Origin: Eledone cirrhosa
Taxonomy: Eukaryota
Length of the DNA stretch: 64,000 bases
Direction: 5' to 3'
Assembly: GCA_964016885.1 (NCBI GenBank)
Contig: OZ024743.1
Location: 350,734,001 to 350,798,000 of the forward strand
Of this stretch, positions 1 to 64,000 are shown in pieces; within the stretch, counting starts at the first letter, position 1; each line of letters opens with the position of its first letter. The position numbers and the translations under genes were made by a program. The notes under the pieces were generated by a model. The model saw nothing but the letters and a program-made list of their open reading frames with translations, had not been told where the DNA came from and did not search any database.

Positions 1-1451
1 CAGTAGACGTCCGCCAAGAGGCCTCCGAACAAGTCTGGCATCTGTACGTAAAGTTCATAGGGCAGACCATCCAAACCAGGCGATTTGCCCCTTGTGCAGC
101 CAGTCATCGCCTCCCTTACTTCAGCGGCTGTTATCGGCTTTTCGCAACACTTCGCCTCAGTGGCCGAGAGCCGCGGCAGTCCGTCGAGGTAGACACTAAA
201 GTCCATCCCTCTACCCGGCCCCCCGCTGCCCCCGAACAGCTGAGCGAAGTGTTGCTGAAAAGCTTCACACATTTGCCCGGGATCGAGTAGCATGCGCCCG
301 TCGTGGTCCACCAAAGACCGGATCGTGGCTTTGTTGCCACGACGCGCCTCCGCCACTCGGGCCCATTGAACGGCTTTCGTCCCCTCGTGTCTGAGAGCAC
401 GCACCCTAGCTCTGACAACGCAGCCTTCGTGCTTTGCATTGAAGAATTGGTCAAGGGCCAATTTCGCCGCAAGCACGTCGGTCGCAATGCCTTTGCTAAG
501 CGCCTCGTCTAATTTTCTAACTAGTTCTCCCTCTGCTCTATTTTTCTCTATTGCTAAAGCCTTACTAAACCTAATCGATTCTATTCTAATCGCTCTTTTC
601 AGAGCAAACCACCACTTGTTGTTGACGATGGCCCCCGTCAACGCCCGCTTAACTAGTTCGCTAATCCGGTCTCTGTAGGCCTTGCGCGCTGGTAAGGACG
701 CGTTTAGCTTCCAGTAGCCGGGTCCTCGTCTATGAAGCCTATCTAAGTCAAGCACACAGATCACAAATTTGTGGTCCGTGTAGCTGACTATCTTGAATTG
801 TGGACAGCCTATGCTAGACCTATCTATTTCCCTACAAAATACTCTATCTAGATATGATCTGGATGACCCTATGCGGTTTGTCCAAGTCCACATTGGCACA
901 TTCGGGAAATCCAATCGGTACCTGTCAGACAGTTCAAAACGCCTGAGCAGGTTGGTGAGGCTCTTGCACCCTCCACCCCTATCCGCTAATCCCACACAGT
1001 CCCAGCGTGCATCTAAGATCCCGTTCCAGTCGCCCACTAACACTAAAGAGCGGGACGTTCCAAGAAAGGTCTCCAGACGCCGGAAGAAATCAGGCCGCCC
1101 TGCTCCTGTCGGGGCATAGACGGCCACTAGCCTGAAAGCTTGCCCGTCTCCGCTGGTCACGTCCAGCACCACCAGCTTACCCTCTGGGTCCAGGAAGATG
1201 GCCCGTATGGCGAGATCCAAACCTCTCCGAAAAAGCACAGCAACTCCTCCACCGGATCCAGGACGGCTGGGAGATGCGTACACATCGAAGCCGCCGAAGA
1301 TCGGTGCGAAGGCCCGTGCTTCGGAGATTCTGGTCTCGCTGATGGCCACTACATCTATGTTTAGTGACCTGAGGTCGTTGAGCAGGTGACCCTGCTTCCA
1401 TGACGACCCCAAGCCACGCGCATTTATGCTGCCTATTCTGAGTGAGGTCAT
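1..1451 (-). CDS. ORF2 of A1, partial (APE endonuclease and linker; runs off window)
   Basis: ATG at 1451. Sequence matches A2 ORF2 offset by 6063 bp (MTSLRIGSINARG...). Confidence 0.9.
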   Translation of the reverse strand, partial: MTSLRIGSINARGLGSSWKQGHLLNDLRSLNIDVVAISETRISEARAFAPIFGGFDVYASPSRPGSGGGVAVLFRRGLDLAIRAIFLDPEGKLVVLDVTSGDGQAFRLVAVYAPTGAGRPDFFRRLETFLGTSRSLVLVGDWNGILDARWDCVGLADRGGGCKSLTNLLRRFELSDRYRLDFPNVPMWTWTNRIGSSRSYLDRVFCREIDRSSIGCPQFKIVSYTDHKFVICVLDLDRLHRRGPGYWKLNASLPARKAYRDRISELVKRALTGAIVNNKWWFALKRAIRIESIRFSKALAIEKNRAEGELVRKLDEALSKGIATDVLAAKLALDQFFNAKHEGCVVRARVRALRHEGTKAVQWARVAEARRGNKATIRSLVDHDGRMLLDPGQMCEAFQQHFAQLFGGSGGPGRGMDFSVYLDGLPRLSATEAKCCEKPITAAEVREAMTGCTRGKSPGLDGLPYELYVQMPDLFGGLLADVY

Positions 1452-1486
1452 GTTTAAAATAGAGTGGAAAAGATGGGAAAGACCAC

Positions 1487-3580
1487 TTACCGTACTTTTG
1501 GTAGAGGAGGGATGGTTTTTACATCCCTTTTCACTTGATCGTCTGGTGAAGGGACCGTTGAATCGTCCCTTCGGCTGGTCGTCGGCTCTTCTAAGAGAAT
1601 GTCTGAGTATACTCTTCGATTGATGGTTCCTCCTAGGTCCCTGAAATCACCAACTGCGTTGGGGAATTTCGTTTTAATATTTGTGTATTGTTTCTGTGCT
1701 ATTTTTAGCAGTCTTATGTTAGTTGGCGTTTTGATTGGTGCTGGTATTATGTAGTCCTGTTGTGAAATGTCTGTGTGTTCAATTATGTAAGTCATTAGTT
1801 TCTTGTTGTGTGTATTTATTGCCGTGCATTTGTTTTTCTGGGGGTGGGGTGTGGTTCTGCTATTTTCTTGTCGTTGTTGCTGGGTGTGTGTGTTTTGTTG
1901 TTGTGTTTGCGATGTTGGTGCTTGTGGTGGTGGTGTTGAAGGTGTTGTTGGCGGTGGGGTTGTCGCCGGTGGTGATGGTGGCGCTAGTGTGGGTGGTGAT
2001 GGTGTTGGTGTTGTTGCTGCTGTGGGTCTCTTTGCAGTAGACTTTACCCTTTTCTCATTTCTTTCCTCACTTTTCAAAGGCGACGATGCGCTGCTTCTGC
2101 GTTTGTGCCTTCTTACGACCTTTTGCCATCTCTCTCCCACCTCACACTCCATGTCTGATTCTGTGAGGTCGGGGAGGGGTACCAACTCCACTCTTTCACT
2201 TGTTGTTGTTGGTGATGTTTGCACTGGAGTCTCTGTTGCAGCTGCATTTGGTATTGCTGTTGTTGTTGTTAGTATTTCCACTGCTGCTGCTGTTTTTGAT
2301 TTCCGTGGAGTGGGTATGGGTGCCACGGGCCTATCGTTCCTGGTTGCCGCTTGTCCTGTTGCTGGTAGCCGTGGAGCCGGATTCGGAAGGAGGGGGGTTT
2401 TCTCCTTTCTCAGGGTCTTCTCGTTGCAGAAGGCCCTGAGGTGAGTCTTCGATCCACAGCGAAAGCATTTCGGGCGTTTGCCCTCAACACTTATGGGCAG
2501 TTGAGTGCCGTTATCGAAGTCTATCACATCCGGGATAGCTTCGATGCACTCCTGGTTGGTTTGGATTAGCATCTCAATGGAGGAGCCGACCCAATCTTCT
2601 CTTACTTTTTTCTGTACTTGCAGTACAGTTGTTTTGTCCTCGATTCCGACGAGGACAGACGCGGCCAGCCAAGAAGGGGTCATTCCGGGGGGGACGTGGG
2701 TCAGTTTGACCCTCACAATTTTTTGCCCACAGTAGGAGGGCACCAACACCATTTCCTCGCTCCTTAGGGTCACTACTGATTGGGCCTTTGCCTCCTGGGG
2801 TGTGGCAAAAAGTACGTCTACGGTGGCATATTTTTTGCCTCGGGTGATGTGCGTTTTCCGCTGCCACACAGACCCCAAGGCTTTTTGTATTTGGGCCTCT
2901 GTGGCTCTTTCCACCCTACGGGATTTTGTACTTACTGTACGGTACGTGACCGTACAGTGCTCTTGGGTTTCGAAAAAATGTTTCGCTGCCTTGCAGATTG
3001 CTCGGTGTCCGTTCTTTGTCACCATCTTCTTCGCTTCCTCTAATTCCTCATTTGTTATGAGGATTGTTTCCAAATTTTTCGCAATACCTGCAAATGAGAT
3101 TGGTTTTTCTCTGCTGTTGTTGTTGTCGTCAGAGCTGCTGGTACTTTTGTTGTTGCTGCAGGTACTACGACTACTGCCTCCGCCGCTGTTGCTGTGGTTG
3201 TTGTTGGTGTTGCTGCTGCTAATGCTGTTGTTGTTTATGCTGCTGGTGATGCTGTTGCGGCTGCTACTGTTGTTTTCATTGTCACTGTTGCTGTTGTTAT
3301 TACGGCTGCTACTGCTATTATTCCTGACGTCAGACGAATGAACTGGGTTTTCGTATTTCCCGCACACCTGTTTCGTCGCTGTCGTCGTCGTGGAGAAACC
3401 TTGCACGCTTTGCACGAGACTTTTCTTTTCTTTCGTCACTTGCGAAAGAGAAGGGAGGGAGAGAGACACATTTAAAGAAGGGAGGGAGAGAGACAATCTT
3501 CTCTCTGCTGTAGTGATGATTGAGGAAGAAGAAGACGGAATGAGTGGGAGTGACGTATGAAATTTCTTTTTCGTAGCCAT
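1487..3580 (-). CDS. ORF1 of A1, gag-like nucleic-acid-binding protein
   Basis: 697 aa. N/S-rich N-terminus, SFAGIA motif, single CX2CX4HX4C knuckle (CFRCGSKTHLRAFC), T/P-rich linker. Confidence 0.92.
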   Translation of the reverse strand: MATKKKFHTSLPLIPSSSSSIITTAERRLSLSLPSLNVSLSLPSLSQVTKEKKSLVQSVQGFSTTTTATKQVCGKYENPVHSSDVRNNSSSSRNNNSNSDNENNSSSRNSITSSINNNSISSSNTNNNHSNSGGGSSRSTCSNNKSTSSSDDNNNSREKPISFAGIAKNLETILITNEELEEAKKMVTKNGHRAICKAAKHFFETQEHCTVTYRTVSTKSRRVERATEAQIQKALGSVWQRKTHITRGKKYATVDVLFATPQEAKAQSVVTLRSEEMVLVPSYCGQKIVRVKLTHVPPGMTPSWLAASVLVGIEDKTTVLQVQKKVREDWVGSSIEMLIQTNQECIEAIPDVIDFDNGTQLPISVEGKRPKCFRCGSKTHLRAFCNEKTLRKEKTPLLPNPAPRLPATGQAATRNDRPVAPIPTPRKSKTAAAVEILTTTTAIPNAAATETPVQTSPTTTSERVELVPLPDLTESDMECEVGERWQKVVRRHKRRSSASSPLKSEERNEKRVKSTAKRPTAATTPTPSPPTLAPPSPPATTPPPTTPSTPPPQAPTSQTQQQNTHTQQQRQENSRTTPHPQKNKCTAINTHNKKLMTYIIEHTDISQQDYIIPAPIKTPTNIRLLKIAQKQYTNIKTKFPNAVGDFRDLGGTINRRVYSDILLEEPTTSRRDDSTVPSPDDQVKRDVKTIPPLPKVR

Positions 3581-3795
3581 GTTGTTTTTTGTTTAAAATG
3601 AAATTTTGGGTACAAAACCCCAATAACTGGTTATTTAACCCCGAAGGGCCAAATAACGGACAGAAAGACCCCTCTCACGAGGAGGAGGGTGTCTTTATCA
3701 ACAATTTGGTTCAAGTTTTAAACAATTTACAATTGTTTTAACGGTTAAAAATTACTATACCTTACAGAGCCGAGCCTCCGTCAACCATGGCATTC

Positions 3796-3831
<36 letters not shown>
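3796..3831. repeat. (AAT)12 junction tract; (ATT)n tail/target on element strand
   Basis: 36 nt of pure AAT between the A1 5' end and the A2 3' end. Confidence 0.97.
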
Positions 3832-3833
<2 letters not shown>

Positions 3834-3856
3834 TTTCTTTATTAACCACAAGGGTT
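3832..3856 (-). terminator. Poly(A)-signal-containing 3' terminus (repeated in every unit)
   Basis: Element strand reads CCCTTGTGGTT-AATAAA-GAAATC-(ATT)n; family B has CCCTTGTGGCC-AATAAA-TGAAATC. Confidence 0.65.
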
Positions 3857-4094
3857 TACATAAAGTAGACATTAAGGACAGTGCAGGACAATGCAGGACG
3901 GTACAAATGGGCATTTCTGCGTGTAAAAAAAACAAAAATAGAGGATGTAACAAAAATAACAATGAAAATAACAATGAAAAATTCCCCAATAGGGGGGAGA
4001 CTTCGGAGGGACATTTGTGGAGAAAGCCCAGTAAAAAGCCACAATGACCCTGACCACCAAGGCAAGTGCCCTCTCCCAGTTTTCCACCTTTAGT

Positions 4095-7000
4095 TTACAG
4101 ATATATACTCAGAGTCGGCCCATTCACTCGGGCCATTCTTGCTTCTCTCACCCATCTTTCAACAAAATGCTGGGAAGAGAGCACTTCCTTCTCTACTCTG
4201 ATTTTCCTTTTCAAATGAAATTTGAAAAAGTCAATCAGAGCATCACCGAAGAGGTAAGTGCTCGTCTTCAGCCCTTTCAAACGTGTCCACCATACTATCT
4301 CTTTCGCCATGGCCACCAGACAGATAAAAACTGCCTGCCCTTCCCGGCTAAAGGAGGAGGGCGGGGCAATCCTCACGATAGACTCAGATGATAGCTGGAT
4401 CCGTCCTAAACGCGACAGCAGGTGTTCGACATAAACCCACAAGTCAGCAATTTTCGGACACTGGACGAGTGCGTGCAGGACGGTTTCGTCGCCCTGCGCG
4501 CATCTCGGACATGCCCGGCTGACGGCACCTCCATGCCTGTAGAGTTTATCCCGAACTGGCAAGGCTCCTCGGTAGCACTGCCAGGCCAGAGATTTCTGGA
4601 AGTTGTCCATAGGCCCTGGCCCGAAAGTTCTTCCGAAGAGATTGGCTAGTTGATTTTCGTCGACGCCTAGAGTTTCCCCAAGTACGTCGTCGCTCTTCCC
4701 CTCCACTAATCCTCTATAGAACGCCGAGGTGGAGTTTCCACCGATCACATTGCCCGATTGGTCGAGGGCTGTGAGCGCCTGAAGACATTCCAGTCTCCAG
4801 GCGCTCCCTCTCGGTCTTCGCTTGACCCAGGACTGCAGCTCCGTCAAGGAAACGAGCTGGGGAAAAACGCGTCTAGCAAACGGCGACCACACCTGATCAC
4901 CGTCGAGGAAGAGGTGGAGATGTCGTAGCCTGAGCGCGTGCCTGCGCATCATCAGCCACGGCATGCCCAGCCCTCCACGTAGCGGGTGTTGACAACAGAT
5001 GGACCGCCTGACCATCGGAGCACGTCCCTTCCACAAAAAGCGAAAGAGCAAACGCTCCAGCGCAGTCAGGCGAGGCTTAGGACAAGGTACGACGGTTAGG
5101 CGGTAGCAGATGACAGACGCGATGTACGCGTTAGCCACCTCCGCTCGACCTTTCAGGGATAGCTTCCTCTCCGCCCATTTCTGGGTGAGAGAAGCCACCC
5201 TGCTCGTCACCTCGTCCCAGTTTTTGTCCGTCTGGAGGTCCGGACCGAACCAGACCCCTAGCAATTTAACCGGTCCGTCCGTCCAGCGCCCGACGACGCT
5301 GTTGGACGGCATGGACCTGCCTCTCCAGGTGCCGAGCTGCAGGCCCACTGACTTTTCCTGGTTGATCATTGCTCCTGTCACCGCTTCGTATTCTCTTAGT
5401 GTAGTGCCGATCGCCTCGATGTGTTTGGCGTTCGACACCACTACGGTGACATCGTCCGCATATGCTGACACGGATCTTCCGCATCCTAGTTCGCGCGGGA
5501 CTCCCCTCAACGTCTCCAGTTTGTGCAGTAATGGCTCGAGAGTCAATACGTACAAGAGGGACGAGAGGGGACATCCTTGGCGGACCGAGCGCATGATGTT
5601 GAACGGTTCCGACAGGTGACCGTTCACTCTCACCACAGAGCAGATGTCGCTGTGCATGGCAGCGATCCAGCCTCTGAAGACGGGCCCAAAGCCAGCCGCC
5701 CTCAGGACTGCCGCTAGGTAACGATGGTCGACCCTATCGAAAGCTTTCGACTGATCTAAATTGATCAAGGACCCACCCGTGCCAGGTTCCCTAGCTACCC
5801 TCTCTACGATGTATCGCATGAGGTGGAGGTTGTCGTGGATGGATCTGTCGGGAATGGCGCATGTCTGCGCCTCTCCCACCAGACCACCAACGACAAGCGC
5901 CAACCTCTTTGCTAGCACCTTGGCCAAAATCTTAAACTCTGTGTTTAGCAGAGTTATGGGCCGGAAATTGTCTATGTTATCCCCCTTGTTCGGATCCTTT
6001 CTCAGCAGTGCCACCGCTCCTCGGCTCACAGAACTGGGAATTCTCCCGTTCTGTTGCCAGTTGCAGTAGACGTCCGCCAAGAGGCCTCCGAACAAGTCTG
6101 GCATCTGTACGTAAAGTTCATAGGGCAGACCATCCAAACCAGGCGATTTACCCCTTGTGCAGCCAGTCATTGCCTCCCGTACTTCAGCGGCTGTTATCGG
6201 CTTTTCGCAACACTTCGCCTCAGTGGCCGAGAGCCGCGGCAGTCCGTCGAGGTAGACACTAAAGTCCATCCCTCTACCCGGCCCCCCGCTGCCCCCGAAC
6301 AGCTGAGCGAAGTGTCGCTGAAAAGCTTCACACATTTGCCCGGGATCGAGTAGCATGCGCCCGTCGTGGTCCACCAAAGACCGGATCGTGGCTTTGTTGC
6401 CACGACGCGCCTCCGCCACTCGGGCCCATTGAACGGCTTTCGTCCCCTCGTGTCTGAGAGCACGCACCCTAGCTCTGACAACGCAGCCTTCGTGCTTTGC
6501 ATTGAAGAATTGGTCAAGGGCCAATTTCGCCGCAAGCACGTCGGTCGCAATGCCTTTGCTAAGCGCCTCGTCTAATTTTCTAACTAGTTCTCCCTCTGCT
6601 CTATTTTTCTCTATTGCTAAAGCCTTACTAAACCTAATCGATTCTATTCTAATCGCTCTTTTCAGAGCAAACCACCACTTGTTGTTGACGATGGCCCCCG
6701 TCAACGCCCGCTTAACTAGTTCGCTAATCCGGTCTCTGTAGGCCTTGCGCGCTGGTAAGGACGCGTTTAGCTTCCAGTAGCCGGGTCCTCGTCTATGAAG
6801 CCTATCTAAGTCAAGCACACAGATCACGAATTTGTGGTCCGTGTAGCTGACTATCTTGAATTGTGGACAGCCTATGCTAGACCTATCTATTTCCCTACAA
6901 AATACTCTATCTAGATATGATCTGGATGACCCTATGCGGTTTGTCCAAGTCCACATTGGCACATTCGGGAAATCCAATCGGTACCTGTCAGACAGTTCAA

Positions 7001-7514
7001 AACGCCTGAGCAGGTTGGTGAGGCTCTTGCACCCTCCACCCCTATCCGCTAATCCCACACAGTCCCAGCGTGCATCTAAGATCCCGTTCCAGTCGCCCAC
7101 TAACACTAAAGAGCGGGACGTTCCAAGAAAGGTCTCCAGACGCCGGAAGAAATCAGGCCGCCCTGCTCCTGTCGGGGCATAGACGGCCACTAGCCTGAAA
7201 GCTTGCCCGTCTCCGCTGGTCACGTCCAGCACCACCAGCTTACCCTCTGGGTCCAGGAAGATGGCCCGTATGGCGAGATCCAAACCTCTCCGAAAAAGCA
7301 CAGCAACTCCTCCACCGGATCCAGGACGGCTGGGAGATGCGTACACATCGAAGCCGCCGAAGATCGGTGCGAAGGCCCGTGCTTCGGAGATTCTGGTCTC
7401 GCTGATGGCCACTACATCTATGTTTAGTGACCTGAGGTCGTTGAGCAGGTGACCCTGCTTCCATGACGACCCCAAGCCACGCGCATTTATGCTGCCTATT
7501 CTGAGTGAGGTCAT
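4095..7514 (-). CDS. ORF2 of A2: APE endonuclease, reverse transcriptase and C-terminal zinc finger
   Basis: 1139 aa. EN motifs SINARG, SET, VYAP, GDWN, YLDR, TDH; GPGYWKLN linker; RT motifs KSPGLDG, FRPITLLN, DQSKAFDRVDH, RQGCPLS, YADD; CPRC..ETVLHALVQC finger, as in L1/Tx1 ORF2. Confidence 0.97.
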   Translation of the reverse strand: MTSLRIGSINARGLGSSWKQGHLLNDLRSLNIDVVAISETRISEARAFAPIFGGFDVYASPSRPGSGGGVAVLFRRGLDLAIRAIFLDPEGKLVVLDVTSGDGQAFRLVAVYAPTGAGRPDFFRRLETFLGTSRSLVLVGDWNGILDARWDCVGLADRGGGCKSLTNLLRRFELSDRYRLDFPNVPMWTWTNRIGSSRSYLDRVFCREIDRSSIGCPQFKIVSYTDHKFVICVLDLDRLHRRGPGYWKLNASLPARKAYRDRISELVKRALTGAIVNNKWWFALKRAIRIESIRFSKALAIEKNRAEGELVRKLDEALSKGIATDVLAAKLALDQFFNAKHEGCVVRARVRALRHEGTKAVQWARVAEARRGNKATIRSLVDHDGRMLLDPGQMCEAFQRHFAQLFGGSGGPGRGMDFSVYLDGLPRLSATEAKCCEKPITAAEVREAMTGCTRGKSPGLDGLPYELYVQMPDLFGGLLADVYCNWQQNGRIPSSVSRGAVALLRKDPNKGDNIDNFRPITLLNTEFKILAKVLAKRLALVVGGLVGEAQTCAIPDRSIHDNLHLMRYIVERVAREPGTGGSLINLDQSKAFDRVDHRYLAAVLRAAGFGPVFRGWIAAMHSDICSVVRVNGHLSEPFNIMRSVRQGCPLSSLLYVLTLEPLLHKLETLRGVPRELGCGRSVSAYADDVTVVVSNAKHIEAIGTTLREYEAVTGAMINQEKSVGLQLGTWRGRSMPSNSVVGRWTDGPVKLLGVWFGPDLQTDKNWDEVTSRVASLTQKWAERKLSLKGRAEVANAYIASVICYRLTVVPCPKPRLTALERLLFRFLWKGRAPMVRRSICCQHPLRGGLGMPWLMMRRHALRLRHLHLFLDGDQVWSPFARRVFPQLVSLTELQSWVKRRPRGSAWRLECLQALTALDQSGNVIGGNSTSAFYRGLVEGKSDDVLGETLGVDENQLANLFGRTFGPGPMDNFQKSLAWQCYRGALPVRDKLYRHGGAVSRACPRCAQGDETVLHALVQCPKIADLWVYVEHLLSRLGRIQLSSESIVRIAPPSSFSREGQAVFICLVAMAKEIVWWTRLKGLKTSTYLFGDALIDFFKFHLKRKIRVEKEVLSSQHFVERWVREARMARVNGPTLSIYL

Positions 7515-7549
7515 GTTTAAAATAGAGTGGAAAAGATGGGAAAGACCAC

Positions 7550-9643
7550 TTACCGTACTTTTGGTAGAGGAGGGATGGTTTTTACATCCCTTTTCACTTG
7601 ATCGTCTGGTGAAGGGACCGTTGAATCGTCCCTTCGGCTGGTCGTCGGCTCTTCTAAGAGAATGTCTGAGTATACTCTTCGATTGATGGTTCCTCCTAGG
7701 TCCCTGAAATCACCAACTGCGTTGGGGAATTTCGTTTTAATATTTGTGTATTGTTTCTGTGCTATTTTTAGCAGTCTTATGTTAGTTGGCGTTTTGATTG
7801 GTGCTGGTATTATGTAGTCCTGTTGTGAAATGTCTGTGTGTTCAATTATGTAAGTCATTAGTTTCTTGTTGTGTGTATTTATTGCCGTGCATTTGTTTTT
7901 CTGGGGGTGGGGTGTGGTTCTGCTATTTTCTTGTCGTTGTTGCTGGGTGTGTGTGTTTTGTTGTTGTGTTTGCGATGTTGGTGCTTGTGGTGGTGGTGTT
8001 GAAGGTGTTGTTGGCGGTGGGGTTGTCGCCGGTGGTGATGGTGGCGCTAGTGTGGGTGGTGATGGTGTTGGTGTTGTTGCTGCTGTGGGTCTCTTTGCAG
8101 TAGACTTTACCCTTTTCTCATTTCTTTCCTCACTTTTCAAAGGCGACGATGCGCTGCTTCTGCGTTTGTGCCTTCTTACGACCTTTTGCCATCTCTCTCC
8201 CACCTCACACTCCATGTCTGATTCTGTGAGGTCGGGGAGGGGTACCAACTCCACTCTTTCACTTGTTGTTGTTGGTGATGTTTGCACTGGAGTCTCTGTT
8301 GCAGCTGCATTTGGTATTGCTGTTGTTGTTGTTAGTATTTCCACTGCTGCTGCTGTTTTTGATTTCCGTGGAGTGGGTATGGGTGCCACGGGCCTATCGT
8401 TCCTGGTTGCCGCTTGTCCTGTTGCTGGTAGCCGTGGAGCCGGATTCGGAAGGAGGGGGGTTTTCTCCTTTCTCAGGGTCTTCTCGTTGCAGAAGGCCCT
8501 GAGGTGAGTCTTCGATCCACAGCGAAAGCATTTCGGGCGTTTGCCCTCAACACTTATTGGCAGTTGAGTGCCGTTATCGAAGTCTATCACATCCGGGATA
8601 GCTTCGATGCACTCCTGGTTGGTTTGGATTAGCATCTCAATGGAGGAGCCGACCCAATCTTCTCTTACTTTTTTCTGTACTTGCAGTACAGTTGTTTTGT
8701 CCTCGATTCCGACGAGGACAGACGCGGCCAGCCAAGAAGGGGTCATTCCGGGGGGGACGTGGGTCAGTTTGACCCTCACAATTTTTTGCCCACAGTAGGA
8801 GGGCACCAACACCATTTCCTCGCTCCTTAGGGTCACTACTGATTGGGCCTTTGCCTCCTGGGGTGTGGCAAAAAGTACGTCTACGGTGGCATATTTTTTG
8901 CCTCGGGTGATGTGCGTTTTCCGCTGCCACACAGACCCCAAGGCTTTTTGTATTTGGGCCTCTGTGGCTCTTTCCACCCTACGGGATTTTGTACTTACTG
9001 TACGGTATGTGACCGTACAGTGCTCTTGGGTTTCGAAAAAATTTTTCGCTGCCTTGCAGATTGCTCGGTGTCCGTTCTTTGTCACCATCTTCTTCGCTTC
9101 CTCTAATTCCTCATTTGTTATGAGGATTGTTTCCAAATTTTTCGCAATACCTGCAAATGAGATTGGTTTTTCTCTGCTGTTGTTGTTGTCGTCAGAGCTG
9201 CTGGTACTTTTGTTGTTGCTGCAGGTACTACGACTACTGCCTCCGCCGCTGTTGCTGTGGTTGTTGTTGGTGTTGCTGCTGCTAATGCTGTTGTTGTTTA
9301 TGCTGCTGGTGATGCTGTTGCGGCTGCTACTGTTGTTTTCATTGTCACTGTTGCTGTTGTTATTACGGCTGCTACTGCTATTATTCCTGACGTCAGACGA
9401 ATGAACTGGGTTTTCGTATTTCCCGCACACCTGTTTCGTCGCTGTCGTCGTCGTCGTGGAGAAACCTTGCACGCTTTGCACGAGACTTTTCTTTTCTTTC
9501 GTCACTTGCGAAAGAGAAGGGAGGGAGAGAGACACATTTAAAGAAGGGAGGGAGAGAGACAATCTTCTCTCTGCTGTAGTGATGATTGAGGAAGAAGACG
9601 GAATGAGTGGGAGTGACGTATGAAAATTCTTTTTCGTAGCCAT
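7550..9643 (-). CDS. ORF1 of A2
   Basis: ATG at 9643 (MATKK); the ORF track starts at an upstream non-ATG codon. CCHC knuckle intact. Confidence 0.9.
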   Translation of the reverse strand: MATKKNFHTSLPLIPSSSSIITTAERRLSLSLPSLNVSLSLPSLSQVTKEKKSLVQSVQGFSTTTTTATKQVCGKYENPVHSSDVRNNSSSSRNNNSNSDNENNSSSRNSITSSINNNSISSSNTNNNHSNSGGGSSRSTCSNNKSTSSSDDNNNSREKPISFAGIAKNLETILITNEELEEAKKMVTKNGHRAICKAAKNFFETQEHCTVTYRTVSTKSRRVERATEAQIQKALGSVWQRKTHITRGKKYATVDVLFATPQEAKAQSVVTLRSEEMVLVPSYCGQKIVRVKLTHVPPGMTPSWLAASVLVGIEDKTTVLQVQKKVREDWVGSSIEMLIQTNQECIEAIPDVIDFDNGTQLPISVEGKRPKCFRCGSKTHLRAFCNEKTLRKEKTPLLPNPAPRLPATGQAATRNDRPVAPIPTPRKSKTAAAVEILTTTTAIPNAAATETPVQTSPTTTSERVELVPLPDLTESDMECEVGERWQKVVRRHKRRSSASSPLKSEERNEKRVKSTAKRPTAATTPTPSPPTLAPPSPPATTPPPTTPSTPPPQAPTSQTQQQNTHTQQQRQENSRTTPHPQKNKCTAINTHNKKLMTYIIEHTDISQQDYIIPAPIKTPTNIRLLKIAQKQYTNIKTKFPNAVGDFRDLGGTINRRVYSDILLEEPTTSRRDDSTVPSPDDQVKRDVKTIPPLPKVR

Positions 9644-9858
9644 GTTTTTTTTTTGTTTAAAATAAATATTGGGCACAAAACCCCAATAAGCGGTTATTTA
9701 ACCCCGAAGGGCTAAATAACGGGCAGAAAGACCCCTCTCACGAGGAGGAGGGTGTTTTTGTCTACAAGTTGGTTAAAGTTTTAAACAATTTACAATTGTT
9801 ATAGCGGTCAAAATTTACAATACCTTACAGAGCCGAGCCTCCGTCAACCATAGCATTC

Positions 9859-9900
<42 letters not shown>
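9859..9900. repeat. (AAT)14 junction tract
   Basis: 42 nt of pure AAT. Confidence 0.97.
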
Positions 9901-9902
<2 letters not shown>

Positions 9903-10163
9903 TTTCTTTATTAACCACAAGGGTTTACATAAAGTAGACATTAAGGACAGTGCAGGACAATGCAGGACGGTACAAATGGGCATTTCTGCGTGTAAAAAAA
10001 ACAAAAATAGAGGATGTAACAAAAATAACAATGAAAATAACAATGAAAAATTCCCCAATAGGGGGGAGACTTCGGAGGGACATTTGTGGAGAAAGCCCAG
10101 TAAAAAGCCACAATGACCCTGACCACCAAGGCAAGTGCCCTCTCCCAGTTTTCCACCTTTAGT

Positions 10164-13100
10164 TTACAGATATATACTCAGAGTCGGCCCATTCACTCGG
10201 GCCATTCTTGCTTCTCTCACCCATCTTTCAACAAAATGCTGGGAAGAGAGCACTTCCTTCTCTACTCTGATTTTCCTTTTCAAATGAAATTTGAAAAAGT
10301 CAATCAGAGCATCACCGAAGAGGTAAGTGCTCGTCTTCAGCCCTTTCAAACGTGTCCACCATACTATCTCTTTCGCCATGGCCACCAGACAGATAAAAAC
10401 TGCCTGCCCTTCCCGGCTAAAGGAGGAGGGCGGGGCAATCCTCACGATAGACTCAGATGATAGCTGGATCCGTCCTAAACGCGACAGCAGGTGTTCGACA
10501 TAAACCCACAAGTCAGCAATTTTCGGACACTGGACGAGTGCGTGCAGGACGGTTTCGTCGCCCTGCGCGCATCTCGGACATGCCCGGCTGACGGCACCTC
10601 CATGCCTGTAGAGTTTATCCCGAACTGGCAAGGCTCCTCGGTAGCACTGCCAGGCCAGAGATTTCTGGAAGTTGTCCATAGGCCCTGGCCCGAAAGTTCT
10701 TCCGAAGAGATTGGCTAGTTGATTTTCGTCGACGCCTAGAGTTTCCCCAAGTACGTCGTCGCTCTTCCCCTCCACTAATCCTCTATAGAACGCCGAGGTG
10801 GAGTTTCCACCGATCACATTGCCCGATTGGTCGAGGGCTGTGAGCGCCTGAAGACATTCCAGTCTCCAGGCGCTCCCTCTCGGTCTTCGCTTGACCCAGG
10901 ACTGCAGCTCCGTCAAGGAAACGAGCTGGGGAAAAACGCGTCTAGCAAACGGCGACCACACCTGATCACCGTCGAGGAAGAGGTGGAGATGTCGTAGCCT
11001 GAGCGCGTGCCTGCGCATCATCAGCCACGGCATGCCCAGCCCTCCACGTAGCGGGTGTTGACAACAGATGGACCGCCTGACCATCGGAGCACGTCCCTTC
11101 CACAAAAAGCGAAAGAGCAAACGCTCCAGCGCAGTCAGGCGAGGCTTAGGACAAGGTACGACGGTTAGGCGGTAGCAGATGACAGACGCGATGTACGCGT
11201 TAGCCACCTCCGCTCGACCTTTCAGGGATAGCTTCCTCTCCGCCCATTTCTGGGTGAGAGAAGCCACCCTGCTCGTCACCTCGTCCCAGTTTTTGTCCGT
11301 CTGGAGGTCCGGACCGAACCAGACCCCTAGCAATTTAACCGGTCCGTCCGTCCAGCGCCCGACGACGCTGTTGGACGGCATGGACCTGCCTCTCCAGGTG
11401 CCGAGCTGCAGGCCCACTGACTTTTCCTGGTTGATCATTGCTCCTGTCACCGCTTCGTATTCTCTTAGTGTAGTGCCGATCGCCTCGATGTGTTTGGCGT
11501 TCGACACCACTACGGTGACATCGTCCGCATATGCTGACACGGATCTTCCGCATCCTAGTTCGCGCGGGACTCCCCTCAACGTCTCCAGTTTGTGCAGTAA
11601 TGGCTCGAGAGTCAATACGTACAAGAGGGACGAGAGGGGACATCCTTGGCGGACCGAGCGCATGATGTTGAACGGTTCCGACAGGTGACCGTTCACTCTC
11701 ACCACAGAGCAGATGTCGCTGTGCATGGCAGCGATCCAGCCTCTGAAGACGGGCCCAAAGCCAGCCGCCCTCAGGACTGCCGCTAGGTAACGATGGTCGA
11801 CCCTATCGAAAGCTTTCGACTGATCTAAATTGATCAAGGACCCACCCGTGCCAGGTTCCCTAGCTACCCTCTCTACGATGTATCGCATGAGGTGGAGGTT
11901 GTCGTGGATGGATCTGTCGGGAATGGCGCATGTCTGCGCCTCTCCCACCAGACCACCAACGACAAGCGCCAACCTCTTTGCTAGCACCTTGGCCAAAATC
12001 TTAAACTCTGTGTTTAGCAGAGTTATGGGCCGGAAATTGTCTATGTTATCCCCCTTGTTCGGATCCTTTCTCAGCAGTGCCACCGCTCCTCGGCTCACAG
12101 AACTGGGAATTCTCCCGTTCTGTTGCCAGTTGCAGTAGACGTCCGCCAAGAGGCCTCCGAACAAGTCTGGCATCTGTACGTAAAGTTCATAGGGCAGACC
12201 ATCCAAACCAGGCGATTTACCCCTTGTGCAGCCAGTCATTGCCTCCCTTACTTCAGCGGCTGTTATCGGCTTTTCGCAACACTTCGCCTCAGTGGCCGAG
12301 AGCCGCGGCAGTCCGTCGAGGTAGACACTAAAGTCCATCCCTCTACCCGGCCCCCCGCTGCCCCCGAACAGCTGAGCGAAGTGTCGCTGAAAAGCTTCAC
12401 ACATTTGCCCGGGATCGAGTAGCATGCGCCCGTCGTGGTCCACCAAAGACCGGATCGTGGCTTTGTTGCCACGACGCGCCTCCGCCACTCGGGCCCATTG
12501 AACGGCTTTCGTCCCCTCGTGTCTGAGAGCACGCACCCTAGCTCTGACAACGCAGCCTTCGTGCTTTGCATTGAAGAATTGGTCAAGGGCCAATTTCGCC
12601 GCAAGCACGTCGGTCGCAATGCCTTTGCTAAGCGCCTCGTCTAATTTTCTAACTAGTTCTCCCTCTGCTCTATTTTTCTCTATTGCTAAAGCCTTACTAA
12701 ACCTAATCGATTCTATTCTAATCGCTCTTTTCAGAGCAAACCACCACTTGTTGTTGACGATGGCCCCCGTCAACGCCCGCTTAACTAGTTCGCTAATCCG
12801 GTCTCTGTAGGCCTTGCGCGCTGGTAAGGACGCGTTTAGCTTCCAGTAGCCGGGTCCTCGTCTATGAAGCCTATCTAAGTCAAGCACACAGATCACGAAT
12901 TTGTGGTCCGTGTAGCTGACTATCTTGAATTGTGGACAGCCTATGCTAGACCTATCTATTTCCCTACAAAATACTCTATCTAGATATGATCTGGATGACC
13001 CTATGCGGTTTGTCCAAGTCCACATTGGCACATTCGGGAAATCCAATCGGTACCTGTCAGACAGTTCAAAACGCCTGAGCAGGTTGGTGAGGCTCTTGCA

Positions 13101-13583
13101 CCCTCCACCCCTATCCGCTAATCCCACACAGTCCCAGCGTGCATCTAAGATCCCGTTCCAGTCGCCCACTAACACTAAAGAGCGCGACGTTCCAAGAAAG
13201 GTCTCCAGACGCCGGAAGAAATCAGGCCGCCCTGCTCCTGTCGGGGCATAGACGGCCACTAGCCTGAAAGCTTGCCCGTCTCCGCTGGTCACGTCCAGCA
13301 CCACCAGCTTACCCTCTGGGTCCAGGAAGATGGCCCGTATGGCGAGATCCAAACCTCTCCGAAAAAGCACAGCAACTCCTCCACCCGATCCAGGACGGCT
13401 GGGAGATGCGTACACATCGTAGCCGCCGAAGATCGGTGCGAAGGCCCGTGCTTCGGAGATTCTGGTCTCGCTGATGGCCACTACATCTATGTTTAGTGAC
13501 CTGAGGTCGTTGAGCAGGTGACCCTGCTTCCATGACGACCCCAAGCCACGCGCATTTATGCTGCCTATTCTGAGTGAGGTCAT
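10164..13583 (-). CDS. ORF2 of A3 (EN-RT-zf)
   Basis: 1139 aa, uninterrupted. Confidence 0.97.
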   Translation of the reverse strand: MTSLRIGSINARGLGSSWKQGHLLNDLRSLNIDVVAISETRISEARAFAPIFGGYDVYASPSRPGSGGGVAVLFRRGLDLAIRAIFLDPEGKLVVLDVTSGDGQAFRLVAVYAPTGAGRPDFFRRLETFLGTSRSLVLVGDWNGILDARWDCVGLADRGGGCKSLTNLLRRFELSDRYRLDFPNVPMWTWTNRIGSSRSYLDRVFCREIDRSSIGCPQFKIVSYTDHKFVICVLDLDRLHRRGPGYWKLNASLPARKAYRDRISELVKRALTGAIVNNKWWFALKRAIRIESIRFSKALAIEKNRAEGELVRKLDEALSKGIATDVLAAKLALDQFFNAKHEGCVVRARVRALRHEGTKAVQWARVAEARRGNKATIRSLVDHDGRMLLDPGQMCEAFQRHFAQLFGGSGGPGRGMDFSVYLDGLPRLSATEAKCCEKPITAAEVREAMTGCTRGKSPGLDGLPYELYVQMPDLFGGLLADVYCNWQQNGRIPSSVSRGAVALLRKDPNKGDNIDNFRPITLLNTEFKILAKVLAKRLALVVGGLVGEAQTCAIPDRSIHDNLHLMRYIVERVAREPGTGGSLINLDQSKAFDRVDHRYLAAVLRAAGFGPVFRGWIAAMHSDICSVVRVNGHLSEPFNIMRSVRQGCPLSSLLYVLTLEPLLHKLETLRGVPRELGCGRSVSAYADDVTVVVSNAKHIEAIGTTLREYEAVTGAMINQEKSVGLQLGTWRGRSMPSNSVVGRWTDGPVKLLGVWFGPDLQTDKNWDEVTSRVASLTQKWAERKLSLKGRAEVANAYIASVICYRLTVVPCPKPRLTALERLLFRFLWKGRAPMVRRSICCQHPLRGGLGMPWLMMRRHALRLRHLHLFLDGDQVWSPFARRVFPQLVSLTELQSWVKRRPRGSAWRLECLQALTALDQSGNVIGGNSTSAFYRGLVEGKSDDVLGETLGVDENQLANLFGRTFGPGPMDNFQKSLAWQCYRGALPVRDKLYRHGGAVSRACPRCAQGDETVLHALVQCPKIADLWVYVEHLLSRLGRIQLSSESIVRIAPPSSFSREGQAVFICLVAMAKEIVWWTRLKGLKTSTYLFGDALIDFFKFHLKRKIRVEKEVLSSQHFVERWVREARMARVNGPTLSIYL

Positions 13584-13618
13584 GTTTAAAATAGAGTGGA
13601 AAAGATGGGAAAGACCAC

Positions 13619-15715
13619 TTACCGTATTTTTGGTAGAGGAGGGATGGTTTTTACATCCCTTTTCACTTGATCGTCTGGTGAAGGGACCGTTGAATCGTCC
13701 CTTCGGCTGGTCGTCGGCTCTTCTAAGAGAATGTCTGAATATACTCTTCGATTAATGGTTCCTCCTAGGTCCCTGAAATCACCAACTGCGTTGGGGAATT
13801 TCGTTTTAATGTTTGTGTATTGTTTCTGTGCTATTTTTAGCAGTCTTATGTTAGTTGGCGTTTTGATTGGTGCTGGTATTATGTAGTCCTGTTGTGAAAT
13901 GTCTGTGTGTTCAATTATGTAAGTCATTAGTTTCTTGTTGTGTGTGTTTATTGCCGTGCATTTGTTTTTCTGGGGGTGGGGTGTGGTTCTGCTATTTTCT
14001 TGTCGTTGTTGCTGGGTGTGTGTGTTTTGTTGTTGTGTTTGCGATGTTGGTGCTTGTGGTGTTGAAGGTGTTGTTGGCGGTGGGGTTGTCGCCGGTGGTG
14101 ATGGTGGTGCTGGTGTGGGTGGTGATGGTGTTGGTGGTGTTGCTGCTGTGGGTCTCTTTGCAGTAGACTTTACCCTTTTCTCATTTCTTTCCTCCCTTTT
14201 CAAAGGCGACGATGCGCTGCTTCTGCGTTTGTGCCTTCTTGAGACCTTTTGCCATCCCTCTCCCACCTCACACTCCATGTCTGATTCTGTAAGGTCGGGG
14301 AGGGGTACCAGCTCCACTCTTTCACTTGTTGTTGTTGGTGATGTTTGCACTGGAGTCTCTGTTGCAGCTGCATTTGGTATTGCTGTTGTTGTTGTTAATA
14401 TTTCCACTGCTGCTGCTGTCTTTGATTTCCGTGGAGTGGGTATGGGTGCCACGGACCTATCGTTCCTGGTTGCCGCTTGTCCTGTTGCTGGTAGCCGTGG
14501 AACCGGATTCGGGAGGAGGGGGGTTTTCTCCTTTCTCAGGGTCTTCTCGTTGCAGAAGGCCCTGAGGTGAGTCTTCGATCCACAGCGAAAGCATTTCGGG
14601 CGTTTGCCCTCAACACTTATGGGCAGTTGAGTGCCGTTATCGAAGTCTATCACATCCGGGATAGCTTCGATGCACTCCTGGTTGGTTTGGATTAGCATCT
14701 CAATGGAGGAGCCGACCCAATCTTCTCTTACTTTTTTCTGTACTTGCAGTACAGTTGTTTTGTCCTCGATTCCGACGAGGACAGACGCGGCCAGCCAAGA
14801 AGGGGTCATTCCGGGGGGGACGTGGGTCAGTTTGACCCTCACAATTTTTTGCCCGCAGTAGGAGGGCACCAACACCATTTCCTCGCTCCTTAGGGTCACT
14901 ACTGATTGGGCCTTTGCCTCCTGGGGTGTGGCAAAAAGTACGTCTACGGTGGCGTATTTTTTGCCTCGGGTGATGTGCGTTTTCCTCTGCCACACAGACC
15001 CCAAGGCTTTTTGTATTTGGGCCTCTGTGGCTCTTTCCACCCTACGGGATTTTGTACTTACTGTACGGTACGTGACCGTACAGTGCTCTTGGGTTTCGAA
15101 AAAATTTTTTTTTTTCGCTGCCTTGCAGATTGCTCGGTGTCCGTTCTTTGTCACCATCTTCTTCGCTTCCTCTAATTCCTCATTTGTTATGAGGATTGTT
15201 TCCAGGTTTTTCGCAATACCTGCAAATGAGATTGGTTTTTCTCTGCTGTTGTTGTTGTCGTCAGAGCTGCTGGTACTTTTGTTGTTGCTGCAGGTACTAC
15301 GACTACTGCCTCCGCCGCTGTTGCTGTGGTTGTTGTTGGTGTTGCTGCTGCTAATGCTGTTGTTGTTTATGCTGCTGGTGATGCTGTTGCGGCTGCTACT
15401 GTTGTTTTCATTGTCACTGTTGCTGTTGTTATTACGGCTGCTACTGCTATTATTCCTGACGTCAGACGAATGAACTGGGTTTTCGTATTTCCCGCACACC
15501 TGTTTCGTCTCTGTCGTCGTCGTCGTGGAGAAACCTTGCACGCTTTGCACGAGACTTTTCTTTTCTTTCGTCGCTTGCGAAAGAGAAGGGAGGGAGAGAG
15601 ACACATTTAAAGAAGGGAGGGAGAGAGACAATCTTCTCTCTGCTGTAGTGATGATTGAGGAAGAAGAAGACGGAATGAGTGGGAGTGACGTATGAAATTT
15701 CTTTTTGGTAGCCAT
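13619..15715 (-). CDS. ORF1 of A3
   Basis: ATG at 15715; intact. Confidence 0.9.
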   Translation of the reverse strand: MATKKKFHTSLPLIPSSSSSIITTAERRLSLSLPSLNVSLSLPSLSQATKEKKSLVQSVQGFSTTTTTETKQVCGKYENPVHSSDVRNNSSSSRNNNSNSDNENNSSSRNSITSSINNNSISSSNTNNNHSNSGGGSSRSTCSNNKSTSSSDDNNNSREKPISFAGIAKNLETILITNEELEEAKKMVTKNGHRAICKAAKKKNFFETQEHCTVTYRTVSTKSRRVERATEAQIQKALGSVWQRKTHITRGKKYATVDVLFATPQEAKAQSVVTLRSEEMVLVPSYCGQKIVRVKLTHVPPGMTPSWLAASVLVGIEDKTTVLQVQKKVREDWVGSSIEMLIQTNQECIEAIPDVIDFDNGTQLPISVEGKRPKCFRCGSKTHLRAFCNEKTLRKEKTPLLPNPVPRLPATGQAATRNDRSVAPIPTPRKSKTAAAVEILTTTTAIPNAAATETPVQTSPTTTSERVELVPLPDLTESDMECEVGEGWQKVSRRHKRRSSASSPLKREERNEKRVKSTAKRPTAATPPTPSPPTPAPPSPPATTPPPTTPSTPQAPTSQTQQQNTHTQQQRQENSRTTPHPQKNKCTAINTHNKKLMTYIIEHTDISQQDYIIPAPIKTPTNIRLLKIAQKQYTNIKTKFPNAVGDFRDLGGTINRRVYSDILLEEPTTSRRDDSTVPSPDDQVKRDVKTIPPLPKIR

Positions 15716-15928
15716 GTTTTTTTGTTTAAAATGAAATTTTGGGTACAAAACCCCAATAACTGGTTATTTAACCCCGAAGGGCCAAATAACGGACAGAAAG
15801 ACCCCTCTCACGAGGAGGAGGGTGTCTTTATCAACAATTTGGTTCAAGTTTTAAACAATTTACAATTGTTTTAACGGTTAAAAATTACTATACCTTACAG
15901 AGCCGAGCCTCCGTCAACCATGGCATTC

Positions 15929-15949
15929 AATAATAATAATAATAATAAT
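15929..15949. repeat. (AAT)7 junction tract
   Basis: 21 nt of pure AAT. Confidence 0.97.
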
Positions 15950-16211
15950 GATTTCTTTATTAACCACAAGGGTTTACATAAAGTAGACATTAAGGACAGT
16001 GCAGGACAATGCAGGACGGTACAAATGGGCATTTCTGCGTGTAAAAAAACAAAAACAGAGGATGTAACAAAAATAACAATGAAAATAACAATGAAAAATT
16101 CCCCAATAGGGGGGAGACTTCGGAGGGACATTTGTGGAGAAAGCCCAGTAAAAAGCCACAATGACCCTGACCACCAAGGCAAGTGCCCTCTCCCAGTTTT
16201 CCACCTTTAGT

Positions 16212-19200
16212 TTACAGATATATACTCAGAGTCGGCCCATTCACTCGGGCCATTCTTGCTTCTCTCACCCATCTTTCAACAAAATGCTGGGAAGAGAGCA
16301 CTTCCCTCTCTACTCTGATTTTCCTTTTCAAATGAAATTTGAAAAAGTCAATCAGAGCATCACCGAAGAGGTAAGTGCTCGTCTTCAGCCCTTTCAAACG
16401 TGTCCACCATACTATCTCTTTCGCCATGGCCACCAGACAGATAAAAACTGCCTGCCCTTCCCGGCTAAAGGAGGAGGGCGGGGCAATCCTCACGATGGAC
16501 TCAGATGATAGCTGGATCCGTCCTAAACGCGACAGCAGGTGTTCGACATAAACCCACAAGTCAGCAATTTTCGGACACTGGACGAGTGCGTGCAGGACGG
16601 TTTCGTCGCCCTGCGCGCATCTCGGACATGCCCGGCTGACGGCACCTCCATGCCTGTAGAGTTTATCCCGAACTGGCAAGGCTCCTCGGTAGCACTGCCA
16701 GGCCAGAGATTTCTGGAAGTTGTCCATAGGCCCTGGCCCGAAAGTTCTTCCGAAGAGATTGGCTAGTTGATTTTCGTCGACGCCTAGAGTTTCCCCAAGT
16801 ACGTCGTCGCTCTTCCCCTCCACTAATCCTCTATAGAACGCCGAGGTGGAGTTTCCACCGATCACATTGCCCGATTGGTCGAGGGCTGTGAGCGCCTGAA
16901 GACATTCCAGTCTCCAGGCGCTCCCTCTCGGTCTTCGCTTGACCCAGGACTGCAGCTCCGTCAAGGAAACGAGCTGGGGAAAAACGCGTCTAGCAAACGG
17001 CGACCACACCTGATCACCGTCGAGGAAGAGGTGGAGATGTCGTAGCCTGAGCGCGTGCCTGCGCATCATCAGCCACGGCATGCCCAGCCCTCCACGTAGC
17101 GGGTGTTGACAACAGATGGACCGCCTGACCATCGGAGCACGTCCCTTCCACAAAAAGCGAAAGAGCAAACGCTCCAGCGCAGTCAGGCGAGGCTTCGGAC
17201 AAGGTACGACGGTTAGGCGGTAGCAGATGACAGACGCGATGTACGCGTTAGCCACCTCCGCTCGACCTTTCAGGGATAGCTTCCTCTCCGCCCATTTCTG
17301 GGTGAGAGAAGCCACCCTGCTCGTCACCTCGTCCCAGTTTTTGTCCGTCTGGAGGTCCGGACCGAACCAGACCCCTAGCAATTTAACCGGTCCGTCCGTC
17401 CAGCGCCCGACGACGCTGTTGGACGGCATGGACCTGCCTCTCCAGGTGCCGAGCTGCAGGCCCACTGACTTTTCCTGGTTGATCATTGCTCCTGTCACCG
17501 CTTCGTATTCTCTTAGTGTAGTGCCGATCGCCTCGATGTGTTTGGCGTTCGACACCACTACGGTGACATCGTCCGCATATGCTGACACGGATCTTCCGCA
17601 TCCTAGTTCGCGCGGGACTCCCCTCAACGTCTCCAGTTTGTGCAGTAATGGCTCGAGAGTCAATACGTACAAGAGGGACGAGAGGGGACATCCTTGGCGG
17701 ACCGAGCGCATGATGTTGAACGGTTCCGACAGGTGACCGTTCACTCTCACCACAGAGCAGATGTCGCTGTGCATGGCAGCGATCCAGCCTCTGAAGACGG
17801 GCCCAAAGCCAGCCGCCCTCAGGACTGCCGCTAGGTAACGATGGTCGACCCTATCGAAAGCTTTCGACTGATCTAAATTGATCAAGGACCCACCCGTGCC
17901 AGGTTCCCTAGCTACCCTCTCTACGATGTATCGCATGAGGTGGAGGTTGTCGTGGATGGATCTGTCGGGAATGGCGCATGTCTGCGCCTCTCCCACCAGA
18001 CCACCAACGACAAGCGCCAACCTCTTTGCTAGCACCTTGGCCAAAATCTTAAACTCTGTGTTTAGCAGAGTTATGGGCCGGAAATTGTCTATGTTATCCC
18101 CCTTGTTCGGATCCTTTCTCAGCAGTGCCACCGCTCCTCGGCTCACAGAACTGGGAATTCTCCCGTTCTGTTGCCAGTTGCAGTAGACGTCCGCCAAGAG
18201 GCCTCCGAACAAGTCTGGCATCTGTACGTAAAGTTCATAGGGCAGACCATCCAAACCAGGCGATTTACCCCTTGTGCAGCCAGTCATTGCCTCCCGTACT
18301 TCAGCGGCTGTTATCGGCTTTTCGCAACACCTCGCCTCAGTGGCCGAGAGCCGCGGCAGCCCGTCGAGGTAGACACTAAAGTCCATCCCTCTACCCGGCC
18401 CCCCGCTGCCCCCGAACAGCTGAGCGAAGTGTCGCTGAAAAGCTTCACACATTTGCCCGGGATCGAGTAGCATGCGCCCGTCGTGGTCCACCAAAGACCG
18501 GATCGTGGCTTTGTTGCCACGACGCGCCTCCGCCACTCGGGCCCATTGAACGGCTTTCGTCCCCTCGTGTCTGAGAGCACGCACCCTAGCTCTGACAACG
18601 CAGCCTTCGTGCTTTGCATTGAAGAATTGGTCAAGGGCCAATTTCGCCGCAAGCACGTCGGTCGCAATGCCTTTGCTAAGCGCCTCGTCTAATTTTCTAA
18701 CTAGTTCTCCCTCTGCTCTATTTTTCTCTATTGCTAAAGCCTTACTAAACCTAATCGATTCTATTCTAATCGCTCTTTTCAGAGCAAACCACCACTTGTT
18801 GTTGACGATGGCCCCCGTCAACGCCCGCTTAACTAGTTCGCTAATCCGGTCTCTGTAGGCCTTGCGCGCTGGTAAGGACGCGTTTAGCTTCCAGTAGCCG
18901 GGTCCTCGTCTATGAAGCCTATCTAAGTCAAGCACACAGGTCACGAATTTGTGGTCCGTGTAGCTGACTATCTTGAATTGTGGACAGCCTATGCTAGACC
19001 TATCTATTTCCCTACAAAATACTCTATCTAGATATGATCTGGATGACCCTATGCGGTTTGTCCAAGTCCACATTGGCACATTCGGGAAATCCAATCGGTA
19101 CCTGTCAGACAGTTCAAAACGCCTGAGCAGGTTGGTGAGGCTCTTGCACCCTCCACCCCTATCCGCTAATCCCACACAGTCCCAGCGTGCATCTAAGATC

Positions 19201-19631
19201 CCGTTCCAGTCGCCCACTAACACTAAAGAGCGGGACGTTCCAAGAAAGGTCTCCAGACGCCGGAAGAAATCAGGCCGCCCTGCTCCTGTCGGGGCATAGA
19301 CGGCCACTAGCCTGAAAGATTGCCCGTCTCCGCTGGTCACGTCCAGCACCACCAGCTTACCCTCTGGGTCCAGGAAGATGGCCCGTATGGCGAGATCCAA
19401 ACCTCTCCGAAAAAGTACAGCAACTCCTCCACCGGATCCAGGACGGCTGGGAGATGCGTACACATCGTAGCCGCCGAAGATCGGTGCGAAGGCCCGTGCT
19501 TCGGAGATTCTGGTCTCGCTGATGGCCACTACATCTATGTTTAGTGACCTGAGGTCGTTGAGCAGGTGACCCTGCTTCCATGACGACCCCAAGCCACGCG
19601 CATTTATGCTGCCTATTCTGAGTGAGGTCAT
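16212..19631 (-). CDS. ORF2 of A4 (EN-RT-zf)
   Basis: 1139 aa, uninterrupted. Confidence 0.97.
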   Translation of the reverse strand: MTSLRIGSINARGLGSSWKQGHLLNDLRSLNIDVVAISETRISEARAFAPIFGGYDVYASPSRPGSGGGVAVLFRRGLDLAIRAIFLDPEGKLVVLDVTSGDGQSFRLVAVYAPTGAGRPDFFRRLETFLGTSRSLVLVGDWNGILDARWDCVGLADRGGGCKSLTNLLRRFELSDRYRLDFPNVPMWTWTNRIGSSRSYLDRVFCREIDRSSIGCPQFKIVSYTDHKFVTCVLDLDRLHRRGPGYWKLNASLPARKAYRDRISELVKRALTGAIVNNKWWFALKRAIRIESIRFSKALAIEKNRAEGELVRKLDEALSKGIATDVLAAKLALDQFFNAKHEGCVVRARVRALRHEGTKAVQWARVAEARRGNKATIRSLVDHDGRMLLDPGQMCEAFQRHFAQLFGGSGGPGRGMDFSVYLDGLPRLSATEARCCEKPITAAEVREAMTGCTRGKSPGLDGLPYELYVQMPDLFGGLLADVYCNWQQNGRIPSSVSRGAVALLRKDPNKGDNIDNFRPITLLNTEFKILAKVLAKRLALVVGGLVGEAQTCAIPDRSIHDNLHLMRYIVERVAREPGTGGSLINLDQSKAFDRVDHRYLAAVLRAAGFGPVFRGWIAAMHSDICSVVRVNGHLSEPFNIMRSVRQGCPLSSLLYVLTLEPLLHKLETLRGVPRELGCGRSVSAYADDVTVVVSNAKHIEAIGTTLREYEAVTGAMINQEKSVGLQLGTWRGRSMPSNSVVGRWTDGPVKLLGVWFGPDLQTDKNWDEVTSRVASLTQKWAERKLSLKGRAEVANAYIASVICYRLTVVPCPKPRLTALERLLFRFLWKGRAPMVRRSICCQHPLRGGLGMPWLMMRRHALRLRHLHLFLDGDQVWSPFARRVFPQLVSLTELQSWVKRRPRGSAWRLECLQALTALDQSGNVIGGNSTSAFYRGLVEGKSDDVLGETLGVDENQLANLFGRTFGPGPMDNFQKSLAWQCYRGALPVRDKLYRHGGAVSRACPRCAQGDETVLHALVQCPKIADLWVYVEHLLSRLGRIQLSSESIVRIAPPSSFSREGQAVFICLVAMAKEIVWWTRLKGLKTSTYLFGDALIDFFKFHLKRKIRVEREVLSSQHFVERWVREARMARVNGPTLSIYL

Positions 19632-19666
19632 GTTTAAAATAGAGTGGAAAAGATGGGAAAGACCAC

Positions 19667-21760
19667 TTACCGTATTTTTGGTAGAGGAGGGATGGTTTTT
19701 ACATCCCTTTTCACTTGATCGTCTGGTGAAGGGACCGTTGAATCGTCCCTTCGGCTGGTCGTCGGCTCTTCTAAGAGAATGTCTGAATATACTCTTCGAT
19801 TAATGGTTCCTCCTAGGTCCCTGAAATCACCAACTGCGTTGGGGAATTTCGTTTTAATGTTTGTGTATTGTTTCTGTGCTATTTTTAGCAGTCTTATGTT
19901 AGTTGGCGTTTTGATTGGTGCTGGTATTATGTAGTCCTGTTGTGAAATGTCTGTGTGTTCAATTATGTAAGTCATTAGTTTCTTGTTGTGTGTGTTTATT
20001 GCCGTGCATTTGTTTTTCTGGGGGTGGGGTGTGGTTCTGCTATTTTCTTGTCGTTGTTGCTGGGTGTGTGTGTTTTGTTGTTGTGTTTGCGATGTTGGTG
20101 CTTGTGGTGTTGAAGGTGTTGTTGGCGGTGGGGTTGTCGCCGGTGGTGATGGTGGTGCTGGTGTGGGTGGTGATGGTGTTGGTGGTGTTGCTGCTGTGGG
20201 TCTCTTTGCAGTAGACTTTACCCTTTTCTCATTTCTTTCCTCCCTTTTCAAAGGCGACGATGCGCTGCTTCTGCGTTTGTGCCTTCTTGAGACCTTTTGC
20301 CATCCCTCTCCCACCTCACACTCCATGTCTGATTCTGTAAGGTCGGGGAGGGGTACCAGCTCCACTCTTTCACTTGTTGTTGTTGGTGATGTTTGCACTG
20401 GAGTCTCTGTTGCAGCTGCATTTGGTATTGCTGTTGTTGTTGTTAATATTTCCACTGCTGCTGCTGTCTTTGATTTCCGTGGAGTGGGTATGGGTGCCAC
20501 GGACCTATCGTTCCTGGTTGCCGCTTGTCCTGTTGCTGGTAGCCGTGGAACCGGATTCGGGAGGAGGGGGGTTTTCTCCTTTCTCAGGGTCTTCTCGTTG
20601 CAGAAGGCCCTGAGGTGAGTCTTCGATCCACAGCGAAAGCATTTCGGGCGTTTGCCCTCAACACTTATGGGCAGTTGAGTGCCGTTATCGAAGTCTATCA
20701 CATCCGGGATAGCTTCGATGCACTCCTGGTTGGTTTGGATTAGCATCTCAATGGAGGAGCCGACCCAATCTTCTCTTACTTTTTTCTGTACTTGCAGTAC
20801 AGTTGTTTTGTCCTCGATTCCGACGAGGACAGACGCGGCCAGCCAAGAAGGGGTCATTCCGGGGGGGACGTGGGTCAGTTTGACCCTCACAATTTTTTGC
20901 CCGCAGTAGGAGGGCACCAACACCATTTCCTCGCTCCTTAGGGTCACTACTGATTGGGCCTTTGCCTCCTGGGGTGTGGCAAAAAGTACGTCTACGGTGG
21001 CGTATTTTTTGCCTCGGGTGATGTGCGTTTTCCTCTGCCACACAGACCCCAAGGCTTTTTGTATTTGGGCCTCTGTGGCTCTTTCCACCCTACGGGATTT
21101 TGTACTTACTGTACGGTACGTGACCGTACAGTGCTCTTGGGTTTCGAAAAAATTTTTTTTTTTCGCTGCCTTGCAGATTGCTCGGTGTCCGTTCTTTGTC
21201 ACCATCTTCTTCGCTTCCTCTAATTCCTCATTTGTTATGAGGATTGTTTCCAGGTTTTTCGCAATACCTGCAAATGAGATTGGTTTTTCTCTGCTGTTGT
21301 TGTTGTCGTCAGAGCTGCTGGTACTTTTGTTGTTGCTGCAGGTACTACGACTACTGCCTCCGCCGCTGTTGCTGTGGTTGTTGTTGGTGTTGCTGCTGCT
21401 AATGCTGTTGTTGTTTATGCTGCTGGTGATGCTGTTGCGGCTGCTACTGTTGTTTTCATTGTCACTGTTGCTGTTGTTATTACGGCTGCTACTGCTATTA
21501 TTCCTGACGTCAGACGAATGAACTGGGTTTTCGTATTTCCCGCACACCTGTTTCGTCGCTGTCGTCGTCGTCGTGGAGAAACCTTGCACGCTTTGCACGA
21601 GACTTTTCTTTTCTTTCGTCACTTGCGAAAGAGAAGGGAGGGAGAGAGACACATTTAAAGAAGGGAGGGAGAGAGACAATCTTCTCTCTGCTGTAGTGAT
21701 GATTGAGGAAGAAGACGGAATGAGTGGGAGTGACGTATGAAAATTCTTTTTCGTAGCCAT
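19667..21760 (-). CDS. ORF1 of A4
   Basis: ATG at 21760; intact. Confidence 0.9.
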   Translation of the reverse strand: MATKKNFHTSLPLIPSSSSIITTAERRLSLSLPSLNVSLSLPSLSQVTKEKKSLVQSVQGFSTTTTTATKQVCGKYENPVHSSDVRNNSSSSRNNNSNSDNENNSSSRNSITSSINNNSISSSNTNNNHSNSGGGSSRSTCSNNKSTSSSDDNNNSREKPISFAGIAKNLETILITNEELEEAKKMVTKNGHRAICKAAKKKNFFETQEHCTVTYRTVSTKSRRVERATEAQIQKALGSVWQRKTHITRGKKYATVDVLFATPQEAKAQSVVTLRSEEMVLVPSYCGQKIVRVKLTHVPPGMTPSWLAASVLVGIEDKTTVLQVQKKVREDWVGSSIEMLIQTNQECIEAIPDVIDFDNGTQLPISVEGKRPKCFRCGSKTHLRAFCNEKTLRKEKTPLLPNPVPRLPATGQAATRNDRSVAPIPTPRKSKTAAAVEILTTTTAIPNAAATETPVQTSPTTTSERVELVPLPDLTESDMECEVGEGWQKVSRRHKRRSSASSPLKREERNEKRVKSTAKRPTAATPPTPSPPTPAPPSPPATTPPPTTPSTPQAPTSQTQQQNTHTQQQRQENSRTTPHPQKNKCTAINTHNKKLMTYIIEHTDISQQDYIIPAPIKTPTNIRLLKIAQKQYTNIKTKFPNAVGDFRDLGGTINRRVYSDILLEEPTTSRRDDSTVPSPDDQVKRDVKTIPPLPKIR

Positions 21761-21975
21761 GTTTTTTTTTTGTTTAAAATAAATATTGGGCACAAAACCC
21801 CAATAAGCGGTTATTTAACCCCGAAGGGCTAAATAACGGGCAGAAAGACCCCTCTCACGAGGAGGAGGGTGTTTTTGTCTACAAGTTGGTTAAAGTTTTA
21901 AACAATTTACAATTGTTATAGCGGTCAAAATTTACAATACCTTACAGAGCCGAGCCTCCGTCAACCATAGCATTC

Positions 21976-22011
<36 letters not shown>
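21976..22011. repeat. (AAT)12 junction tract
   Basis: 36 nt of pure AAT. Confidence 0.97.
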
Positions 22012-22013
<2 letters not shown>

Positions 22014-22274
22014 TTTCTTTATTAACCACAAGGGTTTACATAAAGTAGACATTAAGGACAGTGCAGGACAATGCAGGACGGTACAAATGGGCATTTCTGC
22101 GTGTAAAAAAAACAAAAACAGAGGATGTAACAAAAATAACAATGAAAATAACAATGAAAAATTCCCCAATAGGGGGGAGACTTCGGAGGGACATTTGTGG
22201 AGAAAGCCCAGTAAAAAGCCACAATGACCCTGACCACCAAGGCAAGTGCCCTCTCCCAGTTTTCCACCTTTAGT

Positions 22275-25200
22275 TTACAGATATATACTCAGAGTCGGCC
22301 CATTCACTCGGGCCATTCTTGCTTCTCTCACCCATCTTTCAACAAAATGCTGGGAAGAGAGCACTTCCTTTTCTACTCTGATTTTCCTTTTCAAATGAAA
22401 TTTGAAAAAGTCAATCAGAGCATCACCGAAGAGGTAAGTGCTCGTCTTCAGCCCTTTCAAACGTGTCCACCATACTATCTCTTTCGCCATGGCCACCAGA
22501 CAGATAAAAACTGCCTGCCCTTCCCGGCTAAAGGAGGAGGGCGGGGCAATCCTCACGATAGACTCAGATGATAGCTGGATCCGTCCTAAACGCGACAGCA
22601 GGTGTTCGACATAAACCCACAAGTCAGCAATTTTCGGACACTGGACGAGTGCGTGCAGGACGGTTTCGTCGCCCTGCGCGCATCTCGGACATGCCCGGCT
22701 GACGGCACCTCCATGCCTGTAGAGTTTATCCCGAACTGGCAAGGCTCCTCGGTAGCACTGCCAGGCCAGAGATTTCTGGAAGTTGTCCATAGGCCCTGGC
22801 CCGAAAGTTCTTCCGAAGAGATTGGCTAGTTGATTTTCGTCGACGCCTAGAGTTTCCCCAAGTACGTCGTCGCTCTTCCCCTCCACTAATCCTCTATAGA
22901 ACGCCGAGGTGGAGTTTCCACCGATCACATTGCCCGATTGGTCGAGGGCTGTGAGCGCCTGAAGACATTCCAGTCTCCAGGCGCTCCCTCTCGGTCTTCG
23001 CTTGACCCAGGACTGCAGCTCCGTCAAGGAAACGAGCTGGGGAAAAACGCGTCTAGCAAACGGCGACCACACCTGATCACCGTCGAGGAAGAGGTGGAGA
23101 TGTCGTAGCCTGAGCGCGTGCCTGCGCATCATCAGCCACGGCATGCCCAGCCCTCCACGTAGCGGGTGTTGACAACAGATGGACCGCCTGACCATCGGAG
23201 CACGTCCCTTCCACAAAAAGCGAAAGAGCAAACGCTCCAGCGCAGTCAGGCGAGGCTTAGGACAAGGTACGACGGTTAGGCGGTAGCAGATGACAGACGC
23301 GATGTACGCGTTAGCCACCTCCGCTCGACCTTTCAGGGATAGCTTCCTCTCCGCCCATTTCTGGGTGAGAGAAGCCACCCTGCTCGTCACCTCGTCCCAG
23401 TTTTTGTCCGTCTGGAGGTCCGGACCGAACCAGACCCCTAGCAATTTAACCGGTCCGTCCGTCCAGCGCCCGACGACGCTGTTGGACGGCATGGACCTGC
23501 CTCTCCAGGTGCCGAGCTGCAGGCCCACTGACTTTTCCTGGTTGATCATTGCTCCTGTCACCGCTTCGTATTCTCTTAGTGTAGTGCCGATCGCCTCGAT
23601 GTGTTTGGCGTTCGACACCACTACGGTGACATCGTCCGCATATGCTGACACGGATCTTCCGCATCCTAGTTCGCGCGGGACTCCCCTCAACGTCTCCAGT
23701 TTGTGCAGTAATGGCTCGAGAGTCAATACGTACAAGAGGGACGAGAGGGGACATCCTTGGCGGACCGAGCGCATGATGTTGAACGGTTCCGACAGGTGAC
23801 CGTTCACTCTCACCACAGAGCAGATGTCGCTGTGCATGGCAGCGATCCAGCCTCTGAAGACGGGCCCAAAGCCAGCCGCCCTCAGGACTGCCGCTAGGTA
23901 ACGATGGTCGACCCTATCGAAAGCTTTCGACTGATCTAAATTGATCAAGGACCCACCCGTGCCAGGTTCCCTAGCTACCCTCTCTACGATGTATCGCATG
24001 AGGTGGAGGTTGTCGTGGATGGATCTGTCGGGAATGGCGCATGTCTGCGCCTCTCCCACCAGACCACCAACGACAAGCGCCAACCTCTTTGCTAGCACCT
24101 TGGCCAAAATCTTGAACTCTGTGTTTAGCAGAGTTATGGGCCGGAAATTGTCTATGTTATCCCCCTTGTTCGGATCCTTTCTCAGCAGTGCCACCGCTCC
24201 TCGGCTCACAGAACTGGGAATTCTCCCGTTCTGTTGCCAGTTGCAGTAGACGTCCGCCAAGAGGCCTCCGAACAAGTCTGGCATCTGTACGTAAAGTTCA
24301 TAGGGCAGACCATCCAAACCAGGCGATTTACCCCTTGTGCAGCCAGTCATTGCCTCCCGTACTTCAGCGGCTGTTATCGGCTTTTCGCAACACCTCGCCT
24401 CAGTGGCCGAGAGCCGCGGCAGCCCGTCGAGGTAGACACTAAAGTCCATCCCTCTACCCGGCCCCCCGCTGCCCCCGAACAGCTGAGCGAAGTGTCGCTG
24501 AAAAGCTTCACACATTTGCCCGGGATCGAGTAGCATGCGCCCGTCGTGGTCCACCAAAGACCGGATCGTGGCTTTGTTGCCACGACGCGCCTCCGCCACT
24601 CGGGCCCATTGAACGGCTTTCGTCCCCTCGTGTCTGAGAGCACGCACCCTAGCTCTGACAACGCAGCCTTCGTGCTTTGCATTGAAGAATTGGTCAAGGG
24701 CCAATTTCGCCGCAAGCACGTCGGTCGCAATGCCTTTGCTAAGCGCCTCGTCTAATTTTCTAACTAGTTCTCCCTCTGCTCTATTTTTCTCTATTGCTAA
24801 AGCCTTACTAAACCTAATCGATTCTATTCTAATCGCTCTTTTCAGAGCAAACCACCACTTGTTGTTGACGATGGCCCCCGTCAACGCCCGCTTAACTAGT
24901 TCGCTAATCCGGTCTCTGTAGGCCTTGCGCGCTGGTAAGGACGCGTTTAGCTTCCAGTAGCCGGGTCCTCGTCTATGAAGCCTATCTAAGTCAAGCACAC
25001 AGATCACGAATTTGTGGTCCGTGTAGCTGACTATCTTGAATTGTGGACAGCCTATGCTAGACCTATCTATTTCCCTACAAAATACTCTATCTAGATATGA
25101 TCTGGATGACCCTATGCGGTTTGTCCAAGTCCACATTGGCACATTCGGGAAATCCAATCGGTACCTGTCAGACAGTTCAAAACGCCTGAGCAGGTTGGTG

Positions 25201-25694
25201 AGGCTCTTGCACCCTCCACCCCTATCCGCTAATCCCACACAGTCCCAGCGTGCATCTAAGATCCCGTTCCAGTCGCCCACTAACACTAAAGAGCGCGACG
25301 TTCCAAGAAAGGTCTCCAGACGCCGGAAGAAATCAGGCCGCCCTGCTCCTGTCGGGGCATAGACGGCCACTAGCCTGAAAGCTTGCCCGTCTCCGCTGGT
25401 CACGTCCAGCACCACCAGCTTACCCTCTGGGTCCAGGAAGATGGCCCGTATGGCGAGATCCAAACCTCTCCGAAAAAGCACAGCAACTCCTCCACCCGAT
25501 CCAGGACGGCTGGGAGATGCGTACACATCGTAGCCGCCGAAGATCGGTGCGAAGGCCCGTGCTTCGGAGATTCTGGTCTCGCTGATGGCCACTACATCTA
25601 TGTTTAGTGACCTGAGGTCGTTGAGCAGGTGACCCTGCTTCCATGACGACCCCAAGCCACGCGCATTTATGCTGCCTATTCTGAGTGAGGTCAT
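22275..25694 (-). CDS. ORF2 of A5 (EN-RT-zf)
   Basis: 1139 aa, uninterrupted. Confidence 0.97.
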   Translation of the reverse strand: MTSLRIGSINARGLGSSWKQGHLLNDLRSLNIDVVAISETRISEARAFAPIFGGYDVYASPSRPGSGGGVAVLFRRGLDLAIRAIFLDPEGKLVVLDVTSGDGQAFRLVAVYAPTGAGRPDFFRRLETFLGTSRSLVLVGDWNGILDARWDCVGLADRGGGCKSLTNLLRRFELSDRYRLDFPNVPMWTWTNRIGSSRSYLDRVFCREIDRSSIGCPQFKIVSYTDHKFVICVLDLDRLHRRGPGYWKLNASLPARKAYRDRISELVKRALTGAIVNNKWWFALKRAIRIESIRFSKALAIEKNRAEGELVRKLDEALSKGIATDVLAAKLALDQFFNAKHEGCVVRARVRALRHEGTKAVQWARVAEARRGNKATIRSLVDHDGRMLLDPGQMCEAFQRHFAQLFGGSGGPGRGMDFSVYLDGLPRLSATEARCCEKPITAAEVREAMTGCTRGKSPGLDGLPYELYVQMPDLFGGLLADVYCNWQQNGRIPSSVSRGAVALLRKDPNKGDNIDNFRPITLLNTEFKILAKVLAKRLALVVGGLVGEAQTCAIPDRSIHDNLHLMRYIVERVAREPGTGGSLINLDQSKAFDRVDHRYLAAVLRAAGFGPVFRGWIAAMHSDICSVVRVNGHLSEPFNIMRSVRQGCPLSSLLYVLTLEPLLHKLETLRGVPRELGCGRSVSAYADDVTVVVSNAKHIEAIGTTLREYEAVTGAMINQEKSVGLQLGTWRGRSMPSNSVVGRWTDGPVKLLGVWFGPDLQTDKNWDEVTSRVASLTQKWAERKLSLKGRAEVANAYIASVICYRLTVVPCPKPRLTALERLLFRFLWKGRAPMVRRSICCQHPLRGGLGMPWLMMRRHALRLRHLHLFLDGDQVWSPFARRVFPQLVSLTELQSWVKRRPRGSAWRLECLQALTALDQSGNVIGGNSTSAFYRGLVEGKSDDVLGETLGVDENQLANLFGRTFGPGPMDNFQKSLAWQCYRGALPVRDKLYRHGGAVSRACPRCAQGDETVLHALVQCPKIADLWVYVEHLLSRLGRIQLSSESIVRIAPPSSFSREGQAVFICLVAMAKEIVWWTRLKGLKTSTYLFGDALIDFFKFHLKRKIRVEKEVLSSQHFVERWVREARMARVNGPTLSIYL

Positions 25695-25729
25695 GTTTAA
25701 AATAGAGTGGAAAAGATGGGAAAGACCAC

Positions 25730-27829
25730 TTACCGTATTTTTGGTAGAGGAGGGATGGTTTTTACATCCCTTTTCACTTGATCGTCTGGTGAAGGGACCG
25801 TTGAATCGTCCCTTCGGCTGGTCGTCGGCTCTTCTAAGAGAATGTCTGAATATACTCTTCGATTAATGGTTCCTCCTAGGTCCCTGAAATCACCAACTGC
25901 GTTGGGGAATTTCGTTTTAATGTTTGTGTATTGTTTCTGTGCTATTTTTAGCAGTCTTATGTTAGTTGGCGTTTTGATTGGTGCTGGTATTATGTAGTCC
26001 TGTTGTGAAATGTCTGTGTGTTCAATTATGTAAGTCATTAGTTTCTTGTTGTGTGTGTTTATTGCCGTGCATTTGTTTTTCTGGGGGTGGGGTGTGGTTC
26101 TGCTATTTTCTTGTCGTTGTTGCTGGGTGTGTGTGTTTTGTTGTTGTGTTTGCGATGTTGGTGCTTGTGGTGGTGGTGTTGAAGGTGTTGTTGGCGGTGG
26201 GGTTGTCGCCGGTGGTGATGGTGGTGCTGGTGTGGGTGGTGATGGTGTTGGTGGTGTTGCTACTGTGGGTCTCTTTGCAGTAGACTTTACCCTTTTCTCA
26301 TTTCTTTCCTCCCTTTTCAAAGGCGACGATGCGCTGCTTCTGCGTTTGTGCCTTCTTGAGACCTTTTGCCATCCCTCTCCCACCTCACACTCCATGTCTG
26401 ATTCTGTAAGGTCGGGGAGGGGTACCAGCTCCACTCTTTCACTTGTTGTTGTTGGTGATGTTTGCACTGGAGTCTCTGTTGCAGCTGCATTTGGTATTGC
26501 TGTTGTTGTTGTTAATATTTCCACTGCTGCTGCTGTCTTTGATTTCCGTGGAGTGGGTATGGGTGCCACGGACCTATCGTTCCTGGTTGCCGCTTGTCCT
26601 GTTGCTGGTAGCCGTGGAACCGGATTCGGGAGGAGGGGGGTTTTCTCCTTTCTCAGGGTCTTCTCGTTGCAGAAGGCCCTGAGGTGAGTCTTCGATCCAC
26701 AGCGAAAGCATTTCGGGCGTTTGCCCTCAACACTTATGGGCAGTTGAGTGCCGTTATCGAAGTCTATCACATCCGGGATAGCTTCGATGCACTCCTGGTT
26801 GGTTTGGATTAGCATCTCAATGGAGGAGCCGACCCAATCTTCTCTTACTTTTTTCTGTACTTGCAGTACAGTTGTTTTGTCCTCGATTCCGACGAGGACA
26901 GACGCGGCCAGCCAAGAAGGGGTCATTCCGGGGGGGACGTGGGTCAGTTTGACCCTCACAATTTTTTGCCCGCAGTAGGAGGGCACCAACACCATTTCCT
27001 CGCTCCTTAGGGTCACTACTGATTGGGCCTTTGCCTCCTGGGGTGTGGCAAAAAGTACGTCTACGGTGGCGTATTTTTTGCCTCGGGTGATGTGCGTTTT
27101 CCTCTGCCACACAGACCCCAAGGCTTTTTGTATTTGGGCCTCTGTGGCTCTTTCCACCCTACGGGATTTTGTACTTACTGTACGGTACGTGACCGTACAG
27201 TGCTCTTGGGTTTCGAAAAAATTTTTCGCTGCCTTGCAGATTGCTCGGTGTCCGTTCTTTGTCACCATCTTCTTCGCTTCCTCTAATTCCTCATTTGTTA
27301 TGAGGATTGTTTCCAGGTTTTTCGCAATACCTGCAAATGAGATTGGTTTTTCTCTGCTGTTGTTGTTGTCGTCAGAGCTGCTGGTACTTTTGTTGTTGCT
27401 GCAGGTACTACGACTACTGCCTCCGCCGCTGTTGCTGTGGTTGTTGTTGGTGTTGCTGCTGCTAATGCTGTTGTTGTTTATGCTGCTGGTGATGCTGTTG
27501 CGGCTGCTACTGTTGTTTTCATTGTCACTGTTGCTGTTGTTATTACGGCTGCTACTGCTATTATTCCTGACGTCAGACGAATGAACTGGGTTTTCGTATT
27601 TCCCGCACACCTGTTTCGTCGCTGTCGTCGTCGTCGTGGAGAAACCTTGCACGCTTTGCACGAGACTTTTCTTTTCTTTCGTCGCTTGCGAAAGAGAAGG
27701 TAGGGAGAGAGACACATTTAAAGAAGGGAGGGAGAGAGACAATCTTCTCTCTCCTGTAGTGATGATTGAGGAAGAAGAAGACGGAATGAGTGGGAGTGAC
27801 GTGTGAAATTTTTTTTTTTTGGTAGCCAT
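25730..27829 (-). CDS. ORF1 of A5
   Basis: ATG at 27829; intact. Confidence 0.9.
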   Translation of the reverse strand: MATKKKKFHTSLPLIPSSSSSIITTGERRLSLSLPSLNVSLSLPSLSQATKEKKSLVQSVQGFSTTTTTATKQVCGKYENPVHSSDVRNNSSSSRNNNSNSDNENNSSSRNSITSSINNNSISSSNTNNNHSNSGGGSSRSTCSNNKSTSSSDDNNNSREKPISFAGIAKNLETILITNEELEEAKKMVTKNGHRAICKAAKNFFETQEHCTVTYRTVSTKSRRVERATEAQIQKALGSVWQRKTHITRGKKYATVDVLFATPQEAKAQSVVTLRSEEMVLVPSYCGQKIVRVKLTHVPPGMTPSWLAASVLVGIEDKTTVLQVQKKVREDWVGSSIEMLIQTNQECIEAIPDVIDFDNGTQLPISVEGKRPKCFRCGSKTHLRAFCNEKTLRKEKTPLLPNPVPRLPATGQAATRNDRSVAPIPTPRKSKTAAAVEILTTTTAIPNAAATETPVQTSPTTTSERVELVPLPDLTESDMECEVGEGWQKVSRRHKRRSSASSPLKREERNEKRVKSTAKRPTVATPPTPSPPTPAPPSPPATTPPPTTPSTPPPQAPTSQTQQQNTHTQQQRQENSRTTPHPQKNKCTAINTHNKKLMTYIIEHTDISQQDYIIPAPIKTPTNIRLLKIAQKQYTNIKTKFPNAVGDFRDLGGTINRRVYSDILLEEPTTSRRDDSTVPSPDDQVKRDVKTIPPLPKIR

Positions 27830-28042
27830 GTTTTTTTGTTTAAAATGAAATTTTGGGTACAAAACCCCAATAACTGGCTATTTAACCCCGAAGGGCCAAA
27901 TAACGGACAGAAAGACCCCTCTCACGAGGAGGAGGGTGTCTTTATCAACAATTTGGTTCAAGTTTTAAACAATTTACAATTGTTTTAACGGTTAAAAATT
28001 ACTATACCTTACAGAGCCGAGCCTCCGTCAACCATGGCATTC

Positions 28043-28063
28043 AATAATAATAATAATAATAAT
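28043..28063. repeat. (AAT)7 junction tract
   Basis: 21 nt of pure AAT. Confidence 0.97.
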
Positions 28064-28325
28064 GATTTCTTTATTAACCACAAGGGTTTACATAAAGTAG
28101 ACATTAAGGACAGTGCAGGACAATGCAGGACGGTACAAATGGGCATTTCTGCGTGTAAAAAAACAAAAACAGAGGATGTAACAAAAATAACAATGAAAAT
28201 AACAATGAAAAATTCCCCAATAGGGGGGAGACTTCGGAGGGACATTTGTGGAGAAAGCCCAGTAAAAAGCCACAATGACCCTGACCACCAAGGCAAGTGC
28301 CCTCTCCCAGTTTTCCACCTTTAGT

Positions 28326-31300
28326 TTACAGATATATACTCAGAGTCGGCCCATTCACTCGGGCCATTCTTGCTTCTCTCACCCATCTTTCAACAAAATG
28401 CTGGGAAGAGAGCACTTCCCTCTCTACTCTGATTTTCCTTTTCAAATGAAATTTGAAAAAGTCAATCAGAGCATCACCGAAGAGGTAAGTGCTCGTCTTC
28501 AGCCCTTTCAAACGTGTCCACCATACTATCTCTTTCGCCATGGCCACCAGACAGATAAAAACTGCCTGCCCTTCCCGGCTAAAGGAGGAGGGCGGGGCAA
28601 TCCTCACGATGGACTCAGATGATAGCTGGATCCGTCCTAAACGCGACAGCAGGTGTTCGACATAAACCCACAAGTCAGCAATTTTCGGACACTGGACGAG
28701 TGCGTGCAGGACGGTTTCGTCGCCCTGCGCGCATCTCGGACATGCCCGGCTGACGGCACCTCCATGCCTGTAGAGTTTATCCCGAACTGGCAAGGCTCCT
28801 CGGTAGCACTGCCAGGCCAGAGATTTCTGGAAGTTGTCCATAGGCCCTGGCCCGAAAGTTCTTCCGAAGAGATTGGCTAGTTGATTTTCGTCGACGCCTA
28901 GAGTTTCCCCAAGTACGTCGTCGCTCTTCCCCTCCACTAATCCTCTATAGAACGCCGAGGTGGAGTTTCCACCGATCACATTGCCCGATTGGTCGAGGGC
29001 TGTGAGCGCCTGAAGACATTCCAGTCTCCAGGCGCTCCCTCTCGGTCTTCGCTTGACCCAGGACTGCAGCTCCGTCAAGGAAACGAGCTGGGGAAAAACG
29101 CGTCTAGCAAACGGCGACCACACCTGATCACCGTCGAGGAAGAGGTGGAGATGTCGTAGCCTGAGCGCGTGCCTGCGCATCATCAGCCACGGCATGCCCA
29201 GCCCTCCACGTAGCGGGTGTTGACAACAGATGGACCGCCTGACCATCGGAGCACGTCCCTTCCACAAAAAGCGAAAGAGCAAACGCTCCAGCGCAGTCAG
29301 GCGAGGCTTAGGACAAGGTACGACGGTTAGGCGGTAGCAGATGACAGACGCGATGTACGCGTTAGCCACCTCCGCTCGACCTTTCAGGGATAGCTTCCTC
29401 TCCGCCCATTTCTGGGTGAGAGAAGCCACCCTGCTCGTCACCTCGTCCCAGTTTTTGTCCGTCTGGAGGTCCGGACCGAACCAGACCCCTAGCAATTTAA
29501 CCGGTCCGTCCGTCCAGCGCCCGACGACGCTGTTGGACGGCATGGACCTGCCTCTCCAGGTGCCGAGCTGCAGGCCCACTGACTTTTCCTGGTTGATCAT
29601 TGCTCCTGTCACCGCTTCGTATTCTCTTAGTGTAGTGCCGATCGCCTCGATGTGTTTGGCGTTCGACACCACTACGGTGACATCGTCCGCATATGCTGAC
29701 ACGGATCTTCCGCATCCTAGTTCGCGCGGGACTCCCCTCAACGTCTCCAGTTTGTGCAGTAATGGCTCGAGAGTCAATACGTACAAGAGGGACGAGAGGG
29801 GACATCCTTGGCGGACCGAGCGCATGATGTTGAACGGTTCCGACAGGTGACCGTTCACTCTCACCACAGAGCAGATGTCGCTGTGCATGGCAGCGATCCA
29901 GCCTCTGAAGACGGGCCCAAAGCCAGCCGCCCTCAGGACTGCCGCTAGGTAACGATGGTCGACCCTATCGAAAGCTTTCGACTGATCTAAATTGATCAAG
30001 GACCCACCCGTGCCAGGTTCCCTAGCTACCCTCTCTACGATGTATCGCATGAGGTGGAGGTTGTCGTGGATGGATCTGTCGGGAATGGCGCATGTCTGCG
30101 CCTCTCCCACCAGACCACCAACGACAAGCGCCAACCTCTTTGCTAGCACCTTGGCCAAAATCTTAAACTCTGTGTTTAGCAGAGTTATGGGCCGGAAATT
30201 GTCTATGTTATCCCCCTTGTTCGGATCCTTTCTCAGCAGTGCCACCGCTCCTCGGCTCACAGAACTGGGAATTCTCCCGTTCTGTTGCCAGTTGCAGTAG
30301 ACGTCCGCCAAGAGGCCTCCGAACAAGTCTGGCATCTGTACGTAAAGTTCATAGGGCAGACCATCCAAACCAGGCGATTTACCCCTTGTGCAGCCAGTCA
30401 TTGCCTCCCGTACTTCAGCGGCTGTTATCGGCTTTTCGCAACACCTCGCCTCAGTGGCCGAGAGCCGCGGCAGCCCGTCGAGGTAGACACTAAAGTCCAT
30501 CCCTCTACCCGGCCCCCCGCTGCCCCCGAACAGCTGAGCGAAGTGTCGCTGAAAAGCTTCACACATTTGCCCGGGATCGAGTAGCATGCGCCCGTCGTGG
30601 TCCACCAAAGACCGGATCGTGGCTTTGTTGCCACGACGCGCCTCCGCCACTCGGGCCCATTGAACGGCTTTCGTCCCCTCGTGTCTGAGAGCACGCACCC
30701 TAGCTCTGACAACGCAGCCTTCGTGCTTTGCATTGAAGAATTGGTCAAGGGCCAATTTCGCCGCAAGCACGTCGGTCGCAATGCCTTTGCTAAGCGCCTC
30801 GTCTAATTTTCTAACTAGTTCTCCCTCTGCTCTATTTTTCTCTATTGCTAAAGCCTTACTAAACCTAATCGATTCTATTCTAATCGCTCTTTTCAGAGCA
30901 AACCACCACTTGTTGTTGACGATGGCCCCCGTCAACGCCCGCTTAACTAGTTCGCTAATCCGGTCTCTGTAGGCCTTGCGCGCTGGTAAGGACGCGTTTA
31001 GCTTCCAGTAGCCGGGTCCTCGTCTATGAAGCCTATCTAAGTCAAGCACACAGGTCACGAATTTGTGGTCCGTGTAGCTGACTATCTTGAATTGTGGACA
31101 GCCTATGCTAGACCTATCTATTTCCCTACAAAATACTCTATCTAGATATGATCTGGATGACCCTATGCGGTTTGTCCAAGTCCACATTGGCACATTCGGG
31201 AAATCCAATCGGTACCTGTCAGACAGTTCAAAACGCCTGAGCAGGTTGGTGAGGCTCTTGCACCCTCCACCCCTATCCGCTAATCCCACACAGTCCCAGC

Positions 31301-31745
31301 GTGCATCTAAGATCCCGTTCCAGTCGCCCACTAACACTAAAGAGCGGGACGTTCCAAGAAAGGTCTCCAGACGCCGGAAGAAATCAGGCCGCCCTGCTCC
31401 TGTCGGGGCATAGACGGCCACTAGCCTGAAAGATTGCCCGTCTCCGCTGGTCACGTCCAGCACCACCAGCTTACCCTCTGGGTCCAGGAAGATGGCCCGT
31501 ATGGCGAGATCCAAACCTCTCCGAAAAAGTACAGCAACTCCTCCACCGGATCCAGGACGGCTGGGAGATGCGTACACATCGTAGCCGCCGAAGATCGGTG
31601 CGAAGGCCCGTGCTTCGGAGATTCTGGTCTCGCTGATGGCCACTACATCTATGTTTAGTGACCTGAGGTCGTTGAGCAGGTGACCCTGCTTCCATGACGA
31701 CCCCAAGCCACGCGCATTTATGCTGCCTATTCTGAGTGAGGTCAT
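28326..31745 (-). CDS. ORF2 of A6 (EN-RT-zf)
   Basis: 1139 aa, uninterrupted. Confidence 0.97.
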   Translation of the reverse strand: MTSLRIGSINARGLGSSWKQGHLLNDLRSLNIDVVAISETRISEARAFAPIFGGYDVYASPSRPGSGGGVAVLFRRGLDLAIRAIFLDPEGKLVVLDVTSGDGQSFRLVAVYAPTGAGRPDFFRRLETFLGTSRSLVLVGDWNGILDARWDCVGLADRGGGCKSLTNLLRRFELSDRYRLDFPNVPMWTWTNRIGSSRSYLDRVFCREIDRSSIGCPQFKIVSYTDHKFVTCVLDLDRLHRRGPGYWKLNASLPARKAYRDRISELVKRALTGAIVNNKWWFALKRAIRIESIRFSKALAIEKNRAEGELVRKLDEALSKGIATDVLAAKLALDQFFNAKHEGCVVRARVRALRHEGTKAVQWARVAEARRGNKATIRSLVDHDGRMLLDPGQMCEAFQRHFAQLFGGSGGPGRGMDFSVYLDGLPRLSATEARCCEKPITAAEVREAMTGCTRGKSPGLDGLPYELYVQMPDLFGGLLADVYCNWQQNGRIPSSVSRGAVALLRKDPNKGDNIDNFRPITLLNTEFKILAKVLAKRLALVVGGLVGEAQTCAIPDRSIHDNLHLMRYIVERVAREPGTGGSLINLDQSKAFDRVDHRYLAAVLRAAGFGPVFRGWIAAMHSDICSVVRVNGHLSEPFNIMRSVRQGCPLSSLLYVLTLEPLLHKLETLRGVPRELGCGRSVSAYADDVTVVVSNAKHIEAIGTTLREYEAVTGAMINQEKSVGLQLGTWRGRSMPSNSVVGRWTDGPVKLLGVWFGPDLQTDKNWDEVTSRVASLTQKWAERKLSLKGRAEVANAYIASVICYRLTVVPCPKPRLTALERLLFRFLWKGRAPMVRRSICCQHPLRGGLGMPWLMMRRHALRLRHLHLFLDGDQVWSPFARRVFPQLVSLTELQSWVKRRPRGSAWRLECLQALTALDQSGNVIGGNSTSAFYRGLVEGKSDDVLGETLGVDENQLANLFGRTFGPGPMDNFQKSLAWQCYRGALPVRDKLYRHGGAVSRACPRCAQGDETVLHALVQCPKIADLWVYVEHLLSRLGRIQLSSESIVRIAPPSSFSREGQAVFICLVAMAKEIVWWTRLKGLKTSTYLFGDALIDFFKFHLKRKIRVEREVLSSQHFVERWVREARMARVNGPTLSIYL

Positions 31746-31780
31746 GTTTAAAATAGAGTGGAAAAGATGGGAAAGACCAC

Positions 31781-33868
31781 TTACCGTATTTTTGGTAGAG
31801 GAGGGATGGTTTTTACATCCCTTTTCACTTGATCGTCTGGTGAAGGGACCGTTGAATCGTCCCTTCGGCTGGTCGTCGGCTCTTCTAAGAGAATGTCTGA
31901 ATATACTCTTCGATTAATGGTTCCTCCTAGGTTCCTGAAATCACCAACTGCGTTGGGGAATTTCGTTTTAATGTTTGTGTATTGTTTCTGTGCTATTTTT
32001 AGCAGTCTTATGTTAGTTGGCGTTTTGATTGGTGCTGGTATTATGTAGTCCTGTTGTGAAATGTCTGTGTGTTCAATTATGTAAGTCATTAGTTTCTTGT
32101 TGTGTGTGTTTATTGCCGTGCATTTGTTTTTCTGGGGGTGGGGTGTGGTTCTGCTATTTTCTTGTCGTTGTTGCTGGGTGTGTGTGTTTTGTTGTTGTGT
32201 TTGCGATGTTGGTGCTTGTGGTGTTGAAGGTGTTGTTGGCGGTGGGGTTGTCGCCGGTGGTGATGGTGGTGCTGGTGTGGGTGGTGATGGTGTTGGTGGT
32301 GTTGCTGCTGTGGGTCTCTTTGCAGTAGACTTTACCCTTTTCTCATTTCTTTCCTCCCTTTTCAAAGGCGACGATGCGCTGCTTCTGCGTTTGTGCCTTC
32401 TTGAGACCTTTTGCCATCCCTCTCCCACCTCACACTCCATGTCTGATTCTGTAAGGTCGGGGAGGGGTACCAGCTCCACTCTTTCACTTGTTGTTGTTGG
32501 TGATGTTTGCACTGGAGTCTCTGTTGCAGCTGCATTTGGTATTGCTGTTGTTGTTGTTAATATTTCCACTGCTGCTGCTGTCTTTGATTTCCGTGGAGTG
32601 GGTATGGGTGCCACGGACCTATCGTTCCTGGTTGCCGCTTGTCCTGTTGCTGGTAGCCGTGGAACCGGATTCGGGAGGAGGGGGGTTTTCTCCTTTCTCA
32701 GGGTCTTCTCGTTGCAGAAGGCCCTGAGGTGAGTCTTCGATCCACAGCGAAAGCATTTCGGGCGTTTGCCCTCAACACTTATGGGCAGTTGAGTGCCGTT
32801 ATCGAAGTCTATCACATCCGGGATAGCTTCGATGCACTCCTGGTTGGTTTGGATTAGCATCTCAATGGAGGAGCCGACCCAATCTTCTCTTACTTTTTTC
32901 TGTACTTGCAGTACAGTTGTTTTGTCCTCGATTCCGACGAGGACAGACGCGGCCAGCCAAGAAGGGGTCATTCCGGGGGGGACGTGGGTCAGTTTGACCC
33001 TCACAATTTTTTGCCCGCAGTAGGAGGGCACCAACACCATTTCCTCGCTCCTTAGGGTCACTACTGATTGGGCCTTTGCCTCCTGGGGTGTGGCAAAAAG
33101 TACGTCTACGGTGGCGTATTTTTTGCCTCGGGTGATGTGCGTTTTCCTCTGCCACACAGACCCCAAGGCTTTTTGTATTTGGGCCTCTGTGGCTCTTTCC
33201 ACCCTACGGGATTTTGTACTTACTGTACGGTACGTGACCGTACAGTGCTCTTGGGTTTCGAAAAAATTTTTCGCTGCCTTGCAGATTGCTCGGTGTCCGT
33301 TCTTTGTCACCATCTTCTTCGCTTCCTCTAATTCCTCATTTGTTATGAGGATTGTTTCCAGGTTTTTCGCAATACCTGCAAATGAGATTGGTTTTTCTCT
33401 GCTGTTGTTGTTGTCGTCAGAGCTGCTGGTACTTTTGTTGTTGCTGCAGGTACTACGACTACTGCCTCCGCCGCTGTTGCTGTGGTTGTTGTTGGTGTTG
33501 CTGCTGCTAATGCTGTTGTTGTTTATGCTGCTGGTGATGCTGTTGCGGCTGCTACTGTTGTTTTCATTGTCACTGTTGCTGTTGTTATTACGGCTGCTAC
33601 TGCTATTATTCCTGACGTCAGACGAATGAACTGGGTTTTCGTATTTCCCGCACACCTGTTTCGTCGCTGTCGTCGTCGTCGTGGAGAAACCTTGCACGCT
33701 TTGCACGAGACTTTTCTTTTCTTTCGTCACTTGCGAAAGAGAAGGGAGGGAGAGAGACACATTTAAAGAAGGGAGGGAGAGAGACAATCTTCTCTCTGCT
33801 GTAGTGATGATTGAGGAAGAAGACGGAATGAGTGGGAGTGACGTATGAAAATTCTTTTTCGTAGCCAT
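31781..33868 (-). CDS. ORF1 of A6
   Basis: ATG at 33868; intact. Confidence 0.9.
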   Translation of the reverse strand: MATKKNFHTSLPLIPSSSSIITTAERRLSLSLPSLNVSLSLPSLSQVTKEKKSLVQSVQGFSTTTTTATKQVCGKYENPVHSSDVRNNSSSSRNNNSNSDNENNSSSRNSITSSINNNSISSSNTNNNHSNSGGGSSRSTCSNNKSTSSSDDNNNSREKPISFAGIAKNLETILITNEELEEAKKMVTKNGHRAICKAAKNFFETQEHCTVTYRTVSTKSRRVERATEAQIQKALGSVWQRKTHITRGKKYATVDVLFATPQEAKAQSVVTLRSEEMVLVPSYCGQKIVRVKLTHVPPGMTPSWLAASVLVGIEDKTTVLQVQKKVREDWVGSSIEMLIQTNQECIEAIPDVIDFDNGTQLPISVEGKRPKCFRCGSKTHLRAFCNEKTLRKEKTPLLPNPVPRLPATGQAATRNDRSVAPIPTPRKSKTAAAVEILTTTTAIPNAAATETPVQTSPTTTSERVELVPLPDLTESDMECEVGEGWQKVSRRHKRRSSASSPLKREERNEKRVKSTAKRPTAATPPTPSPPTPAPPSPPATTPPPTTPSTPQAPTSQTQQQNTHTQQQRQENSRTTPHPQKNKCTAINTHNKKLMTYIIEHTDISQQDYIIPAPIKTPTNIRLLKIAQKQYTNIKTKFPNAVGDFRNLGGTINRRVYSDILLEEPTTSRRDDSTVPSPDDQVKRDVKTIPPLPKIR

Positions 33869-34083
33869 GTTTTTTTTTTGTTTAAAATAAATATTGGGCA
33901 CAAAACCCCAATAAGCGGTTATTTAACCCCGAAGGGCTAAATAACGGGCAGAAAGACCCCTCTCACGAGGAGGAGGGTGTTTTTGTCTACAAGTTGGTTA
34001 AAGTTTTAAACAATTTACAATTGTTATAGCGGTCAAAATTTACAATACCTTACAGAGCCGAGCCTCCGTCAACCATAGCATTC

Positions 34084-34128
<45 letters not shown>
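34084..34128. repeat. (AAT)15 junction tract
   Basis: 45 nt of pure AAT. Confidence 0.97.
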
Positions 34129-34130
<2 letters not shown>

Positions 34131-34390
34131 TTTCTTTATTAACCACAAGGGTTTACATAAAGTAGACATTAAGGACAGTGCAGGACAATGCAGGACGGTA
34201 CAAATGGGCATTTCTGCGTGTAAAAAAACAAAAACAGAGGATGTAACAAAAATAACAATGAAAATAACAATGAAAAATTCCCCAATAGGGGGGAGACTTC
34301 GGAGGGACATTTGTGGAGAAAGCCCAGTAAAAAGCCACAATGACCCTGACCACCAAGGCAAGTGCCCTCTCCCAGTTTTCCACCTTTAGT

Positions 34391-37300
34391 TTACAGATAT
34401 ATACTCAGAGTCGGCCCATTCACTCGGGCCATTCTTGCTTCTCTCACCCATCTTTCAACAAAATGCTGGGAAGAGAGCACTTCCCTCTCTACTCTGATTT
34501 TCCTTTTCAAATGAAATTTGAAAAAGTCAATCAGAGCATCACCGAAGAGGTAAGTGCTCGTCTTCAGCCCTTTCAAACGTGTCCACCATACTATCTCTTT
34601 CGCCATGGCCACCAGACAGATAAAAACTGCCTGCCCTTCCCGGCTAAAGGAGGAGGGCGGGGCAATCCTCACGATGGACTCAGATGATAGCTGGATCCGT
34701 CCTAAACGCGACAGCAGGTGTTCGACATAAACCCACAAGTCAGCAATTTTCGGACACTGGACGAGTGCGTGCAGGACGGTTTCGTCGCCCTGCGCGCATC
34801 TCGGACATGCCCGGCTGACGGCACCTCCATGCCTGTAGAGTTTATCCCGAACTGGCAAGGCTCCTCGGTAGCACTGCCAGGCCAGAGATTTCTGGAAGTT
34901 GTCCATAGGCCCCGGCCCGAAAGTTCTTCCGAAGAGATTGGCTAGTTGATTTTCGTCGACGCCTAGAGTTTCCCCAAGTACGTCGTCGCTCTTCCCCTCC
35001 ACTAATCCTCTATAGAACGCCGAGGTGGAGTTTCCACCGATCACATTGCCCGATTGGTCGAGGGCTGTGAGCGCCTGAAGACATTCCAGTCTCCAGGCGC
35101 TCCCTCTCGGTCTTCGCTTGACCCAGGACTGCAGCTCCGTCAAGGAAACGAGCTGGGGAAAAACGCGTCTAGCAAACGGCGACCACACCTGATCACCGTC
35201 GAGGAAGAGGTGGAGATGTCGTAGCCTGAGCGCGTGCCTGCGCATCATCAGCCACGGCATGCCCAGCCCTCCACGTAGCGGGTGTTGACAACAGATGGAC
35301 CGCCTGACCATCGGAGCACGTCCCTTCCACAAAAAGCGAAAGAGCAAACGCTCCAGCGCAGTCAGGCGAGGCTTAGGACAAGGTACGACGGTTAGGCGGT
35401 AGCAGATGACAGACGCGATGTACGCGTTAGCCACCTCCGCTCGACCTTTCAGGGATAGCTTCCTCTCCGCCCATTTCTGGGTGAGAGAAGCCACCCTGCT
35501 CGTCACCTCGTCCCAGTTTTTGTCCGTCTGGAGGTCCGGACCGAACCAGACCCCTAGCAATTTAACCGGTCCGTCCGTCCAGCGCCCGACGACGCTGTTG
35601 GACGGCATGGACCTGCCTCTCCAGGTGCCGAGCTGCAGGCCCACTGACTTTTCCTGGTTGATCATTGCTCCTGTCACCGCTTCGTATTCTCTTAGTGTAG
35701 TGCCGATCGCCTCGATGTGTTTGGCGTTCGACACCACTACGGTGACATCGTCCGCATATGCTGACACGGATCTTCCGCATCCTAGTTCGCGCGGGACTCC
35801 CCTCAACGTCTCCAGTTTGTGCAGTAATGGCTCGAGAGTCAATACGTACAAGAGGGACGAGAGGGGACATCCTTGGCGGACCGAGCGCATGATGTTGAAC
35901 GGTTCCGACAGGTGACCGTTCACTCTCACCACAGAGCAGATGTCGCTGTGCATGGCAGCGATCCAGCCTCTGAAGACGGGCCCAAAGCCAGCCGCCCTCA
36001 GGACTGCCGCTAGGTAACGATGGTCGACCCTATCGAAAGCTTTCGACTGATCTAAATTGATCAAGGACCCACCCGTGCCAGGTTCCCTAGCTACCCTCTC
36101 TACGATGTATCGCATGAGGTGGAGGTTGTCGTGGATGGATCTGTCGGGAATGGCGCATGTCTGCGCCTCTCCCACCAGACCACCAACGACAAGCGCCAAC
36201 CTCTTTGCTAGCACCTTGGCCAAAATCTTAAACTCTGTGTTTAGCAGAGTTATGGGCCTGAAATTGTCTATGTTATCCCCCTTGTTCGGATCCTTTCTCA
36301 GCAGTGCCACCGCTCCTCGGCTCACAGAACTGGGAATTCTCCCGTTCTGTTGCCAGTTGCAGTAGACGTCCGCCAAGAGGCCTCCGAACAAGTCTGGCAT
36401 CTGTACGTAAAGTTCATAGGGCAGACCATCCAAACCAGGCGATTTACCCCTTGTGCAGCCAGTCATTGCCTCCCGTACTTCAGCGGCTGTTATCGGCTTT
36501 TCGCAACACTTCGCCTCAGTGGCCGAGAGCCGCGGCAGTCCGTCGAGGTAGACACTAAAGTCCATCCCTCTACCCGGCCCCCCGCTGCCCCCGAACAGCT
36601 GAGCGAAGTGTCGCTGAAAAGCTTCACACATTTGCCCGGGATCGAGTAGCATGCGCCCGTCGTGGTCCACCAAAGACCGGATCGTGGCTTTGTTGCCACG
36701 ACGCGCCTCCGCCACTCGGGCCCATTGAACGGCTTTCGTCCCCTCGTGTCTGAGAGCACGCACCCTAGCTCTGACAACGCAGCCTTCGTGCTTTGCATTG
36801 AAGAATTGGTCAAGGGCCAATTTCGCCGCAAGCACGTCGGTCGCAATGCCTTTGCTAAGCGCCTCGTCTAATTTTCTAACTAGTTCTCCCTCTGCTCTAT
36901 TTTTCTCTATTGCTAAAGCCTTACTAAACCTAATCGATTCTATTCTAATCGCTCTTTTCAGAGCAAACCACCACTTGTTGTTGACGATGGCCCCCGTCAA
37001 CGCCCGCTTAACTAGTTCGCTAATCCGGTCTCTGTAGGCCTTGCGCGCTGGTAAGGACGCGTTTAGCTTCCAGTAGCCGGGTCCTCGTCTATGAAGCCTA
37101 TCTAAGTCAAGCACACAGATCACGAATTTGTGGTCCGTGTAGCTGACTATCTTGAATTGTGGACAGCCTATGCTAGACCTATCTATTTCCCTACAAAATA
37201 CTCTATCTAGATATGATCTGGATGACCCTATGCGGTTTGTCCAAGTCCACATTGGCACATTCGGGAAATCCAATCGGTACCTGTCAGACAGTTCAAAACG

Positions 37301-37810
37301 CCTGAGCAGGTTGGTGAGGCTCTTGCACCCTCCACCCCTATCCGCTAATCCCACACAGTCCCAGCGTGCATCTAAGATCCCGTTCCAGTCGCCCACTAAC
37401 ACTAAAGAGCGCGACGTTCCAAGAAAGGTCTCCAGACGCCGGAAGAAATCAGGCCGCCCTGCTCCTGTCGGGGCATAGACGGCCACTAGCCTGAAAGCTT
37501 GCCCGTCTCCGCTGGTCACGTCCAGCACCACCAGCTTACCCTCTGGGTCCAGGAAGATGGCCCGTATGGCGAGATCCAAACCTCTCCGAAAAAGCACAGC
37601 AACTCCTCCACCCGATCCAGGACGGCTGGGAGATGCGTACACATCGTAGCCGCCGAAGATCGGTGCGAAGGCCCGTGCTTCGGAGATTCTGGTCTCGCTG
37701 ATGGCCACTACATCTATGTTTAGTGACCTGAGGTCGTTGAGCAGGTGACCCTGCTTCCATGACGACCCCAAGCCACGCGCATTTATGCTGCCTATTCTGA
37801 GTGAGGTCAT
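34391..37810 (-). CDS. ORF2 of A7 (EN-RT-zf)
   Basis: 1139 aa, uninterrupted. Confidence 0.97.
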   Translation of the reverse strand: MTSLRIGSINARGLGSSWKQGHLLNDLRSLNIDVVAISETRISEARAFAPIFGGYDVYASPSRPGSGGGVAVLFRRGLDLAIRAIFLDPEGKLVVLDVTSGDGQAFRLVAVYAPTGAGRPDFFRRLETFLGTSRSLVLVGDWNGILDARWDCVGLADRGGGCKSLTNLLRRFELSDRYRLDFPNVPMWTWTNRIGSSRSYLDRVFCREIDRSSIGCPQFKIVSYTDHKFVICVLDLDRLHRRGPGYWKLNASLPARKAYRDRISELVKRALTGAIVNNKWWFALKRAIRIESIRFSKALAIEKNRAEGELVRKLDEALSKGIATDVLAAKLALDQFFNAKHEGCVVRARVRALRHEGTKAVQWARVAEARRGNKATIRSLVDHDGRMLLDPGQMCEAFQRHFAQLFGGSGGPGRGMDFSVYLDGLPRLSATEAKCCEKPITAAEVREAMTGCTRGKSPGLDGLPYELYVQMPDLFGGLLADVYCNWQQNGRIPSSVSRGAVALLRKDPNKGDNIDNFRPITLLNTEFKILAKVLAKRLALVVGGLVGEAQTCAIPDRSIHDNLHLMRYIVERVAREPGTGGSLINLDQSKAFDRVDHRYLAAVLRAAGFGPVFRGWIAAMHSDICSVVRVNGHLSEPFNIMRSVRQGCPLSSLLYVLTLEPLLHKLETLRGVPRELGCGRSVSAYADDVTVVVSNAKHIEAIGTTLREYEAVTGAMINQEKSVGLQLGTWRGRSMPSNSVVGRWTDGPVKLLGVWFGPDLQTDKNWDEVTSRVASLTQKWAERKLSLKGRAEVANAYIASVICYRLTVVPCPKPRLTALERLLFRFLWKGRAPMVRRSICCQHPLRGGLGMPWLMMRRHALRLRHLHLFLDGDQVWSPFARRVFPQLVSLTELQSWVKRRPRGSAWRLECLQALTALDQSGNVIGGNSTSAFYRGLVEGKSDDVLGETLGVDENQLANLFGRTFGPGPMDNFQKSLAWQCYRGALPVRDKLYRHGGAVSRACPRCAQGDETVLHALVQCPKIADLWVYVEHLLSRLGRIQLSSESIVRIAPPSSFSREGQAVFICLVAMAKEIVWWTRLKGLKTSTYLFGDALIDFFKFHLKRKIRVEREVLSSQHFVERWVREARMARVNGPTLSIYL

Positions 37811-37845
37811 GTTTAAAATAGAGTGGAAAAGATGGGAAAGACCAC

Positions 37846-39939
37846 TTACCGTATTTTTGGTAGAGGAGGGATGGTTTTTACATCCCTTTTCACTTGATCG
37901 TCTGGTGAAGGGACCGTTGAATCGTCCCTTCGGCTGGTCGTCGGCTCTTCTAAGAGAATGTCTGAATATACTCTTCGATTAATGGTTCCTCCTAGGTCCC
38001 TGAAATCACCAACTGCGTTGGGGAATTTCGTTTTAATGTTTGTGTATTGTTTCTGTGCTATTTTTAGCAGTCTTATGTTAGTTGGCGTTTTGATTGGTGC
38101 TGGTATTATGTAGTCCTGTTGTGAAATGTCTGTGTGTTCAATTATGTAAGTCATTAGTTTCTTGTTGTGTGTGTTTATTGCCGTGCATTTGTTTTTCTGG
38201 GGGTGGGGTGTGGTTCTGCTATTTTCTTGTCGTTGTTGCTGGGTGTGTGTGTTTTGTTGTTGTGTTTGCGATGTTGGTGCTTGTGGTGGTGGTGTTGAAG
38301 GTGTTGTTGGCGGTGGGGTTGTCGCCGGTGGTGATGGTGGTGCTGGTGTGGGTGGTGATGGTGTTGGTGGTGTTGCTGCTGTGGGTCTCTTTGCAGTAGA
38401 CTTTACCCTTTTCTCATTTCTTTCCTCCCTTTTCAAAGGCGACGATGCGCTGCTTCTGCGTTTGTGCCTTCTTGAGACCTTTTGCCATCCCTCTCCCACC
38501 TCACACTCCATGTCTGATTCTGTAAGGTCGGGGAGGGGTACCAGCTCCACTCTTTCACTTGTTGTTGTTGGTGATGTTTGCACTGGAGTCTCTGTTGCAG
38601 CTGCATTTGGTATTGCTGTTGTTGTTGTTAATATTTCCACTGCTGCTGCTGTCTTTGATTTCCGTGGAGTGGGTATGGGTGCCACGGACCTATCGTTCCT
38701 GGTTGCCGCTTGTCCTGTTGCTGGTAGCCGTGGAACCGGATTCGGGAGGAGGGGGGTTTTCTCCTTTCTCAGGGTCTTCTCGTTGCAGAAGGCCCTGAGG
38801 TGAGTCTTCGATCCACAGCGAAAGCATTTCGGGCGTTTGCCCTCAACACTTATGGGCAGTTGAGTGCCGTTATCGAAGTCTATCACATCCGGGATAGCTT
38901 CGATGCACTCCTGGTTGGTTTGGATTAGCATCTCAATGGAGGAGCCGACCCAATCTTCTCTTACTTTTTTCTGTACTTGCAGTACAGTTGTTTTGTCCTC
39001 GATTCCGACGAGGACAGACGCGGCCAGCCAAGAAGGGGTCATTCCGGGGGGGACGTGGGTCAGTTTGACCCTCACAATTTTTTGCCCGCAGTAGGAGGGC
39101 ACCAACACCATTTCCTCGCTCCTTAGGGTCACTACTGATTGGGCCTTTGCCTCCTGGGGTGTGGCAAAAAGTACGTCTACGGTGGCGTATTTTTTGCCTC
39201 GGGTGATGTGCGTTTTCCTCTGCCACACAGACCCCAAGGCTTTTTGTATTTGGGCCTCTGTGGCTCTTTCCACCCTACGGGATTTTGTACTTACTGTACG
39301 GTACGTGACCGTACAGTGCTCTTGGGTTTCGAAAAAATTTTTCGCTGCCTTGCAGATTGCTCGGTGTCCGTTCTTTGTCACCATCTTCTTCGCTTCCTCT
39401 AATTCCTCATTTGTTATGAGGATTGTTTCCAGGTTTTTCGCAATACCTGCAAATGAGATTGGTTTTTCTCTGCTGTTGTTGTTGTCGTCAGAGCTGCTGG
39501 TACTTTTGTTGTTGCTGCAGGTACTACGACTACTGCCTCCGCCGCTGTTGCTGTGGTTGTTGTTGGTGTTGCTGCTGCTAATGCTGTTGTTGTTTATGCT
39601 GCTGGTGATGCTGTTGCGGCTGCTACTGTTGTTTTCATTGTCACTGTTGCTGTTGTTATTACGGCTGCTACTGCTATTATTCCTGACGTCAGACGAATGA
39701 ACTGGGTTTTCGTATTTCCCGCACACCTGTTTCGTCGCTGTCGTCGTCGTCGTGGAGAAACCTTGCACGCTTTGCACGAGACTTTTCTTTTCTTTCGTCA
39801 CTTGCGAAAGAGAAGGGAGGGAGAGAGACACATTTAAAGAAGGGAGGGAGAGAGACAATCTTCTCTCTGCTGTAGTGATGATTGAGGAAGAAGACGGAAT
39901 GAGTGGGAGTGACGTATGAAAATTCTTTTTCGTAGCCAT
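37846..39939 (-). CDS. ORF1 of A7
   Basis: ATG at 39939; intact. Confidence 0.9.
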   Translation of the reverse strand: MATKKNFHTSLPLIPSSSSIITTAERRLSLSLPSLNVSLSLPSLSQVTKEKKSLVQSVQGFSTTTTTATKQVCGKYENPVHSSDVRNNSSSSRNNNSNSDNENNSSSRNSITSSINNNSISSSNTNNNHSNSGGGSSRSTCSNNKSTSSSDDNNNSREKPISFAGIAKNLETILITNEELEEAKKMVTKNGHRAICKAAKNFFETQEHCTVTYRTVSTKSRRVERATEAQIQKALGSVWQRKTHITRGKKYATVDVLFATPQEAKAQSVVTLRSEEMVLVPSYCGQKIVRVKLTHVPPGMTPSWLAASVLVGIEDKTTVLQVQKKVREDWVGSSIEMLIQTNQECIEAIPDVIDFDNGTQLPISVEGKRPKCFRCGSKTHLRAFCNEKTLRKEKTPLLPNPVPRLPATGQAATRNDRSVAPIPTPRKSKTAAAVEILTTTTAIPNAAATETPVQTSPTTTSERVELVPLPDLTESDMECEVGEGWQKVSRRHKRRSSASSPLKREERNEKRVKSTAKRPTAATPPTPSPPTPAPPSPPATTPPPTTPSTPPPQAPTSQTQQQNTHTQQQRQENSRTTPHPQKNKCTAINTHNKKLMTYIIEHTDISQQDYIIPAPIKTPTNIRLLKIAQKQYTNIKTKFPNAVGDFRDLGGTINRRVYSDILLEEPTTSRRDDSTVPSPDDQVKRDVKTIPPLPKIR

Positions 39940-40154
39940 GTTTTTTTTTTGTTTAAAATAAATATTGGGCACAAAACCCCAATAAGCGGTTATTTAACCC
40001 CGAAGGGCTAAATAACGGGCAGAAAGACCCCTCTCACGAGGAGGAGGGTGTTTTTGTCTACAAGTTGGTTAAAGTTTTAAACAATTTACAATTGTTATAG
40101 CGGTCAAAATTTACAATACCTTACAGAGCCGAGCCTCCGTCAACCATAGCATTC

Positions 40155-40193
<39 letters not shown>
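40155..40193. repeat. (AAT)13 junction tract between A7 and B
   Basis: 39 nt of pure AAT. Confidence 0.97.
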
Positions 40194-40195
<2 letters not shown>

Positions 40196-40447
40196 TTTCA
40201 TTTATTGGCCACAAGGGCCGACATATAGGGGACAACACAATAGACAGGGACAGTGGGGGTTTACATAGAGATCGAGTAAGTATAAATAACAAAAAAAACA
40301 AAATAACAATAAAAATACAACAATGAAAGTTCCCCAATAAGAGGGATCACCACCCAGGGTTGACTCAAGCACCCCACCAGTCCTGAGCCACCCGACGCTC
40401 CTAGGGCACCCGGGAAGGGCACCCCTCTCCTTCTCGAATTCACCAGC

Positions 40448-43400
40448 CTACAGGCGCATGATCAGAGTAGGCCCACTCACGCGGGCCATTCTCGCCACAT
40501 TCACCCACCTTTCAGTAAATGTACTGGGGGGCAGCACTTCTCTCTCCACCCTCACCTTCCTTTCCAAGTGAAACTTGAAGAAGTTGATGAGGGATTGGCC
40601 GAAGAGAAAAGTGTCTGTCTTCAGTCCTTTCAACCTGGTCCACCATGCAACCTCTTTCGCTACTGCCACCAGGCAGAGGAAAATTGCCTGCCCTTCCTGA
40701 CCAAAAGAAGGCGGCGGGTCAATCTTCACTATGGACTCGGACGATAGCCGGATCCGTCCTACACGCGACAATAGCTGTTCGACATAACCCCACAAGTCAG
40801 CAATGCACGGACACTGGACGAGTGCGTGCAGAACGGTTTCGTCGCTCTGCGCGCATCTCGGGCAGGTTCGTCTGACAGCACTTCCGTGCCTGTAGAGTTT
40901 ATCCCGAACCGGCAGCGCCCCCCGGTAGCACTGCCAAGCGAGGGATTTCTGGAAGTTATCCATCGTCCCCGGCTCGAAAGTCCTCCGGAACATACTGGTC
41001 AGTTCTACTTCGTTGACGCCCAGAGCCTCTCCTAGTACGTCATCGCACTTGCCCTCCACTAATCCTCTATAGAAATCTTGAGTGGAAGTTCCACTGACCG
41101 CATTGCCCACCTTGCAGAGTGCAGTGAGCGCCTGGCAACATTCCAGATGCCAGTCGCCCAGTCTCGGTCTCTTCTTGACCCAGGACTGCAGCTCAGTCAA
41201 AGAGATGAGCTGCGGAAAGGCCCGTCTAACAAACGGCGACCACACCTGTTCACCGTTTAGGCAAAATATCTGGAGATGTCGCAGCCTCAGCGCATGTCTG
41301 CGCATCATTAGCCACGGCATGCCCAGCCCTCCACGAAGAGGGTGCTGGCAGCAGATGGACCGCCTCACCAACGGGACCCGTCCCCTCCACAAAAATTTGA
41401 AAAGGAGCCGTTCCAAATTGGCGAGGCGTGGACGGGGGCAAGGCACGACGGTCAGGCGGTAGTAGATGACGGACGCGATGTACGCGTTCGCCACCTCCGC
41501 CCGCCCTTTCAGTGATAGCTTTCTCTCAGCCCATTTCTGGGTGAGGTTGGCTATCCTGCTCGTCACCTCGTCCCAATTCTTATCCACCTGGAGGTCTGGT
41601 CCGAACCAAACCCCGAGCAACTTTACCGGTCCGTCTGTCCAGCGCCCAACGACGCTGTTGGACGGCATGGACTTGCCTCTCCAGGTGCCGAGCTGCAAGC
41701 CCACCGACTTTTCCGGGTTAAGTTTTGCTCCCGTCAACCTTTCATATTCCTCCAAATGGGTGCGGATCACCTCGATTTCCGAGGTGTCCGACACCATCAC
41801 GGTGATGTCGTCCGCATAAGCGGACGCAGCCTTTCTACGTCCCGGTTCGAGCGGGATGCCCTGCAACAACTCCAGCTTCCGCAGTAGAGGCTCAAGAGTC
41901 AATACGTACAGAAGTGAGGAGAGAGGGCACCCTTGACGGACCGATCGAGAGATCTGAAACGGTTCCGAGAGGTGGCCATTAACTTTGACCACCGAGCGGA
42001 TGCCGCTGTACATTGCAGCGATCCAGCTTCTGAAGACGGGGCCGAAGCCAGCCGCCTCGAGGACAGCCTCCAAGTACCGATGGTCGACCCTATCGAATGC
42101 TTTCGATTGATCTAAATTGATCAGAGCCCCACCGAAGCCAGGTTTGCACCCAACCCTCTCTATGATGTATCGCATGAGGTGGAGGTTGTCGTGTATGGAC
42201 CTGGTCGGGATTGCGCAAGTTTGCGCCTCCCCAACCAAATCTTTGACGACAAGCGCCAACCTTTTCGCTAACACCTTGGCCAAAATCTTAAACTCTGTGT
42301 TGAGCAGGGTTATGGGCCTGAAATTATCTAGTGTGTCCCTCTTGTTCTCGTCTTTCCTTATCAGCGTCACTACGCCACGGCTCACAGAACTGGGAATGCT
42401 CCCGTTCTGCTGCCAGTTGCAGTAGAGCGCTTCGAGGAGATCGGAGAACAAGTCTGGCATATTTACGTAAAGCTCGTAGGGCAGACCATCCAAACCGGGT
42501 GACTTGCGACTCGAGCAGCCGACAAGGGCGTCCTGAATTTCGGCTGATGTTATCGGCTCTTCGCAGCGCTCAGCGTCGGCCGTCGAGAGGCGTGGCAAGC
42601 CGTCGAGGTAGGGACTGAAGTCCGCCGCCGTCTCCGACTCACCCATCCTCCCGAACAATCGAGCAAAGTGCTGGCGAAAGGCCTCACACATCCGCTTGGA
42701 ATCGCTCAGTTCGTGTCCATCTCGATCCGTCAAAGACCGAATTGTGGTTTTATTTCCACGCTGCGTCTCTGCAAAGCGAGCCCATCGGGCAGCTTTGGTT
42801 CCCTCGTTCCTCAGAGCACGCGCCTTAGCTCTGACAATGCAACCTTCGTGTTTCGCATTGAAGAAATGGTCTAGTGCCATTCTCGCCGCTAGCACGTCTG
42901 TTGCAATGCCACTACAAATAGCCTCGTCTAACTTAGCTATCAGCCCCTCCTCCTTTCTATTTTTCTCTATTGCTACTTCTTTGCTAAATCCTATCGAGGT
43001 TGCTCTAATCTCTCTTTTGAGTGCCCCCCACCACCTGTTGTTGACAACCCCCCCTGTCAACTTTTGCTTAACTAAGTTGTTGACCCGGTCCCTGTAAGCT
43101 TTACGTGCCGGAAACGACATGTTTAGCTTCCAGTAGCTCGGTCCTAACCTACGTGTCTTATCTAGGTCGACCATACAGATCACAAGCTTGTGATCTGAAT
43201 AGGCAACCGTTTTAAAATGTGGACATCCTACACTATTTCTATCTCTTTTCCTAATGAAAATCCTATCTATGTACGATCTAGATGACCCTATGCGATTGGT
43301 CCAGGTCCATACTGGCGCATTAGGGAAATCTAGTCGGTACCTGTCAGACAGTTGAAACTGGCTGATCAGGTACTTGAGGCTTTTGCACCCCCCGCTCCTA

Positions 43401-43867
43401 TCAGATACTCCCACACAATCCCAGCGTGCTTCTAAGATGCCATTCCAATCCCCTATTAACAGTAAAGGGCGAGACGTAAGCAGAAAGTTTTCCAGGCGCC
43501 TAAAGAAGTCCGGCCGACCGGCCCCAGTAGGGGCGTAGACGGCCACCAGTCTAAAGGCACCACCTTCGCTATTGCTCACGTCCAGGACCACCAACTTTCC
43601 GTCAGGATCCCGGAAGATTGACCTTACCTCGAGATCCAGACATTTCCTAAACAGCACAGCCACTCCACCTCCCATTCCCGGCCGACTAACAGATGCAAAG
43701 ATCTGATAATCGTCGAAAATCGGCGCCAGTGCGCGTGTGTCGGAAATTCTGGTCTCGCTGATGGCAATTACATCCATTCCTAGTGACCTGAGGTCGTTGA
43801 GCAAGTGACCTTGCTTCCAGGGCGACCCCAGGCCACGAACATTTAAACTTCCTACTCTTATGGCCAT
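40448..43867 (-). CDS. ORF2 of family B (EN-RT-zf)
   Basis: 1139 aa, collinear with A ORF2 with many substitutions; catalytic motifs GDWN, SDH and YADD present. Confidence 0.97.
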   Translation of the reverse strand: MAIRVGSLNVRGLGSPWKQGHLLNDLRSLGMDVIAISETRISDTRALAPIFDDYQIFASVSRPGMGGGVAVLFRKCLDLEVRSIFRDPDGKLVVLDVSNSEGGAFRLVAVYAPTGAGRPDFFRRLENFLLTSRPLLLIGDWNGILEARWDCVGVSDRSGGCKSLKYLISQFQLSDRYRLDFPNAPVWTWTNRIGSSRSYIDRIFIRKRDRNSVGCPHFKTVAYSDHKLVICMVDLDKTRRLGPSYWKLNMSFPARKAYRDRVNNLVKQKLTGGVVNNRWWGALKREIRATSIGFSKEVAIEKNRKEEGLIAKLDEAICSGIATDVLAARMALDHFFNAKHEGCIVRAKARALRNEGTKAARWARFAETQRGNKTTIRSLTDRDGHELSDSKRMCEAFRQHFARLFGRMGESETAADFSPYLDGLPRLSTADAERCEEPITSAEIQDALVGCSSRKSPGLDGLPYELYVNMPDLFSDLLEALYCNWQQNGSIPSSVSRGVVTLIRKDENKRDTLDNFRPITLLNTEFKILAKVLAKRLALVVKDLVGEAQTCAIPTRSIHDNLHLMRYIIERVGCKPGFGGALINLDQSKAFDRVDHRYLEAVLEAAGFGPVFRSWIAAMYSGIRSVVKVNGHLSEPFQISRSVRQGCPLSSLLYVLTLEPLLRKLELLQGIPLEPGRRKAASAYADDITVMVSDTSEIEVIRTHLEEYERLTGAKLNPEKSVGLQLGTWRGKSMPSNSVVGRWTDGPVKLLGVWFGPDLQVDKNWDEVTSRIANLTQKWAERKLSLKGRAEVANAYIASVIYYRLTVVPCPRPRLANLERLLFKFLWRGRVPLVRRSICCQHPLRGGLGMPWLMMRRHALRLRHLQIFCLNGEQVWSPFVRRAFPQLISLTELQSWVKKRPRLGDWHLECCQALTALCKVGNAVSGTSTQDFYRGLVEGKCDDVLGEALGVNEVELTSMFRRTFEPGTMDNFQKSLAWQCYRGALPVRDKLYRHGSAVRRTCPRCAQSDETVLHALVQCPCIADLWGYVEQLLSRVGRIRLSSESIVKIDPPPSFGQEGQAIFLCLVAVAKEVAWWTRLKGLKTDTFLFGQSLINFFKFHLERKVRVEREVLPPSTFTERWVNVARMARVSGPTLIMRL

Positions 43868-43896
43868 GCTGGCAGGATGAATGGGAGAGGAAAGGT

Positions 43897-45807
43897 TTAC
43901 TTACCTTCCGGGGTCTTGTGAAGGTCGGGTGGTTCGACCTCCATGGTTTGTGGGGTTTCTTTTGGGAACCCCTTTAATAGTCTTGACGTGGGTTTTACGT
44001 TCGGGGTTCCCACATCCCGAGGAAAGCTCTTTCGAATTTCTTTGTATGAAGCGAGCGACATTCGCATCAGAAGCAAATTATCTGGTACGCGAAATGTGCT
44101 CGCTTCAAATGTTTCCCCGTCTTTTTCGATGTTTGTGCTTCGTGCTACATGGGCCATCAATTCCTTGTTGGCCCTTCTGGCAAGCACGAAGTTTTTAATG
44201 TTTTGTTGCTCGGGTTTTATTTGTTCGTGTGATTGTGGTGGTGATAGCTTTGTTAGTGTTGTTTCTATTGTGTCTGCGTTTGTTGTGGGTGGGGTGTCTG
44301 TAGTTTCTGATGTTTGTGTGTCTATTTGTTCTTGTGTCTGTTTAGCTTGTTTGCGTTTGGGGGATTTTGGTGGTTGTGTTGGTGATGCTGTGGGGAAAAT
44401 GTTTGTGTGGGTGGTGTGTGTGTTTTTTTTTGTGGGGGTGTTTGTGCTTTGTGGATTTCTTTTTTTTTTGTGTTTTGTTTTTTGTATTTTGGGGGACTTT
44501 GGTTTTCCCTCATCTTCACTGCTGGAGGATGAGGGGTCTGTGGCTGTGAGCGTGTTTGTGTCTGAGTGAGTGTTTATGTTCTTGTTCGTGTGTGTATTTT
44601 GGGGGGGAGGGGGAATGGGAGAGCTTTCCTCGTTTCCCCCCTGGGTGTGCAATTTTGGTGGTTCCATTGTTGACGGTGTTGCTGGTGGTCCTTGTCCCGG
44701 CGTCGCCAGCAGTGGAATCTTTCGACCCCTTGCGCTTTTCGGCAGTTGAGGGCAGAAGGCTCGCAAGTGTGTCGTTTCCCCACAAAGGAAACAATGCGGC
44801 CTTTTGCCCTCAGTCATTATATGCAACACCCTCCCGTTTTGGAGGCGGATGTGGTCCGGGATTGTTTTTACGTTTTCGGGTCTGATTTGGAGCAGTATCT
44901 CCAGATCAACCCCGGACCAGTCGTCCCTGGCAGTTCTCGTTGCCTCTACCGGGACTGTATCCGTTCCTTCCACGATTACGCAACCCAGGAGCCACCACAT
45001 ATCAAGTCCTGGTGGAATCCTGGGAATGCGCACACGTGCTATTCGTTTTCCCATGTGGGAGGGGTACATTATGACCTTGCTGGTTTTGCAAGGGGTCATT
45101 GAATGCTTCACAGCGAGGGCTTCAGACTTGAACAGCACCGAAACGGTGCCGTATTGCCTGCCCCTCTCTATGAACTCTGTGTCCTCTCTGATGTATTTCA
45201 GTGCGGCTTCTATGTCAGCTTGGGCGATTATCGCTGCCCTCTTTGTCTCTACTGAGATGCATCTGAAATGCACCGTTCTTTTTTCCACTGCCTCAATGGC
45301 TTCTGCCGGGACAGTTAAGTTTGCCCAGGTCTGCTCTTGATTTATGATTTTCCAGGCCTGGGCCAACTTTTCCTCTCTGTTGGTTAAGTCGATGCTGTAG
45401 CATGGTCTCCTTTTAGCCGCTGCCACAGCAGCGAAAGTGTTCTTGTTGGTGTTGTCACTGTTGTTGTTCTTGTTGGTGTTGCTGCTGCTATTGCTGTTGT
45501 TGTTCTCCCCTGTGTCGTGGTTACCTTCTGTGCTGTTGGCCTTGTTGGTGCTGCTGCTGTCGCTACTATTACTCTCTGTGCTGTTCGTTTTGTTGGTGCT
45601 CTCGCTATTACCACCTTCTGCGCTGTTCGGCTTGTTGGTGTTGGTGTTGTCGCCGTTACCACCTTCCGCGCCGCTCGGCCCGTTGGTGCTGGCACTGTCG
45701 CTGCTCACATTCGTGCTGGTGGCGCTCCTCGTCTCACCTCTCCTCTCAACGCTCAAGTCGCCGTTGCACGACAGCAGACCCGCCTCTAGGGGGCGTGGCT
45801 CCGCCAT
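43897..45807 (-). CDS. ORF1 of family B
   Basis: 636 aa. N/S/T-rich N-terminus, TFAAVAA motif, knuckle CFLCGETTHLRAFC. Confidence 0.92.
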   Translation of the reverse strand: MAEPRPLEAGLLSCNGDLSVERRGETRSATSTNVSSDSASTNGPSGAEGGNGDNTNTNKPNSAEGGNSESTNKTNSTESNSSDSSSTNKANSTEGNHDTGENNNSNSSSNTNKNNNSDNTNKNTFAAVAAAKRRPCYSIDLTNREEKLAQAWKIINQEQTWANLTVPAEAIEAVEKRTVHFRCISVETKRAAIIAQADIEAALKYIREDTEFIERGRQYGTVSVLFKSEALAVKHSMTPCKTSKVIMYPSHMGKRIARVRIPRIPPGLDMWWLLGCVIVEGTDTVPVEATRTARDDWSGVDLEILLQIRPENVKTIPDHIRLQNGRVLHIMTEGKRPHCFLCGETTHLRAFCPQLPKSARGRKIPLLATPGQGPPATPSTMEPPKLHTQGGNEESSPIPPPPQNTHTNKNINTHSDTNTLTATDPSSSSSEDEGKPKSPKIQKTKHKKKRNPQSTNTPTKKNTHTTHTNIFPTASPTQPPKSPKRKQAKQTQEQIDTQTSETTDTPPTTNADTIETTLTKLSPPQSHEQIKPEQQNIKNFVLARRANKELMAHVARSTNIEKDGETFEASTFRVPDNLLLMRMSLASYKEIRKSFPRDVGTPNVKPTSRLLKGFPKETPQTMEVEPPDLHKTPEGK

Positions 45808-46017
45808 GTTTTTTTGAGAAAAAAATTATTATTTTTTTCAAAATAAAGTTCAAATATTTGGGCCAAAAGGCCCAAATATTATGAGTTATTCCTTCACAGG
45901 ATACAAATTAATGTCTTATAATGCTTCAGCGGTACAAAAAATAAACAATTCTCTACAATTAATCCTCAAAAAATTGCTTACTCACGGAGCTTCAAAAAAC
46001 GTACATCCACTTTCGTC

Positions 46018-46035
46018 AATAATAATAATAATAAT
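46018..46035. repeat. (AAT)6 flanking the 5' end of family B
   Basis: 18 nt of AAT followed by (AT)n and non-element sequence. Confidence 0.9.
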
Positions 46036-46570
46036 ATATATATAATACACCCCATGACAGCTTTTACATGTCAATTCTATACATCTGCCTCATGTCAGCT
46101 AGTTTTACACGCTAAAGTCGTAGATATACTATATTTCTTACCTAGATTGATGTTGTGATTATTTCAAATAATTTATTGCTAGCATTGTTAGTATTGTTGT
46201 TATTGTTCTGATTGAATACCATTACTACTATATATAGTAGCCATGCCTGTATATTCCTTTCATTCTCACAAGCTCCGATGAATTGACTGGTTACAACTAT
46301 GTATTGGTGATCGAATAACGTGAAAACAAGCGGGTAGCGATCTCTAGACCTACCAGTTCAGAGAAACAATTGTCAGCAATGAGATTAAAAACCTATTTTG
46401 TATAGCAAACCGTGTCACTCTTCCTTCCTGATTTATCATTACTCCAAGTGTTAACAACATAGAAATTACCGCGTACTCGCAGCATGACTATGGAAACGCC
46501 TTGTTGAGTCAAACTTAGCCTAACTGGACTACACTTAAGTGGACTACCTATAACATAATCTGTTACCCCG

Positions 46571-46920
<350 letters not shown>

Positions 46921-47134
46921 TCGAACCTTCAGCTGATCAGTGGCGAAACGCGCGTCACCAACCAATAAATGTAATGAAGGAGTAACCAATCCTCCTTGTT
47001 ATCTTTTCACTATAATACACTCTGTCTAGCTCTACACCTCGACACTGAAGTGAACCTAAACATCGAGTGCTCACCCGGGTGAACCTACAGTAACTCCAAG
47101 TTACACTCCCTGGATATATATATATATATATATA

Positions 47135-47972
47135 TGAGAATACGCAAGCATGTGCTGCAGCTACAGCATCATCTCCAGATATTTCTAAATGGTGAACAGA
47201 TCTGGTCGCCGTTTGTGAGACAAGTCTTTCTGCAGCTCGTCGCTTTGACTGAGCTGCAGTCGGGGGGGGGGGGGGGGTCAAGCGAAGACCGAGACTGGGC
47301 GCCTGATATCTGGAATGTTGCCAGGCCTCCACTGCACTACTGCACTATACCAGACGGGCAATGCGGTCAGTGGAAAATCTACTCTAGAGTTCTATAGAGG
47401 ATTAGTGGTGGGCAATTGCAACGGCATACTCGGAGAAGCTCTGGGCGTCGACATAATCGAACTGACCAGTCTGTTCGGCAGAACTTTCGAGTCGGGGACT
47501 ATTGATAACTTCCAGATATCCCTCGCTTGGAAGTGCTACCGATGATGGGGGTGAAGTGGGGGGAAGACACTTTTCTCATTGGTCAATCCCCCATCAACAT
47601 TTCAAGCTTCACTTGGAAAGGAGAGTAAGGGTAGAGAGGGAAGTGCTGCCTTTCAGTACATTTGCTAAAAGGTAGGGTGAATGTGGCGAGATTGGCCCTT
47701 GTGAATTGGCCTACTTTGACCATGCACCTGTAGGCTGGCTTGTTTGGAGAGGAAAGTGGTGCTCTGCTGGGGTGCTCTTGAAGAGTAGAGGGGTTTCGGA
47801 TTGTGGAGTTCCTGATTCACCCCTGGGTGCTACTTCTTCTATTGGGAAATTTCATTGTTATATATATTTTATTGTCATATTCTTTGCACACAATTTTTTT
47901 GCAAACCCCATTGTCCCTGTTTTTGTATTGTTCCTTATATGCCGACCCTTGTGGCCAATAAAGAAATTATTA
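47135..47972 (+). pseudogene. 5'-truncated, internally deleted Tx1 copy related to family B
   Basis: Encodes HLQIFLNGEQIWSPFVR..., FYRGLV...LGEALGV...FESGTIDNFQ with frameshifts; ends CCCTTGTGGCCAATAAAGAAATTATTA. Confidence 0.88.
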
Positions 47973-48127
47973 CAGGTAAAATTCCGTTATAACGAATACC
48001 ATTATAACGAATTTTTCAGTATAACGGAATTTGTTCTACCCCCGGCCACACATTCGATGTGTTAAGTCGATCTCGTTATAAAGAATTTTTCGTTACAACG
48101 AATATTTTTTATACCCCGTGAATTTCG
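47973..48127. mobile_element. pogo/Tigger-like MITE end
   Basis: TA followed by CAGGTAAAATTCCGTTATAACG with repeated (CG)TTATAACG motifs; the other terminus was not found. Confidence 0.45.
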
Positions 48128-48128
48128 C

Positions 48129-48667
48129 CAGGAAGGGCAGGCAATTTTCCTGTCTGGTGGCAGTTGCGAAAGAGGTTGTATGGTGGACCAGATTGAAAGG
48201 GCTGAAGACAGACACTTTTCTCTTTGGCCAATCCCTCATCAACTTCTTCAAGTTTCACCTGGAAAGGAAGGTGAGGGTGGAGAGAGAAATGCTGCCCCCC
48301 CCAGTACATTTGCTAAAGGGTGGATGAATGTGGCGAGAATGGCCCGGGTGAGTGGGCCTACTCTGACCATGCACCTACAGGCTAGCTAATTTGAGGGGGA
48401 GAGGGGGTGCTTTCCCCGGGTGCCCTAGAAGCGCCGGGTAGTTCAGGATTGGTGGGGTACCTGAGTCACCCCTGCCCCCCCCCCGGTTGGGGAATTTATT
48501 TTGTTATATTTATACATAGATTATCTTATATTATTATATTTTCCTTGTTAAATTAGTCTTGCCATTGTGCACTTTTACTCGAGCTTATTGTAAACCCCCA
48601 CTGTCCGTGTCTTTGTATTGTCCCCTACATGTTGGCCCTTGTGGCCAATAAATGAAATCATTATTAT
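48129..48667 (+). pseudogene. 5'-truncated family-B Tx1 copy (ORF2 end plus 3'UTR)
   Basis: Encodes VAVAKEVVWWTRLKGLKTDTFLFGQSLINFFKFHLERK; ends GGCCAATAAATGAAATCATTATTAT. Confidence 0.9.
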
Positions 48668-49144
48668 GTAATGCACTGAATAATTGCTGAATAATCACTG
48701 AATAATTGTTCCGAAGACCTCAAACCTCGGTTTGGAAGAAACAATTGTAAGCAAATAAATGATTTAAACAGAACTTTGATTCATGTAATTTCTATATAAC
48801 TGCTCTGTAAAACAACTGATGTTGTTACATTGAGCTATTCATCTTACTGGTAATAAGGTAGTAATAAATTACTGTCTTTCACTATTTAGGGTTTAAAATA
48901 CTTATAACTATAAAAGGTTTTAGTATATACATAACCATAAATAGTATCTTTAATACTACATATATATATATATTTTTATACTCAGAGTTTCAGAAGATCC
49001 AGTTAAGGGTGAAAGCAGCGATTCTTTGCTTGAACTTTAAACTGTTATTTTAATAAATATTTGCTCTAGGGTTCTTATATATTTGATATATATTTATCCT
49101 TATCGAGCCCTCTTTGGATTTTAGTCTTTACATTTATTATTATT

Positions 49145-49325
49145 ACAGGCAGTATCAGTGGAGGATCGGACACCATGTTTTCTAGCATAGTTACGTCCCT
49201 TTATGGTCCGAGTTCAAATGTCGCCGAGGTTAACTTTGCCTTTCATCCTTACGGGGTCGATAAAATAAAGTACCAGTAATGCACTGGGGTAATTGCTGGC
49301 CTTGTGCCAAAAGTAGAAATAATTA
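49145..49325 (+). mobile_element. tRNA-derived SINE (Meta/MESC-like central domain)
   Basis: B-box-like GAGTTCAAAT, then AACTTTGCCTTTCATCCTTACGGGGTCGATAAAATAAAGTACCAG; five copies in the window. Domain assignment is from memory. Confidence 0.7.
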
Positions 49326-49540
49326 TTGTTGTTGTTGTTGTTGTTGTTGTGTGCGTTACTTCGTTAGCTCAGTTCTGTTTCTGTATTGCCGGGTTCAGGC
49401 CTTAGATGTTGTTATTGTAGAGAGATAACTCGTCTGAGAATGTGTGCTGTTCCTAGTAGCCCGATCTTATGTAGTCTTATATTTGCTGATCTTGCCGGGA
49501 TGACGCTAAGGTGCAGATCTGATGATTTGGGTAGTAATCC
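49326..49540 (-). mobile_element. 3' fragment of an RLE-type (R4/Dong-like) non-LTR element with (ACA)n tail
   Basis: Minus strand encodes ...LHKIGLLGTAHILRRVISLQ*, then a short UTR and a trinucleotide tail. Confidence 0.6.
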
Positions 49541-49621
49541 TGTGGTGGTGGTGGTGGTGGTGCTGGTGCTGGTGGTGGTAGTAGTAGTAATAGTAGTAGT
49601 AGTAGTAGTAGTAGTAATAGT

Positions 49622-49710
<89 letters not shown>
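49541..49710. repeat. Compound (GGT)n/(AGT)n/(AGC)n microsatellite
   Basis: Direct reading. Confidence 0.95.
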
Positions 49711-49967
49711 ATAAATCAGAGAAGGTGTGATAAGAAATGTGAGAAGATTTACAAGAGTCCTTCGTTTAGAAGAAGAAGAAACAAGAACTGAGAAGTACAG
49801 GGTGATGGATGTTTTGTCTAATTGGCTGTCAGTAATAGATTAACAGCAACTTCTCTACACATAGCTACACTCACATACTCACATATACATAAACACATAT
49901 GTATCCCACACGGGATATAAATATGTTCATGTATTTTTTAAATGTATGTCATACGAGTAAAATTACA

Positions 49968-50170
49968 GGAAAAAGAAGTTGAAAATGCAATTGGAGTCTT
50001 TAAGGAGGTTTATTTACAATAATTCATAACTTTACCTGTTTTACAAGTTTCTTGATTTTTAAAAGTTTCTCCATCTCTGAAAATGATGAAACTTGTGAAA
50101 CCAGTAAAGTTATAAATTATTGTAAATAACCTACTTAAAGATCCCAATTGCATTTTCAACTTTTTTTTCT
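49968..50170. repeat. Imperfect inverted repeat with ~85-bp arms
   Basis: AAGTTGAAAATGCAATTGG...TTTACAATAATT...CAAGTTTC mirrored by GAAACTTG...AATTATTGTAAA...CCAATTGCATTTTCAACTT. Confidence 0.85.
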
Positions 50171-50173
50171 TAT

Positions 50174-50690
50174 CTATATAATATAACCAAAGTTACACGC
50201 ACTTAACATGTATGTGCTACCATTGGTTAATACATTTTTTAAAACCGTGTGTGGGTGGCATGATCCTCTGTTAATGTATTTCATTCTCTCGTTCGGTTTG
50301 TGATATGGTTTATATATGCCTGTTTGTAGATCTAGGTTGACGTCGAGAAAGTTTGCGCTAGTGATGTTCGTGTCGACTGTGTCGATTTTAGGGCCTAGGT
50401 CGCAAAAAGTATTTATCAGGTCTTCAAAAAACTTGTCCATATCGTGCTTGTTGTGGTCGTGGGTTAGAGAAAGACCGTCGTCGCGGTATTGTGTGGTCGG
50501 GGAATTTCTGCATATATCCGCGCTGCCGTATGACCGTATCGAGACGTCGAATGAATCTTGAATGATTTTTTACCCAAGCGCTGTCATTGTTGAATACGAG
50601 CGCCTTTCGTACGTGGTAAATCAGGCGGAGTTCTTGATTGTTGATAGCCCCAAAGGTATGAACGAAGTCTAAGGCCTTGGCTAGCACTGG
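50174..50690 (-). pseudogene. Penelope-like element reverse transcriptase fragment (possibly Naiad-type)
   Basis: Frameshifted FDVSIRSYG, YRDDGL and NFLDVNLDLQTGIYKPYHKPN...YINRGSCHP motifs. Confidence 0.8.
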
Positions 50691-50846
50691 TTTGGTAATA
50701 GAAGGTCATGTTTGCATCAAAAGGCCCAATGATTTTCAAACTGAAAGCCACCATCTCACCGGACCTCCTGAAGCCCCTATGACACTACCTACCTCTGTAC
50801 CCCTTAATGAGCGCACCGTATATACATATATATATATATATATGTG

Positions 50847-50891
<45 letters not shown>

Positions 50892-50997
50892 CCGTTTATA
50901 TGCAACAACTCAACTTAATCATATTTGCTATCTACATATAATAGTAGTATAATAATAGTAATATATTTCGTTTCTGAACACACACACAGAAACAAAA

Positions 50998-51255
50998 TGG
51001 CGTAGGACAGAAGAAAGGAAAGGCACAGAAACAAAGAAAGGAATCCCCAGTCACTGAAGAGGTCACAGAGTGTGTGACGAAAGGACTATGACTATATATA
51101 AACAACTATCTGGTTGTGGAACCAACCAACCAACCAGAAATGTATAAGTTTGTAGATTTGTAAATTTATAAATTTATAAATATATAATAAATTGAAGTGA
51201 AAGCAACTGGTGCGTGTGTTTCTTATTGGCAACATGACCCTCCCAAAGTATAACA
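50998..51255 (+). mobile_element. Dispersed repeat with minimal hammerhead (PLE pLTR-like); second copy at 56041-56245
   Basis: The two copies align. AGTCA-CTGAAGA-gGTCACA..TGTGAC-GAAA-GGACTA-TGACT at 51049-51093. Confidence 0.65.
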
Positions 51256-51580
51256 ATAGTAATATAATAATTTCACGAGTTACTTCTCTTTACCCGCTAG
51301 ATAAATAACCCCAGGAATGTTTGATAAATTCGTATATAGACAGATTTCAAGCCAGGGTTGCTTCCAGCAACTTCCTTTTTTTCATATTTTTGTCCACGTA
51401 CCTGAATGAAGGGCCAGTTTGAAATTGACTCCTTCGTCATACAGTGGTGGGCATGACTGGACCCCGAAACCAACGGTAGTAGATACAAGTGTATGAAACT
51501 TTCTTTATACCAAATATGCTCTCTTCCAATAGATTGAGCACCGTTTTCCTTCATCTTTAATCTACGGAGTTATAGCAACG

Positions 51581-51651
<71 letters not shown>

Positions 51652-51674
51652 GTATGTATGTATGTATATGTATG

Positions 51675-51752
<78 letters not shown>

Positions 51753-51841
51753 CTATGTATGTATATAAATATAAATAAATATATATATATATATATATAT
51801 ATATTTATTTATATTTATATACATACATAGATATATATATA

Positions 51842-51916
<75 letters not shown>
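51581..51916. repeat. (TA)n-rich microsatellite block
   Basis: Direct reading. Confidence 0.95.
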
Positions 51917-51919
<3 letters not shown>

Positions 51920-52737
51920 AAGAAGTGTAAGTCAACAGGTTAAAATTAACTTCGTTTATTTATATTCGCTGTTATATATATTTCGGTGATAACCATTATG
52001 CAACAGCTATGAGCTCATCAGACAGCTAGAATTTGAACAGAAAAAAACAAAAAACAGAAAAACCATAACGATGGAATAAAGCATACTTCTGTTATTTCGA
52101 TTTTTTTATATGCTCAGCGCTGAAGTTTGGTGTTGTTTTCTCAAACCACTGGTCCCATATGGTTTAGAATGAAAGAATTCAAGCATCGGTAGAATTCACC
52201 TCCCTCCTATTCATTAGATTTAGTTTCCCCATTCTAATAACAAGTCTATAGAATTTCTTAGGCCAATTGTCCTGGAATCAGGTCAGTTGGTTAGGGTTGC
52301 TTTTAGCAACCAACAATGATAACTATATATACACTGAATCTAGGGGTGTTTTGGCCTCTGGGACCTCTGTAGTTGTATTAATGGCAGTAGTGTTAATATG
52401 CTACTACAACAAAATACTACTCCCTTGGTTGCAAGCGAATGTATTGGAGTTGTTAGTGAAAATTTCAAATATATAAACTGATATAGGTTCATTTAGAAAC
52501 GTGTATGCTTATCAATATTAAGAGTCATGATAATAAAATATGTTAAAATTGTAATCCATATTGTAAACACACACACACACACACACACACACACGCGCAC
52601 ACATATATCTACACACACACACACACATATATATATTTTAATCCATATTGTAAACATATATATATACACACCCACACACACACCCGCACACATATATCTA
52701 CACACACACACACACACACATCTAGATATATATATAC

Positions 52738-52775
<38 letters not shown>

Positions 52776-53319
52776 GTATATATATACACACATATAGACA
52801 CATATGTCCCCTTTAGAAGGATGAAAATAGAAATAACATGACCGTGCTATTTACTTATCACAGTTTGTATTGACGTTTATGGTCGAAAAGAATTAGGTTG
52901 GAGAATTAGGTTGGAAAACCAAATTATACACAGAAGGTAGATGGTGAAGCCCATAGAGTAGAAATTGGATTCTACCAACGTATATTATCTTGCTAAATAG
53001 CTAGTGGATTAGAACTAAGGAAGTGATAAAGAGGGGGAAATCTAAGGCGAAGTAAGGCGTGGGCCCACTTCAAAGTCCAGCATTTGCAAGAGGCGGGAGG
53101 GATCGTCCTGATGAGAACCAGTTCAGTTCGAAATGCGCATTGACGATTTCCCCCTTGCTTCTGCCTGACACCGCCAGGAGGCGATAGCCGCTGGTTCTTT
53201 GCATAGCTACGGCTTTCTAAATGTTTATTTATAAACATACCGTATTTCTTTAGAAATACGAAATTACAATACATATCTGTATACAGCTATGCTTGAAGCT
53301 AAATCCTAATTCTATTATG

Positions 53320-53365
<46 letters not shown>

Positions 53366-53408
53366 CACGTTTGTGTGTGTATGTGTGTGTGTGTGTGGGG
53401 GGGGTGTA

Positions 53409-53488
<80 letters not shown>
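53320..53488. repeat. (TA)n(TG)n(GA)n compound microsatellite
   Basis: Direct reading. Confidence 0.95.
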
Positions 53489-53491
<3 letters not shown>

Positions 53492-53899
53492 CAGTGTGTG
53501 CATACATAATTTTAGTATATAGGTTATATAGTTACCATATTTACTCAGTTCCTTATTCTTAGGTATATTTAAGATGGTGCTATCTGATAGAGTAGATGCT
53601 ATCTACACTCAACTATATATATTAATAAAATCCCATTGGAGAGCCTCCTCTTTTTCTGTTTCCCTTCCTATATGCGTATATATATATATATCATATACGT
53701 ATGTATTCAGTTTATAAGAAATGCTTACATAGATACGTACATACATACATACATACATAAACACACACACACACCGAGCCAAATATGTACATGTATACAT
53801 ATAGACATATATATATATATATATATGTGTGTGTATGTGTATGTGTATGTGAGAGAGAGGGAGAGTGCTTGCGTGCGTATGTGTATTATTTCTTAGTCA

Positions 53900-54082
53900 A
53901 TGCAGTATCGGTAGAGGGTCGGACGCCATGCTTTGCAGCAAATAGTTACGGCCCTTTATGATCTGAGTTCAAATCTCGCTGAGGTTAACTTTGCCTTTCA
54001 TCCTTACGGGGGTCGATAAAATAAAGTACCAGTAATGTACTGGGTAATTGCTGGCCTTGTGCCAAAAGTAGAAACAATTATT
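53900..54082 (+). mobile_element. SINE copy
   Basis: Closely similar to 49145-49325. Confidence 0.75.
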
Positions 54083-55084
54083 TCTTAGTCAATGGAATAA
54101 GGGCAAAGCCATGGTCTTTACAGAGCTTTGAACATTGGTGGACGAAAAAGGAGGCAGATATTAAGACACACGAATTGCTATAGTAGAAACCAGCAAACTA
54201 TGATATCATTTTATCCCTAAAGTGGAGACTTGGTTTCAATACTTGCTATAGAGTAGACTCTGCTTAAAGTAACCTAGGATGAGGAGGTGGTATTCAACCG
54301 TTCAGTTGATTCAGTTTACTACCAAAGAAGATATAATCTATATGACAGGCTCCTACATTTCCCGTCAACCCAATTACATTCTTAAAACTTGAGGTGGCAC
54401 CGGACAATTGATAGAACATGCCCACTTTTTGTGGTGAGGAAGCACGGCGTGAGTTCCTCGAGTGGGAAATGGAGTGATTGACAGATTGAAGAAGAAATAG
54501 AGGGACATGATTGCAGTATACATGAAAGTGATTAAATGGGGGAACAAGAGCAGTTTGGATGAGAATGAGAATGAACTGGAATGGAAGGGATTGCTATGTC
54601 ACAAAGAAGAAAAGAAGGAAAGCTAATTCAGAAGATCAGAACCGGTTTTAGTAACAACTAGACCACACGTGACCCGCTGGGCCACGTTTATTTCAAAATA
54701 TTTTTAAAAAATCATGTTCACTTAAAAATAATTTTTAAATAATTAAAATATACACAGACATGTATATAATGTGAGATGAAACTGGAAGGCCCATATATAC
54801 ACGTGTATGTATGTATGTATGTATATAAATGTGTGTGTTTGTATACATATATATATATATGTATGTATGTTTGTGTATATGTGGGTGTCTGTGATCTACA
54901 TACACTGGTCATAGACACACACACACACATATACACACACACTCACACACATATATATATATACACACAACAATTCCACCGTCTCTCTCTCTCTCTCTCT
55001 CTCTCCCTCTCCCTCTCTTTCATTCTCATTCTGTCTCCTTCTCTCTCCCTCTGTATGTTTCTCTCTCAATCTACTCTCTCACAA

Positions 55085-55153
<69 letters not shown>

Positions 55154-55809
55154 ATTTATGAAGGTACCCAGTAAACCCCCATATCTCGGAAACCCGTGGT
55201 CCGATTTACTTGTTTTCCATTTGTATTCCCATTTCAGGCGTAACTTTCTTTCAAAGTATTTTCTCATCATGCGCCCTTTTGGTTGTATAACATTACAGAC
55301 GAGCAAGCAAGCAACCACAGACTTTTAGGATTATATAGATAAACATTCCTCTCTTGTCCCATTGTTCATATTGTGACCAAATCCTAGGTTCTACATTAAC
55401 CCCTATACCGTTCTTTCTGTCGATAACATCGGTTTTCAAGAGCTCCCTCTCTTAAAATGTTCATCCAATTAGTGTAGACCGGCAACAGTTTAGTTAGATC
55501 AACGTTATCCATCTCTCCGGTTTGGGAGAACCAGAGCAGGCCTTGGCCTCCACTCGTTCCTTCAGACCGATCAAGTGTAAACAAAAAAGCATGTAATATA
55601 CAAATTTTACTGTAAACATTAACTCAACCCTTTGTTATACATTTTCATCGGGTAACAATGGGTTTAAGAACATTCCAATACATTACATTGAATACAATTA
55701 GAAAAAAAGAGAAACATTAGTTAACAGCATTACCATTAACTATAGAAGCCTAGTGTTTAAATTAGGGAGCAAATTCGGGGAGGGGGGCAACATTGATAAA
55801 ATCAAACCC

Positions 55810-55945
55810 AGTAGTAGAGTGATACTTTATTTTACCGACCTGATAGGATGATAGAAATTTTTTTACCTTGGCGGGATTCGAAAGTGGAACATATACCACA
55901 GTGGCATTTTATCCAAAGCTGTACCAGTTCTGCAAATCCACCATT
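55810..55945 (-). mobile_element. Degenerate SINE copy
   Basis: Reverse complement of the SINE core (TACTTTATTTTACCGACC..GGATGA..GGATTCGAA). Confidence 0.5.
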
Positions 55946-56040
55946 CTGGAAGCTTTATTAACAGCAAAATACAAACCAAAATACCAGTACAGCATATGTA
56001 AAATAAACCATGAAATTTACCAGAAGTTGACTAACCAAGA

Positions 56041-56243
56041 TGGTGTAGGACAGAACAAAAGAGGGACACAAAATAAAAACCCAGTCACTGAGGAGGTCAC
56101 AGAATGTGTGACGAAAGAGCTTGGTCAATATATAAACAAACATCCGGTTATCGAACCAACCAACCGGAAATTTATGGTAAATTGAAATGAAAACCAACAG
56201 GTGCGTGTGTTCTTGTTGGCAACATGACCTCCCAAAGTATAAC

Positions 56244-56245
<2 letters not shown>
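56041..56245 (+). mobile_element. Second copy of the hammerhead-containing repeat
   Basis: CTGAGGA-gGTCACA..TGTGAC-GAAA; aligns with 50998-51255. Confidence 0.6.
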
Positions 56246-56246
<1 letters not shown>

Positions 56247-56334
<88 letters not shown>

Positions 56335-56363
56335 ACACACACACACACAGACACACACACACG

Positions 56364-56416
<53 letters not shown>
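56247..56416. repeat. (CA)n(TA)n microsatellite
   Basis: Direct reading. Confidence 0.95.
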
Positions 56417-56420
<4 letters not shown>

Positions 56421-57089
56421 ACAGGGAGAAAGAGACGATTATGAAGAAGAAAAATATATTTCTTTCCTTTTTTGTTTCTCTCTCTCTTTTTTCTGGGTTA
56501 GAAAATGATTAAAACGAAATGTTTTACTTTGTGTGAAGTGTTAAGGTATTAGTTGATTTATTTATTATTTAACAATGGCATTTATTTATCTATTTATATA
56601 TTTAATTATTGTCTATTACCGGTTTCAGCATTTATATGCATTATCAAATGATAGTGAAATGTATTAGTGTGGTGTCGCACATGTTAAACAGAAGGTGCAG
56701 AAAGAATAATGTTATTTTCAAACAAGGTTTAAGAAGTGAAAAGAAAAAAGAAAAAGGAAAAAAAACGTGCATAATGTGGAACGTAAAAAGTCAATGTGGA
56801 AGAAAAAATAATGTTATTTACAAGCACAGTCATTGAAGTTAAGCAGATCAAAATGTGTTAATATAGCAAGAGTGCTTAGTTGAACCATGGTTCCGTGATG
56901 GGGGCAAATGGTGGACTGAGGGTTGATATGATTTCCCTTTTTAGAGAGTTAATATGTAGGGGGAAGCAATTCTTGCTGGGTGATATTTAATTTATTTAAG
57001 AAAAAGAATTAGGTAGGGTGCGAGGGAGGTAACTCTTGTAAATGTTTGATGGTTTGTTGCAGTTTTAGATTGGTCCGATTTTTAGAGCA

Positions 57090-57560
57090 TTGAGAAGTGG
57101 TTGAAATTTATTAATGAAATGTGTTTCCTTATTGGTACGTTGGATGAAAGTAGCGTTGTCTATGAATTTGTAAATGGGGAAAATTTTAAAGTTTGGATGT
57201 TGGTTGAGAGCACAAATGGCGATATGTTCACTAAATGCAATCTTCTGTATTCCTGTATTTTAATTTGTGATTTATGGACGGTCATACGTTGACGGAGGCT
57301 GTTTTTTGTCTGTCCGATATAGTGCTCTTGACAACTTTAGCAGGTCAAAACATAGATAAGGTTTTCAGATGCACATGTAAAGTTGTGTTTAACTGTGAAA
57401 CGTTGTCTTTGTTTAAAATGGAATGTTGAACCTTCTATTAGATTTATGCATATGCCACAGTTGGGCCTTCCGCATTTTGTTACTGTAGGGTTCATTGTGG
57501 GGGCTTGTTGGATTTTGGGTTGTGTGAGGATGTTTTTTTTGTTGGGTTGTCTTTTGCTCT
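57090..57560 (-). pseudogene. Penelope-like (Neptune-type) Cys linker and GIY-YIG endonuclease fragment
   Basis: KCGRPNCGIC...FTCASENLIYVLTC*SCQEHYIGQTKNSLRQRMTVHK. Confidence 0.8.
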
Positions 57561-57819
57561 TTATGATGTTAAATCTTCTCCTTTGCCGATGATCGAAGAT
57601 TTGGCATCTACGATTCACCGATTAATGTTGAAATATATTTCTTCAATGGAATATATACACAGGAAATTAATCCTTATTGCAAGGTATCTATATTCAAGGT
57701 TCTTGTAAATATTTTATATGTTACCTCCGTAACTATGTGTGTTTACACTCTTTACAAATTGTAATTGTTTAATGTGTTTATTTTATATAAATATATGTCA
57801 ATCGACTTTTAATTTCATG

Positions 57820-57887
<68 letters not shown>

Positions 57888-59102
57888 AATGAATAATAAC
57901 AAGTAGACATCATAAAAAGGTAATTTATTCCGAGTGCTTACAAATGTTTCAACAGTAGTTATACAGCCTCGTCATGCAAATTGGTAATTATTTATAATTA
58001 TTTGCAGAAACTCAATTTTCAAATGCTGCTTCTACCGTTTTCTCAGAGCAGAAATACAAGCACACACACGCAGTACCACCAGACATACTAGTAATAGAAA
58101 ATCATCACCAAACTCAAATAAATTACGTTATACAAAGTATATCAGGTATAGTCCCATTTTTAATGCTTCGATTAGTACAAAACGTTCTCTTACATTCTTT
58201 AAGTTAATTAACAAGCATTTCCCTGGCTCCCATAAATGCAGTAAGATTCTAAACTCTAAGACTATTAAGCTATCATACTCCACTGCACCAAACCTTGAAG
58301 CATACATAAAAAACTTAACTTAAAGCAATTATCAAACAACACTACAAAACAAAATATTTTAATAACAGATAAGCATAAATAATATCGGCCTCCCAACCAC
58401 CAAATGGGAGAAGGGTATTACACAACCCACCTGAACTGTTATCCCAACCTATCCATGTTATACCTGCTAGCCACAACATAAACTGCAACTGCCACCTACC
58501 CGAAAGATGCTCATTGAAGAATAAATGCCTAGAGTCTAACATTGTTTATCAATGCACTGTCAAATCGAACGACCAGAATCGAACGACATCGGGTCTACCA
58601 CTACCTCCTTTAAATCTCGCTGGTATCGTCATCGATTTTCGATTAAACATCCTAAACACCGTCTTATGACTACGCTCACCAATAAGACCTGGCAACTCCG
58701 TGAATGCAACCGGCAGTTCACCTTGAAATGAGATAAACTATCCAGCGCTAGTGCATATCGGAGTGGATTGAAGTACTTCAGATTATGCAACCTTGAACTC
58801 TTTTATATCTTAAAATCCCAAAACAAATTACTAAATGACAGAATCGAACGATCGTTATACTGCAACCACAAACTGAAGGCTAAATTCTCTCACTATAAAA
58901 TAACTTAACATTCGAACCCGAGACTACAACATCGCTTTCTTGCTAACTAATTACTACTTCCTAACTATATCCCCTACCCCCACACTACATTATAAATGGA
59001 TACTTGAGTGCGATTTGTAGACTACAACTATGAACTTGATGTACCCCCATCTCGTAGCTTTCGTCTGCCTCCTCTCTATCTCTCTTTCTTTTTCTCTCCC
59101 CC

Positions 59103-59144
<42 letters not shown>

Positions 59145-59339
59145 GGTCTACCTCCCTCCCTCTTCACATCTATGAACCTGCTCTCTGTGGCAATAAATAA
59201 TTCCAAACTTGACTATATCAACACAAAGCCTAAGGTTGTCACTTTGAGAATAAACAATATAATAAAAAACCCGACCACAACATTTTGATTAAGCTATCTG
59301 TATTCTTCAAACCACTCTCTCCCATTTCTCCAACCCCTA

Positions 59340-59341
<2 letters not shown>

Positions 59342-59409
<68 letters not shown>

Positions 59410-59411
59410 TC

Positions 59412-59490
<79 letters not shown>
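59342..59490. repeat. (CT)n microsatellite
   Basis: Direct reading. Confidence 0.95.
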
Positions 59491-59494
<4 letters not shown>

Positions 59495-59572
59495 TTCTCT
59501 CTTGCTTTTCTACTCTATCTTCCCCAATAACTTCCTTTAAGAAATACAAGAGTATTTACATTTTAACCATTC

Positions 59573-59695
59573 TGTTCTGAGGAAACGGTAGAAGCAGCAT
59601 TTGAAAATTGAGTTTCTGCAAATAATTACAAATAATTACCACTTTGCACATAGCATGACTAGGCTGTATAACTACTGTTGAAACATTTGTAAGCA
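59573..59695 (+). ncRNA. Type I hammerhead ribozyme motif with long stem II
   Basis: TGTT-CTGAGGA-AACGGTAG...CTACTGTT-GAAA-CATTTG-TA-AGCA; stems I and II pair. Confidence 0.6.
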
Positions 59696-59905
59696 CTCGG
59701 AATAAATTACCTTTTTTATGATGTCTACCTGTTATTATTCATTCTCTATCTACACTCCGGAATACAGAAGGATCAGAAACTGAGTTTCTTCAACTATTCT
59801 TCCATAACTCGTTGAATAACCCCTCACCGTACGTCAACTATATCTAGTGTAGTAATTAACCATTACTGCATTCAGGATAATCCTAAGCCTTTCTTGCATA
59901 ACCTA

Positions 59906-59963
<58 letters not shown>

Positions 59964-60464
59964 ATATATACATATGTGTGGGTACGTACGAGCATACACG
60001 CGTGTATTTATGTGTGCGTATGTGCGCGCACGCGTGTGCGCGCGTGTGTTATCCTGATTTCATTTTCCAATGTTTTCACTCATAGTGTGCAACTTAGAAA
60101 CAATGCTCTTTTAATAGAATTAGAATTTTGACAACATTAACTGAGTGTTTCTTTTTTTAATTATTGGAATTCTTCCTAGAAACAAGGAGTTGGTTGCAAA
60201 CAAAGAAATAAAGTTCCATCGCTGGGGTTTGGGTAACAATAAAAATGAAAACTTTCATGTTGAACTTTACAAAAGTTTTGCATAGTTTTATTGTTCCGTT
60301 TACAGATTGCATTTATACAGTCCGTATTATCTGGTCAATATTTTTGCTTGAAAACTGTAGATATTTACTGTCTTAGCTAATTGTGCTAATAATTATTGAT
60401 ACACCGCTCAGACACACTGCATTTCAGGCATAATAGCATGTTACTTTTCATGATGTCATCAGAG

Positions 60465-60640
60465 GTGTAAGAGCTTTGGACAAATGCTTAGTAGTATTTG
60501 TTCTGGTTCTTTACGTTCTGAGTTAAAATCCCGACAAGGTCAACTTTGCCTTTCATTCTTTTGGGGTCGATAAAATAAAGTACCAGTAATGTACAGAGGT
60601 CGATGTAATCGACGATAGCTTTGTTCTAAATTGCTGACAG
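60465..60640 (+). mobile_element. SINE copy
   Basis: GGTCAACTTTGCCTTTCATTCTTTTGGGGTCGATAAAATAAAGTACCAG core. Confidence 0.7.
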
Positions 60641-60686
60641 TGCCTGAGTGCTTGAATTAAAAATCGTTAAACTTATATATATATAT

Positions 60687-60801
60687 ATAGGAAAATGTTC
60701 AAGACTCTGACGGCAGAGCTCAAGCCGTTTCGACGGCTATTTCAGAAACAGCCGTCGAAACGGCTTGAGCTCTGCCGTCGAGGTCTTGAACATTTTCCTA
60801 T
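60687..60801. repeat. Near-perfect 115-bp palindrome
   Basis: ATAGGAAAATGTTCAAGAC...GCCGTTTCGACGGCT mirrored by AGCCGTCGAAACGGC...GTCTTGAACATTTTCCTAT. Confidence 0.92.
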
Positions 60802-60877
60802 TATCCACTCTACTACCCTAAGTATTGAGTACTCTGGTGCGTTATGGTCCATCTGGTTCCATACCACACTCCCTTCG

Positions 60878-61005
<128 letters not shown>

Positions 61006-61046
61006 ATATCATACAGCTTGGATTCGTCGTTCTATTTCATCTAGAT

Positions 61047-61721
<675 letters not shown>

Positions 61722-61989
61722 ATCTAGATAGTGATATTCTACATTACCAACTGTCCAAGATTTATATATTTAACTGTCATTATAGTGCCGTGGTAGCATT
61801 GATAACATTTCTTCTTGCATGACTGACTGTTGAACACCTTTAGTATTTACTTCTGGTCTCGCGTTGTTCCTTTCACTGTTCAATACATTTGTTCCAGTTC
61901 ATGAACATCTGAGAAGGGAAATATATCGTTGTCAAACATATATAACTTAAAAATTCATAATACATATTCATTCATTTTTAATCCCAGGT

Positions 61990-62750
61990 ACCCCCAAAGC
62001 ATTTGGGATGCCATCCAGTGCAACCTGGCCCCAAACAGGCTCACGCGCCAGCTCGACCAGCACCGCCTTGCCTGTTTTCGCGCAGCCTCTAAACCACACA
62101 GTGGTGACTGGCTCCATGCCTTGCCCTCCTCCACTGGCACGCAGCTGGATAACGATAGCCTGCGCATCGACGTTTCCTGAGGTTTGACTTCCAGATCTGC
62201 GAGCCACATAAGTGTCGCTGTGGATCCACTGTGGACTCTTTCGGCCTCCACCCGCTCTCCTGTCGCCACAGTGCCGGCCGCCTTCCACGCCATGCTTGCC
62301 TCAATGAGGTCATAAATCATGGCTTGGATGCTGCATGCTTCCCCTCCCAGCTTGAGCCGGTGGGGCTGGACCGAGGGGAAAGCAAAAGGCCAGACGGTAT
62401 GACCATCTTCTCGTTCTGCGGTGGCAAATCCCTCGTCTGGGATGCCACTTGCAGGGATACTTTCTCCAGCAGCAACCTGGTGCAGTCTGCGACTAACCGA
62501 GATTCGGCTGCACATCGTGCTGAGGAGGCCAAGCTCTCCAAGTACTGGTCGCTCTCCGACAGGTTTGAGGTAGTGCTCTTGGCAGTGGAGATTTCTGGTG
62601 CCCTTCGCCCTAGGGCTACATCCCTACTCACCACCATAGGCGTTGAGGTGGCCTGCCGCAGGTGTGAGCCTCGTGAGTTGGAATGGCTCTTCCAGCGCAT
62701 CTCCCTTGCCATCCCCCGGGGAAACGCCTTCTCCATTGTGTCCGCCTTTC
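61990..62750 (+). pseudogene. CRE-clade non-LTR retrotransposon C-terminal fragment (zinc finger and restriction-like endonuclease)
   Basis: HSGDWLHALP, C.CG..VDSFGLHPLSC..SAGRLPRH..LN, KRPDG..LVWDATC.D, E..K..KY, QRISLAI.RGNA motifs; contains stop/frameshift. Confidence 0.85.
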
Positions 62751-62854
62751 GAAACGTGATGTTTTATTCACTCCTCAGTAATATTGATATCTACTTTAGG
62801 TACAAAACCAATAATTTGAAGGGTAGTGAAAGTCGATTACATTGACCCAATACA

Positions 62855-62992
62855 TGACTAACACTTTATTTGATCGACTCCGGAAGGATGAACGGCAACG
62901 TTGGCCTCGGCGTAATATTAACTCAGAACGTGACAGGCCGTAACTGCAAAGCATTTTGCCCAATACTTTAATAATTTTGCGAATCCACCGTT
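62855..62992 (-). mobile_element. Degenerate SINE copy
   Basis: Reverse complement of the SINE core. Confidence 0.55.
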
Positions 62993-63179
62993 CTTATTCA
63001 CTCAGTAATATTGCCCTGTTTTATTAATAATGCCCTCATTTATTCTAGTGATAGATACCTTTGAAGTTTATATTTCATATTCTATGCATTTGAGAGCACC
63101 ATTCTGTGCTAGTTCATTCATTTTGTATGCCAAAGCTACTTTTAAATGCTTAGAGAATTAATTGTCTGCTTATGATTTT

Positions 63180-64000
63180 ATCTGCTGCGAAACCTAATTT
63201 GTATTCCTTGTAGTGTATTTGATAATAATGCAATTTCATCGAAAATATCGATCCTTAATATTACGTGTCTAATAAATACATTTTTCTCAACCCTTTTTCG
63301 ATGCCAGAAAATGTTTTTTTCTTTGGAGAAACATGAATTGTAAACGGAATAAGCCTCTCCCTTCAAACTGCTTTAGGAGATTTGAGGCTAGATGAAGCTC
63401 ATCGTAGACACAGCCTATTTTTGAATATTCCAATATTAGTTCTGTAACCATGTTTGTAAGCTGCATCTAACGTTTATTAGACTGATGAAAAATGGCATAA
63501 ATTTTGGCAAAAAATCTTGAAATGGCCTATCTCATTGATTTCCTTTATACTATCATCTAACACAAGTTGTAATCGATGAGTCAAACATTGCCAAATTATA
63601 ACGTCTGGAAATTCTTGAATTAATCTTATAGCAACTTTTTTGTTGAAGCTTAGTAGTCGTGCCGTCTGAACAAAATCCAGTCAAATAAATCTTTGAATAT
63701 TCTGTCCCAAGCCCTGCATCATCTAACGTTCTTTCTAACACATTGCAAATATTTTCTGTTATTGTTGTTTTAATTCTAACAAATCAAAGAATATTGTTGA
63801 TGGAACAATCAGCTAATTCTCATCTCAGAAAAAATTACCAGCACGAGTTTCCTTAAAATGAAAGGAGCACAATCAATACTAATACAGCTTTTTATTCACT
63901 TTCAATAATTTTACCGAAATTTCGTTTTGATTTGCTAATGCACTGCAGCGAATGTTACAGAAAATTGCGAACGCAAGCATTTCCTTAAATGCTATATATG
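63180..64000 (-). pseudogene. Decayed hAT-family transposase fragment
   Basis: ENICNVLERTL...LTGFCSDG motif resembles the hAT catalytic region; many stops and frameshifts. Confidence 0.5.

Follow-up and report, generated by a model that had tools for sequence, protein, structure and literature searches.

Tandem stacks of LINEs, probably of the Tx1 clade, joined by (ATT)n tracts in the genome of Eledone cirrhosa

Introduction

Some LINEs of the Tx1 type insert into simple repeats: Kibi, Koshi, and certain crocodilian families are described as specific for TC, TTC, and TTCC/TTTC microsatellites (PMC4494074, PMC3812793). Targeting of TAA repeats is also already known, in the unrelated Dong/R4 elements; Dong (R4 clade) is listed as TAA-repeat specific in PMC3812793, and Dong-R4 as recently active in Octopus vulgaris in Table 1 of PMC13282606. 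Tandem LINEs are on record from Drosophila, where, by the account in PMC5932611, the dimer left by a double insertion expands by unequal exchange. For human L1, an SDSA-like process in which the cDNA copies DNA close to it has been described (10.1101/2024.08.27.596794). A search of published papers found no ATT-specific Tx1 element; the tree in PMC4494074 may include a family specific for ATT/TAA.

The window analyzed here is a 64,000-nt stretch of the E. cirrhosa genome (contig OZ024743.1, positions 350,734,001 to 350,798,000). It holds part of an array of 11 co-oriented LINEs from three families and one SINE, ~66 kb in all, with (ATT)n as the sole joint (Table 1).

The array and its elements

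Every unit in the window has minus-strand orientation; in element sense the tracts therefore read (ATT)n. Six family-A units (6,020–6,031 bp) are complete, the window edge truncates another, and family B is represented by one unit (5,824 bp). An initial annotation had described at least eight co-oriented elements of two families, with pure (ATT)n at each junction and at the outer flank and no host DNA in between. All eight tracts lie where it placed them, with the lengths it gave, the units adjoin them directly, and the common orientation holds, but the families number three, and there is a SINE. Some 20.4 kb of the array lies beyond the left window edge, in the order: end of A1 (complete 2.23 kb left of the window), (ATT)10, A0, (ATT)19, A', (ATT)7, family C, (ATT)13, SINE (172 bp), (ATT)6, host DNA. 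A0 has one ORF2 frameshift; A' is older and broken (93.6% to A7); the family-C unit, also broken, combines an A-like ORF2 with a different 5' UTR and ORF1.

Table 1. Features of the array. Positions are within the window unless a contig is named; all tracts are given in element sense.
Feature	Position	Strand	Remarks
Whole array	~350,713,600-350,780,017 of contig OZ024743.1		extends beyond window
B	40194..46017	-	intact LINE; first unit in element sense
B ORF1	43897-45807	-	636 aa
B ORF2	40448-43867	-	1,139 aa; APE endonuclease, RT, zf-RVT
A7	34129..40154	-	family A, intact; array-private 5' end
A7 ORF1	37846-39939	-	
A7 ORF2	34391-37810	-	1,139 aa
A6	28064..34083	-	family A, intact; array-private 5' end
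A5	22012..28042	-	family A, intact; ordinary young 5' end
A4	15950..21975	-	family A, intact; array-private 5' end
A3	9901..15928	-	family A, intact; ordinary young 5' end
A2	3832..9858	-	family A, intact; array-private 5' end
A1	1..3795	-	family A, intact; 5' part only in window; ordinary young 5' end
(ATT)6	46018..46035	-	outer 5' flank; upstream part of original target
(ATT)13	40155..40193	-	B-A7 junction
(ATT)15	34084..34128	-	A7-A6 junction
(ATT)7	28043..28063	-	A6-A5 junction
(ATT)12	21976..22011	-	A5-A4 junction
(ATT)7	15929..15949	-	A4-A3 junction
(ATT)14	9859..9900	-	A3-A2 junction
(ATT)12	3796..3831	-	A2-A1 junction
Old-head/young-body signature, A7	39875..39927	-	5 exact genome copies, all in array
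Old-head/young-body signature, A6	33804-33856	-	
Old-head/young-body signature, A4	21696-21748	-	
Old-head/young-body signature, A2	9579-9631	-	signature also in A0

Two array types were considered and rejected. The locus is not a telomeric retrotransposon array, since its place on the 378.8-Mb contig is at 350.7 Mb, flanked left and right by host DNA; nor does it resemble a transposon-derived satellite of the R1-array type, having 11 mosaic units from three families and tracts of 7–19 units.

ORF1 of family A encodes 695–699 aa; ORF2 is 1,139 aa long in A1–A7 and in B, the A and B proteins being 75% identical. Pfam identifies Exo_endo_phos, RVT_1, and zf-RVT in ORF2 of both families, with the APE domain N-terminal and a zinc-binding motif C-terminal. 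A CX2CX4HX4C motif is found in ORF1 of both, for which a Pfam search gave nothing above cut-off; its language-model neighbors, at 0.88–0.93, are CCHC and ZCCHC3-RBD proteins, a lead only. ORF2 is intact in 30 of 49 full-length copies examined, and the variants shared among such copies are 32 synonymous versus 12 non-synonymous. No RNA run was among the public runs listed with the element.

The elements likely belong to the Tx1 clade. Their best named relative of known clade is Xenopus Tx1L (YTX2_XENLA, 327–345 bits); human L1 ORF2p scores lower against family-A ORF2 (181 bits). In an RT tree of 54 rows, hand-picked from the hits and lacking an L1 outgroup as well as Kibi, Koshi, Keno, Dewa, and Mutsu, A and B group with P0006 and Argonauta P0007 (support 100/100), with 13 unnamed proteins as sister (100/100), while the larger group that includes Tx1L has support of only 84/66. 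The Tx1 identity first proposed is likely, though the tree does not place the elements firmly. Membership in Dong/R4 was rejected, as the window elements carry an N-terminal APE, and the (TC)n/(TTC)n pyrimidine target of the Kibi/Koshi group was not found, the target here being (ATT)n. A metagenome scan yielded distant relatives only (most best segments 21–33% identical), with uninformative flanks; there are also relatives that are 50% identical.

(ATT)n as insertion site

Genome-wide, (ATT)3 stands directly before 2,445 of 2,536 family-A 5' ends. In 77 kb of host DNA from the flanks it precedes only ~1e-4 of positions, a background that excludes a chance origin. Likewise, 30/30 sampled family-B heads and 8/8 full-length family-C heads are preceded by ATT; the 5' ends of A, B, and C are unrelated to each other, yet all begin right after it, and the flanking tracts range from 3 to 30 units. 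Under the convention given in PMC4494074, a non-LTR element with more than 20% of its flanks of one type counts as target-specific, a share far below that of family A. The initial annotation had proposed that this lineage targets (ATT)n and that each insertion leaves a new target; the flanks of all three families support the former, and targets do remain on both sides of the insertions.

It had further suggested that the tail is the target. The tracts are indeed target DNA. Several copies, however, have at most one ATT at their end before a different sequence begins, or run straight into a copy of the upstream flank, and the tract is therefore a split, partly duplicated target rather than an RNA-coded tail. 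At the other extreme, ATT could be part of the element, carried on its RNA at both ends, with insertion itself unspecific. ATT at the 5' junction is commoner in full-length copies (96%) than in truncated ones, and its phase is constant; the RNA may accordingly bear some ATT homology at its 5' end. Among 16 clear 5'-truncated copies, the junction has (ATT)2 or longer in only seven, another trinucleotide tract in four, (CTT)n accounting for two of the 16, and little or nothing in five. As a full account, an element-coded ATT is scarcely credible given the three unrelated heads, the variable tract lengths, the copies with 0–1 ATT at their 3' end, and the fact that 13/30 family-A 3' ends lie in tracts that terminate opposite-strand RLE-type LINEs.

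The 3' ends were located by pattern search, a DNA search with the family-A 3' end having given no match; exact WC(ATT)3 follows only 5,330 of 9,671 A/C-type 3' motifs. Tracts at 5' ends are shorter than those at 3' ends (median 8 vs. 14, p = 0.008; 41 rows, with L050 counted three times), but among solitary copies the difference is not significant (p = 0.16; 22 rows), so that the case for an edge-biased nick is drawn mainly from SINE sites and interrupted tracts. The array-type SINE is present in more than 154,000 copies, inserting at ATTAT sites, and had no match in Rfam and tRNA searches; the LINE machinery may drive it. In this genome, window-type elements also occupy tracts in common with RLE-type LINEs that end in (AAT)n.

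Growth of the stacks

The array had been seen as a single locus grown into a macrosatellite of more than 46 kb. Its actual length is greater, but it is not alone, as there are many small stacks: 612 junctions of an A-type 3' end to an A 5' end occur genome-wide. By the run lengths on another contig, C1, a run of eight A-to-A junctions is expected only ~2e-4 times per genome.

Within the array, A0, A2, A4, A6, and A7 share a chimeric 5' end that occurs five times in 3 Gb, always here. Going downstream, each of these units has a 5' block in common with the next of the five, the first differences falling at 241, 355, 722, 2157, and 2157. A7 has no substitutions relative to A6 over the first 2,156 bases, nor A4 relative to A2 over 1–721, nor A2 relative to A0 over 1–354; over 722–2300, A4 is 0–1 substitutions from copies outside the array. 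A6 and A4 differ by two substitutions and one indel; among other young copies, 276 pairs have at least 9 substitutions, with a median of 53.5. A1, A3, and A5, on the other hand, match copies outside the array (2–3 substitutions over the first 2.3 kb of A5, 6–7 over 2.3 kb of A3), and are therefore read as ordinary independent insertions. A2 equals the upstream A3 from 2,744 onward except at one site, and A5 has a private allele in common with A4/A6, both of which fit crossover or conversion. At the level of single sites, alleles private to the array did not exceed the null significantly (2 vs. a null median of 1); the haplotype-level pattern of 5' ends is decisive instead.

Could repeated independent insertion, each unit entering the tract of the previous one, be the sole source of the array, as initially suggested? 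The origin of A1, A3, and A5, the mixture of three families and a SINE, and the number of tandem junctions genome-wide all agree with it. Among 19 adjacent pairs on contig C1 (consecutive junctions among the first 100 places listed, not a random genome sample), 12 likewise have no top-ranked head sharing; in the other seven, the neighbor has the longest identical 5' prefix compared with 76–77 other copies, as against 2/400 random draws (p ~4e-12). Unless the private head is common in other individuals, it contradicts independent insertion for five units, and with the run length, the head sharing on C1, and the closeness of A4 to A6 this makes such insertion highly improbable as a general explanation.

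False duplication during assembly, for example of 12-kb alleles (A6-7-A5 and A4-7-A3) set in tandem, or mis-joined reads, might be suspected where units are at least 99% identical over 66 kb, and short contigs from four public runs did not span the junction, the flank itself being repetitive. But A3 and A5 are separated by 13 differences and, over their first 400 bases, match different outside copies, tract lengths and single-unit variants differ among units, some junctions elsewhere repeat a non-repeat piece of flank and so require reads spanning them, and thousands of 6-kb copies were assembled with distinct flanks. An artefact is accordingly quite improbable.

Head-sharing neighbors on contig C1 often have a duplicated upstream flank and a body from elsewhere. 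L301, the first in its stack, has no substitutions relative to L302 over 1–3,035; beyond that it is three substitutions from outside copies, while L302 is at least 56 from any, and at their junction a 17-bp non-repeat segment from the flank upstream appears again. In L138-L137-L136 one interrupted 39-nt tract occurs three times, with heads common to 588 and 1,287 and bodies of different young haplotypes; interrupted tracts are also repeated in L291-L157-L292 and L304-L119. A family-B stack of at least six units has (ATT)5 in every tract; its first unit equals the second over 1–1,150, then has five variants missing from four other whole units, and two adjacent units are identical. The downstream unit may be the newer in L295-L296 and L302-L303, so the direction of growth is not uniform.

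These patterns are best accommodated, at a probability of about 0.6, by ordinary insertion into junction tracts together with cDNAs that complete their 5' ends on a resident neighbor. The APE endonuclease would nick the (AAT)n strand, often at the 5' edge of the tract (C^ATTATT in sense), an edge that the element's own 3' end would recreate, and a short target duplication would leave tracts on both sides. A targeted insertion would thereby seed a stack, A1, A3, and A5 being of this ordinary kind. If a cDNA forms immediately upstream of a homologous resident, the second strand could come to be primed on that resident instead of on the short overhang of the target, or the cDNA could switch onto the resident. 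The duplicated target would then become the tract plus 0.2–3 kb of the resident's head, in effect a kilobase-scale target-site duplication, and the private front end of the five units likely came from incoming copies borrowing a neighbor's 5' end in this way. The cDNA intermediate is deduced from sequence patterns of one assembly. Unequal crossover also adds units, as seen at one other locus, and may account for A4/A6.

Crossover could conceivably do more: targeted double insertion might form dimers, with all later growth and mosaicism due to unequal crossover and gene conversion and no special role for the cDNA intermediate, a model presented as established for R1, hobo, and P tandems in PMC5932611. 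L158 equals the downstream L294 over 1–4,350 and, starting at 3,710, the upstream L293, and each of the two tracts has 10 units; this trio, L293-L158-L294, is a clean unequal-crossover product. DNA-level recombination therefore takes place, and together with gene conversion it could imitate some head-sharing cases. The near-identity of A4 and A6, each followed by (ATT)7, and the identical B units on C1 point the same way. But L301, L138, L291, and the first B unit on C1 stand first in their stacks, without an upstream donor, and yet combine the neighbor's head with another body, one that for L301 and L138 lies near young outside copies; each would need a duplication and then multi-kilobase ectopic conversion to the 3' end. 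Crossover and conversion by themselves are thus an unlikely, though serious, explanation.

If cDNAs are indeed completed on residents, stacks might more generally be sites of repair and recombination, where truncated cDNAs regain a promoter and ORF1 and subfamilies swap heads; completion would be routine because targeting puts each new cDNA beside a homologue. This extension is tentative, and somewhat less probable than not. If true, it would account for the stacks, the mosaicism of young copies, family C with its different head on an A-type ORF2, and the large number of full-length copies, and stacks could rebuild and reshuffle full-length elements.

Discussion

With these elements, (ATT)n joins the targets of APE-type site-specific LINEs; the lineage is young and has many intact copies. 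As intact APE LINEs specific for a microsatellite, they are candidates for studies of targeted insertion, and the stacks offer a natural, countable record of LINE 5'-end joining and of promoter/ORF1 exchange, both open questions. That a highly abundant SINE and two LINE types unrelated to each other share one microsatellite, on opposite strands, is relevant to octopus genome expansion.

Xenopus Tx1L has an ORF2 just 29–30% identical to those of the window elements and inserts into a DNA transposon rather than (ATT)n; the predicted endonuclease hairpin of the window elements is of L1 length, two residues shorter than in Tx1L. Kibi, Koshi, and crocodilian Tx1 are, as here, APE-RT LINEs of Tx1 type in a microsatellite; judged by the published descriptions, the present elements differ in target, in their octopod host, in having thousands of full-length copies, and in commonly forming head-to-tail stacks. 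Dong targets the same repeat class; the neighboring RLE-type LINEs have a C-terminal restriction-like nuclease motif in place of the N-terminal APE, and lie in opposite strand orientation. L1 chimeras with resident L1s were reportedly obtained in cultured cells by Gilbert et al. in 2005. In human L1 templated insertions, cDNA copies or pairs with DNA beside the insertion site and duplicates it, as proposed here, but these are described as rare and typically <250 bp, against 0.2–3 kb in 7/19 tandem pairs; head capture would be routine here because targeting sets homologues side by side. The R1 array and the tandems that double insertion produces in Drosophila retain the target at their junctions, likewise here; in E. 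cirrhosa, by contrast, the stacks are many, small, and of mixed families, and many units, instead of being copies, join a neighbor's head to a body from outside.

Structure and identity of the array

The eight (AAT)n tracts described in the initial annotation, with their lengths and the minus-strand ORFs, were all borne out when the window was re-checked, and with the 80 kb to its left also read, the array in full is ~66 kb. It is real. In element sense, with bare figures for the number of ATT repeats between units, its order is host, (ATT)6, B, 13, A7, 15, A6, 7, A5, 12, A4, 7, A3, 14, A2, 12, A1, 10, A0, 19, A', 7, C, 13, SINE, 6, host, where A, B, and C are LINE families and A0-A7 and A' are family-A units. 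Both ORFs are intact in B and A1-A7; A0 carries a single frameshift, both A' and C are broken, and the oldest-looking units sit at the 3' end.

Coordinates of features in the window and elsewhere (unit counts of the two family-B stacks are lower bounds, their far ends lying outside the stretch read)
Feature	Location	Strand	Loci	Remarks
Terminal SINE of the array	G000:C4 ~350,713,600-350,713,771		L032/L033	
Older truncated relatives	window 47140-48659	+		74-81% to A or B; opposite orientation; end on short ATT runs only
228-residue open stretch	window 62159-62843	+		resembles the restriction-like nuclease region at the C-terminus of a different LINE type
186-aa ORF	window 61955-62515	-		probably a shadow of the 228-residue open stretch
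Family-B stack, at least 6 units	C1:423.39-423.42 Mb		L179-L181	(ATT)5 in every tract; two units identical
Family-B stack, at least 5 units	C10:44.68-44.71 Mb		L182-L184	tracts 6, 6, 8, 8
Small tandem of truncated copies	C1:45,777,201-45,778,022			three 3' ends, spacing exactly 395 bp

The ORF2 domains are APE endonuclease, RT, and zf-RVT. A CCHC knuckle is present in ORF1, and ZCCHC3-type RNA-binding proteins are among those that look similar to it. The bit score of ORF2 is 327-345 with Xenopus Tx1L as the comparison and 181 with human L1, and the top named match is from Argonauta hians (73% over the RT region). In the RT tree, A, B, P0006, and Argonauta P0007 form a firm group of four; the group holding Tx1L is supported at 84/66 only, in a tree without an L1 outgroup. 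On these comparisons the elements are called Tx1-like. A well-supported sister group consists of ENA/JGI proteins (P0008-P0066, ~50% identity), some clusters having hundreds of members. Family-B 5' sequence, with few differences and at low depth, was also found in runs X4 and X5, labelled as two other organisms, and in X6, which is a second sample under the best-matching label.

(ATT)n as the target

The genome is 3.0 Gb and rich in microsatellites; together with the Argonauta match, this suggests an octopod host. That the lineage targets (ATT)n was predicted initially, and the flanks of genomic 5' ends (heads) agree: ATTATTATT directly precedes 2,445 of 2,536 exact A heads genome-wide, against a background of ~1e-4 of host positions. 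ATT lies just upstream of 30/30 sampled heads in both families (at least three units in 29 of each, pure in A) and of 8/8 full-length C heads. The preference is looser in truncated copies: among the 16 whose 5' junction can be read, seven have an ATT run, four another trinucleotide tract, and five little or none. Seven rows (L087, L088, L272, L275, L279, L282, L284) were left out of this set because the junction is an internal deletion, later insertion, or family chimera. At the 3' end, a single ATT precedes other sequence in copies L063, L068, and L079, whose tract ends there, and L138 and L301 run straight onto a copy of their own upstream flank; the 3' tract is therefore target DNA. We put the probability of target specificity for (ATT)n at about 0.95.

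At 13 of 30 A 3' ends the tract is common to a tail-to-tail LINE with an RT, a CCHC finger, and a restriction-like nuclease motif. Such RLE-type LINEs, sharing (AAT)n/(ATT)n tracts on the opposite strand (L059-L085 3' flanks), comprise two families, read as Dong/R4-like by motif and by published descriptions (PMC3812793, PMC13282606) rather than by a tree. In the L047 and L151 3' flanks, more unrelated 5' ends begin after ATT, again with G; these are possibly further families of the lineage.

The 3' motif of the terminal SINE has 154,003 exact occurrences in the genome. The SINE is ~185 bp long (L032/L033 and L241-L270), and by eye its last 25 bases are similar to LINE 3' ends. Among the first 30 copies listed, ATT comes next in 28, and 20 have 11-21-bp duplications starting at ATT, 14 of them after a C. 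Its usual site is a short ATTAT, unlike that of young LINEs. It is a candidate partner of the LINEs.

Stacking across the genome

Stacking is general in the genome. An A/C-type 3' end, a short gap, and then an A head were found in 612 cases, or 24% of 2,536, whereas such tails make up at most ~8% of V(ATT)5 tracts (5,330 vs. 67,123 counted), a rough comparison, the thresholds of the two counts being unlike. The first 100 junctions listed on contig C1 include 77 singles, 10 pairs, and one triple; given this distribution, a geometric model expects a run of eight ~2e-4 times per genome. Other family-B stacks are included in the table. Junctions number 359 on the plus strand and 253 on the minus (p=2e-5 if independent), an excess that may reflect at least one far longer stack in another part of the assembly.

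Growth of the array

Growth of one locus by insertion into its own tracts, as first suggested, accounts for only part of the array. Over 2.3 kb, A1, A3, and A5 differ from outside copies by 2-8 substitutions, and we interpret them as ordinary insertions. A0, A2, A4, A6, and A7 have young bodies joined to the head of A', the old resident unit; this combination has five occurrences genome-wide, every one in this array. A4 and A6 differ by two substitutions; the lowest of 276 pairs among 24 other young copies is nine. A single-site test, simpler than the head-body signature, did not exceed its null. That local copying took place here is very probable.

Some of this copying could have come about if cDNA completed its 5' end on a neighbouring resident copy (head capture). 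The new cDNA would pair with the adjoining homologue, and the duplicated target would thereby reach into the neighbour's head. L1 chimeras with resident L1s were reportedly seen in cultured cells by Gilbert in 2005. The A0 switch zone is patchy (young-type at 241, an A'-type deletion near 260, young-type at 276), which would fit heteroduplex repair, although the deletion could be independent slippage.

Consecutive junctions and heads in the C1 listing yielded 19 adjacent A pairs. In seven of them the identical 5' prefix shared with the neighbour is longer than that shared with each of 76-77 other copies; random draws gave such a top-ranked prefix in 2/400. It was again top-ranked in four extra first-in-stack (most upstream) pairs, a biased sample picked because their neighbours had already scored positive. 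One trio is a clean product of unequal crossover: L158 is equal to its downstream neighbour over positions up to 4,350, and from 3,710 on it equals the upstream one. Three other cases are not of this kind. L301, with host DNA upstream, is identical to old L302 as far as 3,035, is beyond that three substitutions from outside young copies, and then has a copy of its non-repeat flank; L138-L137-L136 repeat the same interrupted tract, with a staircase of common heads on differing young bodies, and L291-L157-L292 show the same pattern. As counterpoints to head capture, direction is not clear at L295-L296 and L302-L303, and several window alleles fit conversion. On balance, head capture by cDNA is somewhat favored as a main route of growth.

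Comparison with known systems

A literature search, with Repbase and most subscription journals outside its scope, found no description of an ATT-specific Tx1 or of such cephalopod stacks. Comparisons draw on PMC3812793, PMC4494074, PMC8967140, PMC4640811, PMC5932611, PMC11702581, 10.1101/2024.08.27.596794, PMC4824008, and PMC13282606. The array probably grew by a known route together with an under-recognised one; what is new is the target and the host, for an already known kind of element.

Follow-up and report, generated by a model that had tools for sequence, protein, structure and literature searches.

A putative scaffold of splice-donor-type sites near the 5′ end and at the ORF stops of Tx1-like LINEs arrayed in the Eledone cirrhosa genome

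Comparing the two LINE families of this stretch of DNA with a distantly related clade, we find good support for the motif at about +31 of the elements being a selected splice-donor-type site; we regard it as quite probable that selection maintains it as a U1-type site. On sequence evidence, the core that has been conserved consists of a scaffold of such donor sites, one near the 5′ end (D1) and one at the ORF1 stop (D2), to which the distant clade adds a donor at the ORF2 stop with an acceptor in the 3′UTR. The ORF1-skipping mRNA proposed in the initial annotation is not part of that core: its +31 motif stands as a donor-type site by virtue of the distant clade, while the splice from D1 to the start of ORF2 is plausible for the two local families, A and B, only. 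Our preferred reading, which we put forward tentatively, is that D1 would be a cap-proximal U1 site within a conserved splice scaffold, the unspliced RNA being the template and a minority ORF1-skipping mRNA being plausible in A and B.

Bases 1–46017 of the window (the whole 64,000-nucleotide stretch analysed) form a minus-strand, head-to-tail array of ~6 kb units with (ATT)6–15 between them, made up of seven nearly identical copies of family A and one copy of family B. Each unit has a 5′UTR of 210–215 nt, and all eight 5′ ends lie directly after (ATT)n; it is from this boundary in the DNA that element 5′ ends were set, and start sites are putative. Dispersed fragments end with short ATT tails, and the roles of (ATT)n as tail and as target are not separable. 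The coding regions and a representative junction are as follows:

1487–3580, minus strand: family A ORF1, ~697 aa, one CCHC knuckle
4095–7514, minus strand: ORF2 of family A, first complete copy, with AP endonuclease, reverse transcriptase and zf-RVT (Pfam)
43897–45807, minus strand: family B ORF1, 636 aa
40448–43867, minus strand: family B ORF2, 1139 aa, 75% identity to A
3796–3843, minus strand: AATAAA and (ATT)12 between units

These are two-ORF non-LTR retrotransposons of the L1 group, and Tx1-like. In both families ORF2 carries an N-terminal AP endonuclease, a reverse transcriptase and a C-terminal zinc region (PF03372, PF00078 and PF13966), its closest solved protein being L1 ORF2p (E 6.6e-111; R2, E 1e-39); the two ORFs are accompanied by a 3′ AATAAA and by 5′-truncated copies (two 3′ fragments in the window, three in the distant contigs). 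Among the close relatives, Argonauta hians is the sole named animal, at 55%. Between A and B, BLAST gives no useful alignment for either ORF1 DNA or the 5′UTRs. ORF1 of both families has no Pfam match, and a homologue search returned none among 1924 candidates; the core of family B ORF1 has zf-CCHC and ZCCHC3-RBD look-alikes in Atlas (0.89–0.92), and a CCHC knuckle is visible in the ORF1 of each unit. An RNA-binding domain plus CCHC knuckle is a feature of Tx1 ORF1, and membership of the Tx1 clade is likely for A and B. Two ORFs, an AP endonuclease with reverse transcriptase, association with simple repeats and an animal host are all shared with Kibi, Koshi and Keno of that clade, as described in the available part of PMC4494074; the Tx1 repeats are (TC)n and (TTC)n, in contrast to (ATT)n here. 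The same part of that paper makes no mention of a splice scaffold. L1-Tx1 families have been recently active in Octopus vulgaris (PMC13282606, available text).

Following the elements from their 5′ ends, the features that surround D1 are these:

3766–3795, minus strand: putative family A mini-exon, the first 30 nt of the element
3761–3765, minus strand: family A D1, GTAAG at +31, with a second candidate GT at 3760
3762–3788, minus strand: family A uORF of eight codons, with a strong-context ATG at 3788 and its stop within D1
3630–3696, minus strand: two family A 5′UTR hairpins, ~3696–3664 and 3657–3630 (fold z −3.35)
45980–46017, minus strand: putative family B mini-exon (32 nt) and D1, GTGAGT at +33

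The initial annotation had placed a donor at about +31 in A and a GTGAGT donor in B, and had read a uORF whose stop falls in the A donor; all of this holds. Counted from an element start at 3795, the GT at 3765 is kept in all seven A copies, the same mini-exon recurring in those that start at 9858, 15928, 21975, 28042, 34083 and 40154, and in B the 5′ end lies at 46017 with the GT at 45985. Absent from that account were the four-codon uORF that the family B mini-exon holds, the native A ORF2 ATG at 1451 (upstream of the acceptor proposed there), the stronger ORF1-stop donor in both families and the folding of the UTRs: the 5′UTRs of A and B fold better than all 200 shuffles, with a hairpin ahead of ORF1 in each, that of B following D1 (arms 45981–45968 and 45954–45941) and the first of those in A resembling a hairpin in one class (type I) of distant-clade UTR. 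Repeats of ATTGT, perhaps reminiscent of HMG-box sites in DNA or of RNA elements of the germline, also lie 3′ of D1, three in A (3700–3765) and two in B (45920–45985), and are frequent in the distant UTRs.

D1 is a moderate donor overall (ranks 10–47 across A, B and the distant representatives), standing at 45–47 of 312 GT sites in A and 17 of 293 in B; donors were ranked by duplex energy against a consensus, and our scoring of donors and of acceptors is a crude, home-made proxy. The chance of finding GTRAG within the first 45 nt is 4–5% per family in UTR shuffles, and 14–25% when only those 45 nt are shuffled. A broader pattern, TGG..ACG..GCTCYGTRAG, had been claimed as common to A and B; its GTRAG donor is borne out by the distant clade, and the wider 5′-end similarity is not significant against shuffles (P 0.08–0.20). 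The two types of A 5′UTR differ at one position in the first 39 nt and at ~18 across the UTR, again not significantly (P 0.12).

At the ORF1/ORF2 junction, and in the 3′UTR of A, we see a second set of candidate sites:

1485–1493, minus strand: family A D2, a strong donor across the ORF1 stop, GT at 1490
1438–1486, minus strand: family A pyrimidine-rich spacer, with the native ORF2 ATG at 1451 and a CAG acceptor at 1440–1438
3917–3946, minus strand: family A A3, pyrimidine tract and CAG in the 3′UTR of copy A2 (rank 1 of 210)
43899–43907, minus strand: D2 of family B, where ORF1 ends, with its GT at 43904 (rank 1 of 293)
43869–43896, minus strand: pyrimidine tract of family B with a CAG that stops one base short of the ORF2 ATG at 43867

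D2 of family A ranks second of 312, supplies the element's sole sense-strand GGTRAGT and is present in 7/7 copies; the distance from D2 to the ORF2-start acceptor is 53 nt in A and 36 nt in B. The B acceptor, a pyrimidine tract with a CAG ending at 43869 just as the initial annotation described, ranks first of 179 YAGs, and its A counterpart, lying within ORF2 codons 4–5 and so downstream of the native ATG, ranks 15–16 of 210 and is no better than shuffles (P 0.41). Pyrimidines make up 26/35 of the A spacer and 23/29 of that in B, an enrichment over their own UTRs in a binomial test (P 0.02 and 0.004), which we preferred to a shuffle of the B spacer (P 1e-4) in which coding and non-coding bases were mixed. 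In the 3′UTR, A3 differs from shuffles of that region at P 0.027, and ranking of YAGs gives no counterpart to it in B; since the UTRs are T-rich, acceptor scores are inflated.

Joining 3766 to 1437 does, as had been proposed, bring the mini-exon of A into frame with ORF2, yet three of the six combinations of uATG and AG in this family are in frame, so that such joins are cheap. More support for an ORF2-start splice comes from the arrangement of start codons: in A the first AG falls past the native ATG and a strong in-frame uATG is present, and in B the AG precedes the ATG and none is needed. The same splice is weakened by the distant clade, which has D1 but no such acceptor, by the stronger D2 located 36–53 nt upstream, and by retention of the native ORF2 ATG, seen in 6/6 close relatives that reach the N-terminus; N-termini of the mini-exon type occur in none of 30 short relatives, six of them reaching the N-terminus, these sequences having probably been called on DNA.

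Scanning genome contigs, we obtained 44 loci, of which 40 belong to a single record with arrays whose ORF2 shows 40–44% identity. We analysed 18 contigs of this record (two in part), yielding 68 ORF2 starts and 14 UTR clusters, one of which is a truncated unit. The contigs (C3–C19 of G001; L004–L041, L044 and L045) are eukaryote-like and carry mostly intact tandem LINEs in what is a bacterial MAG record; they are most likely DNA of the host that was binned together with its bacterium. ORF2 of this clade has 41% identity to A/B, at a tree path of >1.7 to neighbouring rows; a quick, provisional tree, built without named Tx1 reference rows, sets A/B apart from the distant elements with strong support and places one divergent family (C13) nearer the main distant clade. 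As all distant subfamilies were taken from a single record and share common ancestry, we count them as one lineage beside A/B. Distant units end in AATAAA with no poly(A) tail, and a spacer of 12–20 nt lies between them; in one contig (C17) a near-identical 18-mer flanks the array at both ends, resembling a target-site duplication.

A 5′ GTRAG is found in 12 of the 13 full UTR clusters of the distant clade. In type-I UTRs (six clusters, 40 units) D1 lies at +31 to +43, the 5′ end being taken after removal of the 12–20 nt spacer, directly past which truncated units also start; preceded by a conserved A-run, it forms the longest invariant run, 10 nt, in an alignment of five of the six subtypes where 72/400 columns are invariant. 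Type-I UTRs show no conserved acceptor. In type-II UTRs the donor is once more the longest invariant run (alignment of seven sequences), lies ~100–130 nt past the upstream AATAAA and constitutes one arm of a hairpin; 17/17 units pair it with an acceptor 175–199 nt downstream, ranked first in 4/4 representatives and including a CAG-to-TAG change. A looser type-II donor pattern, with 13 true matches among 30, was not counted. By inspection, the non-donor letters of the A/B motif are absent from the distant UTRs.

D2 recurs in 65/68 distant units, with 14 nt to the ORF2 ATG, and ranks 1–4 of 360–401 GT sites in 10/11 representatives. Past the ORF2 stop comes a third donor, D3, as GTAAGT (36) or GTGAGT (28), a change that fits the splice consensus, and the 3′UTR holds an acceptor that is among the top four in 9/11 representatives. 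At the ORF2 start, acceptors rank 36–107 of 165–216, i.e. they are absent there. A further acceptor candidate, inside ORF1 and ~160 nt ahead of ORF2, is among the top four in 6/11 representatives; its pyrimidines are largely dictated by the amino acids, with no clear codon bias once three representatives with frame problems are left out, and D2 sits between it and ORF2. Extra synonymous conservation was not shown for the distant ORF1 end, 83% of third positions in ORF2 being invariant as well.

The C13 family (L035; 3 of 68 units) has neither D1 nor D2, and in it the stop of ORF1 overlaps the start of ORF2 (TAATG); it retains the ORF2-stop donor and 3′UTR acceptors. Having this overlap in place of the two donors, the C13 family suggests that the scaffold can be dispensed with there. 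Inspection of another two-ORF element (L042) likewise revealed no 5′ donor motif.

Spliced genomic copies were sought among these same contexts. The initial annotation had pointed to retrotransposed copies lacking exactly the predicted intron; none was found in the window, where the GT is kept in 8/8 contexts of D1 and of D2, or in the distant contigs, where it is kept in 45/45 type-I D1, 65/65 D2 and 64/64 D3 contexts. Such absence counts against splicing, as cis-preference would predict some; the sampled contigs are arrays of full-length copies, dispersed spliced copies falling outside the sample. In contigs from four runs compared with 37300–46100, no predicted splice occurs among the 15 joints listed (1838 more unlisted, and repeats adjoining both mini-exons skipped). 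A metagenome scan added three distant partial loci, all without 5′ ends, and of 73 stretches in a viral scan none was confirmed.

Taken as a mechanism, our preferred reading would run as follows. U1 bound to D1 near the cap would support full-length transcription by Pol II, and the unspliced RNA would be the only propagating template, part of the RNA being spliced. D1 would in A and B most likely pair with the ORF2-start acceptor, giving a minority SpORF2-like mRNA that skips ORF1 and starts translation from the mini-exon in A and from the native ATG in B; in type-II elements D1 would splice to the UTR acceptor, and D2 or D3 to that of the 3′UTR. D2 itself is probably too near the ORF2-start acceptor and may splice farther downstream (to the 3′UTR in A and the distant clade), which would leave an ORF1-only mRNA. 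With donors within 15–40 nt of the stop, such mRNAs would escape nonsense-mediated decay.

The main alternative, in our view unlikely, is that the donors are U1 landing sites rarely used for splicing, D1 blocking early termination and D2/D3 suppressing premature poly(A) sites; the next unit's D1, 57–81 nt past the AATAAA of the preceding unit, may also suppress that signal and allow read-through along the array. Poly(A) hexamers in the 3′ half of ORF1, shortly before D2 in A and B, would suit this explanation, as would the failure to find spliced copies, the lack of a conserved acceptor in type-I UTRs, and the position of the donor within a hairpin arm (type II) or 5′ of a hairpin (B). It also has parallels: the +97 donor of human L1 is, according to the available part of PMC5860796, conserved and, though mostly left unspliced, required to maintain RNA levels, its mutation cutting RNA ~5-fold (the authors invoke a RUNX3 site), and U1 suppresses polyadenylation in foamy viruses (PMC3694450, as far as available). 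It leaves unexplained, however, the paired top-ranked acceptors at fixed distances and the strong in-frame uATG of A, and a site acting purely as a U1 decoy would have to be stronger than D1.

We think it rather unlikely that the clade uses programmed, ‘retrovirus-like’ splicing with separate spliced mRNAs for ORF1 and ORF2, only unspliced RNA being copied into DNA, e.g. through a signal inside the 3′UTR intron that the ORF2 protein recognises. If true, such splicing would keep spliceosomal introns through retrotransposition and would break the cis-preference rule of L1-type elements.

That the 5′ motif is instead a DNA element of an internal Pol II promoter, its likeness to a donor incidental, was also raised in the initial annotation, and we consider it improbable. 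Downstream core-promoter elements act at about +31 to +43, and the fixed position of the motif (~+31 to +43) and the conserved A-run ahead of it in type-I UTRs would both agree with such a role. There is a precedent in the RUNX3 site of human L1, for which the same has been argued (PMC5860796, available part). The recurrence of the same motif at both ORF stops nonetheless makes a promoter element the less likely explanation; its variation follows the splice consensus, the bases ahead of the GT differ between lineages, and in type II it is found ~100–130 nt past the upstream AATAAA within an RNA hairpin.

Yet another arrangement would have the ORF2-start acceptor of A and B serve D2, a 53-nt intron dropping the ORF1 stop and fusing ORF1 to ORF2 with D1 only boosting transcription. 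D2 is indeed the strongest or second strongest donor, and a 53-nt GT–AG intron is in frame in both A (to 1438) and B (to 43852), but an intron of this length is very short for an animal, the AG needed in B is the fourth past the tract (rank 79 of 179), and the best AG of B gives 36 nt, out of frame. Elements of the distant clade, moreover, could not form such a fusion, since their stop lies ahead of the donor and the spacer measures 14 nt, and no close fused protein appears among matches of 626–1994 aa; we regard this arrangement as distinctly improbable. Chance, finally, is a most improbable origin for the 5′ motif: although GTRAG occurs 13–15 times per element, the wider motif is not significant, and the donor is missing from the C13 family and, by inspection, from L042, its position is alike in A, in B and in 40 units of the distant clade, and no invariant block in either UTR class is longer.

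Returning to the scaffold of donors and its putative splicing, several known systems bear comparison, each here as given in the available parts of the papers cited. Human L1 splices from 97 to 1837 to give a translatable ORF2 mRNA, SpORF2, that skips ORF1 (PMC2896524). The A/B elements resemble SpORF2/SpIREs in having a conserved 5′UTR donor, a splice that would remove ORF1 and leave ORF2 translatable (predicted here), and spliced genomic copies that are rare; as far as sequence tells, the 5′UTR donor is found, and the candidate acceptor that would leave ORF2 translatable is strong in B, serves only via the uATG in A and has no equivalent in the distant clade. Unlike human L1, the donor lies at +31 to +43 (L1, +97), donors also mark the ORF stops rather than being the by-product of a RUNX3 site, and the splice in A would replace the first five codons of ORF2; our elements, furthermore, are known from DNA.

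Ty1/copia elements offer a second comparison: splicing removes the enzyme ORF to generate a subgenomic gag mRNA, an abundant message for structural protein made beside the unspliced template (PMC7197481). The predicted splice from D2 to the 3′UTR would likewise yield a structural-protein mRNA; a donor is found at the end of the first ORF, and an acceptor downstream of the enzyme ORF in A and 9/11 distant representatives, with none in B. Ty1/copia elements are, by contrast, LTR elements with one gag-pol ORF whose splicing has been shown on RNA, whereas splicing here is predicted and B is without a 3′UTR acceptor.

A 5′ splice site can block early termination independently of splicing (PMC12211998), and a donor in the first transcribed bases recalls the transcription-licensing 5′ splice sites found close to the cap (PMC12211998; bioRxiv 10.64898/2026.09.28.754465). 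That licensing has been shown for mammalian genes and scales with donor strength; D1, in comparison, is a moderate donor and a putative U1 site. Introns are also mentioned for RNAs made from L1, Tad and Penelope and for antisense TART transcripts (PMC1636488). In the literature searched, with subscription papers mostly, Repbase and supplements outside its scope, we found no paper describing a LINE clade with conserved donors both at the 5′ end and at the ORF stops.

By what means a two-ORF LINE obtains a large excess of ORF1 over ORF2 protein from a single RNA is an open question, as is why L1 retains a 5′ donor that yields only dead-end copies. The donor-keeping clade and its C13 relative, without two of the donors and with a stop–start overlap, provide a natural comparison, one that makes splicing versus licensing by U1 directly testable.

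The window and the loci scanned hold some further features of note. The 5′UTRs of the A copies (window 1–40154) are of two types (T,T,C,T,C,T,C along the array), both common in run X1, and variants of ORF1 and ORF2 are patterned otherwise, from which we conclude that the seven copies are mosaics. Beyond the array lie two 5′-truncated B-like fragments on the plus strand (~47140–47970 and 48120–48660; ~80% identity to B), each ending with AATAAA and a short ATT tail, in a flank where microsatellites are abundant. An Rfam search of the window gave no match. A GC-rich island at 61955–62845, with overlapping 220-aa frames and no Pfam match, is probably the remnant of another mobile element. The element at L042, with 29% ORF2 identity, sits between U1 snRNA genes at 3036–3199 and 9961–10137, the first of them ~210 nt ahead of its ORF1, and possibly targets arrays of U1 genes.
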